Of a stretch of 64,000 nt of DNA, positions 1-64,000 are shown piece after piece. How positions within the stretch are numbered: the first letter of the stretch is position 1; every line of letters starts with the position of its first letter. Made by a program: the position numbers and the translations under genes. The stretch lies in IMG/VR virus record IMGVR_UViG_3300021520_000002, positions 1 to 64,000 of that record, one strand, 5' to 3'. A model generated the notes under the pieces. The model was not told the origin of the DNA. It searched no databases and was given only the letters and a program-made list of their open reading frames with translations.

Positions 1-1080
1 GGAACCGCTGGAAGTTCTGGAACAAGTGGTAGTAGTGGAACGTCAGGAGCAGCTGGAGCGCCAGGTACATCTGGAACTTCAGGTTCTGATGGAACAAGTG
101 GAACTTCAGGTTCTGATGGAACCTCTGGAAGTTCTGGAACAAGTGGTAGTAGTGGAACGTCAGGAGCAGCTGGAGCGCCAGGTACAAGTGGAAGTTCAGG
201 AACTTCTGGAAGTTCTGGAACAAGTGGAACTGCAGGTACTTCAGGATCTTCAGGTACATCAGGAAGTTCTGGAACATCTGGTAGTAGTGGAACATCAGGA
301 ACAAGTGGGTCGAGTGGTACATCAGGAAGTTCAGGAACATCAGGAAGTTCAGGTACGAGTGGAGCAGCAGGTACTTCAGGGTCTTCAGGAACATCTGGAA
401 GTTCTGGAACAAGTGGAGCAGCAGGTACTTCAGGGTCTTCAGGAACATCTGGAAGTTCAGGTACGAGTGGAGCAGCAGGTACTTCAGGGTCTTCAGGAAC
501 GAGTGGATCTAGTGGAACATCAGCTCTTAATGGATTACCTTCTGGTGGAACTGATGCACAAGTATTAGCTAAAATAGATGGAACAAATTATAATGTACAA
601 TGGGTAGATCAAACAGGTGGTACTGGAGGAACTGGAACATCTGGTACAAGTGGAACATCTTCTACTGTTGGTGCATATTTACACACTCAGGGTACAGCTG
701 GCACTAGTTGGACTGCATCTCATAATCTTGGTACTAAATATTTGAATATTATGGCTTTTGATAGTACTGATTATGTTGTTATACCAAATTCTGTAATAGG
801 TACAGATGTTAATACAATGGTACTTGATTTTGGTACATCATCAATTTCTGGAAAAGCTTATTTTTCAATTGGTGGAGGAACAAGTGGTAGTTCAGGTTCT
901 TCTGGAACATCTGGAAGTTCAGGTAGTAGTGGAACAAGTGGTTTAGATGGTACTGGTGGAGTTCCTGCTGGTGGTAATACATTTGATATATTAATGAAAA
1001 ATTCAACTAGTGCTTATGATGTTGCATGGAAAGAAGGTGTAACAAAAAGCCAAGCTATAGCGTATGCTATAGTGTTTTAG
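1..1080 (+). CDS. 5'-truncated Gly/Ser/Thr-repeat (G-x-x) virion fibre protein
   Basis: Frame 1 is open from base 1 (GTAGSSGTSGSSGTS...) to TAG at 1078-1080. The track's 742..1080 ORF is only its C-terminus. It has two copies of a phage-fibre-type motif (LPSGGTDAQVLAKIDGTNYNVQW / VPAGGNTFDILMKNSTSAYDVAW). Confidence 0.75.
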   Translation, partial: GTAGSSGTSGSSGTSGAAGAPGTSGTSGSDGTSGTSGSDGTSGSSGTSGSSGTSGAAGAPGTSGSSGTSGSSGTSGTAGTSGSSGTSGSSGTSGSSGTSGTSGSSGTSGSSGTSGSSGTSGAAGTSGSSGTSGSSGTSGAAGTSGSSGTSGSSGTSGAAGTSGSSGTSGSSGTSALNGLPSGGTDAQVLAKIDGTNYNVQWVDQTGGTGGTGTSGTSGTSSTVGAYLHTQGTAGTSWTASHNLGTKYLNIMAFDSTDYVVIPNSVIGTDVNTMVLDFGTSSISGKAYFSIGGGTSGSSGSSGTSGSSGSSGTSGLDGTGGVPAGGNTFDILMKNSTSAYDVAWKEGVTKSQAIAYAIVF

Positions 1081-1088
1081 AAAATATT

Positions 1089-1126
1089 ATATCGGCAAGA
1101 TCTTGTAATATAGATCTTGCCGATAT
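1089..1126. terminator. Hairpin built from paired TTGCCGAT motifs (15-bp perfect stem)
   Basis: ATATCGGCAAGATCT, 8-nt loop, AGATCTTGCCGATAT; intergenic, just after a stop codon. Confidence 0.7.
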
Positions 1127-1154
1127 TAAAAAGTTATAGTTTTTGGGGAGTGAT

Positions 1155-1544
1155 ATGAAAAGGATAATAACTGATTATAATTTTGTAGCATCAACAAAGA
1201 AAATAACATTTCCATTAGAAACAGGTTTTACTATAGATGGTCTTCTTTTAATTACAAATGTTACAGACAATATTATTATTTATAATTTTGCAGATCCTTT
1301 AACTGGGGCATCTGTAGATATAAGTGGTCTTATTATTACTCTTACATATAATACAACATCAATGAGTGATACTGATCATCTTTTAATTTATCATGATGAT
1401 GGATTACCTGCTGTTAATCAAATAACTGGTGAGAAAGGACGAGAAGCAAGTGAAGTAACTAGTAAAGAACAAATGGATATGTTTACTGATATATTAGAAG
1501 AATTGAGAGAGATTAAACTTATTTTAGCATCTAGTTTTGGATAA
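1155..1544 (+). CDS. Hypothetical virion-associated protein
   Basis: ATG at 1155 after GGGGAG. The LLLITNVTDNIIIYNFAD...LTYNTTSMSDTDHLLIY segment is typical of phage structural proteins. Confidence 0.55.
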   Translation: MKRIITDYNFVASTKKITFPLETGFTIDGLLLITNVTDNIIIYNFADPLTGASVDISGLIITLTYNTTSMSDTDHLLIYHDDGLPAVNQITGEKGREASEVTSKEQMDMFTDILEELREIKLILASSFG

Positions 1545-1562
1545 AAAGGAGGAAATGAGAAT

Positions 1563-2234
1563 ATGTTAGTTAAAATAGCTGGAAGGGTAAGAGGATTATT
1601 TGCCGGTAATTATCCCGACAATAGAGAAGATGAACAATTTCATTTAAATAATAGAGGTGATTGGCTTGTTGCACAAGCTTTACCTGAAAGAACTGAAATA
1701 GTTCGAATGGGAGATACTTGGCAAGTTGCAACAGCAAGTAATGCACCAACAGCTACACTTACTGCGTGGCCAACAACTGTAGCTGGACTTGGTATATGGA
1801 ATGGTGAACCACAAGGTGGTAAATGTTATATTATAGATTCTATAGCGGCAACAGAAATTATTGTTGATCAAACACAATCAAACTGTACTGCTTTATTTGT
1901 ATTAAATAATAAAACTCCAGTAGCCACACCAACACAAATTGGTGCTCAAACTATTAGATCAATGAGTGGAAGAACTTATGGTGGTAGATGTGTTATAGCT
2001 TTAACTGCAAACAATGTAACTGATGATGGTTGGTTTCCTGCTGGTAACTCTGTTGCTCCAGCTCCAGCTGTTGCTGGAAGTGGATGGAAACAAACTGATA
2101 TTCCAATAAATGGACTATATATCGTTCCTCCAGGTGGAATGTTTAGTGTTCAAGGAGTAAAAATTGCAAATCTTGCAGCCCAAATGATATACACAATTCG
2201 TTGGCATGAAGTCCAACTTATTTTAAAATCATAA
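1563..2234 (+). CDS. Tandem paralog 1 of 5 (GRVRGLFxGxYPxNREDE...RWHEVQ family), putative virion protein
   Basis: AAGGAGG RBS; clear similarity to the next four ORFs. Confidence 0.7.
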   Translation: MLVKIAGRVRGLFAGNYPDNREDEQFHLNNRGDWLVAQALPERTEIVRMGDTWQVATASNAPTATLTAWPTTVAGLGIWNGEPQGGKCYIIDSIAATEIIVDQTQSNCTALFVLNNKTPVATPTQIGAQTIRSMSGRTYGGRCVIALTANNVTDDGWFPAGNSVAPAPAVAGSGWKQTDIPINGLYIVPPGGMFSVQGVKIANLAAQMIYTIRWHEVQLILKS

Positions 2235-2251
2235 AGATGAGGTAGGAAACT

Positions 2252-2911
2252 ATGTTAATTAAAATAGCTGGAAGGGTAAGAGGATTTTTTGCCGGTAATT
2301 ATCCTGAAAATAAAGAAGATGAAGAATTTCATTTAAATACTAGAGGTGATATGCTTGTTGCACAAGGATTACCTGAAAGAGCTGAACTTACTAGATTAGG
2401 AGATTCTTGGACAGCTTCAAATACAACAGGGATTGCTGCTTTAACTGGTTGGCCAACAACAACAGCAGGATTTGGTATATGGAATGGTGAACCTTCTAAT
2501 GGTAAATGTTATGTTATAGATTCAGTTTCTTGTACAGATATTGTTGTTGATGCAACACAAGGTGATTGTACTGCTTTATTTGTTATGCTTAATAAACCAC
2601 CTGTTGCTCTACCTGCTGGTGGACAACTTATCCGTGGATTAAGTGGAAGAACTTATGGTGGTAGAGCATTAACAGTTTTAACAGCTGTTGCTAGAGTAGA
2701 TGAAGGTTGGTTTCCAGCAGGATCTTCAGCAACTGTTGGAGCAACTGTTGCTGGTTGTAACTTTAAACAACAATATGCTCCATTAAATGGAATGTATATT
2801 GTGCCTCCAGGTGGAATGTTCAGTGTTGCTGCTGCAAAAGTAGCTGCTGCTGCTGCACAAGTTGTATATACAATTTGTTGGCATGAAGTCCAACTTATTC
2901 TAAAATCATAA
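2252..2911 (+). CDS. Tandem paralog 2 of 5
   Basis: Same N- and C-terminal motifs as paralog 1. Confidence 0.7.
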   Translation: MLIKIAGRVRGFFAGNYPENKEDEEFHLNTRGDMLVAQGLPERAELTRLGDSWTASNTTGIAALTGWPTTTAGFGIWNGEPSNGKCYVIDSVSCTDIVVDATQGDCTALFVMLNKPPVALPAGGQLIRGLSGRTYGGRALTVLTAVARVDEGWFPAGSSATVGATVAGCNFKQQYAPLNGMYIVPPGGMFSVAAAKVAAAAAQVVYTICWHEVQLILKS

Positions 2912-2928
2912 AGATGAGGTAGGAAACT

Positions 2929-3603
2929 ATGTTAATTAAAATAGCTGGAAGAGTAAGAGGATTATTTACCGGTAATTATCCTGAAAATAGAGAAGATGAA
3001 GAGTCACATATAAATAGTAGAGGAGATAATTTATTAATTCAAGGATTACCGGAAAAAACTGAATTAGTTAGACATGGTGATTCATGGCAAGTTAGAAACA
3101 CTACTGCAGTTGCAGCTAGAACAGCACTCCCAACGACTAACCCAGGACTTGGAATTTATAATGGTGAACCAACTGGTGGTAAAAGTTATATTATAGATTC
3201 TGTAGCTTGTACAGAAATTGTTGTTGACGCAACACAATCAGATTGTACTGCTTTAATGGTTTGTATGAATAAACTTCCATTAGCAGTTATACCTTTAGCA
3301 AATTATGATGTTTTAGTTCCAAAATCATTAAGTGGAGGAGGAGCATATCCTGGTAAAGCAATATTTCAATTAATAGCTAGAACTTGTGTTAATGATGGTT
3401 GGTATGCTTGTGGAGATTCTGTACCGGTTGCTACAGCAGTTGCCGGTAGCGGATGGAAACAAACTGATGTCGATGTTAGAGGAATGTATATTGTGCCTCC
3501 AGGTGGCCAATTTAATGTTAATGCTGTTAAAGTAGCTGCAGCTGCCAGTCAATGTTCATATACAATTCGTTGGCATGAAGTTCTTATTTTATATAAAACA
3601 TAA
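2929..3603 (+). CDS. Tandem paralog 3 of 5
   Basis: Same motifs; upstream junction is identical to that of paralog 2. Confidence 0.7.
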   Translation: MLIKIAGRVRGLFTGNYPENREDEESHINSRGDNLLIQGLPEKTELVRHGDSWQVRNTTAVAARTALPTTNPGLGIYNGEPTGGKSYIIDSVACTEIVVDATQSDCTALMVCMNKLPLAVIPLANYDVLVPKSLSGGGAYPGKAIFQLIARTCVNDGWYACGDSVPVATAVAGSGWKQTDVDVRGMYIVPPGGQFNVNAVKVAAAASQCSYTIRWHEVLILYKT

Positions 3604-3618
3604 GTGAGGTATAAAAAC

Positions 3619-4281
3619 ATGTCTGAAATAGCAAGAATGTTAGGAAGGGTAAGAGGATTATTTGCCGGTAAATATCCTGAAAATAGAGAAGATGAACAAT
3701 TTCATCTGGACAATATGGGAAATAATATAGTTACTCAAGCACTTCCACCACTTACAGAAATAGTAAGACTTGGTGATTCATGGCAAGTTATGAGTGCAGC
3801 TTTTGCTGGAATAACAACTGTCGGTTCAACAGCAGGAATGTTTACTATGTGGAATGGTGAGGGTGGTAATGGAAAAATATATATTATAGATTCTATAGCT
3901 CTAACTAAAGTAGTTATTGATACTACACAATTAGAAGGTGGATTTTCTCTTCTTGTTCAGATTATTAGATCTATGGCAGCTCCAACTCATGTTGAATATA
4001 CACCATCTGGTTTAAGTGGTAAAAGATATGGTGGTCGTTGTCGAACTCTTGCGTCTTCAACTACAGTGGCTGCTAGTTGGGATATGGTTGGTTCCTCAGG
4101 AAATCCAGCGAGAGCTACTAATGGGTCTGGTTGGCAACAAGTTGATATAAATTTATTTGGAAAATATATACTTCGTCCTGGTGATGCTCTTACACTTCAA
4201 ATATCTGAAGTGACAGCCACAGCTGCAAAATTCAGATCAACAGTAAGATGGCATGAAGTTCAGATACCGTATGTAACATAA
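3619..4281 (+). CDS. Tandem paralog 4 of 5
   Basis: ATG at 3619 after GAGG (MSEIARMLGRVRG); closest to paralog 5. Confidence 0.7.
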   Translation: MSEIARMLGRVRGLFAGKYPENREDEQFHLDNMGNNIVTQALPPLTEIVRLGDSWQVMSAAFAGITTVGSTAGMFTMWNGEGGNGKIYIIDSIALTKVVIDTTQLEGGFSLLVQIIRSMAAPTHVEYTPSGLSGKRYGGRCRTLASSTTVAASWDMVGSSGNPARATNGSGWQQVDINLFGKYILRPGDALTLQISEVTATAAKFRSTVRWHEVQIPYVT

Positions 4282-4294
4282 GTGAGGAAAGAAC

Positions 4295-4957
4295 ATGGCT
4301 CAATTTGGAAAAATGTTAGGAAGAGTAAGAGGATTATTTACCGGTAATTATCCTGAAAATAGAGAAGATGAACAATTTCATGTAGACAATATGGGAAATA
4401 ATATAGTTACTCAAGCACTTCCACCACTTACTGAAATAGTAAGACTTGGTGATTCATGGCAGGTTATGGGAGTTGCATATGCAGCATTAACAGGTGTTGG
4501 TTCAACAGCAGGAAGATTAACTATATGGAATGGTGAACCCTCTAATGGAAAAATATATATTATAGATTCTATAGCTTATACTAAAATTATTATAGATACT
4601 ACACAATTAGAAGGTGGATTTTCTTGTTTGGTTCAAATTATTAAACAAATGACAATACCAACTGATGCTGCTTATGTACCAGCTGGTTTAAGTGGTAAAA
4701 GATATGGTGGTAGAATGAGAACTGTTGCTACTTCAACTACATTAGCTGCTAACTGGGATATGGTTGGTTCTTCAGGAAATCCAGCTGCTGTTATTGCTGG
4801 ATCAGCTTGGCAACAAGTTGATATAAATTTATTTGGAAAATATATACTTCGTCCTGGTGATGCTTTTGCAATTAATATATCAGAAGTAACAAATACAGCC
4901 TCAAAATTTAGAACAACAATAAGATGGCATGAAGTTCAGATACCGTATGTATTTTAG
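4295..4957 (+). CDS. Tandem paralog 5 of 5
   Basis: Long identical blocks with paralog 4 (DNMGNNIVTQALPPLTEIVRLGDSWQVM; WQQVDINLFGKYILRPGDA). Confidence 0.7.
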   Translation: MAQFGKMLGRVRGLFTGNYPENREDEQFHVDNMGNNIVTQALPPLTEIVRLGDSWQVMGVAYAALTGVGSTAGRLTIWNGEPSNGKIYIIDSIAYTKIIIDTTQLEGGFSCLVQIIKQMTIPTDAAYVPAGLSGKRYGGRMRTVATSTTLAANWDMVGSSGNPAAVIAGSAWQQVDINLFGKYILRPGDAFAINISEVTNTASKFRTTIRWHEVQIPYVF

Positions 4958-4966
4958 GAGTTTATT

Positions 4967-5167
4967 ATGAAACTATATGGTGTTGAAGGAGAAGGAAATT
5001 TTGTTCCAGAAATAGTCGCTTCAGTTCCAAGTTACACAGCTGCAGATGAAGGAAGATTAATTTATGTTACAGCGGATAAAAAATATTATTATGCGACAGA
5101 TGCTGCATGGATAGCTGTAGGTTCTGGAGCTGGAGCTGGAATATTAGAATCTCAAGTGTTTGGTTAA
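4967..5167 (+). CDS. Small hypothetical virion protein
   Basis: AGGAG RBS; GRLIYVTADKKYYY...W motif resembles short fibre domains. Confidence 0.5.
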   Translation: MKLYGVEGEGNFVPEIVASVPSYTAADEGRLIYVTADKKYYYATDAAWIAVGSGAGAGILESQVFG

Positions 5168-5176
5168 GGAGGTTAA

Positions 5177-5548
5177 ATGGCTGCTACTACATATACAAAA
5201 AATCATTTATCTAATTCAACAGATGGTAAAGGTATAAAAGTTGCTGGAACATCATCTGGGGGAGCAACAGATATTCATACTGCAAGTACTGCAAGTACTA
5301 CAACTGATTTTGATGAAGTATGGATATGGTGTGTTAATACATCTGCAAGCGCAATAAAACTTACAATAATGTGGGGTGGTACTGGTGATCCAGATGATTT
5401 TATTGAATATACAGTAGCTCCTGAAGATGGGTTAAAATGTATCATACCAGGATTAGTACTACAACATAGTTTAGCTATAAAAGCGTTTGCCGGTACAACT
5501 AATTTACTTGTTATACATGGTTTTGTTAATAGTATGGTTACAGCATAA
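5177..5548 (+). CDS. Hypothetical phage structural protein
   Basis: AAGGAGG RBS; beta-rich; DEVWIW...LTIxWGG...PGLVL...VIHGFVN pattern. Confidence 0.55.
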   Translation: MAATTYTKNHLSNSTDGKGIKVAGTSSGGATDIHTASTASTTTDFDEVWIWCVNTSASAIKLTIMWGGTGDPDDFIEYTVAPEDGLKCIIPGLVLQHSLAIKAFAGTTNLLVIHGFVNSMVTA

Positions 5549-5559
5549 GGATTAATATT

Positions 5560-6645
5560 ATGAGAACTGATTTTTTTAGAAATAGATTATTTATGGGTGA
5601 TATAAAACAGATGCAATCAGAGTTTTTAGTTCCAGAAATTTCTAGTTTAATTGGTTGGTATATTGGTGATGATCTATCGGCAAATTTTGCCGATGAAGAT
5701 GCTATCTTTGCTTGGAAAGATCATTATTCTGGAAATACAGCATATCAAGAAGATGATACTATTACTCAAAGACCTGTTTATAAAGCAAATATAATTAATG
5801 ATCATGGTGTTGCTAGATTTGATAATGCTACATATTCACAAAATTTAATACTTACTAATCCAAAACCATCAACAAAAACTGCTTTTATTGTTGCTAAGAA
5901 AACAGCCACAAGTAATAGTTGTTCAGTTCTTTATCAAACAAATACTAATGTTTTTAATTTCCCAACACCAACCAGTGGAAATGGACAATTATCAATCTCT
6001 GAAGGAACAGTTACTGTTTATACTCATATGGTGGATGCAACTGGATTACACATATTAACAGCAAGAAGAGTATATTCAGATACAGCTTGTGTTGCTAGAG
6101 TAGATGGTGTTGAAGGTTTTCCAGCTAATACAGCAAATTATTGGAATATATCACGTATAGGTTATAATGGTACACGAACTTCATGTTTTGATGGGGATAT
6201 TGCAGAAGTAATATTATTTTCAGATATATTATCTGATGCGAGTGTTATAACTATAGAATGTTATTTATCAAATAAATATGGAATTACTTTTACTGGAGAA
6301 ATGACTGAATCTGTATTAGTATCTGCTGACTGGACATTTGAAAATGCTGCTTGGTCAATAACCGCTGGTGTTTTAAGCTGTACAGGTTCAGGAAATTGTT
6401 ATCCTAATTATGCTGCTCAATCTCCTCCAAAAGTTGGATTAGGTTATGATATTGTTATAACAGTAACAGCTTGTTCTGGAACAATATATTTTTCTTATGC
6501 TGGTAATGCAACAACATTTGAGTTTTCATCAACTGGTACAAAAACATATACAAATATAATAACTTCTGATGCAACAACAATGTATTTAATGAGTATTGGT
6601 GGTACATGTTCTATATCAGCTATAAGTTGTAAAGAACATGTATAA
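5560..6645 (+). CDS. LamG/concanavalin-like domain protein with C-terminal carbohydrate-binding-like domain
   Basis: W-x-D-x-SGN, RPVYKANIIN and FDGDIAEVILF...IECYLSNKYGI signatures; C-terminus is homologous to 34025..34435. Confidence 0.6.
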   Translation: MRTDFFRNRLFMGDIKQMQSEFLVPEISSLIGWYIGDDLSANFADEDAIFAWKDHYSGNTAYQEDDTITQRPVYKANIINDHGVARFDNATYSQNLILTNPKPSTKTAFIVAKKTATSNSCSVLYQTNTNVFNFPTPTSGNGQLSISEGTVTVYTHMVDATGLHILTARRVYSDTACVARVDGVEGFPANTANYWNISRIGYNGTRTSCFDGDIAEVILFSDILSDASVITIECYLSNKYGITFTGEMTESVLVSADWTFENAAWSITAGVLSCTGSGNCYPNYAAQSPPKVGLGYDIVITVTACSGTIYFSYAGNATTFEFSSTGTKTYTNIITSDATTMYLMSIGGTCSISAISCKEHV

Positions 6646-6658
6646 TGGAGGTTCATAA

Positions 6659-7381
6659 ATGTATCAAAGAAATAGATATGAATCAGGACCTACACAATTA
6701 GGTAGACCATGGTTGCCAATAGATGTTCCTAATTGTAAATTATGGGTACCGGCACATTCATATATTGGTGCTGATAATGATGCTGTTGGTACTTGGCCAG
6801 ATTTAAGTGGAAATAATAATCATCCAACTCAAGGAACTACTACTAGAAAAGCAATATATAAAACAAATATTCTTAATGGTTATCCAATAATGAGAGCTGA
6901 TGGAACTACACGAATGTCATTCACAGAAATAACAGATATTCGAGCTTGTTATGCTGTTGTTAAAAAAGATGATGTTTCCAATTCAAGTACTTATATAACG
7001 ACAGATCAATCTAATACTGGATATATTCAGTGTTCTGATGAAAATCCTGGAAACACATCTCATCGTGGTAGAATAAGTGGACAAGATATTGAAGCTGGAC
7101 CAGTATTTACAGTCGCAAATACTTGGCATATTTCTGCGATGATATCATATGGTACATATAGAATAATGCGAGTTGATGGAGTAACAGTTACTTGGGCAGC
7201 GATAACTGGTGATCATCAGGTATATCAGGATCTTCTTTATGATTATGACGCTGGTTATTCTTATGATGGTGATATGGCAGAATGTATTATTTATACAACT
7301 GCTGATTTAACATTAAGAAACATGTATTTAATTGAAAGATATTTAGCTATTAAATATGGTTTAACTACTGGTTTGAAATAA
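6659..7381 (+). CDS. LamG/concanavalin-like domain protein
   Basis: LWV...VGTWPDLSGNNNH...YDGDMAECIIY...IERYLAIKYGL; paralogous to the preceding ORF. Confidence 0.6.
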   Translation: MYQRNRYESGPTQLGRPWLPIDVPNCKLWVPAHSYIGADNDAVGTWPDLSGNNNHPTQGTTTRKAIYKTNILNGYPIMRADGTTRMSFTEITDIRACYAVVKKDDVSNSSTYITTDQSNTGYIQCSDENPGNTSHRGRISGQDIEAGPVFTVANTWHISAMISYGTYRIMRVDGVTVTWAAITGDHQVYQDLLYDYDAGYSYDGDMAECIIYTTADLTLRNMYLIERYLAIKYGLTTGLK

Positions 7382-7412
7382 TTTTTAATTTAAGTTTATA
7401 GAGGTAATTACA

Positions 7413-7796
7413 ATGGCTGAAGATTATACAAAAATACTTCTAGAGTTAACAGATCGTCAGTTTAGAAGATATGATGAAACGATTGATGATGTTGCTCGAC
7501 TAGAAATTAAAACTCAAGATTTAGAAGTATCAATCAATAGATTTGATGTGGATTTAGATAATGAGAAAAAAGAACGTGTAAAAATAGAATTGTCAATTAA
7601 AGAGAATATAGACAATTTACATAAAGTTGATAAATCTTTATCAAATTTATCTGGAAGAGTTTGGGTGATAATTGGTTTTTTTATGGCTATTATTGGTTCA
7701 GCAACAGGAGTTCTTATTCATGTTTTTTCTAAAATTGGAGATATTTCTGGTAAAATTGGATGGTTAGAAGGATCACTTTCAAAAATTATTAAATAG
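7413..7796 (+). CDS. Coiled-coil protein with C-terminal transmembrane helix (possible lysis accessory)
   Basis: Heptad-rich N-terminus followed by VWVIIGFFMAIIGSATGVLIHVF. Confidence 0.5.
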   Translation: MAEDYTKILLELTDRQFRRYDETIDDVARLEIKTQDLEVSINRFDVDLDNEKKERVKIELSIKENIDNLHKVDKSLSNLSGRVWVIIGFFMAIIGSATGVLIHVFSKIGDISGKIGWLEGSLSKIIK

Positions 7797-7805
7797 AGGG
7801 TTAGA

Positions 7806-10565
7806 ATGTTAACTGAAGACATAAAAAATAAATATCAAATTCAAAGAGAAAAAGCGGCAGCAGATCTTGCCGAAATAAAAAATATAATAACTTTAATAGA
7901 AAAGAAAGACAGTCAAATAAAAGAGAAATGTGATTTTTTACAAACTCTAGTTGATAGTTTACCAACTCCAATTTATGTTAAAGATCTTAATTTAAGATAT
8001 AAAGTTTGTAATGATGCTTTAGCCATTTTAATGGGAGTTAATAGAGAAAGTATTATCGGCAAAACTCTAACAGAGATCTATTCAGATAATGATGAAAGTA
8101 GATTTATGTATGAAAAAGATATGGAACTTCTTGAAAATGGTGGAACACAAACTTTCGATTATGAAATTGCTGGGATAGGTAAACATCCACAAATTTTAAA
8201 TTTTAACAGATCTATATTTAGAGATGAAAATAGACAGATTGCTGGTATTATTGGTTCTTGTTTTGATATAACTGATAGAGTTAAAAAAGAAAAAGAACTT
8301 AGGGTAGAAAGAGAAAAATTTTATAATGCTTTTGATCAGAGTCCTATACCTAAAGTAATAATACAATATGGAACAGGATTAATTTTAGAGATCAACGAAA
8401 CAGCATTAGAAATGTTTGGTTTTACTCGAGAAGAAATTAAAGACAAAACTGTATATGATTTAAGAACGAATAGTGGAAAATCATTAATTAAAGATTATCA
8501 AGATTTTACTCAAGAATTTTTCTTAAGTCAATTAGATGAAAATAATGGTAGAATTAAAAGTATTGATATTATTATATATACTAAAAATGATGAAGAAAAA
8601 GTTATAGCACTTTCAGCTTCAAAGTATCGAGTTAATGGTGGATTTTGTGTTTTATCTATTTTAAAAGATATTACATATCGAGTATTAGCTGAAAATAAGG
8701 TAAAACAAATTCAACGTAATTATGAAATATTTTTTAACACAATTAATGAATTTCTTTTTGTTCTTGATGAAAATGGAAATATCATTCATATGAATTCGAC
8801 AGTTATTGATCGTCTTGGATATACTAAAGAAGAACTTAAATGTATGAATATTATTTCTCTTCATCCAATTGAACGTCAGGATGATACTAAAAAAATTATT
8901 AGAGATATGCTTGATAAAATTATATCAATATGTCCAATTCCAATCATTACAAAACAAGGCATTCAAATACCAGTTGAAACAAAAATTGCACATGGAGTTT
9001 GGAATGATAAACCTGTAATTTTTGGTGTTTCAAAAGATATTTCAGATCTTAAACTATCAGAAGAAAAATTTTCAAAATTATTTTATATTAATCCGACTGT
9101 TTGTGGTTTAAGTGAATTTGATTCTCATCGATATATTGATGTTAATGAAGCTTTTTATACTTTGCTTGGTTTTGAAAAAGACGAAGTTATTGGTAAAACA
9201 GTACATGAATTAAATATTATAACTCATGATCAAATGAATAAAATATTATTAAATGCTGATATTAATGGAAATATAAAGAATATTGAATCTGATATAAGAT
9301 CTAAAAATGGTAATATAAAACATGTTATATTTTCTTCAGAGAGTTTTTTTGTTCAAGATAAAAAATATCGGTTTGTAGTAGTTCAGGATATTACTGAAAG
9401 AAAAAGAATGGAACAAGAAAATATTAAAATAAAAGAAGAATGGGAAGAAACTTTTAATGTTGTTCCTGAGCTTATTGCTATTTTAGATAATGATCATACT
9501 ATAATTAGAGTTAACAAATCTTTTACCGATAGATTTAATAATTCAATGGATTATTTTATCGGCAAGAAATGTTATGAAATTGTTCATAATAATGATAATG
9601 TACCAGAAGAATGTCCACATGCTCAATTATTATTAGATGGAAAACAACATGTTCAGGAAGGATATGATAATCTTCTTAAAGGTTATTTTATAGTAACTTG
9701 TTCTCCAATATTTAATGATAATAAAGAATTGATTGGAAGTGTACATTCAATGATTGATATTACTAAGAGGAAAGAAACAGAAGATAAACTTAAAGAAATT
9801 AGTGAACAATACCAAACTGCTATAGAATTATCAAATGATGCTGTAGCTATTGTTCAAGATGGTAAACATGTTTTTGTTAATAAAAGATTTTTAGAAATTT
9901 TTGGAATTGATTCTTTTGAAGATATTATTGGTAAAGAATATATTAATGTTTATCATAATGATATTGAATTTGTTAGAGATATAAATAGAAGAAGAACTGA
10001 AGGATTAAGAGTACCAAGTAAATATGAATTTAGAGGTTTAAAACTTGGTGATAGAAGAAGTATGTGTATTGAAGTTTCAGCGGCAAAAATTACTTATAAA
10101 GGTAGAGTGGCTACTTTATCATATCTAAGAGATGTTACTGAAAGAAAGAGATATGAGCAATTTCAAAATTTGCCGATATCAACTTTAGATACTATTCCAG
10201 AAATGGTTTGTAGACACGATTCTAATTTTAAATTTACATACGCTAATGAAACATATTGTAAGTTTATTGGTAAGACAAGAGAAAAACTTGAAACTATGAC
10301 TTTATTTGATTTTATGCCATCAGAAGAAGTTGAAAGAGTAAAAGATTATTTAGCTTCTTTTTCAGTTAATAAAACATCTAGTAGTATAGTTAATAAAGTA
10401 ATATTATATAGTGGAGAAATTGTTTACATATATTGGATGAATAGAGCATTTTTCGATTCTGATAATCAATTAATTGAATTACAATCGATAGGTAGAGTTA
10501 GTGATGTATTCGAAATAGAAGATAAGTCAAATAGAAGATTGGATAAGAAAAATTTGGAGAGATAA
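7806..10565 (+). CDS. Multi-PAS/PAC domain protein (about 7 PAS domains), no kinase or GGDEF output domain
   Basis: Six PAC ends (DITDR, DITYR, DISDL, DITER, DITKR, DVTER) plus a seventh PAS (IPEMVCRHD...YANETYC...WMNRAFFD...QSIGR). No H-box or GGDEF follows. Confidence 0.85.
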   Translation: MLTEDIKNKYQIQREKAAADLAEIKNIITLIEKKDSQIKEKCDFLQTLVDSLPTPIYVKDLNLRYKVCNDALAILMGVNRESIIGKTLTEIYSDNDESRFMYEKDMELLENGGTQTFDYEIAGIGKHPQILNFNRSIFRDENRQIAGIIGSCFDITDRVKKEKELRVEREKFYNAFDQSPIPKVIIQYGTGLILEINETALEMFGFTREEIKDKTVYDLRTNSGKSLIKDYQDFTQEFFLSQLDENNGRIKSIDIIIYTKNDEEKVIALSASKYRVNGGFCVLSILKDITYRVLAENKVKQIQRNYEIFFNTINEFLFVLDENGNIIHMNSTVIDRLGYTKEELKCMNIISLHPIERQDDTKKIIRDMLDKIISICPIPIITKQGIQIPVETKIAHGVWNDKPVIFGVSKDISDLKLSEEKFSKLFYINPTVCGLSEFDSHRYIDVNEAFYTLLGFEKDEVIGKTVHELNIITHDQMNKILLNADINGNIKNIESDIRSKNGNIKHVIFSSESFFVQDKKYRFVVVQDITERKRMEQENIKIKEEWEETFNVVPELIAILDNDHTIIRVNKSFTDRFNNSMDYFIGKKCYEIVHNNDNVPEECPHAQLLLDGKQHVQEGYDNLLKGYFIVTCSPIFNDNKELIGSVHSMIDITKRKETEDKLKEISEQYQTAIELSNDAVAIVQDGKHVFVNKRFLEIFGIDSFEDIIGKEYINVYHNDIEFVRDINRRRTEGLRVPSKYEFRGLKLGDRRSMCIEVSAAKITYKGRVATLSYLRDVTERKRYEQFQNLPISTLDTIPEMVCRHDSNFKFTYANETYCKFIGKTREKLETMTLFDFMPSEEVERVKDYLASFSVNKTSSSIVNKVILYSGEIVYIYWMNRAFFDSDNQLIELQSIGRVSDVFEIEDKSNRRLDKKNLER

Positions 10566-10570
10566 AGAAA

Positions 10571-10960
10571 ATGACAACAACTAAATGGATTTTAGTTTTA
10601 TTAGGTATTGTTGCTATATTTGGTTTAGCTTGGGGTGTTGATAATCATTTTAGAACTGCTAGTGAACAGAAACGTATTGATGCAGAAATTAAAAAGAAAA
10701 CGGATGAAATTACAAAAACATACACTGATCAAAAAACAGTTCTTGAAGGTCAAGTTACTAACAAGCAAAATGAGATAGCTAATAAAAACATTTTACTGAA
10801 AGAGAAGGATAAGAAACTTAAAGAGTCTGAAACAAAGGTAGCAGCACTTCAAGTTGATAAAGTTAGGTTAGAAAAACTGTTAGCGTCAGTTCTTCTTCCT
10901 ACAAATATTGAAGAGACAAAGAAAAGGTTACAAGATTTAGGAGTTGTATTATGCAAATAA
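10571..10960 (+). CDS. Putative inner-membrane spanin (Rz-like)
   Basis: N-terminal TM helix plus long coiled coil; overlaps the next ORF. Confidence 0.5.
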   Translation: MTTTKWILVLLGIVAIFGLAWGVDNHFRTASEQKRIDAEIKKKTDEITKTYTDQKTVLEGQVTNKQNEIANKNILLKEKDKKLKESETKVAALQVDKVRLEKLLASVLLPTNIEETKKRLQDLGVVLCK

Positions 10961-11439
10961 AACCATTATATAAGTATTTAGTTTTTGCCTTTAGTATTTT
11001 AATGTTCATTTTTCTTTTATTAGCATCCACAGCATTTTCTCAAGAAATTAAAACAATACCAATTCAAACTTGTGTTCCGATAAATTCTGATTCTGCAGCT
11101 AAGATGGTTGTTGAATTAGAACAGTGTCGAATTAGAACACAGGAACTGGATAACATCAATTTACAAGCAGGTGAATTGGTAAAACAAGTAGTTACTTATA
11201 AAGAGCGTGAAGAAATATTTCTTCAGAAAGAGGAACTATATAAACAAATAATTGAATTACAGAAACAACAGATAGTTGCAGCTGAGACTGCTATGACCCA
11301 ATATAAAGAACATATTAAGTTTGTTCAGACAAGTTATCAACAATTATTAAAAGATGCTAAACCAAATCCTTTTGTAGATTTTTTAAAATCTCTTTTATTT
11401 ATGGGAGCTGGTGTAGCAGCAGGAGTTGCTATTCATTAG
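10951..11439 (+). CDS. Secreted/membrane coiled-coil protein, possible spanin partner
   Basis: Signal-peptide-like N-terminus (no clear lipobox), coiled coil, hydrophobic C-terminus. Confidence 0.4.
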   Translation: MQIKPLYKYLVFAFSILMFIFLLLASTAFSQEIKTIPIQTCVPINSDSAAKMVVELEQCRIRTQELDNINLQAGELVKQVVTYKEREEIFLQKEELYKQIIELQKQQIVAAETAMTQYKEHIKFVQTSYQQLLKDAKPNPFVDFLKSLLFMGAGVAAGVAIH

Positions 11440-11454
11440 AAATGGAGGTTAATT

Positions 11455-11781
11455 ATGTTAGAGAGATTTAGAGCAGTATTTAAAGATAGTTGGAATTGGA
11501 CAATGATAGAACTTGAGCGTATGTGGTTTGTATTAATACTTTCAATATTGATAATTGTTCCAAGTGATAATCGTAGTATTGTTATTTTTGCATTGGGTAT
11601 TGTTACATTAACTACAATTGTTATGCATTTAACAAGAAAAACAATTTGGAGTTATATTGATCTTAAAAAATTAGTCGAGAAAGCGGCAGAATCGTCTACA
11701 GGTGCTGCAGTTGTTGTAGCTGCTGTTATATATTTAATGGCAGTAACAATTCAGTCTGTAATGATATTTTTAAAACCATAG
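11455..11781 (+). CDS. Putative holin (3 TM helices)
   Basis: 108 aa with three hydrophobic segments; WSYIDLKKLVEKAAESSTGAAVV loop; lies near the spanin-like and endolysin genes. Confidence 0.55.
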   Translation: MLERFRAVFKDSWNWTMIELERMWFVLILSILIIVPSDNRSIVIFALGIVTLTTIVMHLTRKTIWSYIDLKKLVEKAAESSTGAAVVVAAVIYLMAVTIQSVMIFLKP

Positions 11782-11788
11782 AAAGGGG

Positions 11789-12178
11789 GTGTGGTTGATC
11801 AAACGTTATATTGCTTATTTGGTTCGGTGGCAATTGTCGACACCTATTCTTGCACCTATAGTTGCTTACTTCAAACATTCACCAGGATTATTTGGTACTT
11901 TTGAAGATTGGATTGGTTCAGCAGTTGCTAATTTAGTTGGTGGATTAATCTTTTTCTGGATTGATAGATTTATATTTTATCATAAACTTAATTTTCCAAT
12001 ATGGCAGATAGAACAAGAAATAATATGTCATGATTGTGGTAAATTAGGAAGAGGTTATCGTTTAGTAAAAGATGATAATCTTAAATATGATAGAACTAAA
12101 GATTTACAACCAGAATTTAGATGTGAATATTGTTCCAAAATAAAACACAATACAATTTGTGTATCAGAATTAAATTAA
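11789..12178 (+). CDS. Membrane protein with C-terminal Cys4 zinc finger
   Basis: Hydrophobic N-terminal half; CHDC...CEYC. Confidence 0.5.
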   Translation: MWLIKRYIAYLVRWQLSTPILAPIVAYFKHSPGLFGTFEDWIGSAVANLVGGLIFFWIDRFIFYHKLNFPIWQIEQEIICHDCGKLGRGYRLVKDDNLKYDRTKDLQPEFRCEYCSKIKHNTICVSELN

Positions 12179-12196
12179 ATAAGGAGAAACAGAGAA

Positions 12197-12367
12197 ATGT
12201 CAGATGATAAGATAGTTTGTAAAGAATGTAACGAAGAATTTGAATTTACGGAAGGTGAACAGAAGTTTTTTGCCGATAAAGGATTTCCCGCACCTATAAG
12301 ATGTCCTGAATGTCGTAAGTCTAAAAAATCTAATGGCAATAAAAGTCAAGATGGTAACAAAAAATAA
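12197..12367 (+). CDS. Small zinc-ribbon protein (zf-trcl-like), absent from the ORF track
   Basis: AAGGAG RBS; MSDDKIVCKECNEEFEFTEGEQKFFADKGFPAPIRCPECRKSKK..., 56 aa. Confidence 0.75.
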   Translation: MSDDKIVCKECNEEFEFTEGEQKFFADKGFPAPIRCPECRKSKKSNGNKSQDGNKK

Positions 12368-12749
12368 AAGAAGAAAGAGATATCAATATAAAGGTAAAAG
12401 AATATCGAAGGGTGAAAAACGAGTTGCCCAGTTCTTAGACACGTATAATATAAACTACATAAGAGAATATAAATTCCTTGATTGTCTTAGTGAACTGGGT
12501 AACCCTCTTCGTTTTGATTTTTATTTACCAACATTTAATTTATTAATTGAATATGACGGAATGCAACATTTTAAGCCGATAAATAAATATCCAAAGGCAA
12601 AAAAATCTCATATACTAACAGTAGTTCATGATTATATTAAAAAGGTATATGTTGAGAAAAATAATATTTATTTTTTTAGAATTTCATATAAAGATTATGA
12701 AAATATTGAAACATTATTAAAACAGTTTTTAAACATAGGAGAGAACTAG
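12333..12749 (+). CDS. PD-(D/E)XK (DUF559/Vsr-like) endonuclease
   Basis: SKGE...LRFDFYLP...LIEYDGMQHF...RISY. Confidence 0.75.
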   Translation: MAIKVKMVTKNKRRKRYQYKGKRISKGEKRVAQFLDTYNINYIREYKFLDCLSELGNPLRFDFYLPTFNLLIEYDGMQHFKPINKYPKAKKSHILTVVHDYIKKVYVEKNNIYFFRISYKDYENIETLLKQFLNIGEN

Positions 12750-12752
12750 AAA

Positions 12753-13337
12753 ATGATAAGAGAAATAAAAATAGATGTAAATAATCATCCATTTAAATTA
12801 GAAGAAGTATTATATGGTAATGAATTTGTACAATTATCGGAAAGAGTTTTATTATGTCATTTAGCGGCAGAATGTACTGGAAATATTTTAGAAATTGGTT
12901 GTAATAAAGGAATAACAACACGTATGCTTGCTTTAAATAATCCATATAAAATTATTTATGGAGTTGATTATGTTGAAGAGAATACAGGTGATCTTCAACA
13001 AGCTGCAGAAAAACCACCAGAAATAGCTATGTATGCTAGGGATCTTAAAAATGTAGTATTACTTGACTTGGATTCAAGGAAACTTAACTATGATTTATTA
13101 TTTCAGAATGTTGAATTAATATTTCTTGATGGAAATCACACATATGATTTTGTTAAAATTGATAGTGAAAAAGCTCTTAGTTATATGAAGAAAAGAGGTA
13201 GTGGAACAATTATATGGCACGATTATTGGAAGCCACAACCATGGATAGGTGTAATGGATTATGTAGATCAATTCATAGCACCAAATTATGAAATGATTAA
13301 AATTGGGGGAATGGTCGCTTGCCGATTTAAATTCTAA
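12753..13337 (+). CDS. Class I SAM-dependent methyltransferase (Methyltransf_24-like)
   Basis: ILEIGCNKG; LIFLDGNHTYD; GTIIWHDY. Confidence 0.8.
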   Translation: MIREIKIDVNNHPFKLEEVLYGNEFVQLSERVLLCHLAAECTGNILEIGCNKGITTRMLALNNPYKIIYGVDYVEENTGDLQQAAEKPPEIAMYARDLKNVVLLDLDSRKLNYDLLFQNVELIFLDGNHTYDFVKIDSEKALSYMKKRGSGTIIWHDYWKPQPWIGVMDYVDQFIAPNYEMIKIGGMVACRFKF

Positions 13338-13347
13338 GGTGGTAATT

Positions 13348-14130
13348 ATGAAGATTATTAGAATAATTTTAATGATAGTTATGGCTGGAGTAATTTTATG
13401 TTTTATTATTGGTGATTTATTTCCACAGGATAAAATTCCACCAAATTCAGTTCAATATCTTCCAGTACTTAAACAATTACTTGAAAGAGATTGGCCGCAA
13501 GGAACTCCTAAATCTTTAATGGCTGGTCAAGTTGAACAAGAGACTTGTATATCTTTAACTCATAAAAAATGTTGGTCACCAACAGCTGAATTAAAGACAA
13601 GTAGAGAATATGGCTTTGGATTAGGTCAAATAACTATTGCGTATGATGCTTCAGGTAAAGAACGTTTTAATAATTTTTTAGATGTTAAAAAAATAGATAA
13701 AAGATTAGAGAAGTGGGAATGGACTGATAGATATAATCCAAATTATCAACTACAAGCTTTAGTTATGAAAGATAGATATAATTATAATCTTATGAAAGGT
13801 TGGGCTGCTGATCACGAGAATAAGATGAATTTTACAATGAATGCTTATAATGGTGGTCTTGGTGGATTAATAAAAGATAGACAATTATGTCAAACTAAAG
13901 CTAATTGTAATCCAAATATTTGGTTTGGTAATGTTGCATTATATTCTTATAAAGCTAAAAATAAAGTTGCTGGCTATGGTAAATCGTTTTTTGAGATTAA
14001 TAGAGAATATGTTGATAATATTAGAAATAAGAGAAGTGCTAAATATACTAGTTATTTAGAACCATTACCGGCAAAAAAAGAAATCTTGCCGGTTAAAAAA
14101 GATTGTTGGATAACTTTAATATTTAAATAA
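13348..14130 (+). CDS. Lytic transglycosylase (SLT-like) endolysin with N-terminal signal/anchor
   Basis: ATG at 13348 after AAGGTGG; hydrophobic N-terminus; QVEQE (catalytic Glu), GFGLGQ, AYNGG, NREYV. Confidence 0.75.
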   Translation: MKIIRIILMIVMAGVILCFIIGDLFPQDKIPPNSVQYLPVLKQLLERDWPQGTPKSLMAGQVEQETCISLTHKKCWSPTAELKTSREYGFGLGQITIAYDASGKERFNNFLDVKKIDKRLEKWEWTDRYNPNYQLQALVMKDRYNYNLMKGWAADHENKMNFTMNAYNGGLGGLIKDRQLCQTKANCNPNIWFGNVALYSYKAKNKVAGYGKSFFEINREYVDNIRNKRSAKYTSYLEPLPAKKEILPVKKDCWITLIFK

Positions 14131-14147
14131 AAATAGGAAAAATAAAA

Positions 14148-15839
14148 ATGATAAGAGAAATAAAAATAGATTTTTTAGAAAGAGTGAGAGTTGAAATTCT
14201 TGGAGAACCAGATGGTAATAAATATTTGGTAGAATTTATTAATCAAGATACTAGAATATTAGAATATTCAAGAGAGATGTATATTAATAATTGGGCAGTT
14301 TATATTAAATCATATTTTGTTAATTGGTTAATAAGAGTTACTGGACCAAATTATAAATATGAATATAAATATGATTGTACTGATAAAAAAGTAGTTGTTT
14401 ATTTTTCAGGTACAGGATTAGGTGATGCAATTGCTTGGTTACCAGCTTGTGTGGAATTTGTTAAGAAACATAATTGTAATTTATATGTTATGACAAATTG
14501 GGCAAAATTATTTAGTAAAGTTTATCCTGAAATCAACTTTGTAAATTTTGCCGATACAACAAATGAATATGCTCGATATAGAATTAATCTTTATCATAAT
14601 GATAAGAATAGAAATCACCAACCAAATGATTGGAGAACAATTCCTTTACAACAAATATCATCTGATATTCTTGGAATAGAATATAAAGAATCTGCTCCTA
14701 AAATAGATGTTAGTAATATAAAAACTTCTATGGTAAAAAGACCAAAAAAATATGTTTGTATATCTGAACATACTGCTTTAGGTTATTGTAAGTTATGGCA
14801 TTATCCAGGAGGATGGCAAGAAGTTGTTGATTATTTAATATCTAAAGATTATGAGGTTGTTGTTATAAGTACAGAACCAACTAAATTAGTTAATGTAATT
14901 GATATGACAAACAATTCTATTGAAGTTACTATGGGATTGTTAATGAATTGTGAGTTTTATATTGGAGTAGCATCTGGTTTAGCTTGGTTATCATGGACTT
15001 TAGGTAAGAGAGTTATTATGTTTTCTGGATTCAGTTTACCGTGGTGTGAGTTTCAAACAAACAACTATAGAATTTCTGGTGTAGGAAATTGTGTAGGTTG
15101 TTTACATGATGTATTTATCGACACATCCAGGTGGAACTCAAACTGTCCCAGAAACCAAGATAACACTTGTACTAAACAAATAACACCAAAGATGGTAACT
15201 AATATGATTGATAGATTGGTTCCATCAATAAACATTCCAATAAGTTCATTTCAAGGAGATTATGTGTTTGAAACTACAAAGGCAAATAAAAGAAGACAAA
15301 AGATAGAATTATTTCATAGAATTTTTAAAGGAAAAGGAATTGATATTGGTGCTGGTCAAGATAATGTAAATAAAGATAATATTTTTAAAGATGTTGAGTA
15401 TTGTGAGAGTTTTGATGTTGGACATGGAGATGCTCAATATATAAATTCTTATAAGCCAGAAAATTTTTATGATTTTGTACATAGTTCACATTGTTTAGAA
15501 CATATGGTTGATCCTTTTGAAGCTATTAAAAATTGGTTTTCTTTAGTTAAACCAGGTGGTTATTTAGTAGTTACAGTTCCAGATGAAGATTTATATGAAC
15601 AAGGATATTGGCCATCAAAGTTTTCAACATGTCACAATTGGACTATGACAATTAATAAAGAAAAATCATGGAGTCCAAAATCAGTTAATGTTTTAGGACT
15701 AATTCAATCTCTTGAAAAATATGAAATTATTAAAATTGAATTAGTTGATGTGAATTATAATTATTCTTTAAAGAATTTCGATCAATGTTTAAATGAAGCA
15801 GAATGTTGTGTTGAATTTATAATTCGTAAAAAAGAATAA
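14148..15839 (+). CDS. Aah/TibC-like (BAHT, GT9-related) glycosyltransferase fused to a C-terminal SAM methyltransferase
   Basis: GLGDAIAWLP, KLWHYPGGWQ, YIGVASGLAWLSW, SGFSLPWCEF, CxxC...CP...CT iron-finger cysteines; then IDIGAG...HSSHCLEH...KPGG. Confidence 0.75.
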   Translation: MIREIKIDFLERVRVEILGEPDGNKYLVEFINQDTRILEYSREMYINNWAVYIKSYFVNWLIRVTGPNYKYEYKYDCTDKKVVVYFSGTGLGDAIAWLPACVEFVKKHNCNLYVMTNWAKLFSKVYPEINFVNFADTTNEYARYRINLYHNDKNRNHQPNDWRTIPLQQISSDILGIEYKESAPKIDVSNIKTSMVKRPKKYVCISEHTALGYCKLWHYPGGWQEVVDYLISKDYEVVVISTEPTKLVNVIDMTNNSIEVTMGLLMNCEFYIGVASGLAWLSWTLGKRVIMFSGFSLPWCEFQTNNYRISGVGNCVGCLHDVFIDTSRWNSNCPRNQDNTCTKQITPKMVTNMIDRLVPSINIPISSFQGDYVFETTKANKRRQKIELFHRIFKGKGIDIGAGQDNVNKDNIFKDVEYCESFDVGHGDAQYINSYKPENFYDFVHSSHCLEHMVDPFEAIKNWFSLVKPGGYLVVTVPDEDLYEQGYWPSKFSTCHNWTMTINKEKSWSPKSVNVLGLIQSLEKYEIIKIELVDVNYNYSLKNFDQCLNEAECCVEFIIRKKE

Positions 15840-15855
15840 ATTTTAAGAGGATGAT

Positions 15856-16551
15856 ATGATGTCTGTAATGTACTTATTTGAAGGTAAACCAGATAATCCA
15901 AACAGTGTAATTCTGTTGAATGAATACTATCCTAAAGGATTAACTCAACAACAAATCTATGATTATTACATGAATAATAAGAATAAGGTTCTCAATCAAG
16001 TTAAGAATAGAGAAGTGATGTTCTTTTTTGCAGTATCAAAGAATCAATTTATTGTTCGAAGAAAAGCTGCTGATGAATATTATAAACTTACTCCTGAGAA
16101 CTATGAAGACATGATTAATGGAAGAGTTGTATCAATTCATTCAACAATGAGTTCAAATGAAGAGTTTGGTATTATTGATATTGATTTTCATATTTTTGAT
16201 CAATGTAAGAAAGCTGCCGCTGAAATATATGATTATTTATTTAAGTTTTATAATAAGAATCTACAAATAAGATATACAGGTAAACAATCATTTCATATTG
16301 TTTATAATTTTAATAGATCATATAGAATTGAAACTGTTAAAGATTATTTGAAAGATGCTTTACATGGGCTTAATAAACAATATATTATTGGCGGCAAAAG
16401 ATCTGAAGAAAAAATAAATCTTGATCTTTCAAGTAATAAATATCGTGGTGGTTTTATTACTTTAAATTCATTATCAATAAATGGACTAAGATGTATGGAA
16501 ATAAAAAGAGAAGACTTAGACAAGTTTGTACAGAATCAGGCAAGAATCTAA
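15856..16551 (+). CDS. LigD-type primase-polymerase (AEP) domain protein with MxS leader
   Basis: LTQQQIYDYY, IIDID (DxD), YTGKQSFHI (motif II), INLD. Starts MMSVMYLFE. Confidence 0.65.
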   Translation: MMSVMYLFEGKPDNPNSVILLNEYYPKGLTQQQIYDYYMNNKNKVLNQVKNREVMFFFAVSKNQFIVRRKAADEYYKLTPENYEDMINGRVVSIHSTMSSNEEFGIIDIDFHIFDQCKKAAAEIYDYLFKFYNKNLQIRYTGKQSFHIVYNFNRSYRIETVKDYLKDALHGLNKQYIIGGKRSEEKINLDLSSNKYRGGFITLNSLSINGLRCMEIKREDLDKFVQNQARI

Positions 16552-16563
16552 GTTGGGGGTTTT

Positions 16564-16797
16564 ATGGTGTCTATATCTAATTTATTCGAAATCAATTTAA
16601 AATATGTGCCGATAGAAAAACAGAAAATGGGTGTAAGTGATAATTTTAAACATTATCTTGAAAGACTTAAATCAGATAGAGAAAAGATATTAGGTAAATC
16701 AGAAAGTGAAAATATTAATCCATTAAGACAATTTGGAAAAACAGAAACTGTAAATAGCAATCCAAATCCAATGAAACAGTTTGGGGTAGAAATATGA
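16564..16797 (+). CDS. MIS-leader family small protein
   Basis: Starts MVSISNLFE. Confidence 0.6.
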   Translation: MVSISNLFEINLKYVPIEKQKMGVSDNFKHYLERLKSDREKILGKSESENINPLRQFGKTETVNSNPNPMKQFGVEI

Positions 16798-17051
16798 TTA
16801 GTATAATTAATTTATTTGAAGAAATGAATATGGAAGTTCCTGGGAATTTTTCTGGAAGTGGAATAACCAGAGTAGTATCAAATAATAGTGGTGATGCACG
16901 AGAGGCAGAATTAGCAGCTTTCATGAAACGCCAAAGAGCAGCATTAAAAGAACAATCTGAATTACCACCAGGAGCAGAAAAAAGTCAAAAAAGACTTATG
17001 TTTAATCGTGGAGAAGAAATTAATGAGTTAGTAAGTAAATCAAAGAGGTAA
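16794..17051 (+). CDS. MIS-leader family small protein
   Basis: Starts MISIINLFE. Confidence 0.6.
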   Translation: MISIINLFEEMNMEVPGNFSGSGITRVVSNNSGDAREAELAAFMKRQRAALKEQSELPPGAEKSQKRLMFNRGEEINELVSKSKR

Positions 17052-17055
17052 TATT

Positions 17056-17247
17056 ATGATTAGTATTATATTTGAATTTAATTTTGATGATTTAAGTTTT
17101 GGTGGTGTCACTAGTAATGCTAAAAAATTAATAGCGGCAAAAACCGAACAAGATCAAAAACCAGGTTTACTTTCTAATATGTTAAAAAATAAAATTAAAG
17201 CAGGTATAGAAAATAAAATTAATACTTTAACTACAAAACCAATGTAA
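17056..17247 (+). CDS. MIS-leader family small protein
   Basis: Starts MISIIFE. Confidence 0.6.
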   Translation: MISIIFEFNFDDLSFGGVTSNAKKLIAAKTEQDQKPGLLSNMLKNKIKAGIENKINTLTTKPM

Positions 17248-17257
17248 GGGGTAAACT

Positions 17258-17464
17258 ATGATTAGTATTGTTGAAATGTTTAATACATCACCACAAGCTC
17301 TTTCCGATAAATGGAAATATTATAATAATGAAGCACAGAAATCTGGTAATATTGATTTACAAAATAAAGCTCAGAAAGCAGCAGCTCTTTCTAATGCCTC
17401 TTTATATCCTACTGGTTCAATATCATGGAAAAAATATATGGATAGAGCTAAAGGAGTTAATTGA
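17258..17464 (+). CDS. MIS-leader family small protein
   Basis: Starts MISIVE. Confidence 0.6.
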   Translation: MISIVEMFNTSPQALSDKWKYYNNEAQKSGNIDLQNKAQKAAALSNASLYPTGSISWKKYMDRAKGVN

Positions 17465-17583
17465 TGTTATCTATTATTGATTTATTTGAAACTAAACAAG
17501 ATAAAAAGAAAGAAAAAGAATCTGATAAATCAAAAACTAAAAAATATGATGAAGAACATGAAGGAGATGAAGACGATGATTAG
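17464..17583 (+). CDS. MIS-leader family 39-aa peptide, absent from the ORF track
   Basis: AAGGAG RBS; TGATG coupling with the upstream stop; MLSIIDLFETKQDKKKEKESDKSKTKKYDEEHEGDEDDD. Confidence 0.6.
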   Translation: MLSIIDLFETKQDKKKEKESDKSKTKKYDEEHEGDEDDD

Positions 17584-18013
17584 TTTAACTAATTTGTTTG
17601 AAATATCTCCAGAACATGTTGTGACTCCAGATTCAGATATTAATGGAAAATTTCTTGTCCATTTTCATCAAGCTAGAAAAGCTGGGGATCATTTTGATAT
17701 CAGATTAGGAAAAGATGGAGCTTTAGTTTCTTGGGCAACTAAAAAACTTCCAGAATTAATTGATGAAGAATCTAAGAAAATTATGTTGTTCAAACAACCA
17801 GATCATGATGCTGCTTGGTTCAATTTCAAAGGTGAAATTACTGATGGATATGGAGCTGGAAATGTCAATATCTGGGATAAGGGAAAATATAAGGTTTTGA
17901 AATGGGAAAAGAATATTATAACTGTTGATTTTAAAGGAACTAAAATAAAAGGAGTTTATACATTTCTTTTCTATGGTGAAGATAAATGGTTATTATTTAA
18001 ATCTAAGGGGTGA
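17576..18013 (+). CDS. LigD 3'-phosphoesterase (PE) domain protein with MIS leader
   Basis: ATG at 17576 after AAGGAG (MISLTNLFE); FLVHFHQA...HFDIRL...LVSWA...PDH...GYGAGNVNIWDKG...G.Y...WL. Confidence 0.85.
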   Translation: MISLTNLFEISPEHVVTPDSDINGKFLVHFHQARKAGDHFDIRLGKDGALVSWATKKLPELIDEESKKIMLFKQPDHDAAWFNFKGEITDGYGAGNVNIWDKGKYKVLKWEKNIITVDFKGTKIKGVYTFLFYGEDKWLLFKSKG

Positions 18014-18017
18014 TAGT

Positions 18018-18596
18018 ATGAAGAATATGATATTAATTGTGGAAGCATTTACAGAAGCTGAAAAAAGAAGAATTAAACGGGAATTAGATAGAGTAGAAGA
18101 ATTTAAAGCGAGAAATGAAGCAGGAACAAACACAGAAACTCCAAATCAAGCTGGAACTAAATTATATGATGAACATGTTATTAGAACTCATAGAGATGTA
18201 AATAATTCTCTTAACGCACATTTAGCTGCTAATAAATATGCACCAGATAAAGATAAAAGTTTATTTAATAAATTTATGGCTAATTATACTAAAGGTATAG
18301 CTGATATACATGCTGGGCGAGTAGATAGAGCTACTAAAATAATGAATGAAAGATTAAAGAATAATAATTTTAATCGTCCAGTTACTTGGAATGAAAAAAC
18401 AGAAGATATAATCAAAAATAAAGTTATTCCAACTGTAAGAGATAAAGTTATTCCAGCGGCAAAAAATATTGGAAATGCAGCTTTAACTAACGCTCAAAAA
18501 ATTGGAGTGGCTGTAGCAACTCGAGCTAAAACTGCAGCTAGTAATATTAGGAATTATACACAAACAAAATTTCAAAATTTTAAATCTAAACCATAA
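18018..18596 (+). CDS. Basic hypothetical protein with leader-like N-terminus
   Basis: ATG at 18018 after AAGGGG; starts MKNMILIVE. Confidence 0.5.
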   Translation: MKNMILIVEAFTEAEKRRIKRELDRVEEFKARNEAGTNTETPNQAGTKLYDEHVIRTHRDVNNSLNAHLAANKYAPDKDKSLFNKFMANYTKGIADIHAGRVDRATKIMNERLKNNNFNRPVTWNEKTEDIIKNKVIPTVRDKVIPAAKNIGNAALTNAQKIGVAVATRAKTAASNIRNYTQTKFQNFKSKP

Positions 18597-18699
18597 AAAA
18601 TAAACTTCACTTTTTATACAGAAATATTACATTTAAAAATGATCAACTGGAGGTTTTATGCCTTAGCTTTTTTAATTAATTTTTAGGGAGGTAGTCAAA

Positions 18700-19170
18700 G
18701 TGATTATTAAAACACCTAACATTTTTTTCCTTACATGTGGAAATTCAGAGGGATTTTCTTTATTGAATGCTTTTGATGGAGCACTTTTAAATTCAGGTAT
18801 TGGAGATATGAATTTAGTTAGACTAAGTTCAATATTACCACCATATTGTCAAGAAGTAGAAAAAATTAATATTCCTTACGGTTCTCTTGTACCAACAGCA
18901 TATGCTTCAATTACAAGTGATATTCCTGGAGATATTATTTCTTCTGCTGTAGCAGTTGGTGTTTCCGAAGATCCCAATCTTGCTAGTCTTATAATGGAAT
19001 ATTCAGCTCGTGCCGATAAAGAAACCGTTGAAATACAAGTTAGAAAAATGGCAGAAGAGGGAATGAAATTTAGGAATAGAAATATTAAAGAAATAAAATC
19101 AATATCAGCAACTCATAAAGTTATATCTTATGGTGCGACTTTTGCTGCAGTTATTTTGTGGTCAAATTAA
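18700..19170 (+). CDS. pdaD: Pyruvoyl-dependent arginine decarboxylase
   Basis: LNAFDGALLNSGIGDMNLVRLSSILPP (Ser-Ser autocleavage site), GSLVPTAYA, LIMEY. Confidence 0.9.
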   Translation: MIIKTPNIFFLTCGNSEGFSLLNAFDGALLNSGIGDMNLVRLSSILPPYCQEVEKINIPYGSLVPTAYASITSDIPGDIISSAVAVGVSEDPNLASLIMEYSARADKETVEIQVRKMAEEGMKFRNRNIKEIKSISATHKVISYGATFAAVILWSN

Positions 19171-19187
19171 AATGGAGAAAATAAATA

Positions 19188-19745
19188 ATGGAAAGAAAAA
19201 GAAATGATCCTAATGAAATCATTGTTGAAGATGATATTTGTCGAATGAAATTATATAATAATAAATGTGAAGAAGTTGCAGAAACTATTTTTGATCTTAA
19301 ATATAAATCTGAAATTGAAAAATATAAGTGGCATTTACAAAAAGGTTATGTAGCAACTGATTGGTTTGATGAAAATGATAAACATGTACAAATGTGTTTA
19401 CATCAAGCAATCATTCAAATATCTGGACAAGAAGTACCAGAAGGATATGAAATAGATCACAAAGATACAATTAAATTAAATAATTTAGAAGAAAATTTAA
19501 GAGTTTGTACAAGATATCAAAATCAACATAATAGAACAAAACAAAGAAATAACACAAGTGGTTATAAAGGTATTACTTGGCAAGAACAATCTAAAAAATG
19601 GAGAGCTCAAATTCGTGTTAATAATAAAAAGATATTTTTAGGATTATTTGAAAAAGATTTAGATGCAGCACAAGCTTATAATAATGCCGCTCTTCAATAT
19701 CATGGAGAGTTTGCTCAAATAAATCCAATTTCAACAGGAGTATAA
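19188..19745 (+). CDS. HNH endonuclease with C-terminal AP2 DNA-binding domain (homing endonuclease)
   Basis: IDHKD...NNLEENLR...N; SGYKGITW...KWRAQI...LGLF...AAQAYN. Confidence 0.9.
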   Translation: MERKRNDPNEIIVEDDICRMKLYNNKCEEVAETIFDLKYKSEIEKYKWHLQKGYVATDWFDENDKHVQMCLHQAIIQISGQEVPEGYEIDHKDTIKLNNLEENLRVCTRYQNQHNRTKQRNNTSGYKGITWQEQSKKWRAQIRVNNKKIFLGLFEKDLDAAQAYNNAALQYHGEFAQINPISTGV

Positions 19746-19747
19746 TC

Positions 19748-19981
19748 ATGATATCAATTTCTAATTTATTTGAACAGGACGAAACCTGGATACAAGACGC
19801 GAAGCCAAAGAAAGGTTTACTTCATAGAAAATTAGGAGTTCCACAAGATGAAAAGATACCACAGGAGAAGTTACAAAGTATAAAAGATAGATTACACAAT
19901 AAAGCTGAAAAAGGAAAATTATCTCCTTCTGAACTTAAAACTTCAAGAAGAGTTAATTTTGCAATAAACGCACAAGGATAA
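19748..19981 (+). CDS. MIS-leader family small basic protein
   Basis: Starts MISISNLFE; WIQDA...KGLLHRKLGVPQDEKIP. Confidence 0.6.
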   Translation: MISISNLFEQDETWIQDAKPKKGLLHRKLGVPQDEKIPQEKLQSIKDRLHNKAEKGKLSPSELKTSRRVNFAINAQG

Positions 19982-19984
19982 AAA

Positions 19985-20959
19985 ATGAAAGATTTGATTT
20001 GGATTATTGATGCTTATATCAATACCGAAGAAAAAGAACAGATGACAATTGATTTGATTAAAAATTTAAGAACTAGAGATGGTGATATTGCTATAGTTTC
20101 ACATTTGCCGATATCTAAAACAATTCAAGAGATGGTTGATTATACAATTTATGATAAAAATAATTTATTCATTAATTGGGGACATGAAGTATTTTATATG
20201 TTTGATGATTTAAAAATATGTTTTAAAAAAAGAGATATTTATCATGGTCTAGCCATATATATGAATCGGAAAAATGCATGTGATTTATTTGCCGATAGAT
20301 ATAAACTTGGAAATTTTATTGAATATGATTTCAATATAAAATCTTTAACTGAATATATTGAAAAGACTAAAGACTTTCTTTTTAAATATGATGTGATTAG
20401 TAGACCATTTTATAGTGATCCGTCTGGAAAAACATCTGGAATTTTAACTGATCTTTATACTGTTAATTTATCTTGGGCTAATAAAATTTTACCTTATGTA
20501 GATACAGCAGAAGATTATATGAATTTACATTATGGTTATATGATTGAAAATTTACTTTATAATTTATTTTTAAAAGGTCAAGGAGAAATAAAATTTATAG
20601 AAATGGAAAGAATTATTAATAGTTGTTCTTCAGATAATGATAATAATCTTATTGTACTTTTGTGTGATACAATAGAAAGTAATATTATTGCTGCATTTAT
20701 TTTTAACCAATCAAATGAAGTAAAAGAATATTTTATAAACGATCAAAAACACATATTAGGTTCACAACAGTGGCATTGGTCTAGATTATCTCGAGAAAAT
20801 TTAAAAATAATAACAGATAATAAAGAATATATAATTGAACAAGATATAAAGTACAACAATTGTAGATTTATTTTTAGTAAAAGTAATATGATGGTTTGTC
20901 CTTATTGGACAGAAAGTGATAGTATATTTTTTGGATTAACAACTAAAATGGAGGCGTAA
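19985..20959 (+). CDS. Hypothetical protein, possible glycosyltransferase-like; paralog of the central domain of 21461..25276
   Basis: IIDAY...VSHLP...VDYTIYDKNN...YHGL...FIEYD aligns with IVDCY...TTHY...VDYVVYDKRN...YHSL...FIEYD. Confidence 0.55.
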   Translation: MKDLIWIIDAYINTEEKEQMTIDLIKNLRTRDGDIAIVSHLPISKTIQEMVDYTIYDKNNLFINWGHEVFYMFDDLKICFKKRDIYHGLAIYMNRKNACDLFADRYKLGNFIEYDFNIKSLTEYIEKTKDFLFKYDVISRPFYSDPSGKTSGILTDLYTVNLSWANKILPYVDTAEDYMNLHYGYMIENLLYNLFLKGQGEIKFIEMERIINSCSSDNDNNLIVLLCDTIESNIIAAFIFNQSNEVKEYFINDQKHILGSQQWHWSRLSRENLKIITDNKEYIIEQDIKYNNCRFIFSKSNMMVCPYWTESDSIFFGLTTKMEA

Positions 20960-21468
20960 TGGAAAATGTAGTAGAAAAAGAAAAGAAGTCAGTAGATTTT
21001 ATTTCAAGACAACAGAGACGTCAACAAGAAAGAGATCAAGAAAAGTATAATGAAGCAATGAGAAAACAGATGGCAGCAAATGCAACAAAAGGTGATTTGA
21101 TGATGTTGGTCCAATCATTTCAGAAACTGAGAGATAGATTGTTTCAGATGGATATTATTAATTCAGCTTTAGAAAAAATTATAATTAGTAAAGGACTTGC
21201 AACAAGAGATGAAATTAAAGAAGCTGTTGGTCAAGAAGCTAATAGAGCAGTAAAAATGAAAGAAGTATCTGAAGAAAAAGGAAATTATGAAAAGAGACTT
21301 GAAACATGTAAAGAATGGGATATAGTAGCTGATATGACTAATATTCCAATTCAAATTTTACAGGATAATTCTTTGACTGAAGTTCAGAAAAGAGAACTTG
21401 CTGAAAAATATGAATTACAAAGTGTTTTAGATAAATTAGACGGAAAAGAGGAAAATAAAAATGTTTGA
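20959..21468 (+). CDS. Hypothetical helical protein
   Basis: GGAGG RBS; charged, helical. Confidence 0.55.
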   Translation: MENVVEKEKKSVDFISRQQRRQQERDQEKYNEAMRKQMAANATKGDLMMLVQSFQKLRDRLFQMDIINSALEKIIISKGLATRDEIKEAVGQEANRAVKMKEVSEEKGNYEKRLETCKEWDIVADMTNIPIQILQDNSLTEVQKRELAEKYELQSVLDKLDGKEENKNV

Positions 21469-24400
21469 TTTAGTATTAGGAAATAGTAGCTATTTAGGAC
21501 ACACAGGCTACGCTCATCACTCAAGAGAATTTTTTACAAGATTAAGTAGAAGAGTTCCTGTTAGAATCAGAAATTTCGCATATGTTGAAAGTCTTGATTA
21601 TTTAACACAAGAACAAAAAGATTTAGTCATTCATCAGACTTGGAATCAACCACCTTATGAAGTTGGTAAACCATTTGAAAGAAATCCAAAAGATAAAATT
21701 GTGAATATTGTTCTTAATGAAACAAACCATTTTTATTTTTATGATAAGTATGAAGGTCCTAAAATAGCTTATAATGTTTGGGAAAGCACCATACAACCTT
21801 TCGGGTTTTTTAATAAGTTATTAGAATATGATCAATTGTGGGTACCTACAAAATGGCAAAGAGATTGTTCCATTGGACAAGGATTTCCAGCGGCAAGAGT
21901 TAAAATTGTTCCAGAAGGAATAGATGGAACAAAGTTCTGTCCTGGTGATAGTGATATATCTTTAACACAACTTAGAAAAGATGAATTTAATTTTACGTTA
22001 ATTGGTCGTTGGGATAATCGTAAATCAACAACTGAAATTATTAGAGCTTTTTTAAATGAATTTAAAGAAGATGAGCCAGTTAATTTATATCTTCATGTTG
22101 ATAATCCTTGGGGCGAGAAAATAGATGGTTTTAAAACAACTGAAGAACGTATGAAACATTATGGATTTGATCCAGAATATAAAAGATTTGTTCTTATTAG
22201 AGGTCTTGAACGAGTTGAGAATGATGATCTTTATATTAATTATCTTCGTAATGCTAATTGTTTTATAAGTTGTGCCAAAGCTGAAGGATGGAATATTCCT
22301 TTAATTCAAGCAATATGTTGTGGAACACCAACTATATCTTCTAATTATGGAGCACAATTAGATTTTGCCGATCAAGTATCCCATCTTGTAAATATAAAAA
22401 GATATGTAAAACCATATAAAGTTTTTATGCAAGATGATAATACTCCTGGAGTTGTTGCTGAACCAGATTATGAACATCTTCAACAAGTAATGAGAGACGT
22501 TTATAATAATTATAAAGAGTATAAGGAAATTGCATTAAATGATTCTATAACTATTAGAGAAAAATTTGATTGGGAAAAAGCTGTAGATAAAGCAATGCCA
22601 GCTTTGGAAGAACTTTATCAAAGATATTACCCACCAAGAGTAAGACTCAATCTTGGTTCTGGTAATTTTATAAAAGATGGATATATTAATATTGATGAAT
22701 TTGTTGAATCAGAAGATATTAGAAAAATGAGTATGCTCAGTTTAGATTTTGCCGATAATAGTGTTGATGAAGTATATACTTCCCATTCTTTGGAACATTT
22801 TGGTAAAGATGGAGTAAATCAAGTTCTTAAAGAATGTAATCGGGTATTAAAACCAAATGGAATTATTGTAATTGAAGTTCCTAATCTTGAAAGTGTTTTA
22901 CAACATTGGTTGAATACAAAAGAAGAAGATAGATGGGGATTTCCTTTAGATACTATTTTTGGTATGCAAACTACTCCTGGTGAATATCATAAAACAGGAT
23001 TTACAAAACAACGTTTATCTGAAGTGGTTAAACAAGCTGGATTTGAAGTTGATGAAATTAAAGACATAGATAGTCATGCTCAAGAATGTATTTTATTAAC
23101 TGCTCATAAAATTAATATTAGAGAAAACAGTGTAGTTATTGTTGATTGCTATCCAGATAATGAATTGAAACAAAATTTATTAATTAAACAAATTCAATAT
23201 CTTAAACAATTCGGTATGCCAATTTTATTAACTACTCACTATTCAGGATTATCAAAAGAAATTATTGAATTAGTTGATTATGTTGTTTATGATAAAAGAA
23301 ATATTATGAGTGAAGATAGTTTAGGATATTTCTTTGTTCAAGAAAAATTTATTAAAGTTAAAAGTGTAATTTCGAAAAAATACCATTCTTTAACTGTTCA
23401 TATGAATCTTAAGAATGCTTTAACGTTTTGTAGAAACAAATTTAAATATGCACATTTTATAGAATATGATGTTAATGTAGATTTTTCGAGACATTTAGAA
23501 GTTGTTGAAAAGTCTTTATTAGAATCTAAATTTTGTGCATACTCATATGATGAAGAAATGGAAAATCTTAAAAAAGTATCTCAAAATAAAGATATTAGTG
23601 GAATAGTTACTAATCTTTTATCTTTTAATGTTGATTGGTTAGATGATAATTTTATTAATATTGATAATTGGAATTCATATAAACAAATAGCTTATGCATC
23701 ATCGATAAAAAATCATAAATTTGCAGATCTGATTTATGAAAATTGGTTATATGATTATTTTAAAGCAGGAGATTTATTTAAAAATATTAAGCTTTTTGAT
23801 AGAGATTTGAAAAATGAAATAATAAAAGAAAGAAGTGTAGTATCTTCTGAAATGTTTGATAACAAAATTGTTTTTCTCACATCAGAAACAGATCAACACG
23901 AAGTTATTCTATTTGTAATAAATCATTTTTCAGATCATGAAGTTGATTATAAATTTATTTGTAATGATCATACTAGTGAAGGTAAAATACCTACAAACGG
24001 TTTAGCATATTATGTTGCTAATAAAATTGATAAAGTTAGAGTTATAATTGATGGAAGAGTTGAAGATCTATCTTTTGATTTTGCAAAATTATATGCTGAA
24101 ACTAGATTTAAATTTGGTGATGATAGATTTAAATGTTTTGTGTGGACAGATGATGATGATGATGGTTTTACTCCTGGAAGGGAAAAGAAAGTTGCCGATG
24201 TTAGATTCCATTATGTTGATGGGGCTTTTGTTGAATTACTTGGAAAAAGTTCTGATGAAAAATTATTTGAGGTTGAGTTTTCTGATCAAGATGAAAATAA
24301 AAAATTATACTCAACTAGATTATCACCGAACATGTGGTCAAAATCTGACTATAAATACTTTATAAATTGGAAAACCCTTGTAAAATATAAGAATGATGTT

Positions 24401-25276
24401 ATCTTTGAACATTTATATAATGCAAAAGGTAAAAGAGTTCTGATAACGGTTGATAGTAAAGCTATGGGTGATACTGTGGCTTGGGTACCTTATCTTGAAG
24501 AATTTAGAAAGAAACATGAATGTCAACTTATTGTAACAACTTTTTGGAATAAACTTTATAAAGACATGTATCCAGAAATCGAATTTCACGAACCTGGTGA
24601 AGGATTAAGAGATTTATATGCTCAGTATGTTGTTGGTGTTTTTGATGATGATTATAATCGTAATAAGATTCATTGGAGATCTATACCGTTACAAAAAGTA
24701 GCATCAGATTTACTTGGTTTAGAGTATAAAGAAATTAAACCAAGAATTTTAATTAAACCAGAAGAGAAAAGAGAAATTAAACAAAAATATGTTGTATTAT
24801 CTCAGCATAGTACTTTTCAATGTAAGTTTTGGTTATATCCAAATGGTTGGCAACGTATAGTTGATTATTTAAGTGGTTTAGGATATAAAGTTGCAATAGT
24901 TTCTTTACAAAAACCATTAGAAGTTAAAAATGTAATTGATTGTACTGGTAGAGATATATTTGATAGTATTAATATTATTAAAAATGCTGAATTTTTTATA
25001 GGTATTAGTTCTGGTCCAACTTGGTTAGCTTGGGCATTAGATATTCCAACTATTTTAATTTCAGGATATAGTTCTGAATGGGCAGAAATGCAAGAAACAG
25101 ATACAGCTATTAGAGTTATAAATAAAAATGTTTGTAATAGTTGTTGGCAAGATTCAAGTCAACCAATTGATAGAGGAAAATGGGATTGGTGTCCTAGAGA
25201 TAAGAGAATGGAGTGTACAACACAAATAACTCCGAAAATGGTAATTGATGCAATAGAAAAAATTAGAATCAAGTAA
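21461..25276 (+). CDS. Four-domain enzyme: GT4-type glycosyltransferase + SAM methyltransferase + unknown domain + Aah/TibC-like (BAHT) glycosyltransferase
   Basis: GT4: TGYAHH, GRWDNRK, AEGWNIPLIQA. MTase: LNLGSG, SHSLEH, RVLKPNG. BAHT: AMGDTVAWVPY, KFWLYPNGWQ, FIGISSGPTWLAWAL, CNSCW...WCP...ECT. Confidence 0.8.
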   Translation: MFDLVLGNSSYLGHTGYAHHSREFFTRLSRRVPVRIRNFAYVESLDYLTQEQKDLVIHQTWNQPPYEVGKPFERNPKDKIVNIVLNETNHFYFYDKYEGPKIAYNVWESTIQPFGFFNKLLEYDQLWVPTKWQRDCSIGQGFPAARVKIVPEGIDGTKFCPGDSDISLTQLRKDEFNFTLIGRWDNRKSTTEIIRAFLNEFKEDEPVNLYLHVDNPWGEKIDGFKTTEERMKHYGFDPEYKRFVLIRGLERVENDDLYINYLRNANCFISCAKAEGWNIPLIQAICCGTPTISSNYGAQLDFADQVSHLVNIKRYVKPYKVFMQDDNTPGVVAEPDYEHLQQVMRDVYNNYKEYKEIALNDSITIREKFDWEKAVDKAMPALEELYQRYYPPRVRLNLGSGNFIKDGYINIDEFVESEDIRKMSMLSLDFADNSVDEVYTSHSLEHFGKDGVNQVLKECNRVLKPNGIIVIEVPNLESVLQHWLNTKEEDRWGFPLDTIFGMQTTPGEYHKTGFTKQRLSEVVKQAGFEVDEIKDIDSHAQECILLTAHKINIRENSVVIVDCYPDNELKQNLLIKQIQYLKQFGMPILLTTHYSGLSKEIIELVDYVVYDKRNIMSEDSLGYFFVQEKFIKVKSVISKKYHSLTVHMNLKNALTFCRNKFKYAHFIEYDVNVDFSRHLEVVEKSLLESKFCAYSYDEEMENLKKVSQNKDISGIVTNLLSFNVDWLDDNFINIDNWNSYKQIAYASSIKNHKFADLIYENWLYDYFKAGDLFKNIKLFDRDLKNEIIKERSVVSSEMFDNKIVFLTSETDQHEVILFVINHFSDHEVDYKFICNDHTSEGKIPTNGLAYYVANKIDKVRVIIDGRVEDLSFDFAKLYAETRFKFGDDRFKCFVWTDDDDDGFTPGREKKVADVRFHYVDGAFVELLGKSSDEKLFEVEFSDQDENKKLYSTRLSPNMWSKSDYKYFINWKTLVKYKNDVIFEHLYNAKGKRVLITVDSKAMGDTVAWVPYLEEFRKKHECQLIVTTFWNKLYKDMYPEIEFHEPGEGLRDLYAQYVVGVFDDDYNRNKIHWRSIPLQKVASDLLGLEYKEIKPRILIKPEEKREIKQKYVVLSQHSTFQCKFWLYPNGWQRIVDYLSGLGYKVAIVSLQKPLEVKNVIDCTGRDIFDSINIIKNAEFFIGISSGPTWLAWALDIPTILISGYSSEWAEMQETDTAIRVINKNVCNSCWQDSSQPIDRGKWDWCPRDKRMECTTQITPKMVIDAIEKIRIK

Positions 25277-25284
25277 AGTATTTA

Positions 25285-25329
25285 AAAAAGAATCAATATC
25301 TTCTAAATAAGAGGATATTGATTCTTTTT
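25285..25329 (+). terminator. Intrinsic terminator-like hairpin
   Basis: AAAAAGAATCAATATC...GATATTGATTCTTTTT after the glycosyltransferase gene. Confidence 0.7.
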
Positions 25330-25351
25330 AATTTTAAAGAGAGGTTAAATT

Positions 25352-27970
25352 ATGCCTATTACTTTTGAATATGAACCTTCTATAAATATGATGAGATTTT
25401 CAGCGGGTCTTACAAGTGATGTAACAGTTCATGATAATGAAGACAATACAATAACTGTTAGTGAAGTTACTGCAAGACTATTTACAACCACAGATTATAC
25501 TGGTGAATTTATTGATTGTATTGTTGCTGGTGGAATTTTTTCTGTACCAATAAATACTACACGTTATATAGTTGTTAACTATAATAACGGAGTACCAGTA
25601 ATGCAATGCATAACAGATTCAGCTAATATAAATGAGTCTAATGTTATTCCAGTAACATCTGTATTTAATGATAATGCTGAAATACACTACAGAACATTTG
25701 ATTATTGGGCAATTGGAGCATTAAATAAACACAATCAACGATTAGTATATACTCGTAAATATCTGAGACAATCAGGATTATCTATTTCTGAATCTGGAAC
25801 AAGATATCTTACAGTAAGTGCTGGAAAATTGTGGTATGGTATCAAACAGTATGTGACAGGAATAGTTACAACAGCTGTTCATGAAAAATTTTATCAGTGG
25901 TATCATGATCCAAGTGCTCCTAGTAGTTGGACAAATGTAAAAATTTCTCAGTCATATAATAATACTCATTTCGATGATATATTATTAGGTTATAAAGAAA
26001 TGACTGGTGGTAAATATGGTGTAAATTGGATTTATTTAATGGTTACTGATGATGAAAATGAATTAATGTACACCATGAGTAGATATGAATATAATTCAGT
26101 TGGAGAAGCACAAGCGGCAACTATTCCAACAGCACCAACAACTATAGATAGTCATTGTCTTCTTGTTGGTAGAGTTATATTTTTAAAGGGAGCGGCAACA
26201 GGACTTATTGAATCTGCATTTGATACAACTTTTACTGGTTCTCAAATAAGTGAACATAATTCATTAACAAATCTTCAAGGTGGACAAGCTGATGAATATT
26301 ATCACTTAGAAAAAACTGAACATGATACATTAACAGATGGTTCTGATGCTGACGCTTTACATATACATGATAGTAAAGCAGACAAAGTATCATCACCTAC
26401 AAATGGAAATTTTGCTGGATTGGATGCATCAGGAAATCTTACAGATTCTGGAAAGAAAGATGCTGATTATTCAACTGCTGGGCATACACATGATAGTAGA
26501 TACTATACAGAATCTGAAATGGATATTTCTTTAGCTGGAAAGTCTGGAACAAGTCACACTCATGATGATAGATATTTTACTGAAACTGAACTTGATAATG
26601 GTCAGTTAGATAATCTATATTATGGGACTTCAGCAGTAGATACTCTTCTACTTGGAAAGTCTGGAACAGCTCACAATCACAATGATTTATATTATGGAAC
26701 ATCAGCTGTAGACACTTTGCTACTTGGAAAATCAGGAACAAGTCACACCCATGATGGTAGATATTATACTGAAACAGCACTTGATAATGGTCAGTTAGAT
26801 AATAGATATTATACAGAAACTGAACTTGATAATGGTCAGTTGGATAATCTATACTATGGAACTTCAGCTGTAGATACTTTACTTGATGGAAAATCAGGAA
26901 CTGCACATAATCATAACGATTTATACTATGGAACATCAGCTGTAGATACCTTACTTGATGGAAAATCAGGAACATCTCATACTCATGATGATAGATATTA
27001 TACTGAAACTGAACTGAATAATGGTCAGTTAGATAATCTATATTATGGCACATCAGCTGTAGATACATTGTTACTTGGAAAGTCTGGAACATCTCACACC
27101 CATGATGATAGATACTTTACTGAAACTGAACTGAACAATGGTCAGTTAGATAATTTATATTATGGAACTTCAGCAGTAGATACTCTACTGCTTGGAAAAT
27201 CTGGAACGGGTCATAATCACAACGATTTATATTATGGAACATCAGCTGTAGATACTCTTCTACTTGGAAAGTCTGGAACATCTCACACTCATGATGATAG
27301 ATACTTTACTGAAACTGAATTAAACAATGGACAGTTAGATAATCTATATTATGGAACATCAGCTGTAGATACTCTTCTACTTGGAAAGTCTGGAACAGCA
27401 CATAATCATAACGATTTGTATTATGGAACATCAGCTGTAGATACTCTACTGCTTGGAAAATCTAGTACATCACATAATCATAATACATTATATTATGGAA
27501 CATCAGCTGTAGATACTTTATTGCTTGGAAAATCTAGTACGTCTCATACTCATTTAAAAGCGGCTGTAACAGATTTTGTCGAAGCAAATTATGTACATGT
27601 GACTGGAAATGAATCTATTGCAGGAGATAAAACATTTACTGGACAACTTATTAGACCTTGGGGTGGTTTAACTTTATCAACAACTAATAATAATGTTGTT
27701 ATTGGAGATTATAAAAATTTTAGAATAACTGGTCCAACTGGAAATTTTACAATTTCTGGTTTACAAGGTGGAGTTGATGGAAGAGATATAGTATTATATA
27801 ATACAGTTGGATATAGAATGACTTTAACTAATGAAGGTGCAAATTCTTCAGCGGCAAATAGAATTACTACATTGTCTGGTGGTGATTTTCAAACAACAAC
27901 TCAAGGTGTTGTTAATTTAGTTTATGATGGTGCTGCATCAAGGTGGATTATTACAGGAACAGTAACATAG
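25352..27970 (+). CDS. Tail-fibre-like protein with His-x-His repeats
   Basis: HNSLTNLQGG...YYHL motif; repeated HTHDDRY(Y/F)TETE and HNHNDLYY units; ESIAGDKTFTG near the C-terminus. Confidence 0.7.
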   Translation: MPITFEYEPSINMMRFSAGLTSDVTVHDNEDNTITVSEVTARLFTTTDYTGEFIDCIVAGGIFSVPINTTRYIVVNYNNGVPVMQCITDSANINESNVIPVTSVFNDNAEIHYRTFDYWAIGALNKHNQRLVYTRKYLRQSGLSISESGTRYLTVSAGKLWYGIKQYVTGIVTTAVHEKFYQWYHDPSAPSSWTNVKISQSYNNTHFDDILLGYKEMTGGKYGVNWIYLMVTDDENELMYTMSRYEYNSVGEAQAATIPTAPTTIDSHCLLVGRVIFLKGAATGLIESAFDTTFTGSQISEHNSLTNLQGGQADEYYHLEKTEHDTLTDGSDADALHIHDSKADKVSSPTNGNFAGLDASGNLTDSGKKDADYSTAGHTHDSRYYTESEMDISLAGKSGTSHTHDDRYFTETELDNGQLDNLYYGTSAVDTLLLGKSGTAHNHNDLYYGTSAVDTLLLGKSGTSHTHDGRYYTETALDNGQLDNRYYTETELDNGQLDNLYYGTSAVDTLLDGKSGTAHNHNDLYYGTSAVDTLLDGKSGTSHTHDDRYYTETELNNGQLDNLYYGTSAVDTLLLGKSGTSHTHDDRYFTETELNNGQLDNLYYGTSAVDTLLLGKSGTGHNHNDLYYGTSAVDTLLLGKSGTSHTHDDRYFTETELNNGQLDNLYYGTSAVDTLLLGKSGTAHNHNDLYYGTSAVDTLLLGKSSTSHNHNTLYYGTSAVDTLLLGKSSTSHTHLKAAVTDFVEANYVHVTGNESIAGDKTFTGQLIRPWGGLTLSTTNNNVVIGDYKNFRITGPTGNFTISGLQGGVDGRDIVLYNTVGYRMTLTNEGANSSAANRITTLSGGDFQTTTQGVVNLVYDGAASRWIITGTVT
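26483..27555 (+). repeat. Intragenic tandem repeats (about 39-aa and 24-aa units)
   Basis: 10 copies of YYGTSAVDTLL(L/D)GKS and 12 HxH motifs, with synonymous variation between copies. Confidence 0.9.
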
Positions 27971-27992
27971 TAATTAAAGGAGAGGTTAAATT

Positions 27993-29087
27993 ATGCCTAA
28001 ATATTTAAATGAAGCAAGCTATCCAATTTTTTATGGTAATAGTGTTTTTTATTTTGGAAATCCTATTGAAACACTAGATGTCATAGACAATCAAGCTTTT
28101 ATGTTTGGAACTGTTGGTGAAACCTATAATATTGTTGGTGGAGTAAATGATACTCTTATTTATAGATTCAATGAAGAAGATACATGGCTTACTGTAAAAC
28201 TTACAGCTGGTGCTGCTCAGACAGCAACAGATATAGCTAATGATATTAATGCTGCATATGGATATACTGTTGCTTTTGATGAAGGTGGAAGACTTAAAAT
28301 AGTTGCACCAAAAAGAAGTAGTGATTTATATGATATTTGGCTTGCTGTTACTGGTGGAACAGCAAATGCTACTTTAGGTTTAATTGGTCATGATCGTAAT
28401 CCATCGGCACTTTGTGCAAAACAGGTCTTTTTAAATTCAACAAATTTATCAACATATAATATCACAACAGCTAATAATACTTTTATTTTTAAATTTAATG
28501 GTGAAGCTTGGACAACAGTAATTTTAACTGTTGGAGCGGCAAGAACTGCACAAGAGATTGCTGATGAAATTAATACAGCATATCGTGTAGCTACTGGAAA
28601 ATTTGAAACAGTAGCTGATTCTGTAGAACTTATTACTGGAAGTGGTGATATTCAACTTCAATTAATTTCACCAGTTGTTGATAATTATAAATCATCAATT
28701 TATATTAAAACGTTGGGAAACACAGCTTTAACAGTTCTTGGATTTGATAGTGATGATAAATTACCTTTAGTTATTAATGGTTATCCTCAACTAACTCAAC
28801 AAGAGATTTTGCCGTTATTCAATCCTTTAGTTTCCAGCACTTTATTAACATTCCCAGGAGTTGGATGGACAACATTCTATACAAATGCTGGAGTTACTGC
28901 TTTTGAATTTATCAGAGTAACTGGTTCTGCTGTAAATATTTATATTGAAGATGTACATAATATTCCAGCTATAAATTTAGCAGTTGGTGAGAAGATAACT
29001 GTTAACCATAAGATAGCAAGAATTAACAAGTTTATAATTCAAGCACTTGGTGCTGGGACTATGACAATTTTAGAATTGAATGATTAA
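27993..29087 (+). CDS. Virion structural protein with an internal duplicated domain
   Basis: TYNI...LTAGAAQTATDIANDINAA and TYNI...LTVGAARTAQEIADEINTA. Confidence 0.55.
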   Translation: MPKYLNEASYPIFYGNSVFYFGNPIETLDVIDNQAFMFGTVGETYNIVGGVNDTLIYRFNEEDTWLTVKLTAGAAQTATDIANDINAAYGYTVAFDEGGRLKIVAPKRSSDLYDIWLAVTGGTANATLGLIGHDRNPSALCAKQVFLNSTNLSTYNITTANNTFIFKFNGEAWTTVILTVGAARTAQEIADEINTAYRVATGKFETVADSVELITGSGDIQLQLISPVVDNYKSSIYIKTLGNTALTVLGFDSDDKLPLVINGYPQLTQQEILPLFNPLVSSTLLTFPGVGWTTFYTNAGVTAFEFIRVTGSAVNIYIEDVHNIPAINLAVGEKITVNHKIARINKFIIQALGAGTMTILELND

Positions 29088-29124
29088 TTAAATGGTTTTT
29101 AATTTTTAAGGAGGTTTAATAATT

Positions 29125-30006
29125 ATGGATGACGAAAGAATTTATATTGGACGAGGAATGGGTACAAGTGGAACATCAGGAATAGGTGTAAGTGGTTCTA
29201 GTGGAACATCTGGAACAACACCCCCTGGATTAACTTCAGGTACAGATGGAACAAGTGGTTCGAGTGGAACAACAGGAAGTTCAGGTACAAGTGGTTCAAG
29301 TGGAACGTCTGGGTCTGGCACTTCGGGTAGTTCTGGAACATCTGGTGTAGCTGGAACATCTGGAACAACCCCTCCTGGATTAACTTCAGGAACAGATGGA
29401 ACAAGTGGTTCTAATGGCACATCAGGTTCTTCTGGAACAAGTGGAGCAGCTGGTACTGCTGGATCAAGTGGAACAAGTGGTGTAAATGGAACATCTGGAA
29501 CAACCCCTCCTGGATTAACTTCAGGTACAGATGGTACTTCTGGAACTTCTGGTGTAGATGGAACAAGTGGAACTTCTGGTGTATCTGGTTCAAGTGGAAC
29601 TTCTGGTGTATCTGGTTCAAGTGGAACATCAGGAAGTTCAGGAACAACTGGTTCATCTGGAACATCTGGAACATCAGGTTCTGGAACAAGTGGAACATCT
29701 GTAGCTTTTAGTTTAAATTATTTTGATTATAATCAAACAGTTACTGATGACGGTTCATTTGATCTTCCAGCAATTACTAATATTGGTAATGGTTGGATTG
29801 TGGCTGGTCAGAATCAGGAAAGAAGTTGGTTTATAGTTGGACCTGTTGGAACAGTTACTTTGATAAATAATACAACTAATGTTGTTGCTGGTGAAGATAC
29901 TAATAATAAATTATGTATTGGAACTGCAGTAGTTCAAGAACCCGTAACTATTAAAAATCGTTTAGGTTCATCAATGAATGTAATGTTACAGATGTGGTAT
30001 GATTAA
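29125..30006 (+). CDS. Gly/Ser/Thr-repeat fibre protein
   Basis: About 180 aa of G-x-x repeats with three TTPPGLTSGTDG kinks, then a globular C-terminus. Confidence 0.7.
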   Translation: MDDERIYIGRGMGTSGTSGIGVSGSSGTSGTTPPGLTSGTDGTSGSSGTTGSSGTSGSSGTSGSGTSGSSGTSGVAGTSGTTPPGLTSGTDGTSGSNGTSGSSGTSGAAGTAGSSGTSGVNGTSGTTPPGLTSGTDGTSGTSGVDGTSGTSGVSGSSGTSGVSGSSGTSGSSGTTGSSGTSGTSGSGTSGTSVAFSLNYFDYNQTVTDDGSFDLPAITNIGNGWIVAGQNQERSWFIVGPVGTVTLINNTTNVVAGEDTNNKLCIGTAVVQEPVTIKNRLGSSMNVMLQMWYD

Positions 30007-30041
30007 GAGATAAGTAACTTAATTTTTAGGAGGTTTTATTT

Positions 30042-31286
30042 ATGAATTTACCACCTTATGGAGATGATAGTAAGAGAAATTTTGCTCATTTTGGTACTCT
30101 TAAAGTAAGCTCACAAGACATACCAAATATGACTATAAAAATATCACCTGGTGGGTTCTGGTATTATACAAGTACTGGACCAATTTATGTTGAATTTGCT
30201 GGTGGTAATTCACCAACAATAACTAAACCGGGTACTAATGCTAAATGGGTAATAATAGCACTAAATTCTAGTGCTCAAATTGTTTTAATTGATGGTTCGA
30301 TTAGTGCACATCCTCAGGTACCAACAATTCCTAGAGGAAGAGTAATTCTTGCCGCTGTTTATGTTCAATCATCAACAACAGAAATTACTAATGATATGAT
30401 TTTTGATACAAGAGCATTGTTTGCTCAGTTTCCAACAGATCATAGAGATTTAGCTGGAACAACTGAAACTGGTTCACATCCAGTTTCATCGATTTCTGGA
30501 TTACAAACTATTTTAGATGATTTAGTTACAGAAGAAGACTTAACTACAGGTTTAGCAACAAAAGCAAATCAAACTGGTACTAATGAGTCTTCTTTTATTT
30601 TAAATGAAGATTTTCTTGGTACTCCTGCTTCTGATGTTAGTTTAATGGTTGAAAGAGGTAGTGAGAGTAATGTTGGTATAAAGTGGAATGAAACTTTAGA
30701 TCAATGGCAAGTAACTTCAGATGGTAGTATATGGAATACATTTGGTTCTGTTTCTACTAGTGGTGTGTCTGGTAGTTCAGGTACATCTGGCACAAGTGGA
30801 AGTGGCACAAGTGGAACTTCAGGTTCTGGAACAAGTGGTTCAAGTGGAACCTCTGGAATAGCTGGTTCTTCAGGAACTTCTGGAGCAGATGGAACTTCAG
30901 GTTCTTCAGGAACATCTGGAATAAATGGTTCTTCAGGCACTTCTGGTGTATCAGGTAGTAGTGGAACTTCTGGAAGTTCAGGTTTATCAGGTTCTGATGG
31001 AACAAGTGGGTCGAGTGGGTCGAATGGAACTTCAGGTTCTTCAGGTACATCAGGAGTAGATGGAACATCAGGTTCTTCAGGAACTTCTGGAGCAGATGGA
31101 ACAGCTGGTAGTTCTGGAACAAGTGGAGCAGATGGAACTTCAGGTTCTTCAGGAACGAGTGGAACATCTGGAACTGGTTGGAGTGGAACATGTTATGTTG
31201 GTAATACTTCAGGCACTTCAGCAGAACTTAATTATTATTTAACAATTAGTAATGGGATAGTTACTAATTTTGTTGGACCAGTGTAA
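30042..31286 (+). CDS. MNxPPYG-domain fibre paralog 1 with GST repeats
   Basis: Shared N-terminal domain; ERG...W...W module; GST repeats. Confidence 0.7.
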   Translation: MNLPPYGDDSKRNFAHFGTLKVSSQDIPNMTIKISPGGFWYYTSTGPIYVEFAGGNSPTITKPGTNAKWVIIALNSSAQIVLIDGSISAHPQVPTIPRGRVILAAVYVQSSTTEITNDMIFDTRALFAQFPTDHRDLAGTTETGSHPVSSISGLQTILDDLVTEEDLTTGLATKANQTGTNESSFILNEDFLGTPASDVSLMVERGSESNVGIKWNETLDQWQVTSDGSIWNTFGSVSTSGVSGSSGTSGTSGSGTSGTSGSGTSGSSGTSGIAGSSGTSGADGTSGSSGTSGINGSSGTSGVSGSSGTSGSSGLSGSDGTSGSSGSNGTSGSSGTSGVDGTSGSSGTSGADGTAGSSGTSGADGTSGSSGTSGTSGTGWSGTCYVGNTSGTSAELNYYLTISNGIVTNFVGPV

Positions 31287-31302
31287 TTTTTTAGAAACTC
31301 AA

Positions 31303-31331
31303 AAAGAGGGAGATGATATTTCTCCCTCTTT
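31303..31331 (+). terminator. Intrinsic terminator-like hairpin
   Basis: AAAGAGGGAGA, 7-nt loop, TCTCCCTCTTT. Confidence 0.7.
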
Positions 31332-31360
31332 AATTAAAATTTAGTTTCGGAGGGCTTTAT

Positions 31361-34021
31361 ATGAATGTGCCGCCCTATGGAAATGATTTAAAAAATGCAT
31401 TTGCTCATTTTGGTGTTCTTAGAGTGACTGCTCAAGATCCACCAAATATGACCGTGAAAATTTCACCAGGTGGATTTTGGTATTATGTAAGTACTGGACC
31501 TGTTTATGTTGAATTTGCCGGTGGAGATTCACCAATAATAACAACATCTATGGATAATTCATATTGGGTTTTAATTACAATAAGTCCAGAAGGTTTAATA
31601 ATTTTAGTTGAAGGAGAACATGCGGTAGAACCTGTGTTGCCTTATGTTCCTCGAGGAAGAGTAATTCTTGCCGCTATTTATGTTCAATTTGATATACATA
31701 CAATTACTGATGATATGATTTTTGATACGAGAACACTGTTCACTCAATATCCAACGGATCATAGAGATTTAACCGGAACATCTGAAATTAATATACATTC
31801 AATTTCATCAATTTCTGGATTACAAACAGCTCTTAATGATAAAGTAGATGTTGATGATTTAAGTGTTTTATTATTAACTAAAGCTGATATATTTGGTACT
31901 CCTAATATTGTTTTTAAATTTAATCAAGATTTTACCGGCACACCAACTGATAATATTATATTAGAAGTTGAAAGAGGAACGGAATCAAATGCTGCTATAA
32001 GATGGAATGAAACATCAAAAATGTGGGAACATTCAAAAGATAGTATTATTTGGCAAGGTATTGGAACATCTGGTGTTTCTGGAACATCAGGAACAAGCGG
32101 TACATCAGCAAGTTCTGGAACATCTGGAACAACTGGAACCTCGGGTTCTAGTGGAACATCAGCAACTGGTGGATCTTCTGGAACAAGTGGAACTTCATTT
32201 TATGGAGTAACATCTGGAACCTCTGGAAGTGCAGGAACATCAGGTAGTTCAAGTACATCTGGAACATCTGGAAGTGCAGGAACATCTGGAAGTTCTGGAA
32301 CATCTGGAAGTTCTGGAACATCAGGTTCATCTGGTAGTTCTGGTTCATCAGGAAGTTCAGGTAGTAGTGGAACATCACCTCCTGGATTCACTTCTGGAAC
32401 ATCAGGAAGTTCTGGAACATCAGGAAGTTCTGGAACAAGTGGATCGGGTGGTACTTCTGGTAGTTCTAGTACAAGTGGTTCATCAGGAACATCTGGAAGT
32501 TCTGGTTCAAGTGGAAGTTCTGGAATATCTGGGAGTTCTGGATCATCAGGAAGATCTGGAACAAGTGGGTCGAGTGGTACAGCTGGTAGTTCTGGTACAA
32601 GTGGAAGTGCAGGAACTTCAGGTTCTGATGGTACTTCTGGAAGTTCTGGTACAAGTGGGTCGAGTGGAACATCAGGAAGTTCTGGTTCAAGTGGTTCTGA
32701 TGGAACATCTGGTAGTTCTGGTTTTGATGGTACCTCAGGATCTTCTGGAACAAGTGGGTCGAGTGGAAGTTCAGGTTCAAGTGGAAGTTCTGGTTCTTCT
32801 GGAACATCTGGAAGCTCTGGTACAAGTGGTAGTAGTGGAACATCAGGGAGCTCTGGAAGTTCAGGTTCTTCAGGCACAAGTGGTGATGGTTTTTATTGGG
32901 TTGGTGCTTGGACACTTACTGATCATTATGATATAGATGATATAGTTGAAAATGATGGTAATTCATATGTTTGTAAATTAGCAAATACTGCAGATGCAAA
33001 TAATGAACCAGGTGTTGGTGGAAGTTGGGCAACATATTGGGATTTATTTACACAAGGTGGTACAGGAACATCTGGTACTTCAGGTAGTTCTGGAACAAGT
33101 GGGTCAAGTGGAACAACAGGTAGTTCTGGAACAAGTGGGTCGAGTGGAACAACAGGTAGTTCTGGAACAAGTGGAAGTAGTGGTACATCTGGAAGTTCAA
33201 GTACAAGTGGTAGTAGTGGAACATCTGGAACTTCAGGTTCTGATGGTACCTCTGGAAGTTCTGGTACAAGTGGATCGAGTGGAACATCTGGGTCTTCAGG
33301 TACTGCTGGAAGTTCTGGTACATCCCCTCCTGGTTTAACATCAGGTACAGATGGAACATCAGGAAGTTCTGGTACAAGTGGAAGTAGTGGAACATCAGGA
33401 AGTTCTGGTACAAGTGGTATAGATGGTACATCTGGAAGTTCTGGAACAAGTGGATCGAGTGGCACATCTGGAAGTTCTGGAACAAGTGGATCATCTGGTA
33501 GTTCTGGTTCTTCTGGAACAAGTGGTATAAATGGAACGTCTGGGTCTTCAGGTACTGCTGGTAGTTCTGGAACATCCCCTCCTGGTTTAACATCAGGTAC
33601 TGATGGCACATCAGGTAGTTCTGGTACAAGCGGAAGTAGTGGTACATCAGGAAGTTCTGGAACTTCAGGTTCTGGAACAAGTGGGTCTTCAGGTGATGGA
33701 ACATTATCAGTATATACAAAAGGAACAAGTGGTACATTATCAGCTGATGAAGTTAAAGGAACGCTTATAAAAATAACAGCAGCTATAACTTTAACATTAC
33801 CTGCTGGTTCTTCAGGATATAATTCAATTTTTTATAGTAGTACCTCTGCTGCTGTATCAGTAGATCCAAACAGTAGTGAAGTTATGGTTTTAAATGGGGT
33901 ACCTTTAACTGGTGGATATAAAGTTACAAGTCCTGGAACAAGAGGAGATACATTAACTGTTGCTCATGATGGAACTAACTGGCTTTGTTTAGGTGCAAGT
34001 AACTGGACTAGTGGAGGATAA
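31361..34021 (+). CDS. MNxPPYG-domain fibre paralog 2 with long GST repeats and an internal CBM5/12-like module
   Basis: Two GST tracts flank WVGAW...YDIDDIVENDGNSYVC...PG...YWDL. Confidence 0.7.
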   Translation: MNVPPYGNDLKNAFAHFGVLRVTAQDPPNMTVKISPGGFWYYVSTGPVYVEFAGGDSPIITTSMDNSYWVLITISPEGLIILVEGEHAVEPVLPYVPRGRVILAAIYVQFDIHTITDDMIFDTRTLFTQYPTDHRDLTGTSEINIHSISSISGLQTALNDKVDVDDLSVLLLTKADIFGTPNIVFKFNQDFTGTPTDNIILEVERGTESNAAIRWNETSKMWEHSKDSIIWQGIGTSGVSGTSGTSGTSASSGTSGTTGTSGSSGTSATGGSSGTSGTSFYGVTSGTSGSAGTSGSSSTSGTSGSAGTSGSSGTSGSSGTSGSSGSSGSSGSSGSSGTSPPGFTSGTSGSSGTSGSSGTSGSGGTSGSSSTSGSSGTSGSSGSSGSSGISGSSGSSGRSGTSGSSGTAGSSGTSGSAGTSGSDGTSGSSGTSGSSGTSGSSGSSGSDGTSGSSGFDGTSGSSGTSGSSGSSGSSGSSGSSGTSGSSGTSGSSGTSGSSGSSGSSGTSGDGFYWVGAWTLTDHYDIDDIVENDGNSYVCKLANTADANNEPGVGGSWATYWDLFTQGGTGTSGTSGSSGTSGSSGTTGSSGTSGSSGTTGSSGTSGSSGTSGSSSTSGSSGTSGTSGSDGTSGSSGTSGSSGTSGSSGTAGSSGTSPPGLTSGTDGTSGSSGTSGSSGTSGSSGTSGIDGTSGSSGTSGSSGTSGSSGTSGSSGSSGSSGTSGINGTSGSSGTAGSSGTSPPGLTSGTDGTSGSSGTSGSSGTSGSSGTSGSGTSGSSGDGTLSVYTKGTSGTLSADEVKGTLIKITAAITLTLPAGSSGYNSIFYSSTSAAVSVDPNSSEVMVLNGVPLTGGYKVTSPGTRGDTLTVAHDGTNWLCLGASNWTSGG

Positions 34022-34024
34022 AAT

Positions 34025-34435
34025 ATGATAAGAGGTTCTGCATTTTTGGGAGCAATTAGACCATATATTCCTTCAACAGGTAATCCAGAAATGATGGTAC
34101 TTCCAATGGTTACTAGTGGTTGGTCTTTAAATGCTAATTGGACAATTTCAAGTGGTATTTTGTCATGTGGTGGAGGTGGAGGTTGGGATGATTGTTTTCC
34201 TAATTATACTACAGGTATGGTTCAACCAACAGCTGGAGTAAGTTATGATCTTATTTTTTCTGTTTCAGCCAATAGTGGCACAATATATTTTAATTTTTCA
34301 GCTGCTGGAATACAATCATTTTCAGGAACTGGTGATAAGAGTTTTACTTTAACATCGGTTGATGGAACATCAATATATATAGTAAGTATGGGTGCTTCAT
34401 GTTCTATAACAAAGATAAGTTGTAAAGTACATTAG
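34025..34435 (+). CDS. Small carbohydrate-binding-like protein, homologous to the C-terminus of 5560..6645
   Basis: W.I..G.LSC, C(Y/F)PNY, YD...V.A.SGTIYF, CSI..ISCK.H are shared. Confidence 0.55.
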   Translation: MIRGSAFLGAIRPYIPSTGNPEMMVLPMVTSGWSLNANWTISSGILSCGGGGGWDDCFPNYTTGMVQPTAGVSYDLIFSVSANSGTIYFNFSAAGIQSFSGTGDKSFTLTSVDGTSIYIVSMGASCSITKISCKVH

Positions 34436-34444
34436 AAATGTTTG

Positions 34445-34476
34445 ATCGGCAAGATTTAGAAATAGATCTTGCCGAT
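34445..34476. terminator. Hairpin built from paired TTGCCGAT motifs
   Basis: ATCGGCAAGAT...ATCTTGCCGAT, intergenic. Confidence 0.65.
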
Positions 34477-34508
34477 AATTAATTGGTATTTAATAGGAGG
34501 TAATTTTA

Positions 34509-36839
34509 ATGAATGTACCACCTTATGGAAATAATTATAAAAAAATGGGTGCATATTTTTCAAACTTACAGGTAACATCTAGATCTACACCTGATATGAC
34601 AGTAAAAGTTTTACCAGGTGGTTTTTGGAGACATACGGTCAATGGACCAGTTTATGTTGAATGTGTTGGAGGTTATTCAACAACAATCACAGCACCTGTT
34701 AGTTATTCAAAATGGGTAATGATTACTCTTAATGAAAGTGGACAAATTGTTCTTTTAGATGGGGCATCTGCTAGCAATCCAGATTTACCAACTGTTCCAC
34801 GTGGTAGGATGACTTTAGCTGTTATTCGTATAAATTCAACAACAACTGAAATCAATGATGATATGATTTATGATCTTAGACCTTTGTTTGCACAGTATCC
34901 AACAGATTATCGGGATTTAACTGCTCCTGATGAGTCTACTTATAATCCAACTTCAGGATCGTCAGGAAGTTCTGGAACATCAGGTAGATCAGGAACGAGT
35001 GGATATTCTGGATTAAGTGGCACATCTGGTAGTTCTGGTTCTTCTGGAACATCTGGAAGCTCTGGTACAAGTGGGTCGAGTGGAACATCAGGTTCTTCAG
35101 GAACATCAGGTTCTTCTGGAACAAGTGGTTCAAGTGGTTCTTCAGGAAGTTCAGGTACATCTGGAAGTTCAAGTACATCAGGTTCTTCAGGAACATCAGG
35201 TTCTTCTGGAACAAGCGGAAGTTCTGGTTCAAGTGGTTCTGATGGTACTTCAGGAAGTTCAGGAACATCAGGTTCTTCAAGTACATCAGGAAGTTCTGGA
35301 ACAAGTGGAACATCAGGTTCTTCAGGTTCTTCAGGTTCTGATGGAACAAGTGGTTCTTCTGGAACGAGTGGGTCGAGTGGTACATCTGGAAGTTCTGGAA
35401 CAAGTGGAAGTAGTGGAACTTCAGGTTCTGATGGTACTTCAGGTAGTTCTGGAACAAGTGGAAGTAGTGGAACTTCAGGAACAGATGGAACAAGTGGTTC
35501 TAGTGGAACATCAGGTTCTTCAGGAACAAGTGGTATAGATGGTTCTTCAGGAACAAGTGGAAGTTCAAGCACATCTGGAAGTTCTGGAACAAGTGGAACA
35601 GATGGAACAAGTGGTACAGATGGAACAAGCGGTTCTAGTGGAACATCAGGAAGTTCTGGAACAAGTGGTTCATCAGGCACTTCAGGGTCAAGTGGACTTG
35701 CTGGTGGAACTTCTGGATATTTAGCTGTTTGGTCTGGAGATGATTCGATAGAGAATTCGGGAATATTTAGAAGTGTTGAAAAATATTTTATAGGTACTAG
35801 TGGTATTAATACAAAATTAACTATTGGTTTAACTATTAATCAAGATAATAGTGATGATGAAATAATTTCTTTAAAATCATCTGATGTTTCTCATGCAATG
35901 ACTGGTGTTACTGAAACTGATACATATGGATGTTTTGGTAAAAGTGTTCATGATAAAGGAGGTTTATCAGTTCAAGGTTTTACTGAAAGTATTATTGGAC
36001 TTACTCTTTATGGATATGCAGCTACATCTGCAACAAATGCATCTCAAGCACCAATAGTACTTAATGCTTATGAAACTGGTACTAGAGGATGGTTTAATGC
36101 AACAGATAATCTTATTTTATTTATAAATGGTGGTAGTGCAGCTAGTAGAATTATGGGAGATGGTAGTTATTTTATCAATGAAAGCATCAATACAAAACAA
36201 AATATGGGTATTACAATTAATCAATATACTTATGATACTGAATATATTTCTCTTAAACAAAATTTTACTCATGGAATGTCAAATATTACAGAAACTGATA
36301 CATATGGAATTATGAGAGAAGTTTTGATAGACCATGGTGGATTAGATATTAAAGGTTTATCAGATCAAATTAAAGGTGTTCAAATTAATGGATATGCTGG
36401 CACATCTGGCACATCTACTGCAACAACATCCGAATCTACTATTTATGTTAATGCTTATTTAAAAAATAGTACTACTTCAGGTTCTCATGGAACTGATGCT
36501 AATTTATTTGCTGTTGCAAATAATAGTGATGTTCAATTTATAGTTAAAGGAAATGGTGATATATTTTATAATGGTACATCTGGAACACCATTTGATGATT
36601 ATCAAGATGCTTTAGCGTGTCAAGATCTTTCTTATAACTTAAGTAGTGAATATGGTAAAATACTCATGTATAATAAAGAACAATTTGTTCAAATGGGTGT
36701 TATGACTGAAGATGGATTTGTTAGTAGAAAGAATATGGATATGTTACAGCTTGGTGCTGTAGGTGAATTATATCGAGTGTGTTTGACGTTATGTGATGAA
36801 CTTGGTATATCATTTGATGATGCTAAAAAAATGAATTAA
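34509..36839 (+). CDS. MNxPPYG-domain fibre paralog 3 with GST repeats and a duplicated C-terminal beta domain
   Basis: NTK..G.TINQ...D.E.ISLK...H.M...TETDTYG occurs twice. The C-terminal helical segment (FDDYQDAL...LQLGAVGELY) could be an intramolecular chaperone. Confidence 0.7.
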   Translation: MNVPPYGNNYKKMGAYFSNLQVTSRSTPDMTVKVLPGGFWRHTVNGPVYVECVGGYSTTITAPVSYSKWVMITLNESGQIVLLDGASASNPDLPTVPRGRMTLAVIRINSTTTEINDDMIYDLRPLFAQYPTDYRDLTAPDESTYNPTSGSSGSSGTSGRSGTSGYSGLSGTSGSSGSSGTSGSSGTSGSSGTSGSSGTSGSSGTSGSSGSSGSSGTSGSSSTSGSSGTSGSSGTSGSSGSSGSDGTSGSSGTSGSSSTSGSSGTSGTSGSSGSSGSDGTSGSSGTSGSSGTSGSSGTSGSSGTSGSDGTSGSSGTSGSSGTSGTDGTSGSSGTSGSSGTSGIDGSSGTSGSSSTSGSSGTSGTDGTSGTDGTSGSSGTSGSSGTSGSSGTSGSSGLAGGTSGYLAVWSGDDSIENSGIFRSVEKYFIGTSGINTKLTIGLTINQDNSDDEIISLKSSDVSHAMTGVTETDTYGCFGKSVHDKGGLSVQGFTESIIGLTLYGYAATSATNASQAPIVLNAYETGTRGWFNATDNLILFINGGSAASRIMGDGSYFINESINTKQNMGITINQYTYDTEYISLKQNFTHGMSNITETDTYGIMREVLIDHGGLDIKGLSDQIKGVQINGYAGTSGTSTATTSESTIYVNAYLKNSTTSGSHGTDANLFAVANNSDVQFIVKGNGDIFYNGTSGTPFDDYQDALACQDLSYNLSSEYGKILMYNKEQFVQMGVMTEDGFVSRKNMDMLQLGAVGELYRVCLTLCDELGISFDDAKKMN

Positions 36840-36846
36840 AAAGAAG

Positions 36847-36879
36847 ATCGGCAAGATTTAGAAATTAGATCTTGCCGAT
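36847..36879. terminator. Hairpin built from paired TTGCCGAT motifs
   Basis: ATCGGCAAGAT...ATCTTGCCGAT, intergenic. Confidence 0.65.
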
Positions 36880-36900
36880 AATTTAGTTGGAGGTAATTTA

Positions 36901-38553
36901 ATGAAGGTACCACCTTATGGAGATGATAACAAACGAATAGGTGCCTACTTTTCTAATTTACAAGTTAAGGCTCAAATTATACCAGATATGACCGTGTATA
37001 TCTCTTCTGGTGGATTCTGGTACTATACTAGTACTAGTCCAATTTATGTTGAATATGTTGGTGGTAGTTCACCTGAAATTAGTTGCCCTTTTGCTAATTC
37101 AAAATTTGTAGTAATAACAATTAGTGAAATGGGAGAAATTGTACTTATAGATGGGGATTCAAATGCTACACCAGTATTACCATCAATTCCACGTGGTAGA
37201 ATGATATTGGCAGTTGTTGAAATCAATTCGTCAACAATTAAAATAACAGATGATATGATTTTTGATACAAGAACTTTATTTGCTCAATTTCCAACTGATT
37301 ATAGAGATATATCTTCAGCGTTTTATGGTACTAATGGAACTTCTGGTACTTCTGGTTCATCAGGAAGTTCAGGTACTGGTGGAACTTCTGGTTCTTCAGG
37401 TAGAGCTGGATTTAGTGGTAGTAGTGGAACTAGTGGAACTTCTAGTACAAGTGGAAGTTCTGGAACATCTGGAACATCTGGAACATCTGGAACATCTGGA
37501 AGTAGTGGAACATCTGGATCATCTGGAACAAGTGGATTTGGAATAACTGGTACTGGTGGAACTTCAGGAAGTAGTGGAACATCAGGAACATCAGGTATTT
37601 CTTTTTATGGAGTAACATCTGGATCATCTGGAAGTTCTGGAACAAGTGGTAGTTCTAGTACTAGTGGAACTTCAGGAACTAGTGGAACTTCAGGAACTAG
37701 TGGAACTTCAGGAACATCTGGAACTTCAGGAACATCTGGAAGTAGCGGTTCTTCAGGAACATCAGCAACTAGTGTAACATCAGGTTCATCTGGAATAAGT
37801 GGTACAGCTGGTTCATCGGGAAGTTCTGGTTCAAGTGGATCGAGTGGAACAACAGGAAGTTCAGGTTCTAGTGGAACTTCAGCAACTTCTATAACTTCTG
37901 GAAGTAGTGGAACTTCGGGTAGTTCTGGTTCGAGTGGAAGTAGTGGAACATCTGGAAGTTCTGGAACAGGTGGATCTTCAGGTTCATCTGGAAGTTCAGG
38001 AACAGGTGGTTCATCTGGAAGTTCAGGAACAGGTGGTTCATCTGGAAGTTCAGGAACAGGTGGTTCATCTGGAAGTTCAGGAACAGGTGGTTCATCTGGA
38101 AGTTCTGGTTCTGATGGTAGTTCTGGATCAAGTGGTTCTTCTGGAAGTTCTGGATCTGGTGGGACATCTGGTTCATCTGGAACATCAGGTTCTAGTGGAC
38201 CTGCTGGAACAAGTGGATCGAGTGGAACATCTGCAACTTTAGGAACAAGTGGTGTTTTTGGAGCTTGGTCAACAGCTGGAGAATATGGAGCAGGAACTAG
38301 TTATCAAGCATCTGTTGATGGATTTGTACTTGTTCATCTTGCTGGGGGTGCTGGGGTATCATCTATTGGTTATACAGATTCTGCTGATCCACCAACAGTT
38401 ATAAGAGCAAGTGCTGGATGTGATGTTGTAAATGGAGGAGATTATAGTGTACATGTATATTATAATTCTTTTACCATGCCTGTTAAAAAAGGAGATTATT
38501 GGAAAGTTAGTGCTGCAACTCAATTATATTGGCTACCACTAATGAGTATTTAA
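36901..38553 (+). CDS. MNxPPYG-domain fibre paralog 4 with GST repeats
   Basis: Shared N-terminal domain; C-terminal YQASVDGFV...FTMPVKKGDYWKV domain. Confidence 0.7.
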   Translation: MKVPPYGDDNKRIGAYFSNLQVKAQIIPDMTVYISSGGFWYYTSTSPIYVEYVGGSSPEISCPFANSKFVVITISEMGEIVLIDGDSNATPVLPSIPRGRMILAVVEINSSTIKITDDMIFDTRTLFAQFPTDYRDISSAFYGTNGTSGTSGSSGSSGTGGTSGSSGRAGFSGSSGTSGTSSTSGSSGTSGTSGTSGTSGSSGTSGSSGTSGFGITGTGGTSGSSGTSGTSGISFYGVTSGSSGSSGTSGSSSTSGTSGTSGTSGTSGTSGTSGTSGTSGSSGSSGTSATSVTSGSSGISGTAGSSGSSGSSGSSGTTGSSGSSGTSATSITSGSSGTSGSSGSSGSSGTSGSSGTGGSSGSSGSSGTGGSSGSSGTGGSSGSSGTGGSSGSSGTGGSSGSSGSDGSSGSSGSSGSSGSGGTSGSSGTSGSSGPAGTSGSSGTSATLGTSGVFGAWSTAGEYGAGTSYQASVDGFVLVHLAGGAGVSSIGYTDSADPPTVIRASAGCDVVNGGDYSVHVYYNSFTMPVKKGDYWKVSAATQLYWLPLMSI

Positions 38554-38569
38554 TTATTTAGAAAAGAAG

Positions 38570-38603
38570 ATCAGCAAGATTTATATTTCAAGATCTTGCC
38601 GAT
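38570..38603. terminator. Degenerate hairpin of the TTGCCGAT family
   Basis: ATCAGCAAGAT...ATCTTGCCGAT (one mismatch). Confidence 0.55.
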
Positions 38604-38625
38604 AAATTTATAGGAGGTAATTTTA

Positions 38626-39513
38626 ATGAATGTACCACCTTATGGCGATGGTTATAAACGTGTAGGTGCTTATTTTTCAAATTTACAAGTAACAGCCCAA
38701 ACAGTACCAGGTATGACAGTAAAAATATCTGCTGGTGGATTTTGGTACTATTCTAATACAGGAGCTTCATATGTTGAATATGTTGGTGGTAATTCACCAG
38801 CTATGACTGCTCCAGTAGGTAATGCAAAATGGGTTATAATTACAATTGGACAGAGTGGTATAATTTCTATTGTTGATGGTTCACCTGGAGCACATCCAGT
38901 TTTACCAGCTGTTCCTGGAAAAGGGAGAATACCTTTAGCAGCAATTTATATTAATGCTGGAACAACTTCAATTACTAATGATATTATTTTTGATATTCGT
39001 CCATTATTTCCAATGGAAGTAAGAGATCATAGTGACTTAGAAGGTACTGGTGCAACAGGTTTACACCCAATAACATCAATTTCTGGTCTTGTTGATTCTC
39101 TTGCACAGTTAGTTTCAATGACTGCATTAGCTGCATATTTAGCTGATAAAGCAGATAAAACAGGTACAGTTGAAACAAATTTTATTTTAAATAAAGATTA
39201 CACAGGTACACCTGGATCAGATTGTTTATTTGAAATTGAAAGAGGTAGTGAAAGTAATACAGCTTTAAAATGGGATGAATATATAAATAAGTGGAGATTT
39301 ACTGATGATGGATCTGCTTGGATAACTTTTAGTGATTTTTATTTGAATGATGGAACACAAGAATTAAAAATATTAAGTTATACACAAGCAACAGAGCCAG
39401 ATCTTGCCGCTGATTCAAATATGGCTATATGGGTAGATTCTTCAGTTTCAAATCGTGTATATTTGGTTTATCGTAGGGGAACCGCAGATCAGGTTAAAAT
39501 AGAGTTAACATAA
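38626..39513 (+). CDS. MNxPPYG-domain paralog 5 (no GST repeats)
   Basis: Shared N-terminal domain and ERGSESN...W..W module. Confidence 0.7.
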   Translation: MNVPPYGDGYKRVGAYFSNLQVTAQTVPGMTVKISAGGFWYYSNTGASYVEYVGGNSPAMTAPVGNAKWVIITIGQSGIISIVDGSPGAHPVLPAVPGKGRIPLAAIYINAGTTSITNDIIFDIRPLFPMEVRDHSDLEGTGATGLHPITSISGLVDSLAQLVSMTALAAYLADKADKTGTVETNFILNKDYTGTPGSDCLFEIERGSESNTALKWDEYINKWRFTDDGSAWITFSDFYLNDGTQELKILSYTQATEPDLAADSNMAIWVDSSVSNRVYLVYRRGTADQVKIELT

Positions 39514-39525
39514 TAGTATAGATCT

Positions 39526-39568
39526 ATGTGGTTGGTGGGAGTTCTTTTAATGTTCTTACCGACCACAT
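39526..39568 (+). terminator. Hairpin with G:U pairs ending the fibre block
   Basis: ATGTGGTTGGTGGGA pairs with TCTTACCGACCACAT using three G:U pairs on the + strand. Confidence 0.55.
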
Positions 39569-39640
39569 GCTAATTTTGTGAACCCTTTACATTTTTTATG
39601 TCATGCTTAGACAGCTAACTATAATAATAGAGAGGTAATT

Positions 39641-39982
39641 ATGGCAAATCAATTCAAGATTCAAGAAGCTGTGACTTTCGCGCAGCAGACACCACCGGAA
39701 ACATTTAGACTTATGGATATTACCATTCAGGTCGTTCCTGTAGCTTATGAACATGGAATGATTATAGCTGAGAGTGAAGTTGTTGATCTTAAAGTCTCTG
39801 AAGAAGTTAATATTTTTATTTTAAATTGTGCTAGCGGCGTGAGCTTAAAAGTAGGTAGCACAACAAACCCAGCAATGACCAATGTTACACATTATTCTTA
39901 TCAAGGTGCGAAAACATCTTTCTGGGTCTCTAATAGTGGAACAGAAGATATTACTATTAGTTTCGCAACCGCAAGTATCTAA
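39641..39982 (+). CDS. Hypothetical protein
   Basis: GAGG RBS; 113 aa, beta-rich. Confidence 0.55.
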   Translation: MANQFKIQEAVTFAQQTPPETFRLMDITIQVVPVAYEHGMIIAESEVVDLKVSEEVNIFILNCASGVSLKVGSTTNPAMTNVTHYSYQGAKTSFWVSNSGTEDITISFATASI

Positions 39983-39996
39983 AAAGAGGTGTAGAA

Positions 39997-40149
39997 ATGG
40001 CAGATGAAATGGTTGAAATACAGAAAAAAATTAGTGAAGCGTTACAGAAACAAAATGAAATTATAAAAAAGAATCAACGTGAAATGCTTGAGAAAATGAA
40101 AAAGATGGGTGAAATTAAAATAGAGAAACCAGCTAAACCAACATTATAA
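39997..40149 (+). CDS. Small coiled-coil peptide (50 aa), absent from the ORF track
   Basis: GAGGTG RBS; MADEMVEIQKKISEALQKQNEIIKK... Confidence 0.5.
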   Translation: MADEMVEIQKKISEALQKQNEIIKKNQREMLEKMKKMGEIKIEKPAKPTL

Positions 40150-40159
40150 CGGAGTATAT

Positions 40160-40363
40160 ATGATTTCAATTTCTAGTTTATTTGAAGCTCCAAATGTGCC
40201 TTCTGAACAAGCAAATGGATTAACTGTGCCGTTTGGAAATTATAATCCAGCAAAAAGAAATAATGAAGTTTTAGGTAATCTTCAAGGTTTAAACAAGTTA
40301 CCACTCGAAGATCAGGTTAAGAAGTTACGTGATAGTGGAGTTGATATTGGTACTTTTATATAA
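40160..40363 (+). CDS. MIS-leader family small protein
   Basis: Starts MISISSLFE. Confidence 0.6.
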   Translation: MISISSLFEAPNVPSEQANGLTVPFGNYNPAKRNNEVLGNLQGLNKLPLEDQVKKLRDSGVDIGTFI

Positions 40364-40374
40364 TAGGAGTATTT

Positions 40375-40560
40375 ATGATTTCAGTAAGTATATTATTTGA
40401 AGATGACAGTTCAATACAAAAAAATTTTATTCCAAAATTAGATCAAAAAGAAAATCAACAAACTATTCTTGGACTTATTAAAAAACCAATCAAAAAAATA
40501 CAAAATATTTTTATAGGAAATCCAGATTTTTCAGGAACAATTGCTGGATCACGTGGATAA
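40375..40560 (+). CDS. MIS-leader family small protein
   Basis: Starts MISVSILFE. Confidence 0.6.
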   Translation: MISVSILFEDDSSIQKNFIPKLDQKENQQTILGLIKKPIKKIQNIFIGNPDFSGTIAGSRG

Positions 40561-40569
40561 GGAGTACTT

Positions 40570-40743
40570 ATGATTTCTGTAAGTAGATTATTTGAAGATG
40601 GTAATTTAGTACAAAATACAAATCAAGAGAATAAAAATATTATTCAAGAAATTGTTAAAAAAGCAATTAAAAAAATATCTGTAGCTGTTGAAGGTAAAGT
40701 GGATGTTAGTGGACCTACAGCTGTTACTGGTATACGTGGATAA
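40570..40743 (+). CDS. MIS-leader family 57-aa protein, absent from the ORF track
   Basis: AAGGAG RBS; MISVSRLFEDGN...SGPTAVTGIRG; paralog of the previous ORF. Confidence 0.6.
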   Translation: MISVSRLFEDGNLVQNTNQENKNIIQEIVKKAIKKISVAVEGKVDVSGPTAVTGIRG

Positions 40744-40755
40744 GAGAGGAAGATT

Positions 40756-40929
40756 ATGATATCAATTATATTTGAATTTGATTTAGAAAAAACTAGACAA
40801 GGATTTTTTAATAAACAAGTTAAAGAATTAGAAAATAAAAAAGAAATTCCTGGTACGATAGCTGAGAAATTACATCAAAAAAATATTGACAATATGAAAA
40901 TCGAAGCTAGTGGAAAGTATCCGAAATAA
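40756..40929 (+). CDS. MIS-leader family 57-aa protein, absent from the ORF track
   Basis: GAGGA RBS; starts MISIIFEFD. Confidence 0.6.
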   Translation: MISIIFEFDLEKTRQGFFNKQVKELENKKEIPGTIAEKLHQKNIDNMKIEASGKYPK

Positions 40930-40945
40930 AATTGAGGGTTAACAG

Positions 40946-42574
40946 ATGTTAATTCATAACTTCTATGCAGATTTATTATTATCAACTAGAGTTTTATTTG
41001 ATAACTTTATTTTTCAAAATGAAAGATATATTAGAAGGTATGAATTTAATATCGGTAATAGATCTTTCCAAATGCCTAAAGATTTTACAACACAGTTTGA
41101 ATTTCCAAATATTATAGCTGTTATTAATGATGAAACACCAGCATGGGGACAAAGACCAGATGTGTCTCAATCTATTTCTGGTTATAATGTTGATCAAGTC
41201 CCAGTTTTATATGATTTAACAAATGAAAATGTTTTATATCTTCAAGAGGAAATGGTAACAGTTCCAATATCAATAATTATAAATTGTGAATCTCCATTAC
41301 AAGCAAAAGAAATTGCAAATGTTATAAGGAGATGGTTACCTTATAATAAATATATTCAATTTTTAGAATATACTTCATTTTTAGAAATGTCAAAACCATT
41401 TTTATCTAATAGTGGATTTGATATTAATAATGATAATATTGTGAATCTTTATACAAAATTAAATCATCGTGATGGTCAAATTTATAATTGTTTTGCAGTA
41501 CAATATAAACCATTTATTAGATTAGATGGTATTGGAACAACTATTCCAGATTCAACTCAAAGATCTTTTCAAGTGAGTGTTGATTTAACATATATGGTTC
41601 AATTTCCTTTACATCTTTTTAGTAGTTTAGTATCAGGATATATTGAAAGAATTGATATATCATTTAGTATGAATAGTTTTGAACCTATAGCTGATTATCC
41701 ATCAGCAAAAATGGTAAATCAATCTCTTGATAATGTTGATGAATTAAAAAAAGGGTATGTAAGAAGACAGTATTTAGTTTATGATAATAATTCAACAGAA
41801 AATCTTATTATGCTTGATGGTTTATTAATGCAACCAACAACAATAACAGCTAAATCAGATAGATTACAAGCAACAAGAACAGCTACAAATTTTATTTATA
41901 TAACTGTTGATAATGATGAAACTCGCCGATATAAAGCGAACATTTCAAATATACCAATTGATGGAATAACAATTCCAATAGATGTAGATTATTATTTGAT
42001 ACTTACAAGTGATGACTCTGGAAATATAAGTATTGGATACAGACAGAAAGGAAAAGATTTAGTAATACAATTTAATAAAGAAGATTTTATAATAAATCCA
42101 AGATACTCTTATAATCTAATTTGTGGAATTACAATTATAAAGAATTTTATAGATTATCAAATTGATGAAGATTTGAATTGTATCACATTTTCGATTATTG
42201 AAAGTATGTGGTTAAGTCTTACACCTTCATTAACAAGACCACTTATTATTCAATTTTATGATGATGAGTATAAATATCCACATAGTTATGGTGGAATAGC
42301 TCCAGAATTAGATAATATAAAAATAGCAGAGAAGAATTCAACATCAGTAATTATTACATGGACTTCTGGAATAGAAACAACAACATGTGTTGAATATGGT
42401 CCAACAGCTGAATATGGATTTTTTACTGAACTTAATAATAATTTTGTTCAAACTCATAAAGCTGTAATTTATTCTCTGCAACCTTTTACATTTTATCATT
42501 ATCGAGTTAATACACTTGATGTTGATGGAAATGAGATTATATCTGAAGATTTTACGTTTACAACTAGTCCTTAG
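40946..42574 (+). CDS. Putative virion protein with C-terminal fibronectin-III-like domain
   Basis: TSVIITWTS...VEYGPT..YG...H...L.P.T.YHYRV...G...SEDFTFTT. Confidence 0.6.
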   Translation: MLIHNFYADLLLSTRVLFDNFIFQNERYIRRYEFNIGNRSFQMPKDFTTQFEFPNIIAVINDETPAWGQRPDVSQSISGYNVDQVPVLYDLTNENVLYLQEEMVTVPISIIINCESPLQAKEIANVIRRWLPYNKYIQFLEYTSFLEMSKPFLSNSGFDINNDNIVNLYTKLNHRDGQIYNCFAVQYKPFIRLDGIGTTIPDSTQRSFQVSVDLTYMVQFPLHLFSSLVSGYIERIDISFSMNSFEPIADYPSAKMVNQSLDNVDELKKGYVRRQYLVYDNNSTENLIMLDGLLMQPTTITAKSDRLQATRTATNFIYITVDNDETRRYKANISNIPIDGITIPIDVDYYLILTSDDSGNISIGYRQKGKDLVIQFNKEDFIINPRYSYNLICGITIIKNFIDYQIDEDLNCITFSIIESMWLSLTPSLTRPLIIQFYDDEYKYPHSYGGIAPELDNIKIAEKNSTSVIITWTSGIETTTCVEYGPTAEYGFFTELNNNFVQTHKAVIYSLQPFTFYHYRVNTLDVDGNEIISEDFTFTTSP

Positions 42575-42586
42575 GGAGGAAAATTT

Positions 42587-42880
42587 ATGATTTCAATAGT
42601 AATGTTTATGGAAGCAATGTCTGATACTTTAGCAAATGCTGGAGAAGAAATGTTAAGTGGATTTAAAAAGACAGCTCAAGGTGCTGCTAGAGCTACTGGA
42701 GTTGGAGTTGATTCTGCTGGACATGGAATGAGTAAAGTTGCTGGTTGGGTTCAAAGTGGTGGAAAAGAATTGCAGAAAGATCCATTAGGAACTCCAGGAA
42801 TGATTCTTGGTGGTGTTGCTGGTCTTAGTGCTGCAGCTCTTTTAGCAAGAAGAAATAAACAGAAACAATATAGTGAATAA
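42587..42880 (+). CDS. MIS-leader protein with Gly/Ala hydrophobic tail
   Basis: MISIVMFME; ILGGVAGLSAAALLARRNKQ. Confidence 0.6.
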   Translation: MISIVMFMEAMSDTLANAGEEMLSGFKKTAQGAARATGVGVDSAGHGMSKVAGWVQSGGKELQKDPLGTPGMILGGVAGLSAAALLARRNKQKQYSE

Positions 42881-42893
42881 TAGAGAGGTCAAT

Positions 42894-43322
42894 ATGATTT
42901 CTGTGATTAGTGAAGGTTGGTGGGCTGAAAAACAAAAAGAAAAAGCATTAAATCAAGAACAGTTTTCTCGTGATAATCTCAATAGTAAAATAAGAGAACG
43001 AGAAAAAGAAGAACAGTTTAAAATTTCAACTAAGAAAAAATTAGATGATAATTTAACAGATATGAGAGCTAAACTTAAAGCTGGAAAAATTGATCAGAAA
43101 GAATATAATGAATATGAAAAAGGTCATTTAAATACTAGATCTAAAGTTCTTGGAAATAAAGATCTTCCAGATGAACCTACTGTTAAACCATCTAGTGGAA
43201 AAATTATGGATTTAGTATCAGAACATCCATTAGCAGCAGCTGCAATTGGAGCTGTTGGTGTTGGTCTTGGTGCTCATGCTCTTCTTGGTGGTAGAAATAA
43301 ACAACAATCACCTAGTTATTAA
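42894..43322 (+). CDS. MIS-leader protein with Gly/Ala hydrophobic tail
   Basis: ATG at 42894 after GAGAGG; MISVISE; AAAAIGAVGVGLGAHALLGGRNKQ. Confidence 0.6.
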   Translation: MISVISEGWWAEKQKEKALNQEQFSRDNLNSKIREREKEEQFKISTKKKLDDNLTDMRAKLKAGKIDQKEYNEYEKGHLNTRSKVLGNKDLPDEPTVKPSSGKIMDLVSEHPLAAAAIGAVGVGLGAHALLGGRNKQQSPSY

Positions 43323-43347
43323 AAATAATATTTTTGGAGGTTTTTTT

Positions 43348-43911
43348 ATGAGTTTAGATATTAATAGAGTTATTATGGAGGCAACAAGTAGTCTTTTAGA
43401 GACTCAGAATACTGTTGATGATAAAGGGGATAAACCACAAGTTTCTGCTGATAAGAACAGTCTTCATGTTCCTGCTGATAAACCATCATCTACATCAACT
43501 ACTGCTCCTGTGAAACCAGTAACTGAAACAGAAGCTGAAACAGAAGCTGTGAAACCAGTGACTGAAACAGAAACAGCTCCTGTAAAAACAGAAACAGTTT
43601 CTGTAAAACCAGTAACTGAAAGTGCAGTTACAGATGTTATTAAAAAGATAAAGGATAAAATTACAACAGCTAAAGCAGAAGGTAGCAAAGAAGGTTATCA
43701 AGCTGGTCCTCAGAGTGCTGAACCTGCTCTTTCTAAAGTAGAGGGAGATGCTTATACACCGAGTGGAGCAGATGTTGAAACTGATTACATGTCTGCAATG
43801 AAAAAACTTAAGAATTATGGTTTACCAACTGCAGCAATCGCAGCTGGTCTTGGTGCAGTAGCTTTAGCAAAGAAACTTAGAAAAGCAAAGAAAGCAGCTA
43901 AAAAAGCGTAA
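43348..43911 (+). CDS. Low-complexity protein with VKPVTE repeats and AIAAGLGAVALAKKLRKAKK tail
   Basis: ATG at 43348 after GGAGG. Confidence 0.6.
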   Translation: MSLDINRVIMEATSSLLETQNTVDDKGDKPQVSADKNSLHVPADKPSSTSTTAPVKPVTETEAETEAVKPVTETETAPVKTETVSVKPVTESAVTDVIKKIKDKITTAKAEGSKEGYQAGPQSAEPALSKVEGDAYTPSGADVETDYMSAMKKLKNYGLPTAAIAAGLGAVALAKKLRKAKKAAKKA

Positions 43912-43941
43912 ATAAAAACAAAATTATGGAGGTAATATAAT

Positions 43942-44271
43942 ATGAATCTTACAAAAATTATCGATGAATCAGTACAGGCAGTTTTGACAGAAAAAAAAGA
44001 TGTTGGTGCATATGAACCAGGTCCTAATGTTGGTCCAGGAAAGTCTCCTTCAGAATATGTTCCTGCAGGTGGAGAACAGGAAAGTAACGCTACTAGGATA
44101 TTAAGAAAAGTAAAAGAAGGGGCTGAGGGAGTTGGTAAGAAAGTTGTTGGTGCAATTAAATCTGAACCAGTTGCAGCTTCAACTGCAGCTGCAATCGCAG
44201 CGGGTCTTGGCGCAGTAGCCTTAGCAAAGAAACTTAGAAAAGCAAAGAAATCTGCTAAAGCTAAAGCATAA
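43942..44271 (+). CDS. Protein with an identical AIAAGLGAVALAKKLRKAKK tail
   Basis: GGAGG RBS; 60-bp near-identical duplication of the previous gene's 3' end. Confidence 0.6.
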   Translation: MNLTKIIDESVQAVLTEKKDVGAYEPGPNVGPGKSPSEYVPAGGEQESNATRILRKVKEGAEGVGKKVVGAIKSEPVAASTAAAIAAGLGAVALAKKLRKAKKSAKAKA

Positions 44272-44292
44272 CTTTTAAATAGGAGTTGACTT

Positions 44293-44673
44293 ATGAAATT
44301 TAACGTCAACAAGATTATAACCGAAACAGTTTCTGAAAAAATAGTTAATGAATTTGAGATGGCTGATATTGGTGGAGCGGCTGTTAAAGGTTATAAGAAG
44401 GCTGAAGATGTTCTTGGTGGAGCTCTTTATAAAGCTTCTGGTTTAGAAAAGCATGATAAAGATGTTAATGAAATGCAAGATAAAGCAGGATCAATGCTTG
44501 TAAATGCTATAAAGAAAAAGAAATCAGCTTTAGCATCACTTCCACCGGAAGAACCATATACACCACCACCATCACTACCAACACCAGAAACAGATGATTA
44601 TGGACCAGCAGCAGGACTAGCTCTTGTTGGAGGTCTTGGGGCTTATGCTCTATCAAAAAAATCAAAAAAATAA
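44293..44673 (+). CDS. Protein with Gly/Ala hydrophobic segment and Lys tail
   Basis: AAGLALVGGLGAYALSKKSKK. Confidence 0.55.
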   Translation: MKFNVNKIITETVSEKIVNEFEMADIGGAAVKGYKKAEDVLGGALYKASGLEKHDKDVNEMQDKAGSMLVNAIKKKKSALASLPPEEPYTPPPSLPTPETDDYGPAAGLALVGGLGAYALSKKSKK

Positions 44674-44696
44674 AACAACAATCGGAGGATAATAAT

Positions 44697-45005
44697 ATGT
44701 TAGACAGAATTAATACCCTTATGGAAAGTGAAGATACACAGAAACTTTTGACTGAAAATGAGCAGTTACTTACTGAAGCAGTAGGTGATACTGTACAGTT
44801 TTCAAACACGTTGAAAGCATTCGTCATCAAACATCCTGAAGAATTTCTTGGTGAGAATACCGAAGAGACTTATAAGAATGTTAGATTATTTACTGAAGTA
44901 GCTACTTCACAGTTTCTTACTGAAGTGACTCATGTTTACGGTTCACAGATTCCAGAACCGATTCAGGAAACTCAGCAGCAGGAAGGTCTTGATCAATATC
45001 TGTAA
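44697..45005 (+). CDS. Acidic hypothetical protein, possible prohead core component
   Basis: GGAGG RBS; multiple L-x-E sites (LME, LTE). Confidence 0.45.
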   Translation: MLDRINTLMESEDTQKLLTENEQLLTEAVGDTVQFSNTLKAFVIKHPEEFLGENTEETYKNVRLFTEVATSQFLTEVTHVYGSQIPEPIQETQQQEGLDQYL

Positions 45006-45017
45006 AAAGAGGTTGTT

Positions 45018-45266
45018 ATGACAAACGATTCGATCAACGAAGCTATTGATCCAGTAACTGCAGTAATAGCTGCTGGTATAGCGGCTTATGCTGGTCATAA
45101 ACTTTATAAAAACTATAAACAAAAAAAGACTCTTGAAAAATTTGGTGTTAAAGAAGAACCAAAAAAAGATAGTACTTCAGATGATGAAGATTCTGCAAGA
45201 GATATAGCATACTATAATGCCGTTGATTTACCATCAAGTATAACTTATAATACACCAAAGAGGTAA
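45018..45266 (+). CDS. Small protein with Gly/Ala hydrophobic segment
   Basis: AVIAAGIAAYAGHKLYKNYKQKK. Confidence 0.5.
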   Translation: MTNDSINEAIDPVTAVIAAGIAAYAGHKLYKNYKQKKTLEKFGVKEEPKKDSTSDDEDSARDIAYYNAVDLPSSITYNTPKR

Positions 45267-45271
45267 ATATT

Positions 45272-45493
45272 ATGGTATCAGTGGTTGAATATTTGAATGA
45301 AGGTAGAATTTGGAATTCATTAAAATCTAGTTTTGCTAATCTTTTTGGTGGACCGGCAAAAATTAAGAAATCAGATTTATCTTCAAATGATAAAATTGAT
45401 AACTCAGAAGCATCATATCGTCGTTTAACACCAAAACCATTAGCATCAACTAGAAATAAGCTTGGTTATAAACCTAAGAAAACTACAGTTTAA
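45272..45493 (+). CDS. MIS-leader family small protein
   Basis: Starts MVSVVEYLNE. Confidence 0.55.
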   Translation: MVSVVEYLNEGRIWNSLKSSFANLFGGPAKIKKSDLSSNDKIDNSEASYRRLTPKPLASTRNKLGYKPKKTTV

Positions 45494-45505
45494 CATAAAA
45501 AAGAA

Positions 45506-45542
45506 TTATCGGCAAGACCTTTAAAATAGGTCTTGCCGATAA
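45506..45542. terminator. Bidirectional terminator-like hairpin of the TTGCCGAT family between convergent genes
   Basis: TTATCGGCAAGACCT, 7-nt loop, AGGTCTTGCCGATAA; perfect 15-bp stem. Confidence 0.75.
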
Positions 45543-45544
45543 AA

Positions 45545-46885
45545 TTAATTATTTATCATTATTTGTGAGATGTTTGTATAGCTTGGATCAAAAGTCATCA
45601 TCTTTCCACCTTTCACTATAATGAAAGTTAATGGAATATTATTTTTAATCCAGTTATATTTTGTATAGTTGTATTCAATATCTGAATGCATGTCTGTTAA
45701 ACTAATAACCATGCTTAAATCATCCTTATTCTTGTCCCAATATTCTTTTTCAACTAAGTCAAAAACACCTTTATGTGATGTTCCTCCACGACCTTTATAA
45801 CCTTCTTTTTTTAAGAAGTCATAAAAGGTATGAATATTTTCTAATGTGAATACTTTTTGTTGGTGGATAACTGAGTCATGTGTAATTAAATGTATTTCTT
45901 TGAAATGTCTCATACTATTTTCTGTTACACTTGAAAATTGTTTGAGATTTCGATCAGTGATAGATCCGGAAGTGTCAGTAAAAATTACTAATGTTCCTAC
46001 TCCTTCTACATCTTCTGTAAATGAATATCCTGGGAGTATTAGTCCATGAGGAATATAAATTTTATTTAATTGACGCCAACTTCTATCATCTGGTTTCATG
46101 ATGACATTTGTTTTAATTGATTTTTCAACTAAACGTTCCCAAGGTATTTCAACTTTTAGAAGTTCTTCTAAATATGTTGTTAAGTATCCTGGTAAGTCAC
46201 CTTTTGATTTAATTGTTTCAAAAACGGCTCTGGCTTCTGAAACTAATTGTTCAAGTTGATATGTGGCTTCTGGAGATTCAGTCATATCTTCTTTTTCAGA
46301 CTGACCTAGATCATCTGTCATTTCAAATAGTATATTATCATATTGATCTTTTACTATTATTGTATTCGGATCAGATCCAGAACCTATTATCATTTCAATA
46401 TGAATAAATTTTTCATTTTTCATTAACCAATCATATGCTTTTTCAACAGAACAATTTGGAAGAGCGTATTCTAATTTCTCAACAATATTGTATCTGTTTT
46501 GATATGGTTTTATAAGGTGTGATAAGTTTTTTCTTAGATATGTTTCAATAACATGATCTGCTGCAACACACCAAATTTCATGAATTCGATTATCTTTTCT
46601 TAGTCCATGTCTGTTTAAAATATGCATCAATTCATGACACAGAAGATAAACTAAATGAACAAATGAATAATCTGTTTTGCTCAAATAAAATTCATTTAAG
46701 TGAATCTTGCCGCTCTCAATGGATGATAAATCTTTTTCATTAAATCTTACAAATCCTTCTGCTGAAGGATGAAATTCATAAACCATCCAATCGAATTTAT
46801 GAAGCATCATTCCAAAAAAGATCAGTTCTTTTGTAAATAGTTTTATTTTGCTTAATCTAATTAAATCACCAATTCTGGGATTCAT
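45545..46885 (-). CDS. DUF2201-like metallopeptidase / vWA-domain protein
   Basis: HELMH (HExxH), W..AAD..I, DTSGS MIDAS, HDS, GRGGT, LTD. Confidence 0.8.
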   Translation of the reverse strand: MNPRIGDLIRLSKIKLFTKELIFFGMMLHKFDWMVYEFHPSAEGFVRFNEKDLSSIESGKIHLNEFYLSKTDYSFVHLVYLLCHELMHILNRHGLRKDNRIHEIWCVAADHVIETYLRKNLSHLIKPYQNRYNIVEKLEYALPNCSVEKAYDWLMKNEKFIHIEMIIGSGSDPNTIIVKDQYDNILFEMTDDLGQSEKEDMTESPEATYQLEQLVSEARAVFETIKSKGDLPGYLTTYLEELLKVEIPWERLVEKSIKTNVIMKPDDRSWRQLNKIYIPHGLILPGYSFTEDVEGVGTLVIFTDTSGSITDRNLKQFSSVTENSMRHFKEIHLITHDSVIHQQKVFTLENIHTFYDFLKKEGYKGRGGTSHKGVFDLVEKEYWDKNKDDLSMVISLTDMHSDIEYNYTKYNWIKNNIPLTFIIVKGGKMMTFDPSYTNISQIMINN

Positions 46886-46888
46886 TTT

Positions 46889-48130
46889 TTATACCTCGGA
46901 CATTGATTGACTAATTTCAATTACTGACTTTAAAACTTCTGAAGCTCTAGTTGGATCAATTTTTTGAATTTGTAAAATTATTTGATCGACAATATTCCTT
47001 TTCTTTAAAGTCTTTTCTAATTGTTTCATTTCTTTGAGCATCATAATAGAAAGCTCTGGAGCGTGTATCATAAATTGATCAATTAGATATGCTAAATTTT
47101 GTGTATATTTGGAACGATCAGATCTACCAATATAATTAGTTATTAATGCATAAGCTAAAGCATATCTTTTTACAGGGTCATCAGGAAGTTCATAACTTGA
47201 AGCACTCATTAAGATGCCATCAATATCGAATTCTGAATATACCTTGTAATAAATTACGAAATCACTTGCTCCTTCTTTTCCAACATATCCTGTTCCAAGA
47301 TATGAACAAATGTCTGAAGAAATTGTTTTTGTATACCATTCTTCACGTATTAAAATTTCTCTAGCGAATCTTGTCCATGATCTTGGAGAGCCCCAAGCTT
47401 GATCAACTTGTTCTTCTTCATGAAAATATTTTCTATATTGATTATGTCCAAGAAATGAAATAACGGCAGGATGGATTTTTACACCTTCTGTTAATGCATA
47501 ATTAGTTTTCCATCCATCAAAATCTGTATGGACTGGCATCATAACACATCTGTTTACGATAGCGCTAAATAAAGTTTTAGCACCTGATTTATTAGATGTA
47601 TTTCCAGCCATAACAATAGCAACATTCTGTGGAAGCTTATAGCTACGTAATGAACGTTCTGTTAAAAGTTCATACAAAAGAGCCATGTGGATTGGACTTA
47701 AAAGATGAGCATCGTCAAGCAACCAAATTACAAGTTTAGGTTTCTGTTCGATTATTTCTTTACCATCTTTATCTTTGGCTTTAACACTAATAGTTTCACT
47801 AGCTAATTCAAATAATGTTTTCATAATATCTGGAAAAGACCATATAGTTCCAATCATTGGTTTTCCATTAATTATGATGTTTTCAAATTGTGGAATACCT
47901 CCAGTTTCTTCTAATGGTTTAAGTGCCAAATGTGTTGATAAAATTCCAAAATTATATAAAGTACTTAAATAATGTAAACTGGCTGTTTTTCCACCACCAG
48001 GCGCACCACAAATAAAAGGTGTTCCTACATCGTAACCTTGAACTTGAAGATAACAATTTTCAATCACAAGATTAATAACTTCATGTAAAGCTTTTGATCC
48101 TTTTGTAAATTGTTCGTTGTCTGTAAGCAT
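46889..48130 (-). CDS. MoxR-like AAA+ ATPase
   Basis: Walker A GAPGGGKT, Walker B WLLDD, MAGN, NR, SPRSW; GGAGG RBS on the minus strand. Confidence 0.85.
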   Translation of the reverse strand: MLTDNEQFTKGSKALHEVINLVIENCYLQVQGYDVGTPFICGAPGGGKTASLHYLSTLYNFGILSTHLALKPLEETGGIPQFENIIINGKPMIGTIWSFPDIMKTLFELASETISVKAKDKDGKEIIEQKPKLVIWLLDDAHLLSPIHMALLYELLTERSLRSYKLPQNVAIVMAGNTSNKSGAKTLFSAIVNRCVMMPVHTDFDGWKTNYALTEGVKIHPAVISFLGHNQYRKYFHEEEQVDQAWGSPRSWTRFAREILIREEWYTKTISSDICSYLGTGYVGKEGASDFVIYYKVYSEFDIDGILMSASSYELPDDPVKRYALAYALITNYIGRSDRSKYTQNLAYLIDQFMIHAPELSIMMLKEMKQLEKTLKKRNIVDQIILQIQKIDPTRASEVLKSVIEISQSMSEV

Positions 48131-48221
48131 TATACCTCCTTAAAGTTTTGAAACAAAAATATTGTATCTTTATTATTTCTATATGAAAAATTTAAAAATT
48201 AAATTTAGAGGTAACTAATCT

Positions 48222-48431
48222 ATGAAGAATATTAATGAGATTAGATTTGGAGTTGTGTTAAGTAAAATACTTTCTGATGCAGATATGTATAATCCAGACA
48301 AATCGGTTACACCAAAGATGAATTCATATCTTGATAAACAAGCTGCTGCTGCTAAAGCACAAGTAGAAAAACTTATGGCAGTAAGAGAATCACAATCACA
48401 ACCAAAGCCAGGGATGCAAATGAGGTCTTAA
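48222..48431 (+). CDS. Small hypothetical protein (NE-x-RFG N-terminus)
   Basis: Starts MKNINEIRFGV. Confidence 0.5.
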   Translation: MKNINEIRFGVVLSKILSDADMYNPDKSVTPKMNSYLDKQAAAAKAQVEKLMAVRESQSQPKPGMQMRS

Positions 48432-48803
48432 ATGGCAGAACAACAAGTATTAGTAGATCAATATTATAAATTTCAACCATATGATGTTAAAAATGTTTTT
48501 ACAGAATTTGCAAAACCAATTTTTGATAATGCTTTTTTTAACAATTTAGCAACATTGAGAATTAATGCTGATTTTATTAATTTCAATACTGAAAGATGGC
48601 AACAACGACCAACTGTTTTTTGTTTAGATTTATATGAAGAACCACAGTTATATCCTGTGATTATGTTGATTAATAATGTTAAAAGTTTTTTAGAGTTTGT
48701 TCCCGAATATTTTTCTAGAGTTCGTGAGCCACCATATCAAAGTTATGTTATTATTGCTCCTTATCGTTCTGAGATTAAAAGAGTTTTGAATTTTGTTTCA
48801 TAG
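48432..48803 (+). CDS. Baseplate wedge protein, T4 gp53-like
   Basis: RPTVFCLDLYEEPQLYPVIMLINN resembles the gp53/LysM-like RP...LYG.P.LYW..L..N motif. Confidence 0.55.
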   Translation: MAEQQVLVDQYYKFQPYDVKNVFTEFAKPIFDNAFFNNLATLRINADFINFNTERWQQRPTVFCLDLYEEPQLYPVIMLINNVKSFLEFVPEYFSRVREPPYQSYVIIAPYRSEIKRVLNFVS

Positions 48804-48815
48804 GAGTTCCAATAT

Positions 48816-49793
48816 ATGTCGAATATAGATAAAAATTTCCAATCCAAATTCTTTTCTAATTCTGATGTGAATAATATTTTACTTGACAGCGAACAGAAAA
48901 TGTTAATAGTAGATAAAAATAAGGAATCAATTGAAGTTTATAAAACATTTAATGATGATCTTTCAACATATTTATCTAAACTATCTAACGGTTCTGTGAG
49001 ACAACAAGTGCAAAATTTACTGAATAAGGATTTAATATTTCTTGGTTTATCGAAAACCAAAATAGATAATATTTTTTCCAGATTGCTTATAACAACTGAT
49101 AATAAATTAGCAGGAGTAGTATTAGATACTCAACAATTAGCAATAGATCCATTGACTGGATCTTGTGAGTCTGCTGATGAATGTGTTTATGCTGTTTATT
49201 TTGGTTTAGTTCGCGCCGCTGTCTTACTTAATAAAGATGAAATTAGAAAAGATAAAGATTTACACAAATTAATGACAACATATTTGTATTTATTATTATT
49301 GAAAGCAGTTGGAGTTGATAAAGTATATTCAGAAAAATTTAAATCATTTATTCACATTTTATCTGTTTACATGTACTATAAATATTATTTAAAAGAGAAA
49401 CATAATTATATCATATCTATTATTGAAAGAGATTATGAACCATTTATTGGAAAGAAAAACATTGATGAATTTTTGCCGACAATTGAAAAATTTGAATCAT
49501 ATATGTCAATAAAAGACTTTCCAAAAATGTTGGTTGATGCTAAACTTTGGTCAGAGAATCCCAATAGTATTATAGTTTCATTGTTGAAAACTTTGAAACC
49601 AACTGGATTTTATTGTTTGCTTGGTCCATTAGATTATTTTGTAAGTCTAGCAGTTGTTTCAAAATATCCAGTTGAATTCTTTTCAAAGAAAAGTTTAGTA
49701 AATGAAAAAGTACAAGGAGCAATAGAAGATATTATAACAGGTTATATGAATAAAATAAAATATGATTTAAGCGCAATACCGAAAAAAGAATAA
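48816..49793 (+). CDS. Hypothetical protein
   Basis: 325-aa ORF with AGGAG RBS; no recognised motif. Confidence 0.6.
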   Translation: MSNIDKNFQSKFFSNSDVNNILLDSEQKMLIVDKNKESIEVYKTFNDDLSTYLSKLSNGSVRQQVQNLLNKDLIFLGLSKTKIDNIFSRLLITTDNKLAGVVLDTQQLAIDPLTGSCESADECVYAVYFGLVRAAVLLNKDEIRKDKDLHKLMTTYLYLLLLKAVGVDKVYSEKFKSFIHILSVYMYYKYYLKEKHNYIISIIERDYEPFIGKKNIDEFLPTIEKFESYMSIKDFPKMLVDAKLWSENPNSIIVSLLKTLKPTGFYCLLGPLDYFVSLAVVSKYPVEFFSKKSLVNEKVQGAIEDIITGYMNKIKYDLSAIPKKE

Positions 49794-49813
49794 AATTTAG
49801 GAGGATTTAAATT

Positions 49814-50995
49814 ATGTCATACGATTATATGTTACCAAGACAGGATGCAAATGATTTTTTCATGGAAGTAGCAAAAGGAACAGTTAATAATATGTCAGCT
49901 CTTCGTATGTTTGGTAGTAGAGTTGTTGCTGGTGCAGCTACTGATGTTTGGAAAGTTGTAGCAGCAGTGGATGGTGAACCTGTAGCAAAGACTCTTCCAT
50001 CAGTAGCAAAACTTCTTTCAATTTCTTCATCTGATGTTCTAGATATCACTCAGTATGTAACAGTAAATGGTTTGGATGCTAATTATCAGCCCATTTCAGT
50101 AACTAAGAAATTAGCTGGTAGAACTGAAACAGCACTTAGCACAACTGTTTATTTTCTTAGAGTAACATCAGTAACACTTGATGCTGCTTGTCTTGGAAAT
50201 GTTTTTGTTTATGATGCAGCAAGCGCAGTAACTAATGGAGTACCAAATTCAAAGAATAAGATTTTAGCAACAATTACTATTGCTGATCTTGAATCCTATG
50301 ATTGTTATGCTTGTACACCATATAACAAGAAAGGTTGGGTTTACAATATTAAATGGCATTCAAATAGTGCAGCAGTTGCAAAGGAAGTTCTTTTAACATT
50401 AGTTGTAAAAACTGATGCTGGCGTAACTACAACTTATAATATTGCAAGTTATACAGATCCAGGTTCTGGTCAATTACAGCTTGCTTATAAACCAATTGAA
50501 GTTGCTCCTAAATCAGATATTAAACTTATGGCAAGTCTTGTGGGTGGAAGTGCATTAGCTCTTGAGACTGAAGTTAATATCGTTCTTGAAGATGTAACAG
50601 CAGCTGGTGATATTGTAACTGTTTTAACAAAGTCACAGTTTGATGCTCAACTTGCTCCTCATACTCTTGCTTCAACAAAACTTTATCTTATTGGTCTTGC
50701 TGAAGTTCCTTCAGTATTTCCAACGACAGTTGATCTTAATGATACTCTTGCTATTATAACTGGTGAAGCTATTGCTGTTGGACATAATGGTTATCATGTT
50801 GCGGCAACTACTGAAGTTGCATTTAACATGGATGTTTTCAGAACTGGTATTTTAGTTCAGACTACACAGAAAGCAATTGCTTGTGTTTGGAGATGTGTTG
50901 ATAGTAATGGTGATGTATTGTATAATGCTGGATTAACTCCTCAGATAATCACTCTGGGTGGTAAAACTTTAAAGACAATATTCAGCGAAATTTAA
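49814..50995 (+). CDS. Putative virion structural protein
   Basis: Val/Ala/Thr-rich beta protein; GGAGG RBS; followed by a terminator. Confidence 0.5.
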   Translation: MSYDYMLPRQDANDFFMEVAKGTVNNMSALRMFGSRVVAGAATDVWKVVAAVDGEPVAKTLPSVAKLLSISSSDVLDITQYVTVNGLDANYQPISVTKKLAGRTETALSTTVYFLRVTSVTLDAACLGNVFVYDAASAVTNGVPNSKNKILATITIADLESYDCYACTPYNKKGWVYNIKWHSNSAAVAKEVLLTLVVKTDAGVTTTYNIASYTDPGSGQLQLAYKPIEVAPKSDIKLMASLVGGSALALETEVNIVLEDVTAAGDIVTVLTKSQFDAQLAPHTLASTKLYLIGLAEVPSVFPTTVDLNDTLAIITGEAIAVGHNGYHVAATTEVAFNMDVFRTGILVQTTQKAIACVWRCVDSNGDVLYNAGLTPQIITLGGKTLKTIFSEI

Positions 50996-51010
50996 TTATG
51001 TAACTAAGTA

Positions 51011-51038
51011 GGGAGATCAGATTAACTTCTGATCTCCC
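51011..51038 (+). terminator. Intrinsic terminator-like hairpin
   Basis: GGGAGATCAGA, 6-nt loop, TCTGATCTCCC. Confidence 0.7.
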
Positions 51039-51056
51039 ACTCTTTATCGTATAAGA

Positions 51057-51067
51057 TATATAGAAAT
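51057..51067 (+). promoter_or_regulatory. Candidate phage promoter element YATAYAGAAAT
   Basis: Also at 18615-18625 (+), 59919-59929 (+) and 48175-48185 (-); each intergenic and 45-75 nt upstream of a gene-block start. Confidence 0.4.
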
Positions 51068-51127
51068 AAAAACATTAAAACTGTAAATAATAATCTTGAA
51101 ATAAGATTTTGAAATAAAGGAGAAGAA

Positions 51128-51331
51128 ATGATTTCAGTTTCTGATTTATTCGAAATATCTCCAATTAATATTGATAATTATAAAAATACAAATCGAGAAC
51201 CAGAAGCAAAAATAATAAATCATTTGATTAATATTAAAGGTAAAGATCCACAAGCATATAAAGCTGAAAGACCATATTTATTGAATCAGATAAAACAAAA
51301 TAAAGTTGCCGATAATAGGAGTTTATCATGA
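51128..51331 (+). CDS. MIS-leader family small protein
   Basis: Starts MISVSDLFE. Confidence 0.6.
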   Translation: MISVSDLFEISPINIDNYKNTNREPEAKIINHLINIKGKDPQAYKAERPYLLNQIKQNKVADNRSLS

Positions 51332-51678
51332 TTAGTGTTAGTCAAATATTTGAGTCTGAATTAGATGGACCTTTAGATGATTATTCATATCTTTTACATC
51401 ATGTTGAAGTAGATGATAAAGGTAATGAGAATTTACATCATTGTTTTGTATATGATCATTTGGGTAATATGTTTACTCAAGATACAATTATTATTAAAGA
51501 TGGAAAATGTTATGATGGAAATAATAAATTATTAAAAGATGGAACTTATCATTCAATTTCAGGTTTAGAACCAGAACAAGAAGTTTGTTGGAGTGATTCA
51601 CAAGCAGAAGAAAATGGAATTAAACCAAAACGTATGGTTGCAGGAATGACATATAAACAGAAAGCTAAGGAGTGGTAA
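51328..51678 (+). CDS. MIS-leader family protein, His-rich
   Basis: Starts MISVSQIFE; LLHH..., LHHC, HSI. Confidence 0.6.
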   Translation: MISVSQIFESELDGPLDDYSYLLHHVEVDDKGNENLHHCFVYDHLGNMFTQDTIIIKDGKCYDGNNKLLKDGTYHSISGLEPEQEVCWSDSQAEENGIKPKRMVAGMTYKQKAKEW

Positions 51679-52385
51679 TGATCATTAATCCTATTAATTG
51701 GAGAAGTATAGGAAAAGTTCCTACGATTGAACAAATAGAGGATTATATTTTTGAAGTTATTAATAATCTTGATTGTAGAAATTTAGCCTTATCTGGAGGA
51801 ATAGATAGTTCTTATATGTTATGGTGTATGGTGCAAAAATTTGGAAATGACATAAATTGTTTTACCATAGCTTTAAATCATAGTCATCCTGATTATATTT
51901 ATTCAAAACAGATAACAAAATTATTAGGAGTTAATTGGCATTGTTATATTCCTTCAGATAAAGAAGTTAAAGAATTACTTGAAGATAAAAATGGAGATTT
52001 AATAGTTGCAAAATTTTTTACTTGGTTAGAAGCTAAAGAAAGAATAACTGAAATAATTTGTTGTGATGGTATTGATGAATTTATGGGTGGTTATTATGAT
52101 CATCTTCATAATCCTACACATGAAACCTATTATGATTATATGATTAGATTACAAAAAGAACAATTTGAACCTCTTCATAAAAATTCTGGTAAAATAGATG
52201 TGTTGTTACCATATATGAATAGAAATCTTATTGAATTATATAATAGAATTCCTATGATTGATAGATTTGATGCTGTTGGTGGTAGAAAAAAGATAATGGT
52301 TGAATTAGCAAAAGATAAAATTCCAGAAGAAATAATTAATCGAAGAAAATATGGATTTATTGACGCTATGAAAATAAAGGAGTAA
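51678..52385 (+). CDS. Stand-alone asparagine-synthetase-like ATP-pyrophosphatase domain (no glutaminase)
   Basis: LALSGGIDSS PP-loop, DGIDEFMGGY, LPYM, K......IPEEIINRRKYGF; ATG at 51678 after AAGGAG. Confidence 0.8.
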   Translation: MIINPINWRSIGKVPTIEQIEDYIFEVINNLDCRNLALSGGIDSSYMLWCMVQKFGNDINCFTIALNHSHPDYIYSKQITKLLGVNWHCYIPSDKEVKELLEDKNGDLIVAKFFTWLEAKERITEIICCDGIDEFMGGYYDHLHNPTHETYYDYMIRLQKEQFEPLHKNSGKIDVLLPYMNRNLIELYNRIPMIDRFDAVGGRKKIMVELAKDKIPEEIINRRKYGFIDAMKIKE

Positions 52386-52388
52386 ATT

Positions 52389-52826
52389 ATGATTAGTGTA
52401 AATTATTTATTTGAAGGTGATGAACCTAAAGGGGTTATAACAGATGAAAATATTTTAAAGGATGTAAAAAAGACACAAGAAATTCAAGATGCTGTTATAA
52501 GACTTATTATAGACAAAAAACTAAGACCGGATGATGATGACATTCATAATCTTGCCGGTAAATTTAATATGGACCCACATGAGTTTGAAGAAGTTATTTA
52601 TGCTTTACTTGGTGATTTAATTACTAAAAGTGCTGGAAAACATAAGGATATTCCAATATCAAAATTTGATCCAAAACAAGTTAAGATAGGGATGAAAATA
52701 GAAAAAGAACATTCAGACAATCCAGCGATAAGAGCAGAAATAACTAAAGATCATTTAGCTGAATTTCCAAAAGATTATTATACAAGATTAGTTAAATTGG
52801 AAAAAGATGCTAAGAAAAATAAATAA
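52389..52826 (+). CDS. MIS-leader protein with DUF5661-like C-terminal domain
   Basis: MISVNYLFE; FDPKQVKIGMKIEKEH...ITKDHLAEFPKDYYTRL. Confidence 0.6.
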   Translation: MISVNYLFEGDEPKGVITDENILKDVKKTQEIQDAVIRLIIDKKLRPDDDDIHNLAGKFNMDPHEFEEVIYALLGDLITKSAGKHKDIPISKFDPKQVKIGMKIEKEHSDNPAIRAEITKDHLAEFPKDYYTRLVKLEKDAKKNK

Positions 52827-52836
52827 GGAGAACATT

Positions 52837-53244
52837 ATGCCAAAAGATAATGAAGCGTGGTATAAAAAACTTTCTGGTATATTAGGAATAGTAGTAGTTG
52901 TTATTGGTTTAATAACAACATTATTTGCTATTGATAGTAGATATGCAAAATGTCAAGATTTACAACAACAAAAAATTGATACTTCTAAAACTCTTCAACA
53001 AATCAGAATTGATATGAGACAAGATAGATATCTTGATAGATATGATAGATTAAAATCTAGAAAGAAAGATCTTGAATATCAAGTTAAGAGATATCCAAAT
53101 GATAGAGATTTAAAAAATGATCTCGAAGAAACAAAAGAAGAATTAGCTATAGCTAGACAACAAATAAATGAAATGGAAAAAATTCAAACTCGTCAACAAG
53201 GTAAGTTTGATGCTCCGTTAGCACCTGCACCGGCAAAAAAATAA
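52837..53244 (+). CDS. Single-TM coiled-coil protein
   Basis: ATG at 52837 after AAGGAG; GILGIVVVVIGLITTLFAI. Confidence 0.55.
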   Translation: MPKDNEAWYKKLSGILGIVVVVIGLITTLFAIDSRYAKCQDLQQQKIDTSKTLQQIRIDMRQDRYLDRYDRLKSRKKDLEYQVKRYPNDRDLKNDLEETKEELAIARQQINEMEKIQTRQQGKFDAPLAPAPAKK

Positions 53245-53259
53245 ATTTGGAGATTAATT

Positions 53260-53454
53260 ATGATTAGCGTTATAGCTGAAATATACAACAATCAAAAATT
53301 TCAACCAAATACAGTTGAAATTCCTAATCAGAATCAGCCACTTCCCCCAACAAATCTTTCTAGAGAAATACCAGTTCCACAACCACAAAATAAAAGAGTT
53401 ACAACTGTGACTAATCCTATTTTTAAAAATTCACCAGTTCCAGTTGGAGGATGA
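53260..53454 (+). CDS. MIS-leader family small protein
   Basis: Starts MISVIAE. Confidence 0.55.
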   Translation: MISVIAEIYNNQKFQPNTVEIPNQNQPLPPTNLSREIPVPQPQNKRVTTVTNPIFKNSPVPVGG

Positions 53455-53455
53455 G

Positions 53456-53761
53456 ATGATAAGTATATGTGAATTTCAAGATGAAGTTCTCGCTAAATAT
53501 GAAGCCCAAAGAAAAGAGTTATATAATAGAGTACATCCAGATGAAGCTCATAGTGGTTTAGATAAGGCTAGTAAAGCATTAGAAAGTAAACCAGAAGTTA
53601 GAAATTATAGAGCTGTAGAACTACCAGTTAATAAAGAACCTTTTGATAAAAAAATATTAAAAAAAGTTGGTCAAGGTATAGATAATGCAGATGGTGGAGT
53701 AAGAAAAATATTTACTTCATTCAATCAAGCTGGTCAAAATATATATTCTGCAACTCATTAA
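53456..53761 (+). CDS. MIS-leader family protein
   Basis: ATG at 53456 after GGAGG; starts MISICE. Confidence 0.55.
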   Translation: MISICEFQDEVLAKYEAQRKELYNRVHPDEAHSGLDKASKALESKPEVRNYRAVELPVNKEPFDKKILKKVGQGIDNADGGVRKIFTSFNQAGQNIYSATH

Positions 53762-53773
53762 TGAGAGGTAATT

Positions 53774-53965
53774 ATGATAAGTATGGTGGCTGAACAGATT
53801 ACAGATGAAGAGATAAATGAATTTATGGGTAATCTTGGTAAATCTTTAAAGAAAAATAAAGAAGAAAATCAATCTGAAGGTGAAAAACTAAAAGATAAAA
53901 TAGATCAAGAAAAACCATTTAAAAATTTTCCTTGGCAAGATAAAAATAAACAAACACAGGTGTAA
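53774..53965 (+). CDS. MIS-leader family small protein
   Basis: Starts MISMVAE. Confidence 0.55.
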   Translation: MISMVAEQITDEEINEFMGNLGKSLKKNKEENQSEGEKLKDKIDQEKPFKNFPWQDKNKQTQV

Positions 53966-53967
53966 TT

Positions 53968-54294
53968 ATGATATCAATTTCTAGTTTATTTGAGGGAGAA
54001 AATATTATAGAAAAAGTTGTTGATGAAAAAAAATTTAGAAAAAAATTTGATCAAGGTTCTTTAAGATATAATATGATGTTGGGTTCATTAATAGCACCAG
54101 CTTCATTAGCGGCAAAAACTGCATTTGTTGATAAAGATATTTTAAATAAATTAAATCAGGATCATACATTGGCTGCTCCTGCTGCGTTAGCTGCAGCATC
54201 AGCTCTTGGTGCTGGAAGTGCAGCCGCTATACATGGGGTTGTTAAAAGTTATTTTAAAGTAAGAGATAAAATTAAAAGGAGAAAGAAACAATGA
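53968..54294 (+). CDS. MIS-leader protein with Ala/Gly hydrophobic segment and basic tail
   Basis: MISISSLFE; AALAAASALGAGSAAAIHGVV...KRRKKQ. Confidence 0.6.
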   Translation: MISISSLFEGENIIEKVVDEKKFRKKFDQGSLRYNMMLGSLIAPASLAAKTAFVDKDILNKLNQDHTLAAPAALAAASALGAGSAAAIHGVVKSYFKVRDKIKRRKKQ

Positions 54295-54497
54295 TATCAA
54301 TTCTTTCCGATATTAATCAATTTGCTGGACTTATGAGAACTGATCCAAGATTACTAATACAAATAGCTGCTAAAAAAGCAGCATCAAAAGGAACAACATC
54401 AGATGAAATTAATCAACATGTTGATAACACTGCTAAAGAAGGTACAGGAAAAGTTACTAAAAAGACTATAAAAAATATTATAGATGCAGGAAGGTAA
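54291..54497 (+). CDS. MIS-leader family small protein
   Basis: Starts MISILSD. Confidence 0.55.
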   Translation: MISILSDINQFAGLMRTDPRLLIQIAAKKAASKGTTSDEINQHVDNTAKEGTGKVTKKTIKNIIDAGR

Positions 54498-54499
54498 TT

Positions 54500-55333
54500 A
54501 TGATATCTATTATGGAAATTTTTGATAGACCATCACCGGATACTAGATCATTTGCTCAAAAAGCTTTTGGTGCTAAAGCTCCTGAAAGAACCCCAAATCT
54601 TGCCGATAAATTAAAATCTTCATATCAAGACAAGATTAAAGAGACTAAAGATTTTCGTAGAGATATTATAAATAAGAATGTAGAAAATTTAAAATTAAAA
54701 ACATCCAATTGGATTAAGCCTAAGGATGAAAACAACACATCTAAATTTAGTAAATTTAGAACTGGTGTGTCTAATTTAATAAGACCTGAAAATGCTGAGA
54801 ATATTAAACCAAGAAATCTTGTTGATGATGCGCGTGATATGATTGGTTCTAGAAGGGTTGAAAAAGGTTTTGAACAAAAAATTGGTAGATTAAATCAATT
54901 ACAAAAGAATCAACAAGCTAAAAGAAATCTTAGTGATTTAACTAATGCTTCTGATAAATATAGAGAACAACATCCTATTAGAACGGCAATTTTCGGTGGT
55001 ACTCCACAAGAACGAACTGGATTTTTAGGAGTTAAAGGAATATCTGATTTAGAAAAAGCTCAAATAAGAGCAGATAATGTGAAATCAACTTCACCATTAA
55101 AAAATCAAAGTGGTGCTTATAAAAGTGCCGATAGATTTTTAGATACTGTTGAAAATAGGAATAGAAAAGGAATAGGTGTTGCACAACCAGCTTTAAATAC
55201 AACTAATCCAATTCCACAACCAGCTGCAACTAATCCAACAACTATAACTCAACCAATACAAAATGTTATTAATGGTCAAGCTGTAGCAAAAAGAAAAAAG
55301 AGATTAAATGATATGGGTGTATCAACTGCTTAA
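54500..55333 (+). CDS. MIS-leader basic protein
   Basis: Starts MISIME. Confidence 0.6.
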   Translation: MISIMEIFDRPSPDTRSFAQKAFGAKAPERTPNLADKLKSSYQDKIKETKDFRRDIINKNVENLKLKTSNWIKPKDENNTSKFSKFRTGVSNLIRPENAENIKPRNLVDDARDMIGSRRVEKGFEQKIGRLNQLQKNQQAKRNLSDLTNASDKYREQHPIRTAIFGGTPQERTGFLGVKGISDLEKAQIRADNVKSTSPLKNQSGAYKSADRFLDTVENRNRKGIGVAQPALNTTNPIPQPAATNPTTITQPIQNVINGQAVAKRKKRLNDMGVSTA

Positions 55334-55359
55334 AATTTTATTTACGAGAGGATATAATT

Positions 55360-55737
55360 ATGTCGACCATGAAAGAAAAATTAAAATCATTTAAAGATTC
55401 CATATCTAGAAATAAAGGTAATATAGAAAAGGTAGCGGCAGGTTCAGCTGGAGCAGCTGGGGTTGTTGGTGGATTGGGAACAGCAAAAGGAGCACAAATA
55501 TATCATGATGCATATGATGAAACTTTTAAAAGTTATAAAGAAAGTCCACAATATAAAATTTTAAAAAATATAGATCCTATAGGTACAGCAAAAATGGAAG
55601 GTAATATTACATTTGAAAAGGGAATGGTAAAAGGAGTTAGAGATCTTGGTCTTGCAGGAGCTGGTATTGGTGGAGCAGTTTTAGCTGGAGTTATAGCTAA
55701 ACACTATCATGATAAGAAAAAGAAGAAATCCAAATAA
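55360..55737 (+). CDS. Glycine-zipper-like membrane protein with Lys tail
   Basis: AAGSAGAAGVVGGLG; LGLAGAGIGGAVLAGVIAKHYHDKKKKKSK. Confidence 0.55.
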   Translation: MSTMKEKLKSFKDSISRNKGNIEKVAAGSAGAAGVVGGLGTAKGAQIYHDAYDETFKSYKESPQYKILKNIDPIGTAKMEGNITFEKGMVKGVRDLGLAGAGIGGAVLAGVIAKHYHDKKKKKSK

Positions 55738-55745
55738 GGTGAAAA

Positions 55746-56825
55746 ATGAAACTCATAGATCAAGAGTGGCTTGGTGTTATATTAGAAGATGATGATAATA
55801 AACACCAAGGTCGTTATAAAGTTCATATACCACAACTTCAACCTCATATGAGCAAGGATACCGGTATATGGGCTAAAAACCATGTTACTAATTATAGAAT
55901 ATCTCCATCTGAAGATGGGGTGTATGGAAGTTATTTTCCTTTACATCCAAATACACAAGTAATTGTTAAATTTTTTACCAATCAGTTTGAATCTGCTTAT
56001 ATTGATAGAATCACATCAGATCATAATCCTGAATCTATGCCGTATGAAATTATTGATAGGGATGATTATTATCAAATTATAAGAACTCCAAAAAATAATC
56101 ATTTAATTGCCTTATGTGAAGAAACGGAAACCGGTGGAGCTGCCGATACTCCTAACTCAATACATATCTATTATAATGATAAAACAATAACTATTGTTAT
56201 GGATAGTACTGGTTTAAATATTAATGTCGCGAAAGTGGAACCTGAAGAAGGTGAAGAAGAAGATGATGAGAGTGGTAATATTAATTTAAAAACTGAAGCT
56301 AGTACATTTATTCAAGTTGATGAAGATTTACATATAAAAGTAACTGGGACTGTTTACATTCAATCTGAAACTGATATTAATATTTTAGCGTCAGAAAATA
56401 TTAATGTTGAATCTGAAAATGCTAATATTAATATTTTAGCGTCAGAAAATATTAATATTCAATCAGATTCAGATTTAAACATTAAAGCTTCAGGAAATGT
56501 TAATATTCAGTCAGAGTCAGATATGAATATTAATTCTGGAGGTCTTTGTAATATTGAAGCAGAATCAGATGTTAATATTTTAGCTACTGGTAATTGTAAT
56601 ATAGAATCTACTTCAACAACTAGTATTAGAGCTGCTGGACTTTGTAATATTGATGGTGCTATGGTTAATTTAAATTGTGGTGGAGCTCAAAGTGCTGAGG
56701 GTGCTGATGAAGCTGAAGATGCAGAACCAGCTGAACCAGCAGAAGATTATACAGAACCAAATTTAATAGATACAGATAGTGAGTTTGAATATTATGAAGG
56801 AAGTGATGGGACAGTTATTATTTAA
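55746..56825 (+). CDS. Baseplate central spike / hub (T4 gp5- or gpV/VgrG-like)
   Basis: N-terminal OB-like D...GRYKVHIP...WA...G.YFP...V.V.F; 8-residue beta-helix repeats (INILASEN, VNIQSESD); ends GAMVNLN. Confidence 0.75.
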   Translation: MKLIDQEWLGVILEDDDNKHQGRYKVHIPQLQPHMSKDTGIWAKNHVTNYRISPSEDGVYGSYFPLHPNTQVIVKFFTNQFESAYIDRITSDHNPESMPYEIIDRDDYYQIIRTPKNNHLIALCEETETGGAADTPNSIHIYYNDKTITIVMDSTGLNINVAKVEPEEGEEEDDESGNINLKTEASTFIQVDEDLHIKVTGTVYIQSETDINILASENINVESENANINILASENINIQSDSDLNIKASGNVNIQSESDMNINSGGLCNIEAESDVNILATGNCNIESTSTTSIRAAGLCNIDGAMVNLNCGGAQSAEGADEAEDAEPAEPAEDYTEPNLIDTDSEFEYYEGSDGTVII

Positions 56826-56837
56826 GGAGTTATATTT

Positions 56838-57251
56838 ATGATATCGATTATAGCTGAAGTTAGTAAAAGTTTTAATATGAGAGATAAATTATATAAAGCT
56901 AGTAATGAATATAAAGATGCTGCTAAAAATTCTTCAATTTTTGCTCCGTTTAAAAAAGCACAATTATATGCAGCATCAGTAAGAGCTGATAAATTAGGAA
57001 AACTTATCAATTCAAAAATAAATGATGAACATTTAGTTTATGATAAAAGTGATATAAATTTGGCGAAAGTATTTCAACATCCAAAACGGGAATTAATTGA
57101 TAGAATTAATAATCAACCAGAAGTTAAAGAAATGATAAATAGAGCTGAAGGTGGTAAATCAAAAGTTCCTGAAAATTTAAAAAATTTATCATCAGCTTTA
57201 AAACAAACTGGAATGGGTATAAGAAATAAAATTTTTAAATCTTTTAAATAA
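56838..57251 (+). CDS. MIS-leader family protein
   Basis: Starts MISIIAE. Confidence 0.6.
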   Translation: MISIIAEVSKSFNMRDKLYKASNEYKDAAKNSSIFAPFKKAQLYAASVRADKLGKLINSKINDEHLVYDKSDINLAKVFQHPKRELIDRINNQPEVKEMINRAEGGKSKVPENLKNLSSALKQTGMGIRNKIFKSFK

Positions 57252-57269
57252 TTTTTTAGCGAGTTAAAT

Positions 57270-57776
57270 ATGATATCAATAACAGAAGTTCAGAAAGGGT
57301 ATTCCGGATATAAAATGGAACATGTGGGATCTGGTGTTGGAAAAATAATTGGAGGAACAGTTCCTGGTCCAGCAGCTGTAATAACAATTCCACTTGGTCA
57401 TTATATAGGAAAAAATGTTCCTAAAGATCCAGAGAAAGATATTGATGAATCTAAGAGAACTCATAGAGTTGCAGCTATTGCTGATGAAAGACTTAGAGCC
57501 AAAAGAATGTTAAAACATGCAGCTGTAGGCGCATCTATTGGTGCTGCTGTAGGGGCAACAATAGGAAAGAAAAAAGGAGCAGTTATTGGTGGAGGAGTAG
57601 GATCAGTTCTTGGATTAATTTCTGCTGGTGCAGTAGGTGGTTGGAGAGGTGCTGAAAAGCTTGGTTATGGACCAATTGGTAAAACTTCTGCCGCTCTTCC
57701 TTTTCCAGGAGAATATACTGGATTGTTAGCTCCTTCAGGAATAAAAATAGATGCTGTTCCGGAGGAAAAGAAATAA
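57270..57776 (+). CDS. MIS-leader glycine-zipper protein
   Basis: MISITE; AAVGASIGAAVGATIGKKKGAVIGGGVGSVLGLISAGAVGG. Confidence 0.6.
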   Translation: MISITEVQKGYSGYKMEHVGSGVGKIIGGTVPGPAAVITIPLGHYIGKNVPKDPEKDIDESKRTHRVAAIADERLRAKRMLKHAAVGASIGAAVGATIGKKKGAVIGGGVGSVLGLISAGAVGGWRGAEKLGYGPIGKTSAALPFPGEYTGLLAPSGIKIDAVPEEKK

Positions 57777-57796
57777 AATAAACAATAGAGGTAACA

Positions 57797-58447
57797 ATGT
57801 ACATCAACTACGACAGTACATGTAAGATAATAGCAGAAGGAGAATTGGATGAATTAATAAACAATTTTGATCGTCTTGATAGTACTGCTGATAGACCAGC
57901 AATACAAAATAAATTTACTATCAATATGAGACCGCAAGGAATTATTGTTTATGATTCTTATAATAACCCATTTTTTCCAATTAGACCTAGACCAAGAATA
58001 GATGATGCTAAAATGAATCTATTTGAAGTTTATAGGCGTACAAGAGAATTGTATGAAGCTTTTGCGCCGATAATTCTTCCTTGGCATTATATAATTGAAT
58101 TTATTAACGATCGTTATTTTGTTTTCGCGACAAGACCAATTGATATGAAATTTCCAGCTTCAAATCAAGATGTAACTGATGATAGACAAAAATTCTGGGA
58201 TGATGCAACAAAAGATTTTATGAAAGATAATTTATTTGATATTAGAGAATGTATTCATATTCTCATCCTTGGTGATTCTAATATTGATGTTTATACCAAG
58301 AAATTTTATGAGTTATTAGGACGTATTTGTGTTGTACCATTTGTAAGATATTTTAAATTGCCGGAAGGTATAGGTCAACGCATTTTTTATTTAAACATGG
58401 GGATTAAATTCCATGGTCAATTAATAATGAAGTTTATTAGGAGGTAG
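57797..58447 (+). CDS. Hypothetical protein (weak resemblance to an amidase-like fold)
   Basis: PWHYIIE...CIHILILGD is reminiscent of Amidase_2; catalytic residues are not evident. Confidence 0.4.
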   Translation: MYINYDSTCKIIAEGELDELINNFDRLDSTADRPAIQNKFTINMRPQGIIVYDSYNNPFFPIRPRPRIDDAKMNLFEVYRRTRELYEAFAPIILPWHYIIEFINDRYFVFATRPIDMKFPASNQDVTDDRQKFWDDATKDFMKDNLFDIRECIHILILGDSNIDVYTKKFYELLGRICVVPFVRYFKLPEGIGQRIFYLNMGIKFHGQLIMKFIRR

Positions 58448-58448
58448 A

Positions 58449-58637
58449 ATGATTAGTATTGTTGAAACAAAATTTGGTGTAGGTTTATCAGAACAATTAA
58501 GAAGAATTAATCCATTAAATCTTCCAGGCATTACTAAACTTGAACCTATTGATTTAAGTAAAAGATTAAATTCTCAAAATAGAGATTTAAATAATTTAAA
58601 AATGACATTATCATTGTTTAAACAAAAATCTAAATAA
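58449..58637 (+). CDS. MIS-leader family small protein
   Basis: Starts MISIVETKFGV. Confidence 0.55.
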   Translation: MISIVETKFGVGLSEQLRRINPLNLPGITKLEPIDLSKRLNSQNRDLNNLKMTLSLFKQKSK

Positions 58638-58662
58638 TCAAAAAACTAAAGGAGATTTTACT

Positions 58663-58866
58663 ATGAAGACTAACGAAGTGAAGTTTGGCGTAGCAGTTGT
58701 AGCATCTATTTATGAAGTTGAAAATGCAATATCTACAGAAGGTGCATCTGATGTAACGACTCCAGCATGTATTGCAAAAGCTATTCAGAGTGTTCTTGGT
58801 GTTCAGGGTTCTGATTCAGTTCAGGAAGCAAAAGCAACTGGTGGAGATGTGACAGCTGATAGGTAA
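58663..58866 (+). CDS. Small hypothetical protein (NE-x-KFG N-terminus)
   Basis: Starts MKTNEVKFGV; AAGGAG RBS. Confidence 0.5.
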   Translation: MKTNEVKFGVAVVASIYEVENAISTEGASDVTTPACIAKAIQSVLGVQGSDSVQEAKATGGDVTADR

Positions 58867-58899
58867 TTTTTGCCGATAAAAATAGTAAATGGAGGTTTT

Positions 58900-59061
58900 A
58901 TGATTTCAATAATGGAATCATTTTTTTGGAATTATTCAAACTGGGGAGAGAAAACCCCAAAATCAGTTTATACACTTACAGATGAAGAAGCTAATAAAAA
59001 AGATACTGAGATCAATAAAGATAATTTAATAATTCGTGATGAAAACATTACAGTTACATAA
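58900..59061 (+). CDS. MIS-leader family small protein
   Basis: ATG at 58900 after GGAGG; starts MISIME. Confidence 0.55.
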   Translation: MISIMESFFWNYSNWGEKTPKSVYTLTDEEANKKDTEINKDNLIIRDENITVT

Positions 59062-59070
59062 GAGGTTATT

Positions 59071-59883
59071 ATGATAAACAATGAAACTGCATTTGGAGCA
59101 GAATTAGCTATTGAGCTTAAAATGTTAATTGAGATTGGTGGTCAAAAAGGTGCTCTTGAAGACGCCTTAACACATGTAAGAAAAGAGAAAGCAGCATTAA
59201 GTCAAGAAAAAGGTGGTATTGGTTTTTGGAAAGGTCATTTTACAAAAGAAGGAAAAGAACATAAAAGGAAACTTGATGATGCTTTAGATCTTGTAAAGAA
59301 AAAAGAACATGATTATAAATCAGTTAATCGTGAAGTTAAGATGCATGATCGACCTTTAGCAAAAGCTAATAGATGGTTGTCTGGTTTTCTTGGACGTAAA
59401 GATGCAGCGGCACAATATGATGCTAAAGATGCAGATTTACATAAAAGAATTCAGAATATAAAAACTGGACAAGAGTATACTGATAGAGCTAATCTTGTAC
59501 AAAAAAATTTAAAAGATTGGAAAGAAGAAGCTCCTGGAATTTCAAACAAGGCTAAAGATGCAGCTGAAAAACTTAAAAATACTAGAATTGAAAATGCTGG
59601 AATTAAACCTAATTATACACCACCAGTCGATACAACTCCTCCAAAATTTGAAAAGGAAGATACATCTTCACTTTTGAAAAATTTTGGAACAAAGATTGTT
59701 GATAAGTTTAAACCAGCTTCAGAAACTCCAAAATCTGCTCCTGTAGATGTTCCTAAACCAGCTGCTGCTCCTGTAGAAGCACCAAAAGTTGAGGCTCCAG
59801 CATCAACGACAAATCAAAATTATAAAGCACCATCTCGGATAATTACCAAACCAATGTTTAGTCATCTTAGAGCAAAAGGATAA
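59071..59883 (+). CDS. Basic helical protein with Pro-rich tail
   Basis: Starts MINNETAFG. Confidence 0.55.
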   Translation: MINNETAFGAELAIELKMLIEIGGQKGALEDALTHVRKEKAALSQEKGGIGFWKGHFTKEGKEHKRKLDDALDLVKKKEHDYKSVNREVKMHDRPLAKANRWLSGFLGRKDAAAQYDAKDADLHKRIQNIKTGQEYTDRANLVQKNLKDWKEEAPGISNKAKDAAEKLKNTRIENAGIKPNYTPPVDTTPPKFEKEDTSSLLKNFGTKIVDKFKPASETPKSAPVDVPKPAAAPVEAPKVEAPASTTNQNYKAPSRIITKPMFSHLRAKG

Positions 59884-59966
59884 ACGGAAGAGTAACATTT
59901 TAATGTTGCTTCTAAAAATATATAGAAATTATACAATTTGAAAGCTTTTTAAAAAAAGAATAAATT

Positions 59967-61256
59967 GTGAGGATTAAAATGTTTTTAGAGGCGTTTGGAG
60001 TGGATGCATCAAAAACTGATGTAAGTTTAGATATATCTTATAAGCTTTTATTTTATCATATTAATGATGAATTACTAAAAGCTTCGGGTGACAGTAATAT
60101 TATTATTGCCACTAAGTTAATTGAGAGGTATTGGAAAGATTTAGATAGTAATCTTGGTGATACAATTCAAGATAGACATCCTTTAGTTAAAGGATTATAT
60201 TTTTTGTATCAAACAGGTAATGCTCTAAATAGATTCAATGAAAACGATTTAAAAATATCTAAAATTAAATTTCGTTCTAAAGTTTTATTTCCGTATTTAA
60301 TTTATATTCTTCAACAATATTTACCTAAGGTTCGACAATTTTTACAATATATTGTTTGGTCATCTTATGAAGAGATGAAAAAGAAATCGGCAGGTGCTGT
60401 CAATTTCTATGTTAATTCATTATATCTTGATCAAGATGTAATTAAACATGAGGTATTATTAGAATTTTTAGGTAATGCAATGATTAAATTTAGTCCATTA
60501 GATGTAGGAAATGTTAATGCATTTTATAAGAAAATCTTCAGAAATATTTTTAATTTTTATTTTAAGTATAAACAAAGTAATCAACCAATTTGGTCTAATT
60601 TTTGGAGTATTGAAAATGCTATAACATCAGTTAATACATCGGCAAGATTATCTGTTTATCGGGATGTTTTATATGGTCTCGAAGTTGAAAAACTTTATAA
60701 AGATTCACCAATGTTATCTCAGTTAGGTTATAATTATAAAATTTTTAGAAATTTAATTATCAATAATGAAATTCAAGATATTTATATGTCATTAGATCCA
60801 TGTAGTGCTGTTGGTATTTCCAATAACGAATATAAATTGCTTAAAATTTATGATGATGATATTATGAATGAGCGTCTTATAGACAAAATTCGCAAACTAC
60901 CAACAGTATTTAAATTACTTAAATGTATTCATATTGTTAATCCAAAAGGTAAACCACATAATGAAATGGTTATCAAACCAGAATTATTAAAATTTGCCGT
61001 TAGAGATGAATTAGTACATCCATTTAGAAATTTCTTTAATGATAATTATTTATTACCTATTTTAGATAAGGTTGCTGAAAATTTTGTAAACTCTTTATTG
61101 ATGGGTGATTATATAAATTTAATAACGTTGGCACCCATAAGAATTAATCAAATTAGTTTTGTAGAACAGATACGAAAATTTGTACGCATCTGTTTAGATG
61201 AAATGTCCAACGTTGGAGGCGAAATAGAAGATGTTAGAATCAGAGCAATTCGATAA
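59967..61256 (+). CDS. Hypothetical protein
   Basis: 429-aa ORF; true start may be ATG at 59979. Confidence 0.6.
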   Translation: MRIKMFLEAFGVDASKTDVSLDISYKLLFYHINDELLKASGDSNIIIATKLIERYWKDLDSNLGDTIQDRHPLVKGLYFLYQTGNALNRFNENDLKISKIKFRSKVLFPYLIYILQQYLPKVRQFLQYIVWSSYEEMKKKSAGAVNFYVNSLYLDQDVIKHEVLLEFLGNAMIKFSPLDVGNVNAFYKKIFRNIFNFYFKYKQSNQPIWSNFWSIENAITSVNTSARLSVYRDVLYGLEVEKLYKDSPMLSQLGYNYKIFRNLIINNEIQDIYMSLDPCSAVGISNNEYKLLKIYDDDIMNERLIDKIRKLPTVFKLLKCIHIVNPKGKPHNEMVIKPELLKFAVRDELVHPFRNFFNDNYLLPILDKVAENFVNSLLMGDYINLITLAPIRINQISFVEQIRKFVRICLDEMSNVGGEIEDVRIRAIR

Positions 61257-61713
61257 ACAAGAAATATCATCTAAATTTGAAGATCAAAGATCACAATTAG
61301 ATGCACAAATTACCCAACTTGGGAGTAGAATTTTATCTTTACAAAAACATATTATATCTTTAGAACATGCTAATAGTGTCCTTGATCAACTTGCAAAAAA
61401 TGAAAAAGATGGAACTAAAATAAAACAATATTATGGTGCAATGAAACAAAATATTGAATTATTAGCAAAACTTTATGAAGTTATTAAAGAATATGAAGGA
61501 ATAAAATTTAAATATTATAAAGAAATAGATGATATTATGATTAGTAAATATAGAATGATTTCAGTCGATATTAAGAAACTTGAAGAAAGACTTAATGGTG
61601 CTGATGATGTGTTTGGTTTCTTTGAAAGATTAACAGAAGCTTTAAAAAATTCTGGGTCTAAAAGGGAGCTAGTTAAAAGCGAATTACAAAGTGATCCAGA
61701 TTATAAGTTGTAG
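61231..61713 (+). CDS. Coiled-coil hypothetical protein
   Basis: Heptad pattern; GGAGG upstream. Confidence 0.55.
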   Translation: MLESEQFDKQEISSKFEDQRSQLDAQITQLGSRILSLQKHIISLEHANSVLDQLAKNEKDGTKIKQYYGAMKQNIELLAKLYEVIKEYEGIKFKYYKEIDDIMISKYRMISVDIKKLEERLNGADDVFGFFERLTEALKNSGSKRELVKSELQSDPDYKL

Positions 61714-61724
61714 GAGGAATTAAT

Positions 61725-62105
61725 ATGATATCTATTATAAGACCGGGGGCATTTTCTGGAGGGGAATTTCCTGATAATGATAGAGCTATTCCACTCGGTG
61801 GTAAAATAGTTAGAATAATAAGAATAAGAGCAATTCCGATAAAGTCTGATGAAGAAGAGGTAAAAGATATGGTAGATGAAAAATTAAATCAGATTCCAGA
61901 TGAAGAATTAAATCAGGAACCAGATGAGAATGAATTTGATGATGAAATAGAACAAATTTCGGATGATGAATTGGATGAAATTCCAGATGAAGATGAAGAA
62001 TTAGATGAACTTCCTGAATTTGATGTTGATGAATTAGATGAAGATGATGCTGAAGATTTTGAAGATGAAGAAGAAGATTTTGAAGGAATGGAAGACGATA
62101 TATGA
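61725..62105 (+). CDS. Highly acidic protein with MISII start
   Basis: C-terminal two-thirds dominated by D/E with (Q/E)IPDEEL repeats. Confidence 0.6.
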   Translation: MISIIRPGAFSGGEFPDNDRAIPLGGKIVRIIRIRAIPIKSDEEEVKDMVDEKLNQIPDEELNQEPDENEFDDEIEQISDDELDEIPDEDEELDELPEFDVDELDEDDAEDFEDEEEDFEGMEDDI

Positions 62106-62287
62106 TTAAGGAAGATCAGAAAATAGATTTAGATCAGTTAATTAATGAATTTGTACAAATGGTGGATGAAAACAGTCCTGAAGCAAGTACTGATCCAAAT
62201 GTTAAACGTGTAAAAGTAATTAGAGCACAGGGTGGTTGTGCTTGTGGAAATTGTTTTGATGAAGAAGACTTTGGTGAAACTCAATGA
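62102..62287 (+). CDS. Small hypothetical protein with CxCxxC
   Basis: GGCACGNC. Confidence 0.45.
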   Translation: MIKEDQKIDLDQLINEFVQMVDENSPEASTDPNVKRVKVIRAQGGCACGNCFDEEDFGETQ

Positions 62288-62514
62288 AATTAACAAAATT
62301 TGATCAAGAAATAAGTCAAAGAATTTCTAGTTCTATAATTCATGAAAAATATGATATATATGAAATTGAACAAAAAATTAAAAATAGTATAAAAGATTTA
62401 GTTAATGGATGGTATAAATTTACAATTAATAAATTAATTGATAAATTTTCTATTGAATTTACTTATTGTCCTACTGAATTTAGTATGAAAACAATTTTAA
62501 TCATTATCAAATAG
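62284..62514 (+). CDS. Small hypothetical protein
   Basis: ATGA overlap with the previous ORF. Confidence 0.4.
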   Translation: MKLTKFDQEISQRISSSIIHEKYDIYEIEQKIKNSIKDLVNGWYKFTINKLIDKFSIEFTYCPTEFSMKTILIIIK

Positions 62515-62544
62515 TTAAAATTTTTTGGAGGCGTAAAATAAATA

Positions 62545-63948
62545 ATGGCAAGAAAAAAAGAAGATACAAATAGAAGCGCAACTAATAGTTTTGATTCATC
62601 TTCATTTGAAGATGCATCAACAGAACAAGCTGAAAAGTTAGGAACAGCATTTGAAAGTATAATTACAAGTAAGTATGGTTTTGCAAGAGCACCGGAACCA
62701 TATCTAACTCCATTTGGTATTCAGCATCTTGATACATTAATTGGTGGAGGAATAACATCTTCTGCTCCAGTTATGTTAACATCAACACCTGAAACTGGAA
62801 AGAGTACTTTAGCATTTCAACTTTCATCTATATTTCAAATATTGTATCCTAATTCAATGGTTGTTTATTTAGATATTGAAACAGCTGCTAATAAATCAAA
62901 TAAGAATAATGCAATGTCAAGAGTTAATATATTTAAAATTGATGAGAAGAGATTTAGATATGAACCTTTGGTTATTAATATAAATCAGTTGTTTGAATTG
63001 ATTGAACAATTATGTGCTGTTAAACAGTTGTTTGAAGAGAAATCTCAGAAAGAGTTTAAAGTGTTAATTATTTGGGATAGTATAGCGGCAACTCCATCTT
63101 CTAAAGTTGAAGATGCAGAAGATCCGAATAAAATTATTGGTGTTAAAGCACGTCAGCTTACATTCGCTCTCGAGAAATATTTGCCGATGATGGCATTCAA
63201 TAGAATAACATTTCTAGCTATTGATCAGGTTCGTGCAAATCTTAATATTGATCCTTATGCTCAAAAAGAAAAATCTGTTGGAGTATTTAAAGACTATCGT
63301 GCCGCTACATCTATATCTGCATTAAATCATAGAGTTGCTCAATGGTTATTTTTATCCAGAAAAGCAGCTATTACACCAGATGATGGATTAGGCATTAATG
63401 GTTGGTATATGAGTATGTATGTTGAGAAGAATAAAATTGCTCCATCTCAGGAAGCTATTACTTGTGTTTTTGATAAGAGAAATGGTCTTCATAAATTTTG
63501 GAGTGAGTATACATTTCTTAGTGAGATGATGCCATCTGAAAAGAAGTATTATAAAACTGAAGATAAAATACCATTTCCATTATCTATTAAAAAATCTGGT
63601 CCTCAAGTATATCTTGAATTTATAGATCCAACATCAGGAAGTGTTGCATACACATCTGAAAAAATGTATAAGAAGAATATGAATAAAGCTTATATTGAAG
63701 ATAGTACTTTTAGACAAGCTTTTGATTATGTAACAAGTATGGCTGTTGAACTTAGAATTAGACAAGGACTTTTTAGGGAAAGTGAAACTGCTATTAATAT
63801 AAGTTCTGAAGTAATTGAAGAATTTGAAGCTGAAAGTCTTTCAGATGATAATTTTGATAAACCAAAAATTTCAGTTGCTGAACAAGTTGCCGCTACAATA
63901 CCTTCTATCGATGGAGAACAAGAAGCTACTTATGAATCAATATTTTAA
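62545..63948 (+). CDS. uvsX: RecA/UvsX-like recombinase
   Basis: LDTLIGGGI, Walker A STPETGKST, YLDIE, Walker B IIWDSIAA, IDQVR, KNKIAP. Confidence 0.8.
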   Translation: MARKKEDTNRSATNSFDSSSFEDASTEQAEKLGTAFESIITSKYGFARAPEPYLTPFGIQHLDTLIGGGITSSAPVMLTSTPETGKSTLAFQLSSIFQILYPNSMVVYLDIETAANKSNKNNAMSRVNIFKIDEKRFRYEPLVININQLFELIEQLCAVKQLFEEKSQKEFKVLIIWDSIAATPSSKVEDAEDPNKIIGVKARQLTFALEKYLPMMAFNRITFLAIDQVRANLNIDPYAQKEKSVGVFKDYRAATSISALNHRVAQWLFLSRKAAITPDDGLGINGWYMSMYVEKNKIAPSQEAITCVFDKRNGLHKFWSEYTFLSEMMPSEKKYYKTEDKIPFPLSIKKSGPQVYLEFIDPTSGSVAYTSEKMYKKNMNKAYIEDSTFRQAFDYVTSMAVELRIRQGLFRESETAINISSEVIEEFEAESLSDDNFDKPKISVAEQVAATIPSIDGEQEATYESIF

Positions 63949-64000
63949 TATTGGAGACTATTATGGATGTTAGATTTTTAAAAGAGATTAGTGAAGCGTA

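What the first reader, a model, noticed from the sequence alone, without database searches (positions are those of the whole stretch)
7413..11781. Output-less 7-PAS sensor protein embedded in a lysis-like membrane gene cluster
SEEN: a 919-aa protein made only of a short coiled coil and about 7 PAS/PAC domains. It lies between a coiled-coil/TM gene and spanin-like and holin-like genes, with 5-9 nt spacing. KNOWN: PAS arrays normally feed kinases or cyclases and are uncommon in phages. INFERENCE: it may sense host redox or metabolite state to time lysis, or act as a dominant-negative decoy of host sensor kinases. The domains look like a mosaic captured from host signalling genes.
Basis: partly seen in the sequence, partly recalled or inferred. 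Interest (0 to 1): 0.68.

Follow-up and report, generated by a model that had tools for sequence, protein, structure and literature searches.

The report
Output-less seven-PAS sensor in jumbo phage
A 286-kb freshwater phage encodes a conserved, intact protein made only of seven PAS sensor domains, paired with a small membrane-anchored protein and sitting at the front of its lysis genes, so the phage may sense the state of the cell, but what it controls is not shown.

Summary
ORF 7806-10565 encodes 919 aa: an N-terminal helix, seven PAS domains, no output domain and no membrane segment.

It is not a decaying host kinase:
- Three related proteins (806, 660 and 436 aa), at least two of them on phage-like contigs, share the N-helix+PAS1+PAS2 core.
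- Against the 806-aa relative, dN/dS is 0.12-0.18 in the five shared PAS domains.
- Cellular proteins match those five domains at no more than 47%.

Only PAS3-PAS4 looks host-like. It is about 60% identical to a didomain found in hundreds of mostly Bacteroidota kinases.

The lysis setting holds. In relatives, the two downstream membrane coiled-coil genes lead straight into holin-like and SLT endolysin genes. They are spanin-like in topology only, because there is no lipobox.

The PAS gene is optional. Wherever it occurs, a small gene lies directly upstream; in the three cases with sequence it encodes a coiled coil plus one membrane segment. The nearest relative instead carries a multi-PAS/GAF histidine kinase and a receiver domain fused to a coiled coil and membrane anchor. 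An unrelated Sinorhizobium jumbo phage also pairs a small membrane coiled-coil gene with a PAS-only gene.

Best reading (about 0.35): a cytoplasmic sensor acting through the membrane partner on lysis timing. Ligand, partner binding and effect are inferred. I rate it a new variant of a known kind, interest 0.57.

The parts
7413..7796 (+). gp7413, 127 aa: N-terminal coiled coil (about aa 1-80), one TM (aa 82-106) and a 20-aa tail. The topology is tail-anchored. The gene lies directly upstream of the PAS gene.
   Evidence: Hydropathy. There are no Pfam or PHROG hits. Genes with the same architecture lie directly upstream of the PAS gene in L008/L012 (137 aa) and L017 (99 aa); P0003's contig has a 99-aa gene there, but no DNA is held. 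Sequence conservation is weak: 27% and 12%. An Atlas lead to DUF7201 is not confirmed by hmmscan.
7806..10565 (+). Output-less PAS protein, 919 aa: N-terminal helix plus 7 PAS domains, with no TM.
7806..8690 (+). Family-defining core: N-helix (aa 1-45), PAS1 (46-165) and PAS2 (166-295). It is shared by all four family members.
   Evidence: Domain BLAST and alignment. A core search gives only P0002, P0003 and P0137, then the score drops from 412 to 134 bits. dN/dS is 0.24, 0.15 and 0.12. PAS1 resembles the BvgS PAS structure 6zj8.
8691..9425 (+). PAS3-PAS4 didomain (aa 296-540) in the variable slot. It is a host-like cassette. It keeps H353 and C376-P377, which are invariant in the cellular didomain.
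   Evidence: It is 55-62% identical over about 240 aa to more than 100 cellular kinases and to at least 544 loci in GTDB genomes, mostly Bacteroidota and Ignavibacteriales. Invariant columns come from A2 and residues. The slot is empty in P0003 and holds one unrelated PAS in P0002.
9426..10562 (+). PAS5-PAS6-PAS7 (aa 541-919): the C-terminal phage-lineage block. PAS5 carries C589, H594 and C603-P604, which are kept in all or nearly all of its cellular homologues.
   Evidence: It is 62-78% identical to P0002 and P0003 but at most 47% to cellular proteins. dN/dS is 0.18, 0.12 and 0.14. The block is absent from P0137.
10571..10960 (+). gp10571, 129 aa: N-terminal TM plus a presumed periplasmic coiled coil, with a conserved C-terminal Cys. 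The topology is i-spanin-like.
   Evidence: Homologues are 41-84% identical in L012, L010, L015, L017 and L101.
10951..11439 (+). gp10951, 162 aa: signal-peptide-like N-terminus (SxA|QE site), two invariant Cys, a coiled coil and a Gly/Ala-rich hydrophobic C-terminus. It overlaps gp10571 by 10 nt. It has no lipobox.
   Evidence: The family has 16 clusters, aligned. The hydropathy of the C-terminus (about 1.57, hand-calculated from the sequence) is just under the 1.6 threshold used.
11455..11781 (+). gp11455, 108 aa, about 3 TM: a holin candidate.
   Evidence: phrog_8226 holin, 6.5e-5. TM segments. It is 59% identical to L101:3260-3559. Genes at the same position in L015 and L010 hit holin phrog_1528, and those in L099 and L103 hit Pfam Holin_2-3; all of these hits are weak. 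hhalign to the L015/L010 type gives E 0.0011 at probability 20%.
11789..12178 (+). gp11789, 129 aa: a weak TM plus two C-terminal CxxC pairs (zinc-ribbon-like). Its role is unknown.
12333..12749 (+). HNH/homing endonuclease inserted in the cassette. It marks a plastic region.
   Evidence: phrog_559, 2e-28.
13348..14130 (+). Signal-anchored lytic transglycosylase-like protein, 260 aa. It is the only endolysin candidate found.
   Evidence: phrog_669 endolysin, 1.3e-27. An N-terminal TM lies at aa 1-28. The E-Q-E-T, G-L-G-Q and A-Y-N-G-G motifs align with the SLT protein of L015. The genome has no Phage_lysozyme family match.

Best explanation
The 919-aa protein is a functional, phage-lineage, cytoplasmic signal-integrating sensor with no catalytic or DNA-binding output, so it must act by protein-protein contact.

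I propose that it forms a two-gene module with the membrane-anchored coiled-coil protein encoded just upstream (gp7413). The invariant N-helix+PAS1+PAS2 would be the part that engages the partner. The variable C-terminal PAS domains would be interchangeable input modules: the host-like PAS3-4 didomain, and PAS5 with its Cys/His/Cys-Pro motif.

The module sits at the head of the lysis cassette (two membrane coiled-coil proteins, holin candidate, SLT endolysin candidate). It most likely tunes when the envelope is breached according to the cell's internal state (redox, energy or a metabolite). In function this would be a sensory antiholin-like input.

The nearest relative seems to do the same kind of job by phosphorelay: a multi-PAS/GAF histidine kinase followed by a receiver-coiled coil-TM protein.

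Shown: domain anatomy, family, purifying selection, synteny, and that the gene is optional.

Inferred: co-transcription, binding to gp7413, the ligand, and any effect on lysis.
For: 1. The gene is real and under selection. It has seven PAS domains, dN/dS of 0.12-0.18 in the five shared domains at dS 0.7-1.4, and the protein is better conserved (65%) than its neighbours (27-59%).
2. The core is specific to a small phage family.
3. Domains come and go at exact linker boundaries, in frame.
4. In all four PAS-bearing contexts a small gene lies directly upstream, even in L017 where five genes separate the PAS gene from the membrane pair. In the three contexts with sequence it is a coiled coil plus one TM.
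5. The membrane pair leads straight into holin-like and SLT genes in PAS-less relatives.
6. The nearest relative (membrane pair 84% and 78% identical, holin-like gene 59%) carries, upstream of the same pair, a kinase of at least 798 aa (PAS, GAF, HisKA_2, HATPase_c) and a receiver protein with a coiled coil and C-terminal TM.
7. Sinorhizobium jumbo phage Phosso is unrelated and also has an 81-aa TM+coiled-coil gene overlapping a 434-aa protein with three PAS domains and nothing else.
8. No + strand terminator lies between the genes before 11707, inside the holin-like gene; all the genes have SD-like sites and gaps of 15 nt or less.
9. Contigs from RNA libraries, identical to the window, lie on the PAS gene and on the holin-like/HNH region. 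This is weak, because DNA carry-over is not excluded.
Against: - The binding test of gp7413(1-85) with PAS(1-165) returned no verdict, so there is no evidence for contact.
- gp7413 and the receiver protein's coiled-coil/TM part share no detectable sequence similarity. The analogy is architectural only.
- The kinase of the sister phage is not an orthologue (23% identity).
- The PAS gene is missing from relatives with the same lysis genes (L015, L010, L099), so lysis does not need it.
- The region is plastic. An HNH endonuclease and a methyltransferase lie in the window's cassette, and a TubZ tubulin lies between the pair and the lysozyme in L012. Adjacency may therefore reflect an insertion hot spot.
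- The holin assignment rests on weak hits.
- No cofactor signature (LOV NCRF, CxxCH) was found.
Confidence: 0.35

Rival explanations
1. It is an accessory regulator unrelated to lysis. The PAS protein, with or without gp7413, senses cell state but acts on something else, such as phage late gene expression, the neighbouring glycosyl/methyl-transferase functions, superinfection exclusion or host metabolism. It lies near the lysis genes only because this is a hot spot for accessory genes.
For: The PAS gene is optional among relatives. Unrelated cargo sits in the same region: HNH and methyltransferase genes in the window, and TubZ and Peptidase_C92 genes in L012. In L017 five genes separate it from the membrane pair. 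In L010, L012 and L013 glycosyltransferase, methyltransferase or epimerase genes lie upstream of the module.
Against: In several lineages a sensory gene recurs just upstream of the same membrane pair: a PAS-only gene in three contexts and a kinase plus receiver in a fourth. In the sister phage the receiver is fused to a membrane anchor, which points to a membrane target, not DNA.
Confidence: 0.3
2. It is a decoy or mimic of host sensor kinases. The PAS domains, above all the PAS3-4 didomain that lies next to the kinase core in many cellular kinases, form mixed dimers with host kinases and silence or hijack two-component signalling during infection.
For: PAS3-4 is about 60% identical to a didomain that is highly conserved (80% mean column identity) across many paralogous kinases, several per genome. 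It keeps that didomain's invariant His and Cys-Pro. There is no kinase or receiver in the phage genome. PAS-PAS heterodimerisation by output-less PAS proteins is an established mechanism, as in Drosophila PERIOD (my own knowledge).
Against: The didomain is not part of the family core: P0003 lacks it, P0002 has a different domain there, and P0137 has only a diverged PAS3 that lost those residues. The identity of about 60% is spread evenly over hundreds of proteins, so no specific target stands out. SD-like sites precede 76% of ORFs, which fits poorly with a Bacteroidota host, so the 'host' kinases may not be the host's. The likely late operon position suits a decoy less well.
Confidence: 0.2
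3. It is a recently captured host kinase that lost its kinase end and is decaying.
For: All PAS domains have cellular kinase homologues, and PAS3-4 is host-like.
Against: dN/dS is 0.12-0.18. Four diverged family members share the architecture. The frame is intact, with the next gene 5 nt after the stop, which leaves no room for a kinase remnant. The core domains are at most 47% identical to any cellular protein.
Confidence: 0.03

Closest known systems
VqmA_Phage of vibriophage VP882 (PAS ligand-binding domain plus HTH; PMC8284805)
   Same: It is a phage-encoded PAS sensor that reads a host-derived cue and feeds a lysis decision.
   Different: VqmA has one PAS domain and a DNA-binding output, and it acts on transcription in a temperate phage. 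The protein here has seven PAS domains, no output domain, no sequence relationship, and sits in a jumbo phage's late/lysis region.
Antiholin and lysis-inhibition systems (T4 RI/RIII with holin T; lambda S107) - my own knowledge
   Same: These are accessory phage proteins, encoded with or near lysis genes, that delay or tune holin triggering in response to a signal. RIII is cytoplasmic.
   Different: There is no homology. None of them has PAS domains or any recognised sensor fold. A role in lysis timing here is only inferred.
Output-less PAS proteins (Drosophila PERIOD; short LOV proteins; single-domain PAS regulators of the kind mentioned in PMC7200025) - largely my own knowledge
   Same: They signal purely through protein-protein contacts made by PAS domains.
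   Different: They have one or two PAS domains and are cellular. A seven-domain phage array with an exchangeable slot has not been described in the literature I could search.
Two-component spanins (lambda Rz/Rz1) and unimolecular spanins (T1 gp11) - my own knowledge
   Same: gp10571 has the i-spanin layout. The two genes overlap and lie within a lysis cassette. They have conserved Cys residues, as spanins do.
   Different: gp10951 has a signal-peptidase-I-type site, no lipobox and a hydrophobic C-terminus. It therefore meets neither the o-spanin nor the u-spanin definition.
434-aa PAS-only protein of Sinorhizobium jumbo phage Phosso (PV764938), with its 81-aa upstream gene
   Same: It is a jumbo phage with a small TM+coiled-coil gene directly upstream (1-nt overlap) of a protein made only of PAS domains.
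   Different: It is only 25% identical over 30% of the query. It has three PAS domains, the TM of the small protein is N-terminal, the neighbours are all hypothetical, and no lysis link is visible.
Sister-phage module on L101/L105: a PAS-GAF-HisKA_2-HATPase_c kinase plus a receiver-coiled coil-TM protein
   Same: It occupies the same locus, upstream of an 84%/78% identical membrane pair and a 59% identical holin-like gene. It has a multi-PAS sensor and a membrane-anchored coiled-coil protein.
   Different: It has a true kinase output and a phospho-acceptor domain. It is not orthologous (23% identity). The gene order is sensor then anchor, whereas in the window it is anchor then sensor.

Membership tests
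PAS domain superfamily (Pfam PAS clan; TIGR00229 sensory box) | Domain matches above the curated thresholds | tested here: met
   PAS_9 183.9 bits (cut-off 27), PAS 157, PAS_4 157, PAS_3 86.6. TIGR00229 scores 265 bits in 7 stretches. There are 7 placements in the genome scan.
Two-component sensor histidine kinase | DHp (HisKA-type) and HATPase_c catalytic domains | tested here: not met
   The protein has neither. The only HATPase_c in the 286-kb genome lies in a Toprim/GyrB-type topoisomerase. The next gene starts 5 nt after the stop codon.
Two-component sensor histidine kinase | A cognate receiver-domain partner in the genome | tested here: not met
   There is no Response_reg match in the virus record.
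VqmA-type phage receptor | PAS domain fused to an HTH DNA-binding domain | tested here: not met
   No HTH or other DNA-binding family was found.
Two-component spanin (i-spanin plus o-spanin) | i-spanin: N-terminal TM with a periplasmic coiled-coil domain | tested here: met
   gp10571 has a TM within aa 1-26, followed by a coiled-coil-type sequence.
Two-component spanin (i-spanin plus o-spanin) | o-spanin: lipoprotein signal with a lipobox Cys | tested here: not met
   The 16-member alignment shows an SxA|QE signal-peptidase-I-type site. The invariant Cys lies 3-12 residues further on and is not in a lipobox context.
Two-component spanin (i-spanin plus o-spanin) | Adjacent or overlapping genes inside a lysis cassette | tested here: met
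   The genes overlap by 10 nt. In L015, L099 and L103 the pair is followed by a small TM gene, a holin-like gene and an SLT gene.
Unimolecular spanin | N-terminal lipoprotein signal plus a C-terminal TM | tested here: not met
   A C-terminal hydrophobic segment is present but there is no lipobox.
Holin (gp11455) | Small protein with one or more TM, encoded next to the endolysin, with a family match | tested here: inconclusive
   It is 108 aa with about 3 TM. Only weak profile hits were found: phrog_8226 at 6.5e-5, and weak hits for positional equivalents to phrog_1528 and Holin_2-3. The endolysin candidate lies 1.6 kb downstream.
Antiholin / lysis-timing regulator | Binds the holin or changes the lysis time | not testable with these tools
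   This needs an experiment. The one interaction prediction returned no verdict.

The most novel reading that the evidence does not exclude
A clade of freshwater jumbo phages carries exchangeable sensory cassettes at the head of the lysis operon. The cassette is either an output-less multi-PAS integrator with a membrane-anchored coiled-coil partner, or a PAS/GAF kinase with a receiver fused to such an anchor. Either form would gate envelope disruption according to the cell's redox or metabolic state. This would be a sensory lysis clock of a kind not described for any phage.
Probability: 0.2. Interest if true: 0.8.

Novelty: new variant of a known kind. Interest (0 to 1): 0.57.

Why it matters
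Known controls of lysis timing are the holin's own clock, antiholins and superinfection signals. A phage-encoded multi-input sensor wired to membrane proteins of the lysis cassette would show that lytic jumbo phages read the physiological state of the cell before they burst it.

The family also offers a natural experiment in domain exchange. It has a fixed N-terminal core and a slot that holds zero, one or two PAS domains, one version of which comes from a widespread cellular kinase didomain.

Two observations turn the idea into a testable two-protein hypothesis. A sister phage has a kinase plus a membrane-anchored receiver at the same place. An unrelated Sinorhizobium jumbo phage also pairs a small membrane protein with a PAS-only protein.

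If the module proves unrelated to lysis, it is still one of very few sensor proteins known in phages.

Tried and rejected
- **Interaction prediction.** gp7413(1-85) with PAS(1-165) scored 0.01 against a mark of 0.34. The verdict was 'no answer', and I do not use it for or against binding.
- **AlphaFold2 of the PAS3-4 didomain** with a 14-row alignment gave mean pLDDT 60.9 and pTM 0.41. That is too low for a fold search, so none was run.
- **IMG/VR pattern scans** with the protein, with the three-member alignment and with the sister phage's receiver protein found nothing.
- **Megablast** of the first 20 kb against 50,697 phage records found no match.
- **Tree of PAS3** (107 rows). The careful search did not finish, and the quick tree is unresolved. 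One capture cannot be told from two. The window's PAS3 is 56% identical to L017's, less than to the best cellular hit at 65%.
- **gp7413 identity.** An Atlas lead to DUF7201 (score 0.91) was not confirmed by hmmscan even at E<=5. A hit of the L017 homologue to XhlA has E 0.18 and is not significant.
- **PADLOC** found no defence-system match worth noting.
- **Sigma-70 promoter scan** gave no more sites than shuffled sequence.
- **Cofactor motifs** (LOV NCRF, CxxCH) are absent, and no ligand could be assigned.
- **Similarity between gp7413 and the receiver protein's coiled-coil/TM part**: none.
- **The large representative search** was not used. The word searches answered the family question, and the library carries no genomic context.
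- **Literature searches** found no description of PAS-only phage proteins.

Full report
**Where the window lies.** The window is the first 64 kb of a 285,572-bp IMG/VR virus record. CheckV rates it 95% complete, it is linear, and its G+C content is about 30%. Nearly all genes are on the + strand. The finding lies between virion-type genes upstream and glycosyl/methyl-transferase genes downstream. The upstream genes are LamG-like paralogues that hit phrog_10356 'virion structural protein'. The downstream ones appear. The same DNA is held by lake and freshwater metagenomes from at least six studies.

**The observation.** ORF 7806-10565 encodes 919 aa.
- Pfam reports only PAS families: PAS_9 at 7.8e-55, PAS at 2.1e-46, plus PAS_4, PAS_8 and PAS_3.
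- TIGR00229 matches seven stretches at E 9.1e-80.
- A six-frame scan of the whole genome places seven PAS_9 matches, all in this ORF.
- No kinase, cyclase, phosphodiesterase or DNA-binding family matches, and there is no hydrophobic segment.
- The first 45 residues form a charged helix that runs into the N-cap of PAS1.

**It is a selected phage gene, not a kinase wreck.** A word search of 5.8 billion proteins found two PAS-only relatives: P0002 (806 aa) and P0003 (660 aa, 15 member sequences). After them come hundreds of cellular kinases. A second search restricted to the N-terminal core added P0137 (436 aa). It showed a sharp drop from 412 to 134 bits, so the family is very small.

Domain-by-domain BLAST gives the following picture:

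| Domains | Identity to P0002/P0003 | Identity to cellular proteins |
|---|---|---|
| PAS1, 2, 5, 6, 7 | 53-82% | at most 47% |
| PAS3 and PAS4 | no counterpart | 58-65% |

P0137 covers only the N-helix to PAS3 and is 54% identical to the window over aa 13-436.

Against the relative on contig L008, Nei-Gojobori dN/dS is 0.12-0.18 for the five shared domains, at dS 0.7-1.4. The PAS protein (65% identical) is also better conserved than its neighbours (27%, 41% and 59%). The next gene starts 5 nt after the stop codon, so no kinase remnant can be hidden there. The phage genome has no receiver domain. Its only HATPase_c lies in a Toprim/GyrB-type topoisomerase.

**A fixed core and an exchangeable slot.** The alignment of P0001, P0002 and P0003 shows a clean in-frame gap between the end of PAS2 and the start of PAS5.
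- The slot is empty in P0003.
- In P0002 it holds one PAS domain. That domain is 29% identical to P0002's own PAS1, so it is not a recent duplicate.
- In the window it holds PAS3 and PAS4.
- P0137 has the N-helix, PAS1, PAS2 and a PAS3-like domain, and stops at the first residues of PAS4.

Only the N-helix, PAS1 and PAS2 are common to all four.

**The host-like part.** PAS3-PAS4 matches, as one collinear unit of about 240 aa and at 55-62% identity, more than 100 kinases in the hit list. It also matches at least 544 loci in species-representative genomes. Most are Bacteroidota and Ignavibacteriales MAGs from lakes and sediments, often with several copies per genome. In short kinases the didomain sits directly before the kinase core.

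The cellular copies are very alike, with 80% mean column identity. The window keeps their invariant H353 and C376-P377. P0137's PAS3 has lost these residues (read). A tree could not tell one capture from two.

PAS5 belongs to a subfamily with a conserved Cys...His...Cys-Pro pattern: C589, H594 and C603-P604. No LOV or haem-c motif is present. Sequence matches to solved structures are generic PAS domains: 3mjq, BvgS 6zj8 and 3bwl. The ligands remain unknown.

**The neighbourhood is a lysis cassette.** The 162-aa protein family has 16 clusters. Contexts of several clusters:
- **L015/L016** (85% identical): 130-aa homologue of gp10571, the 162-aa protein, a 55-aa TM protein, a 108-aa protein that hits holin phrog_1528, then a 196-aa SLT protein (phrog_669, 3.8e-21). 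A portal gene is nearby.
- **L099/L100 and L103/L104**: the same order, with weak Holin_2-3 hits and an SLT protein.
- **L012 to L014**: the pair is followed by TubZ tubulin, Peptidase_C92, a 52-aa TM protein, Phage_lysozyme and a 99-aa TM protein.
- **The window**: the pair is followed by a three-TM holin candidate (phrog_8226, 6.5e-5), a TM/zinc-ribbon protein, an HNH endonuclease, a methyltransferase and a signal-anchored SLT-like protein. That last protein hits phrog_669 at 1.3e-27 and has motifs that align with L015's SLT protein.

'Lysis-like membrane gene cluster' is therefore supported by synteny. 'Spanin-like' holds for topology only. gp10571 has the i-spanin layout. The second protein has a signal-peptidase-I-type site, two invariant Cys, no lipobox and a hydrophobic C-terminus.

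**The PAS gene is an accessory with a constant companion.**
- L015, L010/L011 and L099 have the pair and the lysis genes but no PAS gene.
- In every PAS-bearing context a small gene lies directly upstream. These contexts are the window, L008/L012-14, P0003's contig and L017.
- Where sequence is held, that gene encodes a coiled coil, one TM and a short tail. P0003's contig has a 99-aa gene there, but no DNA is held.
- This is so even in L017, where five genes lie between the PAS gene and the pair.
- The small protein evolves fast: 27% and 12% identity.

**Two further pieces of context.**

First, the nearest relative found is L101/L102/L105. Its pair is 84% and 78% identical to the window's, and its holin-like gene is 59% identical. 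Upstream of the pair it encodes a 5'-truncated kinase of at least 798 aa with PAS_3, PAS, GAF_2, HisKA_2 and HATPase_c domains. This is followed by a 262-aa protein with a complete receiver domain, a coiled coil and a C-terminal TM. The kinase is not an orthologue of the window's protein (23% identity). The receiver protein's anchor shows no sequence similarity to gp7413. The resemblance is one of architecture and position.

Second, the only hit in 50,697 deposited phage genomes is the 469-kb Sinorhizobium phage Phosso. There, an 81-aa TM+coiled-coil gene overlaps by one base a 434-aa protein made of three PAS domains and nothing else.

So a 'small membrane coiled-coil protein plus cytoplasmic PAS sensor' arrangement appears in two unrelated jumbo phages. 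In a third, the anchor is fused to a receiver domain.

**Mechanism.** A PAS array without an output can only signal by contact. The constant N-terminal core and the constant upstream companion make gp7413 the likeliest partner. Its membrane location, the position at the head of the lysis genes, and the membrane-anchored receiver in the sister phage all point to a membrane target. I therefore favour a cytoplasmic sensor that tunes the timing of envelope disruption through gp7413 (confidence about 0.35).

None of the binding or timing steps is shown. The single interaction prediction gave no verdict.

The rivals are:
- an accessory regulator with another target, sitting in a plastic region (0.3);
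- a decoy of host kinases acting through the PAS3-4 didomain (0.2), weakened because that didomain is not part of the family core;
- a decaying kinase fragment (0.03), contradicted by selection and conservation.

**Expression.** There is no + strand terminator between the genes before 11707, inside the holin-like gene, and every start has an SD-like site. Contigs from two metatranscriptomic libraries of lake samples that hold the phage lie on 8132-8336 and 9779-10060 (PAS gene), and on 11651-11924 and 12070-12459. All have no mismatches. These are contigs, and DNA carry-over cannot be excluded, so this is only a hint of transcription.

**Host.** The best hits of PAS3-4 suggest Bacteroidota or Ignavibacteriota. 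However, 76% of ORFs of 120 aa or more have GGAG, GAGG or AGGA 5-18 nt upstream of the start, against 6% at random sites. To my knowledge that is unusual for Bacteroidota and their phages. The host is open.

**Novelty.** I found no paper describing PAS-only phage proteins. The nearest described case is VqmA_Phage, which has one PAS domain plus an HTH (PMC8284805). PAS domains, output-less PAS proteins and lysis regulators are each known. What is new is the combination: a clade-specific seven-PAS array with a domain slot, a membrane companion, and alternative sensory cassettes at the same lysis-proximal locus. I class it as a new variant of a known kind, with interest 0.57.

Noticed in passing
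L101:3-1410, L105:1-3166 (sister-phage contigs): The nearest relative carries a multi-PAS/GAF HisKA_2 histidine kinase (at least 798 aa, cut at its 5' end by the contig). Next to it is a 262-aa receiver protein fused to a coiled coil and a C-terminal TM, upstream of the same membrane pair. A phage-encoded two-component pair with a membrane-anchored receiver is unusual in its own right.
   Followed up: partly
L108:3249-4798 (Sinorhizobium phage Phosso, PV764938 332586-334135): An 81-aa N-terminal-TM plus coiled-coil gene overlaps by 1 nt a 434-aa protein with three PAS domains and no output. This is an independent second example of the two-gene arrangement in an unrelated 469-kb phage.
   Followed up: partly
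window 1563-4957: Five tandem paralogous genes of 219-225 aa, 40-77% identical to each other. The first has no Pfam match; the others were not scanned. They lie in the virion-gene region.
   Followed up: partly
whole genome G000: SD-like motifs (GGAG, GAGG, AGGA) lie 5-18 nt upstream of 76% of ATG ORFs of 120 aa or more, against 6% at random sites. This fits poorly with the Bacteroidota host suggested by the PAS3-4 hits.
   Followed up: partly
window 9426-9785 (PAS5) and 8691-9065 (PAS3): PAS5 has C589, H594 and C603-P604, kept in all or nearly all of its cellular homologues, and PAS3 has H353 and C376-P377, invariant across its cellular homologues. They may be cofactor, metal or redox sites. 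P0137's PAS3 has lost the PAS3 residues.
   Followed up: partly
L012:10457-11665 (and L008, L013, L014): A relative has a TubZ-like tubulin and a Peptidase_C92 gene between the membrane pair and its lysozyme. The window's genome has no tubulin match.
   Followed up: no
window 12333-12749 and 19188-19745: Two HNH-type homing endonuclease genes. The second has an HNH_3 plus an AP2 domain, and the first sits inside the lysis cassette.
   Followed up: no
window 14148-15839 and 21461-25276: Large fusion proteins of glycosyltransferase (GT9, GT1) and methyltransferase domains, 563 and 1271 aa. Relatives carry similar sugar-modification clusters next to the module.
   Followed up: no
window 11789-12178: A 129-aa protein with a weak TM and two C-terminal CxxC pairs (zinc-ribbon-like), directly after the holin candidate. 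It has no family match.
   Followed up: no
window 5560-6645 and 6659-7381: Two adjacent LamG/concanavalin-like paralogues, 29% identical, that hit phrog_10356 'virion structural protein'. They are probably fibre or receptor-binding parts.
   Followed up: no
L015:9283-9621, L017:6058-6435, L101:1410-1790: A conserved 112-126-aa protein with an HExxH motif (phrog_13761) recurs just upstream of the membrane pair in relatives. None of the window ORFs compared matched it.
   Followed up: no
window 8298 to 11757: One DNA contig in run X3 joins these two places, skipping 3,458 bases. The shorter side is only 20 letters, so it is probably a repeat or another organism.
   Followed up: no

Follow-up and report, generated by a model that had tools for sequence, protein, structure and literature searches.

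Why would a freshwater jumbo phage carry two genes resembling bacterial autotransporter heptosyltransferases (BAHT; the TibC/Aah family, TIGR04414) beside genes for collagen-like fibres rich in Ser and Thr? The locus lies in a 64,000-nucleotide stretch of contig IMGVR_UViG_3300021520_000002 (positions 1-64000), referred to here as the window. A sequence-only reading had suggested that the phage uses these transferases to build a mucin-like, possibly O-methylated glycan coat on its fibres from host nucleotide sugars. This suggestion was examined by profile and structure searches of the window, and by comparison with related loci in phages and bacteria.

Transferase and fibre genes in the window

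The genes considered to belong to the putative system are as follows.

1..568 (+), 3' end of a G-x-x fibre gene cut by the contig end, its frame-1 translation being almost wholly GSS/GTS/GAA triplets; proposed acceptor
12753..13337 (+), stand-alone SAM-dependent methyltransferase (Methyltransf_24, E=8.9e-10), one gene upstream of the first BAHT gene; candidate glycan O-methyltransferase, its role in the system being inferred only
14148..15839 (+), BAHT-methyltransferase fusion: TibC/Aah-type O-glycosyltransferase at residues 4-356 (nt 14157-15215) and SAM methyltransferase at residues 392-487 (nt 15321-15608; Methyltransf_23, E=2e-12)
19985..20959 (+), predicted GT-A-fold glycosyltransferase (GT8/glycogenin-like, WavE-like)
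20959..21468 (+), 169-aa ORF of unknown function, overlapping its upstream neighbour by 1 nt and its downstream neighbour by 8 nt
21461..25276 (+), four-domain enzyme of 1271 aa: GT4 at residues about 79-385 (nt 21695-22615), SAM methyltransferase (Methyltransf_11/25) at residues about 386-545 (nt 22616-23095), a GT-A domain paralogous to ORF 19985 at residues about 567-777 (within nt 23117-24148), and BAHT at residues 911-1268 (nt 24191-25264)
29125..30006 (+), collagen-like fibre protein with 45 G-x-x triplets; proposed acceptor
30042..31286 (+), collagen-like fibre protein with 44 triplets, sharing an N-terminal domain of about 140 aa with the next three fibres; proposed acceptor
31361..34021 (+), collagen-like fibre protein with 141 triplets in two blocks separated by a weak CBM_5_12-like insert; proposed acceptor
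34509..36839 (+), collagen-like fibre protein with 81 triplets and a non-repeat C-terminal part of about 375 aa; proposed acceptor
36901..38553 (+), collagen-like fibre protein with 88 triplets; proposed acceptor

Both BAHT domains score above the curated TIGR04414 cut-off of 200 bits, with 215.2 bits for ORF 14148 and 264.6 bits for ORF 21461, and a phmmer search of the PDB with ORF 14148 gave TibC (4RAP) at E=3e-35. An AF2 model of the ORF 21461 domain (pLDDT 93.5) shows strands over residues 3-88 followed by a Rossmann-like core, matching the N-terminal flattened beta-barrel and GT-B catalytic domain of the TibC protomer. In a Foldseek comparison the model superposes on TibC at TM 0.90/0.85 with an rmsd of 2.6 A, as compared with TM 0.5-0.55 for the LPS heptosyltransferases WaaF and WaaC. 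In a 130-sequence alignment, the catalytic base Asp110 is present in 130 of 130 sequences, and both window domains retain Lys230, Trp305 and, in a C-x2-C...C...C tail, the four Cys that align with iron-finger residues Cys339, 342, 358 and 370 of TibC (residue roles from PMC4358343). Thr226 is present in ORF 21461 but is Ala in ORF 14148, with Thr one position earlier; ORF 14148 also sits on a long branch in the tree.

Two features of TibC are not retained. Arg286, which contacts adenine N1 in TibC, is Ser in ORF 21461 and Thr in ORF 14148; Arg is found at this position in 31 of 32 canonical BAHTs but in only 34 of 98 members of the clade that includes the window's enzymes. In addition, the region equivalent to TibC 255-280, which forms the beta-hairpin thumb needed for the TibC dodecamer, is 16-17 residues in the window's domains as compared with 26 in canonical BAHTs, and no hairpin appears in the AF2 model. 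Donor choice and quaternary structure may therefore differ from those of TibC, and a dodecamer is doubtful.

The sequence-only reading was correct in identifying the BAHT, methyltransferase and GT4 domains and the fibre genes, but it missed the two GT-A-fold domains. The AF2 model of ORF 19985 has a pLDDT of 76, and Foldseek finds glycogenin, the LH3 glycosyltransferase domain and heparosan synthase at E about 6e-6 to 4e-5, although TM is only 0.3-0.4; a WavE lead from the ESM Atlas is also weak. Homologous domains occur in 23 other viral BAHT loci, often fused to the BAHT, making this domain a recurrent partner. In contrast, ORF 20959 has no Pfam, NCBIfam or PHROG hit and no homologue in the other BAHT loci, and its membership in the system rests on position only. 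Four small metatranscriptome contigs lie on ORF 21461.

Moreover, the interval is not one uninterrupted glycosylation operon. Unrelated genes lie between and beside the two BAHT genes, including an SLT-like lytic transglycosylase (13303), a LigD PrimPol-like gene (15856), a LigD 3'-phosphoesterase (17477), a pyruvoyl arginine decarboxylase (18700) and an HNH endonuclease (19188). The nearest G-x-x gene starts 3.8 kb after ORF 21461, and ORF 14148 is 13 kb from it. Baseplate and fibre genes flank the cluster.

The six fibre ORFs hold about 450 G-x-x triplets, mostly GSS and GTS; the counts listed above are for runs of 5 or more triplets, and runs extend to 46. Pfam Collagen E-values range from 1e-16 to 1e-50. 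Unlike collagens with Pro/Hyp-rich X and Y positions, these repeats have Pro at about 0% of X/Y positions and 2-3% of all residues. While the repeats may form triple helices, they could also be extended mucin-like linkers.

Association of BAHT genes with G-[T/S]-S repeat proteins

The sequence-only reading had stated that a lack of co-occurrence between BAHT genes and GST-repeat proteins across phages would refute the proposed glycosylation system. The comparison came out strongly in favour of an association. Of 84 BAHT-centred viral loci, 49 hold a Ser/Thr-rich G-x-x ORF, as compared with 0 of 118 random viral pieces (Fisher p=2e-24, not corrected for relatedness). The fraction rises to 29 of 33 where 5 kb or more is visible on both sides, and to 19 of 21 with 7 kb or more. 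The repeat ORF lies within 300 bp of the BAHT ORF in 9 loci and within 1 kb in 16. Because the loci are phylogenetically related, the p-values overstate independence; nonetheless, the association holds in 15 of 23 lineages clustered at 50% identity. In the reverse direction, 8 of 107 short G-x-x pieces hold a BAHT, as compared with 0 of 118 random pieces. The remaining 99 of 107 showed no BAHT in the few kb visible, so not every such fibre needs one nearby.

Additional evidence came from the phylogeny of the enzymes. One clade (SH-aLRT 100, stem length 0.69) holds all viral BAHTs together with bacterial ones, and a repeat ORF is present for 64 of 98 members inside the clade and 1 of 32 outside. 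The in-clade bacterial genes are flanked by small signal-peptide or lipobox proteins made of (GSS)n/(GTS)n. The only element that these proteins share with the phage fibres is the repeat: the 99 repeat ORFs fall into 38 groups by their non-repeat parts, while the Y position is Ser in 71% (viral) and 67% (bacterial) of triplets. Outside the clade, 7 of 7 tested BAHT genes are followed by AIDA-repeat proteins, whereas no AIDA or autotransporter domain was found in any scanned ORF of the window.

The most recurrent neighbours in the related viral loci are tail sheath, tail tube and GT4 genes, so the cassette lies in the virion module. An isolated phage, Microcystis phage Mel-JY01, has the same order, with a G-x-x ORF, then a structural protein, then a GT4...BAHT fusion. 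Evidence regarding the sugar donor is indirect. Split hldE-like adenylyltransferase and kinase genes, associated with ADP-heptose synthesis, directly follow the BAHT gene in three viral loci (designated L005, L070 and L195), and none occurs in random pieces. BAHTs with Ser or Val at position 286 are among those followed by hldE-like genes (L005 and L070), so the loss of Arg286 does not exclude use of ADP-heptose. No sugar-nucleotide genes were found in the roughly 43 window ORFs scanned, which fits supply by the host, although 220 kb of the contig was not visible.

Proposed function and alternative models

Together, these data support a model, to which a probability of roughly 0.65 can be assigned, in which ORF 14148 and ORF 21461 encode cytoplasmic protein O-glycosyltransferases of a distinct BAHT branch whose acceptor is the repeat G-[T/S]-S rather than an AIDA-type beta-helix. 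During late infection, the BAHT domains would transfer a sugar, most probably heptose from ADP-heptose supplied by the host, onto Ser/Thr hydroxyls of the several hundred GSS/GTS triplets in the five or six collagen-like fibre proteins, five of which are encoded 4-13 kb downstream. The fused and neighbouring GT4 and GT-A domains would then add further sugars, and the methyltransferases may modify the glycan. While family membership, conserved catalytic residues, gene order and the cross-genome association are well supported, the acceptor, the donor, and the extension and methylation of the glycan are inferred; no biochemical or mass-spectrometric evidence exists for any member of this clade, as far as the searchable literature shows.

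An alternative, though unlikely, model is that the transferases remodel the host envelope (LPS core or O-chain, or a host surface protein) to block superinfection or mask receptors, and sit among fibre genes only because that region is hypervariable. This is how glycosyltransferases and rfaE in the host-recognition cluster of pelagimyophages and cyanomyophages have been interpreted (PMC7029224). In its favour, GT9 relatives are LPS heptosyltransferases, and GT4, GT8-like, weak GT25-like and WavE-like neighbours belong to families typical of LPS synthesis. However, the window's domains are TibC-type, with the N-terminal beta-barrel and iron finger, and all characterised BAHTs act on proteins (PMC4358343). 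Moreover, envelope remodelling does not explain the conserved, often adjacent pairing with G-[T/S]-S proteins in bacteria as well as phages, or the switch of neighbour type between clades.

It is also possible, but less likely still, that the enzymes glycosylate other virion proteins and the G-x-x fibres are bystanders. The 872-aa fibre ORF 25352-27970 lies directly after ORF 21461 and, like BAHT substrates, is highly repetitive, with tandem repeats of about 24 and 15 aa; sheath, tube or capsid subunits are further candidates, given the frequency of sheath and tube neighbours and the precedent of capsid and tail-tube glycosylation in mycobacteriophages (Freeman et al. 2023, Cell Host Microbe). 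Nonetheless, ORF 25352 has no homologue in the other BAHT loci, and sheath and tube genes are absent from the bacterial loci where the pairing with G-[T/S]-S proteins persists. Least likely is that the co-localisation has no functional meaning, with two abundant gene types of aquatic phages happening to share a variable structural region, or that the BAHT domains are inactive relics. The many short G-x-x pieces without a BAHT are consistent with this view, but it is difficult to reconcile with the absence of either gene type from the 118 random pieces, the loci in which the two genes are adjacent, the invariant catalytic Asp and near-invariant Lys, Trp and Cys residues, and the persistence of the pairing across about 40% sequence identity and in bacteria.

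Relationship to known glycosylation systems

The window's enzymes share with TibC (4RAP/4RB4; PMC4358343) the features described above, and ADP-heptose synthesis genes are linked to the BAHT gene in some relatives. They differ in forming a separate clade, in the presumed acceptor, in the loss of Arg286 (as in about two thirds of the clade), in the shortened thumb, in frequent fusions to GT4, GT-A and methyltransferase domains, and in being carried by phages. In mycobacteriophages, phage-encoded glycosyltransferases likewise lie next to structural genes and are thought or shown to decorate virion proteins inside the infected cell, but the enzyme families differ and the acceptors are the C-termini of capsid and tail-tube subunits; here the proposed acceptors are long fibre repeats, the initiating enzyme is a BAHT, and the hosts are Gram-negative or aquatic. 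O-glycosylation of Thr-rich G-x-y repeats probably has precedents in BclA of Bacillus anthracis, Riftia cuticle collagen and Mimivirus collagen, and in Riftia the sugar appears to substitute for hydroxyproline in stabilising the helix, although the transferases and sugars differ.

The proposed link between this BAHT clade and collagen-like repeats has, to the extent that the literature could be searched, no published description. Glycosyltransferases and rfaE/hldE genes interleaved with collagen-repeat tail-fibre genes are already known from aquatic myoviruses, where they were read as modifying the host O-chain (PMC7029224). The present data argue that at least the BAHT-containing cassettes act on the fibres themselves. 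The product would be a set of densely glycosylated, mucin-like or bottle-brush fibres on the virion, for which helix stabilisation, shielding or adhesion are possible, inferred benefits.

The transferases and their gene neighbourhood

The 64 kb belong to a 285,572-bp viral contig, IMGVR_UViG_3300021520_000002, with about 30% G+C in this portion and nearly all genes on the + strand. Near-identical DNA is present in at least nine lake or freshwater metagenome runs from several studies, but megablast of nt 14148-25276 found no relative among 50,697 deposited phage genomes (INPHARED). The window contains baseplate, fibre and virion genes, a UvsX-like recombinase and other phage genes. The sequence-only reading had proposed two Aah/TibC-like transferases, associated methyltransferase domains and a GT4 domain, and six Ser/Thr-rich G-x-x fibre ORFs. 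All of these are confirmed, and the features of the cluster are as follows.

12753: ORF with a methyltransferase domain
13303: SLT-like lysin
14148-15839: 563-aa ORF with a BAHT domain (TibC/Aah type) at residues 4-356 and a methyltransferase domain at residues 392-487
15856-16551 (+): LigD PrimPol-like archaeo-eukaryotic primase (structure-level match, TM 0.8-0.9)
17477-18013 (+): LigD 3'-phosphoesterase domain (E=3e-19)
18700-19170 (+): pyruvoyl-dependent arginine decarboxylase (E=5e-39), probably an auxiliary gene for polyamine synthesis
19188-19745: HNH endonuclease
19985-20959: predicted GT-A-fold glycosyltransferase
20959: ORF overlapping both of its neighbours
21461-25276: 1271-aa ORF with GT4 (residues about 79-385), methyltransferase (about 386-545), a domain paralogous to ORF 19985 (about 567-777) and BAHT (911-1268)
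25352-27970 (+): 872-aa fibre-like protein with about a dozen tandem copies of a unit of about 24 plus 15 residues rich in His, Thr and Tyr, and a BppL_N-like motif near the C-terminus
1-568: truncated G-x-x fibre ORF, accompanied elsewhere in the window by five complete ones

Evidence for the identity of the two transferases came from the NCBIfam model TIGR04414, "autotransporter strand-loop-strand O-heptosyltransferase", which has a curated cut-off of 200. ORF 14148 scores 215.2 bits against this model and ORF 21461 scores 264.6 bits. TibC (PDB 4RAP) is the only solved glycosyltransferase found by sequence, at E=3e-35. An AlphaFold2 model of the ORF 21461 domain (pLDDT 93.5) superposes on TibC at TM 0.90/0.85 and rmsd 2.6 A, whereas the LPS heptosyltransferases WaaF and WaaC reach only 0.5-0.55. 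Residue roles from the TibC structure paper (PMC4358343) were mapped onto a 130-sequence alignment, in which the catalytic base Asp110 is invariant. Lys230, Trp305 and the four iron-finger Cys (339, 342, 358, 370) are present in both window domains. Arg286, the adenine contact, is Ser in one domain and Thr in the other, and the beta-hairpin thumb region is 16-17 residues instead of 26. Interestingly, an in-clade BAHT from a Nisaea MAG (locus L329, 6328-7443) has all four iron-finger Cys replaced (Asn, Ile, Asn, Glu) while the catalytic Asp, Lys, Trp and even Arg286 are kept, making it a natural iron-finger-less variant. Four small metatranscriptome contigs of 170-292 nt lie on ORF 21461, but DNA carry-over is not excluded and this signal is not counted as proof of expression.

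The methyltransferase domains are where the sequence-only reading placed them, but that reading did not include the domains of ORF 19985 and the middle of ORF 21461, which are paralogous to each other. ORF 19985 models as a GT-A fold whose best matches are glycogenin, the LH3 glycosyltransferase domain and heparosan synthase, at E about 6e-6 to 4e-5, although TM is low at 0.3-0.4. The locus therefore encodes five glycosyltransferase domains and three methyltransferase domains. ORFs 19985, 20959 and 21461 overlap by 1 and 8 nt, so they are likely co-translated. The cluster is nevertheless interrupted by unrelated genes. ORFs 13303 and 15856 were examined as possible additional glycosylation genes and proved to be the SLT-like lysin and the LigD PrimPol-like protein; the latter and the LigD phosphoesterase at 17477 are NHEJ-type end-processing parts encoded as separate genes in a phage.

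The five complete fibre ORFs carry 45, 44, 141, 81 and 88 G-x-x triplets, and the truncated ORF is made almost wholly of such triplets. GSS and GTS dominate, Pro is nearly absent, and Pfam Collagen E-values go down to 1e-50. Four of the fibres share an N-terminal domain of about 140 aa. In the fibres at 29125-30006 and 31361-34021, the G-x-x runs are broken at intervals by a recurring motif, T-(T/S)-P-P-G-(L/F)-T-S-G-T-(D/S), which may introduce kinks or register shifts. Elsewhere in the window, a 919-aa protein at 7806-10565 (+) is made of about six PAS domains (PAS_9 E=8e-55) with no recognisable output domain, and sits among virion genes, which is unusual for a phage. Five tandem ORFs of 219-225 aa at 1563-4957 (+) look like paralogues by size and spacing, and the one scanned had no Pfam hit. 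A 237-aa ORF at 51672-52385 (+) has an asparagine-synthase-like domain (E=2e-17).

Association with G-[T/S]-S repeat proteins in phages and bacteria

Although tblastn found only 5 records in the INPHARED phage collection, a profile of 29 BAHT sequences found at least 592 viral stretches in IMG/VR that encode a relative, indicating that cultured phage collections under-represent the system. The 80 best stretches were retrieved with up to 10 kb on each side. Excluding the window's own contig, 49 of 84 loci contain an ORF with 8 or more G-x-x triplets in which at least half the X/Y residues are Ser or Thr, thresholds that were set for this analysis. GTS and GSS are almost always the commonest triplets, and Pro is about 0%. 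The loci are fragments, and many of the negative ones are simply short: the fraction is 29 of 33 with 5 kb or more visible on both sides, and 19 of 21 with 7 kb or more. In 9 loci the repeat ORF lies within 300 bp of the BAHT ORF, and in 16 within 1 kb. By contrast, a control of 118 viral pieces picked by an arbitrary 14-mer (0.99 Mb, 36.5% G+C) contains neither a Ser/Thr-rich G-x-x ORF nor a BAHT (Fisher p = 2e-24). While this p-value overstates independence because the sequences are related, 15 of 23 in-clade lineages still have the partner after clustering of the BAHT domains at 50% identity. In the reverse direction, 8 of 107 G-x-x pieces hold a BAHT, against 0 of 118 controls (p = 0.002). 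This test is weak and its result is a lower bound, since the pieces are uncentred and average only 8.5 kb, but it also shows that not every such fibre has a BAHT close by.

An independent context for the pairing came from bacteria, where the same profile finds at least 581 relatives. Among the 80 closest, 25 loci carry a Ser/Thr-rich G-x-x ORF. Almost all of these ORFs encode small proteins of about 110-320 aa directly flanking the BAHT gene, with a signal peptide or lipobox followed by (GSS)n or (GTS)n, and often a poly-Asp tail. They occur in Methylomicrobium and other Methylococcales, Arenicellales, Acidiferrobacterales and gammaproteobacterial MAGs. In five loci from Arenicellales and gammaproteobacterial MAGs (L338, L345, L348, L352 and L339), pairs or triplets of such lipobox proteins ending in poly-Asp tails flank the BAHT at about 8.5 kb and 11.2 kb, and some carry a CarboxypepD_reg-like domain. 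The bacterial proteins share nothing with the phage fibres except the repeat. The 99 repeat ORFs fall into 38 groups by their non-repeat parts, whereas the repeat itself is the same, with X = Thr or Ser and Y = Ser in 71% (viral) and 67% (bacterial) of triplets.

A maximum-likelihood tree was built from 130 BAHT domains dereplicated at 85% identity and rooted on an E. coli plasmid BAHT that precedes an AIDA-repeat protein. All 69 viral clusters and 29 bacterial ones fall in one clade (SH-aLRT 100, stem length 0.69). A G-[T/S]-S ORF is present for 64 of 98 members inside the clade and 1 of 32 outside. The tree is from a quick IQ-TREE search with SH-aLRT support only, and ORF 14148 sits on a long branch. 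The outside members come from Burkholderiaceae, Alphaproteobacteria, Lentisphaerota and others, and in 7 of 7 tested they are immediately followed by proteins with Pfam AIDA repeats, one of them with an autotransporter beta-domain. The neighbour type therefore changes exactly where the enzyme clade changes, as a change of acceptor predicts.

The most recurrent neighbours in the viral loci are tail sheath and gp19-like tail tube (25 BAHT lineages each), a protein of about 880 aa containing GT4 (21 lineages) and a 315-aa GT4 (18 lineages). A common cassette consists of a giant G-x-x ORF (up to about 500 triplets), then a protein of about 900 aa with GT4, the GT-A domain and a weak GT25-like region, then the BAHT. 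Fusions of the BAHT to methyltransferases (FkbM, Methyltransf_11) or to GT4 are frequent, and a PF11397 "GlcNAc" glycosyltransferase recurs near the cassette in locus L080 (3287-4531 (-), E=9e-72) and four other BAHT lineages. The isolated Microcystis phage Mel-JY01 (PP395634.1) has a stop-free + strand ORF at 2-3049 with 202 GSS/GTS-type triplets, followed by a "structural protein" and then a 1226-aa GT4...BAHT fusion. GenBank does not annotate this ORF as such, instead calling minus-strand CDSs at 1-651 and 739-2298 and a short + strand CDS at 2519-3052, probably a mis-annotation caused by the repeat.

Donor sugar and proposed mechanism

Indirect evidence on the donor came from tblastn with E. 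coli HldE, GmhA and GmhB. No homologue of hldE, gmhA or gmhB occurs in the 64-kb window, and no sugar-nucleotide gene appears in the roughly 43 window ORFs scanned with Pfam, although the other 220 kb of the contig was not visible. However, split hldE-like genes directly follow the BAHT gene in three of the loci: L005 (7552-9012), L070 (1326-2442) and L195 (3966-5089). These encode an adenylyltransferase of about 130 aa with the HxGH motif, followed by a kinase of about 244 aa, and in L195 they are followed by a 76-triplet G-x-x ORF. hldE-like kinase genes also lie near G-x-x ORFs in loci L142 and L175, and none occurs in the random control. The BAHTs of L005 and L070 have Ser and Val at position 286, so loss of the Arg is compatible with use of ADP-heptose. 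A "cytidylyltransferase-like protein" of Mel-JY01, tested as a possible RfaE domain II, gave only weak NMN-adenylyltransferase matches, far below their cut-offs. Pelagimyophage host-recognition clusters are also reported to carry rfaE (PMC7029224).

BAHTs act in the cytoplasm, and phage fibres fold and assemble there. In the most economical reading, the two BAHT domains initiate O-glycosylation, probably heptosylation from host ADP-heptose, on Ser/Thr of the G-[T/S]-S repeats; the GT4 and GT-A domains extend the glycan; and the methyltransferases cap it. While family membership, predicted fold, catalytic residues and synteny are consistent with this model, the acceptor, the donor, glycan extension, methylation and function are inferred. 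The repeats may form triple helices, which a sugar on Thr or Ser might stabilise, as is likely for Riftia collagen, or they may be extended mucin-like stalks.

Similar clusters have been interpreted as remodelling the host O-chain against co-infection (PMC7029224). This model fits the LPS-type accessory glycosyltransferases, but it does not fit the TibC-type architecture, the bacterial pairs or the neighbour switch between clades. Glycosylation of other virion proteins, such as ORF 25352, the sheath or the tube, is possible; however, ORF 25352 has no homologue in the other BAHT loci, and the bacterial loci lack sheath and tube genes. Chance co-localisation is contradicted by the random control and by the adjacency of the genes.

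Implications for phage and bacterial glycosylation

Automatic annotation already names these phage proteins as Aah/TibC-family, so the domain match itself is not new. What is new is the inferred acceptor class, the clade and the interpretation; full-text literature searches found no link between BAHT, TibC or heptosyltransferases and phages or collagen-like proteins. A broader proposal, which is about as likely as not (probability roughly 0.5), is that a large, unrecognised protein O-glycosylation system exists in which a dedicated branch of the TibC/Aah family recognises the minimal repeat G-[T/S]-S. This branch would build heptose-initiated, extended and methylated glycans on Pro-free collagen-like fibres of very many aquatic phages (at least 592 viral stretches), and would do the same on secreted lipoproteins of methanotrophs, Arenicellales and other Gram-negative bacteria. 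Such a system would be a viral and bacterial counterpart of collagen or mucin glycosylation. The pair is carried by an isolated phage, Mel-JY01, and by cultivable methanotrophs, making the question directly testable.

BAHTs are known only as modifiers of virulence autotransporters, and virion glycosylation by phage enzymes is established only for mycobacteriophages. If the inference holds, a second and far more widespread kind of phage glycosylation exists, on receptor-binding fibres, and BAHTs have a second acceptor class defined by a three-residue repeat, which would be a convenient tag for glyco-engineering. It would also provide a concrete explanation for how Pro-free G-S-S/G-T-S "collagens", which are extremely common in aquatic viral metagenomes, could be stabilised or shielded. 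Moreover, it would offer a testable alternative to the long-standing view that glycosyltransferase and rfaE genes in cyanophage and pelagiphage fibre clusters remodel host LPS, re-assigning the "LPS genes" of phage host-recognition clusters from host-surface remodelling to virion decoration.

Follow-up and report, generated by a model that had tools for sequence, protein, structure and literature searches.

The internal proteins of phage T4 (IPI, IPII, IPIII and Alt) carry a capsid-targeting sequence (CTS), quoted here for comparison as MKTYQEFIAE, which is removed by the prohead protease gp21. Within the 10 residues of the T4 CTS, the N-terminal part is responsible for targeting and residues 8 and 10 direct processing (PMC9026906, PMC3012670); an Asp at the last position stops processing, not targeting (PMC9026906). 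gp21 cleaves after L/I-X-E, giant-phage relatives of this protease likewise cleave after Glu (PMC9026906, PMC10052503), and gp21 itself bears LIE-9 (PMC9026906, PMC3012670). The internal proteins of T-even phages are diverse and basic and have only the CTS in common (PMC3012670, PMC9026906), so the principle of diverse proteins sharing nothing but a CTS is not new.

The jumbo phages phiKZ, 201phi2-1 and SPN3US possess an S80-family protease (gp175 / gp245) that cuts after Glu, and the set of proteins inside their heads is large and diverse; SPN3US has more than 50 head proteins. Their cleavage motif is S/A/G-x-E or A-x-E. Propeptides of phiKZ-like phages are mostly 111–254 residues long (PMC10052503); in SPN3US only nine proteins are cleaved, eight of them losing an N-terminal propeptide, and ∼80% of the head proteins show neither tag nor cleavage (PMC10052503).

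We analyzed a stretch of 64,000 nucleotides (the window), which represents bases 1-64000 of the 285,572-bp contig of an uncultivated jumbo phage encoding multisubunit RNA-polymerase genes; altogether ∼157 kb of this contig were examined (1-127 kb and 181-211 kb). As in T4, otherwise unrelated, small, basic proteins begin with a short element, here predicted to be removed, whose last residues are [L/I]-x-Glu, with an Asp-for-Glu variant in the protein starting at 54291. The two phages also share the protease fold and family, the module portal - core protein - protease - capsid, and matching motifs near the N-termini of protease and capsid protein themselves. In contrast to T4, the consensus is MIS[IV]...LFE, which has only the terminal hydrophobic-x-E in common with the T4 CTS, and the tag comprises 6-9 residues in three length classes instead of 10-20 residues. 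The 6-residue tags fall below the length of every demonstrated CTS. The ∼157 kb sampled contain at least 38 tagged genes, compared with a handful in T4, some of the tagged proteins carry enzyme domains, and the tag of this 285-kb phage is known from sequence alone. By its consensus, we regard the tag as an analogue of the T4 CTS, not as a homologous tag. It also differs from the long, non-uniform phiKZ-like propeptides: a uniform 6-9-residue tag marks the whole set, and its P3 position is L/I/V (one F). The cargo-loading peptides of encapsulins provide an analogy only. There, a short terminal peptide suffices for loading unrelated cargo into an HK97-fold shell, but these tags are usually C-terminal, bind the shell directly and are not removed, and neither a protease nor DNA is involved.

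The tag convention is common to eight related contigs (marker identity 48-83%). No close cultured relative was found when two window segments were compared by megablast with 50,697 phage genomes, and a tblastn search for cultured relatives with the capsid protein gave no match. The cultured phage with the closest protease is Yersinia phage phiR1-37 (32% identity), in which no uniform tag was seen in the 50 kb examined. The phiR1-37 structural protein gp045, confirmed by mass spectrometry, starts with MMSLTSLLLE.

A short N-terminal tag on 38 genes

An earlier note on this DNA had listed 29 N-terminal leaders in the window, nearly all with a Glu at position 6-9. Each of the 29 coordinates marks an ATG that opens a reading frame of 39-277 aa, all N-termini fit M-[IVLM]-S-[IVLM], and almost all starts are preceded by a GGAG/GAGG-type Shine-Dalgarno sequence 5-12 nt upstream. 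Independent gene calls (public assemblies) gave the same product lengths, and no additional M-[IVLM]-S-[IVLM] start was present inside the window. The tagged genes, with strand, product length and N-terminus, are:

15856..16551, +, 231 aa, MMSVMYLFE, no Pfam match
16564..16797, +, 77 aa, MVSISNLFE
16794..17051, +, 85 aa, MISIINLFE
17056..17247, +, 63 aa, MISIIFE
17258..17464, +, 68 aa, MISIVE
17464..17583, +, 39 aa, MLSIIDLFE, highly Lys/Asp/Glu-rich
17576..18013, +, 145 aa, MISLTNLFE, then LigD 3'-phosphoesterase domain
19748..19981, +, 77 aa, MISISNLFE; the L011 orthologue starts MISMSYLFE
40160..40363, +, 67 aa, MISISSLFE
40375..40560, +, 61 aa, MISVSILFE; 40570 is a weak paralogue
40570..40743, +, 57 aa, MISVSRLFE
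40756..40929, +, 57 aa, MISIIFE
42587..42880, +, 97 aa, MISIVMFME
42894..43322, +, 142 aa, MISVISE; single TM-like stretch
45272..45493, +, 73 aa, MVSVVEYLNE
51128..51331, +, 67 aa, MISVSDLFE
51328..51678, +, 116 aa, MISVSQIFE
52389..52826, +, 145 aa, MISVNYLFE, DUF5661
53260..53454, +, 64 aa, MISVIAE
53456..53761, +, 101 aa, MISICE
53774..53965, +, 63 aa, MISMVAE
53968..54294, +, 108 aa, MISISSLFE
54291..54497, +, 68 aa, MISILSD, Asp replacing Glu
54500..55333, +, 277 aa, MISIME, pI 10.3
56838..57251, +, 137 aa, MISIIAE
57270..57776, +, 168 aa, MISITE; TM-like or glycine-zipper stretch
58449..58637, +, 62 aa, MISIVE, then TKFGV
58900..59061, +, 53 aa, MISIME; orthologues start MISIME (L017) and MIAIHE (L015)
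61725..62105, +, 126 aa, MISIIRPGAF, no Glu nearby

In 27 of these 29 tags, [ILVMF]-x-E ends at residue 6, 7 or 9; the two proteins lacking the Glu are those already named as exceptions in the earlier note, 54291 (Asp) and 61725 (neither). Together with nine genes elsewhere on the same contig, the total is 38, comprising 21 9-mers (MIS[IV][ST]xLFE), seven 7-mers, eight 6-mers and two outliers, and the [ILVMF]-x-E motif is found at residue 6, 7 or 9 in 36 of them. Under a first-match rule (n=34), 30 tags have Glu and four have Asp at P1. At P3, L occurs in 16, I in 13, V in four and F in one, hence L/I/V in 33/34 and never S/A/G.

Chance does not account for the tag. Between 1 and 107 kb of the contig, 35 of 142 genes are tagged, compared with 0.7 expected from composition, and the motif occurs at only 4 of 675 internal Met residues. 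The long-form DNA pattern has seven matches in the window (0.01 expected). Ser3 of the tag is encoded by TCN in 22 and AGY in 13 cases (genome TCN share 67%; p=0.59), and Ile by ATT in 17 and ATA in 13 (genome-wide 0.59/0.36). Codon choice in the tag thus follows genome-wide synonymous usage, which argues for selection on the peptide rather than for a DNA repeat, as had been proposed.

All 35 tagged genes of this region belong to the structural arm (+ strand), whereas the sampled early/metabolic arm contains 3 in ∼100 (Fisher p=1.4e-6). The motif is therefore not equally common in early/metabolic genes, as a translation-initiation bias would predict, but about ten times rarer there. An [IL]xE by itself, anywhere in the first 16 residues, occurs in 27/99 untagged structural-arm and 25/93 early-arm proteins. 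We therefore rejected any N-terminal [IL]xE as a wider substrate criterion (27% in both arms); only the full tag is diagnostic.

These observations bear on the idea that the common N-terminus reflects translation initiation or a property of the mRNA (AT-rich early codons), or is a cassette whose recombination shuffles genes, and that it has no function as a peptide. The genome is indeed about 70% A+T, the tagged genes are closely packed (median gap 10.5 nt), and the L017 orthologue of 51328 has an overall identity of 86%, yet its tag is rewritten to MLSIVDLFK. We nevertheless consider this idea very improbable: both codon families of Ser, and ATT and ATA for Ile, are used in genome-wide proportions, the conserved Leu-Phe-Glu sits 7-9 codons into the gene, and the same ribosomes serve the two arms that differ so strongly in tag frequency. 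Moreover, synonymous differences between the tags at the DNA level make them poor recombination substrates. A search for a shared late promoter upstream of the tagged genes revealed only a general intergenic hairpin that is not specific for them.

A gp21-type protease and the [LI]FE element of the head module

The earlier note had called for a search for a gp21-like prohead protease. A candidate gene (L007:87-851) is located directly upstream of the major capsid gene, within the order portal - core protein - protease - capsid. Its product matches Pfam Peptidase_S80 (26.8 bits; cut-off 23.4), and homologues bear PF03420 (S77, T4 gp21) and/or PF20034 (S80). His85, Ser151 and Asp178 are invariant in the family. 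The family profile matches the structure of T4 gp21 (PDB 5JBL, E=1.8e-5), although phmmer with the single protease sequence found no match in the PDB. His85 and Ser151 align to 5JBL positions reading Ala, which we take to be mutated catalytic residues. An AF2 model based on a 79-sequence alignment (pLDDT 77, compared with 30 for the single sequence) matches 5JBL only (Foldseek E=3e-10, TM 0.83). Based on profile and modeled fold, the head module encodes a prohead protease of the T4 gp21 type (MEROPS S77/S80, herpesvirus-assemblin fold).

Three components of this module carry a related element. All 87 listed full-length homologues of the major capsid protein (identity down to 37%) start with M and 1-15 residues followed by an [LI][FY]ENY-type motif, with a second [ILV]-x-[ED] ∼8 residues further on; a few deviate at single positions, and x varies freely (N/T/K/R/M/H/S/Q). 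In the protease family, F-I-F-E14 is conserved. An acidic 162-aa protein encoded between portal and protease, the putative core protein, starts with MLLVEVLFE, and its relatives with MFLVEVLFE or MFLCEILTE. At the level of sequence, capsid protein, protease and acidic core protein thus all bear a conserved [LI]-F-E near the N-terminus.

The tag could instead have nothing to do with the head and be a signal for protein sorting or stability, recognized by a chaperone or protease of the phage or the host (for example as a timed degron) or routing proteins to another phage compartment or virion part. MIS[IV] is anchored at the N-terminus wherever the Glu lies (residue 6, 7 or 9) and is in no fixed register with the presumed scissile bond, so it may serve another purpose. 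The product of 61725 and its L017 orthologue (MISIIRPNAF) retain MISII without any Glu, and three tagged genes, one encoding an HD hydrolase, lie inside a cluster of replication, RNA-polymerase and ribonucleotide-reductase genes. Such a signal would leave unexplained why the tag should end in a sequence that T4 gp21, from the same family as the phage's own protease, cleaves, why [LI]FE recurs in the capsid protein, the protease and the core protein, and why tagged genes cluster with structural genes; we judge it quite unlikely. Known export signals also provide a poor match. Sec, Tat and lipoprotein signals have a basic n-region, a hydrophobic core of at least 10 residues and an A-x-A or lipobox cleavage site, whereas the tag is 6-9 residues long, lacks a basic n-region and ends in Glu, and a TM-like stretch occurs in only 2/34 tagged proteins, far from the N-terminus.

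Properties of the tagged proteins

Behind the tag, the proteins are almost all unrelated, as had been claimed: pairwise BLASTP of the 29 mature parts gave only four weak matches (E 1e-5 to 8e-3). The motif E-x-[KR]-F-G-V aligns five proteins with different leaders, but the alignment is too weak to support a boundary at the Glu. The tagged proteins are small (median 77 aa), Lys-rich and basic, with a median pI of 9.6 compared with 6.2 for other small proteins (p=4e-4). Most are ORFans without predicted function; the product of 54500..55333 has only two homologues among 5.8 billion proteins. PHROGs and Pfam searches of the tagged proteins yielded almost nothing besides LigD_N, DUF5661 and a glycine zipper. 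Several nevertheless carry enzyme or folded domains: the LigD 3'-phosphoesterase of 17576..18013 (residues 29-130; PF13298, E=2e-19), HD, and DUF5661/5662.

The tagged proteins might be substrates of the same protease but function as core, scaffold or DNA-condensing proteins that end up degraded or as structural filler, and not as effectors delivered to the host. Most are 39-110 aa long, of low complexity and Lys-rich, without domain matches, the acidic core protein has a similar start, and in T4 the core proteins gp67 and gp68 and the scaffold are gp21 substrates too (PMC5694885). The LigD, HD and DUF5661/5662 domains make little sense as filler, and the ORFan nature and fast turnover of the set resemble arms-race cargo. 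Furthermore, [IL]xE is depleted in the mature parts (26 observed, 34 expected; by itself marginal, p about 0.06) and [IL]xD enriched (48 versus 31 expected), a trend that is reversed in other proteins. The mature parts thus avoid [IL]xE, which argues that they survive the protease. On balance, we regard a pure core or filler role as unlikely, although it deserves some weight; the tagged proteins could equally well be DNA-condensing or core proteins as injected effectors.

A model for head loading and its implications

We favor, at a probability of roughly two in three, the reading that the tag is a T4-CTS-like propeptide that loads proteins into the head and is removed by the protease, on a scale far above that of T4. 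In this model, the tagged proteins would be produced late, at the same time as the structural proteins. Their hydrophobic N-terminus, Met-Ile-Ser-Ile/Val with x-x-Leu-Phe after it in most cases, would dock the cargo on the assembling prohead core, made up of acidic core/scaffold protein, protease and capsid protein, each with its [LI]-F-E. After closure of the shell, the gp21-type serine protease would cut behind the Glu of [L/I/V]-x-E, releasing mostly small, Lys-rich, basic proteins inside the head, where they would lie with the DNA and probably exit with it at infection. Packaging and cleavage of the tag are what we infer from the features described above; that the tagged proteins dock, occur in virions and are ejected, or have any role as effectors, is likewise a prediction of the model.

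The portable CTS-like tag envisaged in the earlier note thus gains support as a tag ending in a protease site, from the protease, the [LI]FE element, the basic cargo and the arm bias. Its claim of a repertoire much larger than that of T4 is correct if tagged genes are counted. The principle has already been described in T-even phages; the advance lies in scale, tag design and lineage. More tentatively, and at slightly less than even odds, a 6-9-residue tag in this freshwater jumbo-phage clade may load several dozen proteins, more than 10% of the genes and including an HD hydrolase and a LigD-type 3'-phosphoesterase, into the capsid. If so, no larger set of phage proteins that is defined by sequence, packaged and probably injected would be known, and the injected proteome of uncultivated phages could be read from sequence.

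If the tag acts like the T4 CTS, it would provide a sequence rule that predicts the internal or injected proteome of an uncultivated jumbo-phage clade. About 40 fast-evolving ORFans per genome would then be candidates for host takeover in the first minute of infection or for anti-defence. T4-style targeting would scale to tens of cargo species with tags shorter than any tested, and the phage would offer a second, independent pair of short tag and protease with which to study cargo sorting into HK97-fold shells.

The N-terminal tag

The 29 starts that the earlier note had read as sharing a leader are all ATG codons, and the open frames that they begin read M-[IVLM]-S-[IVLM]; gene callers in other assemblies pick the same start codons. 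Its two exceptions stand as described, 54291 with Asp and 61725 without an acidic residue. The full contig IMGVR_UViG_3300021520_000002, of which the window forms bases 1-64,000, comprises 285,572 bp with a G+C content of ~30% and was extended beyond the window by exact-protein look-ups plus pattern and relative scans. In the portions covered (1-127 kb and 181-211 kb, ~157 of 285 kb), 38 genes carry the tag. Apart from 2 outliers, they fall into three length classes:

MIS[IV][ST]x-L-F-E, 21 genes
MIS[IV][IVL][AFS]-E, 7 genes
MIS[IVL]x-E, 8 genes

Among the 142 genes at contig 1-107 kb, 35 tagged N-termini are seen compared with 0.7 predicted from composition, and only 4 of 675 internal Met residues start the motif. 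Ser3 is encoded by TCN in 22 and by AGY in 13 cases (genome-wide TCN share 67%), the Ile residues by ATT in 17 and by ATA in 13. Synonymous codon usage inside the tag mirrors that of the genome; the constraint therefore acts on the peptide rather than on the DNA, as had been proposed. The bodies following the tag were likewise claimed to be almost all unrelated, and only 4 weak pairs were found among 29 mature parts.

The presumed P3 residue, two positions before the final Glu, is Leu, Ile or Val in 33 of 34 tags. The invariant part, MIS[IV], holds its position relative to the N-terminus and not to the Glu. In the T4 capsid-targeting sequence (CTS), residues 4 and 7 target and residues 8 and 10 direct processing (PMC9026906). 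By analogy, targeting by the N-terminal part and processing at the hydrophobic-x-E element are probably separable here as well; the N-terminal anchoring would also allow MIS[IV] another role. By itself, [IL]xE close to the N-terminus is of no diagnostic value, occurring at 27% in the structural and 27% in the early arm.

Genomic distribution and tagged proteins

The + strand arm at contig 1-107 kb is structural and encodes tail fibres, baseplate-like proteins, a 1643-aa tape-measure/transglycosylase, the large terminase, a portal candidate, a protease, the capsid protein and the sheath. Here, 35 of 142 genes are tagged vs 3 of ~100 sampled minus-strand early/metabolic genes (Fisher's exact p=1.4e-6), the latter comprising 0 among ~49 at 107-127 kb and 3 among ~51 at 181-211 kb. 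Within the examined portions, the tag is absent from the terminase, sheath, tail fibres, RecA-like protein, ribonucleotide reductase, helicases, RNA-polymerase pieces and Apyc1-like protein. A general translation-initiation bias, for which the earlier note would have expected the motif to be equally common among replication and metabolic genes, is therefore excluded on the genes sampled.

Nearly all window genes lie on the + strand, and AGGAGG-type ribosome-binding sites are strong throughout. Besides glycosyl- and methyltransferases, a DUF2345/DUF3540-like (VgrG-spike-type) protein and a RecA/UvsX-like gene, the window contains:

1563-4957, five paralogous genes in tandem, each ~220 aa, none with a MIS tag
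7806-10565, multi-PAS protein of 919 aa with ~six PAS domains (PAS_9, E=8e-55)
30042-31286, 31361-34021, 34509-36839, 36901-38553 and 38626-39513, five collagen-repeat tail-fibre-like proteins
45545-48130, minus strand, DUF2201 metallopeptidase/VWA-like protein (446 aa) and weakly AAA-like protein (413 aa)
1092-1130, 34446-34482, 36848-36885, 38596-38620 and 45509-45545, conserved hairpin ATCGGCAAGATCT-N7-9-AGATCTTGCCGAT
contig 72998, 77391, 84256, 91276, 97374 and 106263, the same hairpin beyond the window

Three of the five paralogues start with ML[VI]KIAGRVRG, and GRVRG lies slightly further in for the other two. The PAS protein is of the sensor type and unusual in a phage structural region. 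The tail-fibre-like proteins have their own conserved N-terminal domain of ~125-230 aa starting MNVPPYG, which is also present in relatives and probably represents a shared module for baseplate attachment, combined with exchanged distal parts. The DUF2201 and AAA-like genes (AAA_22, E=0.006, under the Pfam cut-off) are the only clear minus-strand genes within the window, and their pairing resembles MoxR-VWA pairs. Outside the window, an anti-Pycsar Apyc1-like metallo-beta-lactamase-fold protein is encoded (stretch L035, 8220-8972), and contig ~181-211 kb (stretches L031 and L036) carries several split multisubunit RNA-polymerase beta/beta'-like genes, a ribonucleotide reductase, a dUTPase and a radical-SAM protein. 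One RNA-polymerase piece is directly preceded and overlapped by a tagged 52-aa ORF (MISITRLFE).

The hairpin (RNA fold -20.6 kcal/mol, z=-5.5) is intergenic. Many structural genes have it 25-40 nt before their start, among them those for the tail fibres and the terminase and the tagged gene that comes first behind the capsid gene. In front of some tagged genes (51306, 58870), only the right half-site TTGCCGATAA is present. The hairpin could function as a terminator, mark a processing site or be linked to a promoter.

The tagged proteins are small (median 77 aa), lysine-rich and basic, with a median pI of 9.6 vs 6.2 for the remaining proteins of ≤280 aa encoded on the + strand (Mann-Whitney p=4e-4), and only 2 of 34 contain a TM-like stretch. 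T-even internal proteins have been described as small, basic and diverse, with the targeting peptide as the sole common part (PMC3012670, PMC9026906). No family assignment was found for most tagged proteins, and a search of 5.8 billion proteins gave two homologues of the 277-aa protein at 54500. Domains were recognized in the following:

window 17576, LigD 3'-phosphoesterase
window 52389, DUF5661
contig ~67.4 kb, DUF5662
contig ~188 kb, HD hydrolase

Within the mature parts, [IL]xE is rarer than in shuffles of the same sequences (26 vs 34.2, p about 0.06) and [IL]xD more frequent than expected (48 vs 31.3), whereas in other proteins [IL]xE exceeds expectation (282 vs 254); the E:D ratio contrast between the two sets gives a Fisher p of 0.013. 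This depletion has the look of internal cleavage-site avoidance and provides a weaker, independent hint of processing.

The proteins at window 48222, 58449, 58663, 59071 and 59979 have different leaders (MKNINE, MISIVE, MKTNE, MINNE and MFLE, respectively) and can be aligned at x-[KRA]-F-G-[VA], directly behind the Glu, which weakly suggests that homology begins at the presumed cleavage point. A second, smaller instance of a shared N-terminus is MIREIKID, common to the otherwise different proteins at window 12753-13337 and 14148-15839, the latter a glycosyltransferase/methyltransferase fusion.

Head module and prohead protease

At contig ~92-97 kb, genes for the portal candidate (702 aa), an acidic 162-aa protein (pI 4.3), a 254-aa protease and the 535-aa major capsid protein follow one another, and two tagged genes (MISLFE..., MISVSILFE...) come after the last of these. 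The T4 head genes are ordered 20, 67/68, 21, 23, an arrangement that the module resembles. In a relative at 53% capsid identity, portal and protease weakly match Pfam Portal_T4 and Peptidase_S77, and some capsid homologues match Pfam Gp23.

The protease is a candidate for the gp21-like enzyme that the earlier note had suggested looking for. It exceeds the Pfam threshold for Peptidase_S80, and its 208 homologues match PF03420 (S77, T4 gp21) and/or PF20034 (S80, phiKZ gp175), some under the NCBI name 'S80 family phage morphogenetic serine protease'. His85, Ser151 (within G-F-S-L-R-A) and Asp178 are invariant in an alignment of 79 sequences. The family profile matches the T4 prohead core protease (PDB 5JBL, E=1.8e-5), in which the positions aligned to His85 and Ser151 read Ala, taken to be mutated catalytic residues. 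An AF2 model built on the same alignment (pLDDT 77) matches 5JBL only (Foldseek E=3e-10, TM 0.83 on target). T4 gp21 cleaves after L/I-X-E, and the S80 enzymes of giant phages recognize S/A/G-X-E or A-X-E, the cut being in every case C-terminal to Glu (PMC9026906, PMC10052503, PMC5694885).

The hydrophobic-x-E element of the tag recurs at the N-termini of core head proteins. In essentially all 87 full-length capsid homologues, with identities as low as 37%, the initial M and 1-15 further residues are followed by [LI]-[FY]-E-N-Y-x-x-[FY]-[ILV]-x-[ED]. The second motif accepts N, T, K, R, M, H, S or Q as its x, a pattern that, judged from the sequences, characterizes a site recognized as [ILV]-x-E. 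The protease family itself conserves Y-x-F-I-F-E14, whose F-I-F-E14 recalls LIE-9 in T4 gp21 (PMC9026906). The acidic protein starts with MLLVEVLFE (MFLVEVLFE and MFLCEILTE in relatives), and a conserved 216-aa protein (window 57797) keeps K-[IVL]-[IL]-x-E14 in four orthologues, with x being A, T, T and H.

Relatives and known systems

Essentially the same phage was found in ~19 contigs from several public assemblies; a comparison with 50,697 deposited phage genomes gave no close relative. At least 8 related contigs in IMG/VR share the tag convention, with marker-protein identities to this phage of 48-83%; in the more distant of these contigs, the tags have drifted (MLSIYKLFE, MIALSPLFE, MLPVSFLFE). 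Between the protein at 51328 and its orthologue in related contig L017, the tag is rewritten and the body 86% identical, while in other orthologue pairs the tag is conserved and the body diverged. By these comparisons, the tag behaves as a separate module. No uniform tag was seen in 50 kb of Yersinia phage phiR1-37, whose protease is the closest among cultured phages. Its gp045 (L032, 1549-2655), annotated as a phage structural protein, starts with MMSLTSLLLE, a sequence resembling the tag MMSVMYLFE at window 15856 and a single case in these 50 kb.

In relatives, the genes for the capsid protein, the portal and the RecA-like protein are interrupted:

related contig L028, 9406-11880 and 4460-8151
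related contig L029, 9598-12523 and 4860-8390
related contig L017, 12595-14300

Each consists of two ORFs separated by an insert of 0.3-1.5 kb, the largest inserts containing extra ORFs. The inserts are probably introns or homing-endonuclease insertions. All three genes are intact in this phage.

The mechanism of the tag, with its cleavage and the packaging and ejection of the tagged proteins, is one that we infer, and the functionally closest system is the T4 CTS with gp21. Both have in common the protease family, the position and terminal motif of the tag, basic cargo proteins that are unrelated to each other, and motifs on the capsid protein and the protease that match, whereas the tag is shorter than the CTS and not similar in sequence. 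Unlike in phiKZ and SPN3US, P3 is L/I/V rather than A/S/G, and propeptide length and the uniformity of the tag differ as well (PMC10052503). We found no description of such a tag in uncultivated jumbo phages in the literature. By number of tagged genes, the repertoire is larger than that of T4, as the earlier note had anticipated: at least 38 vs a handful.
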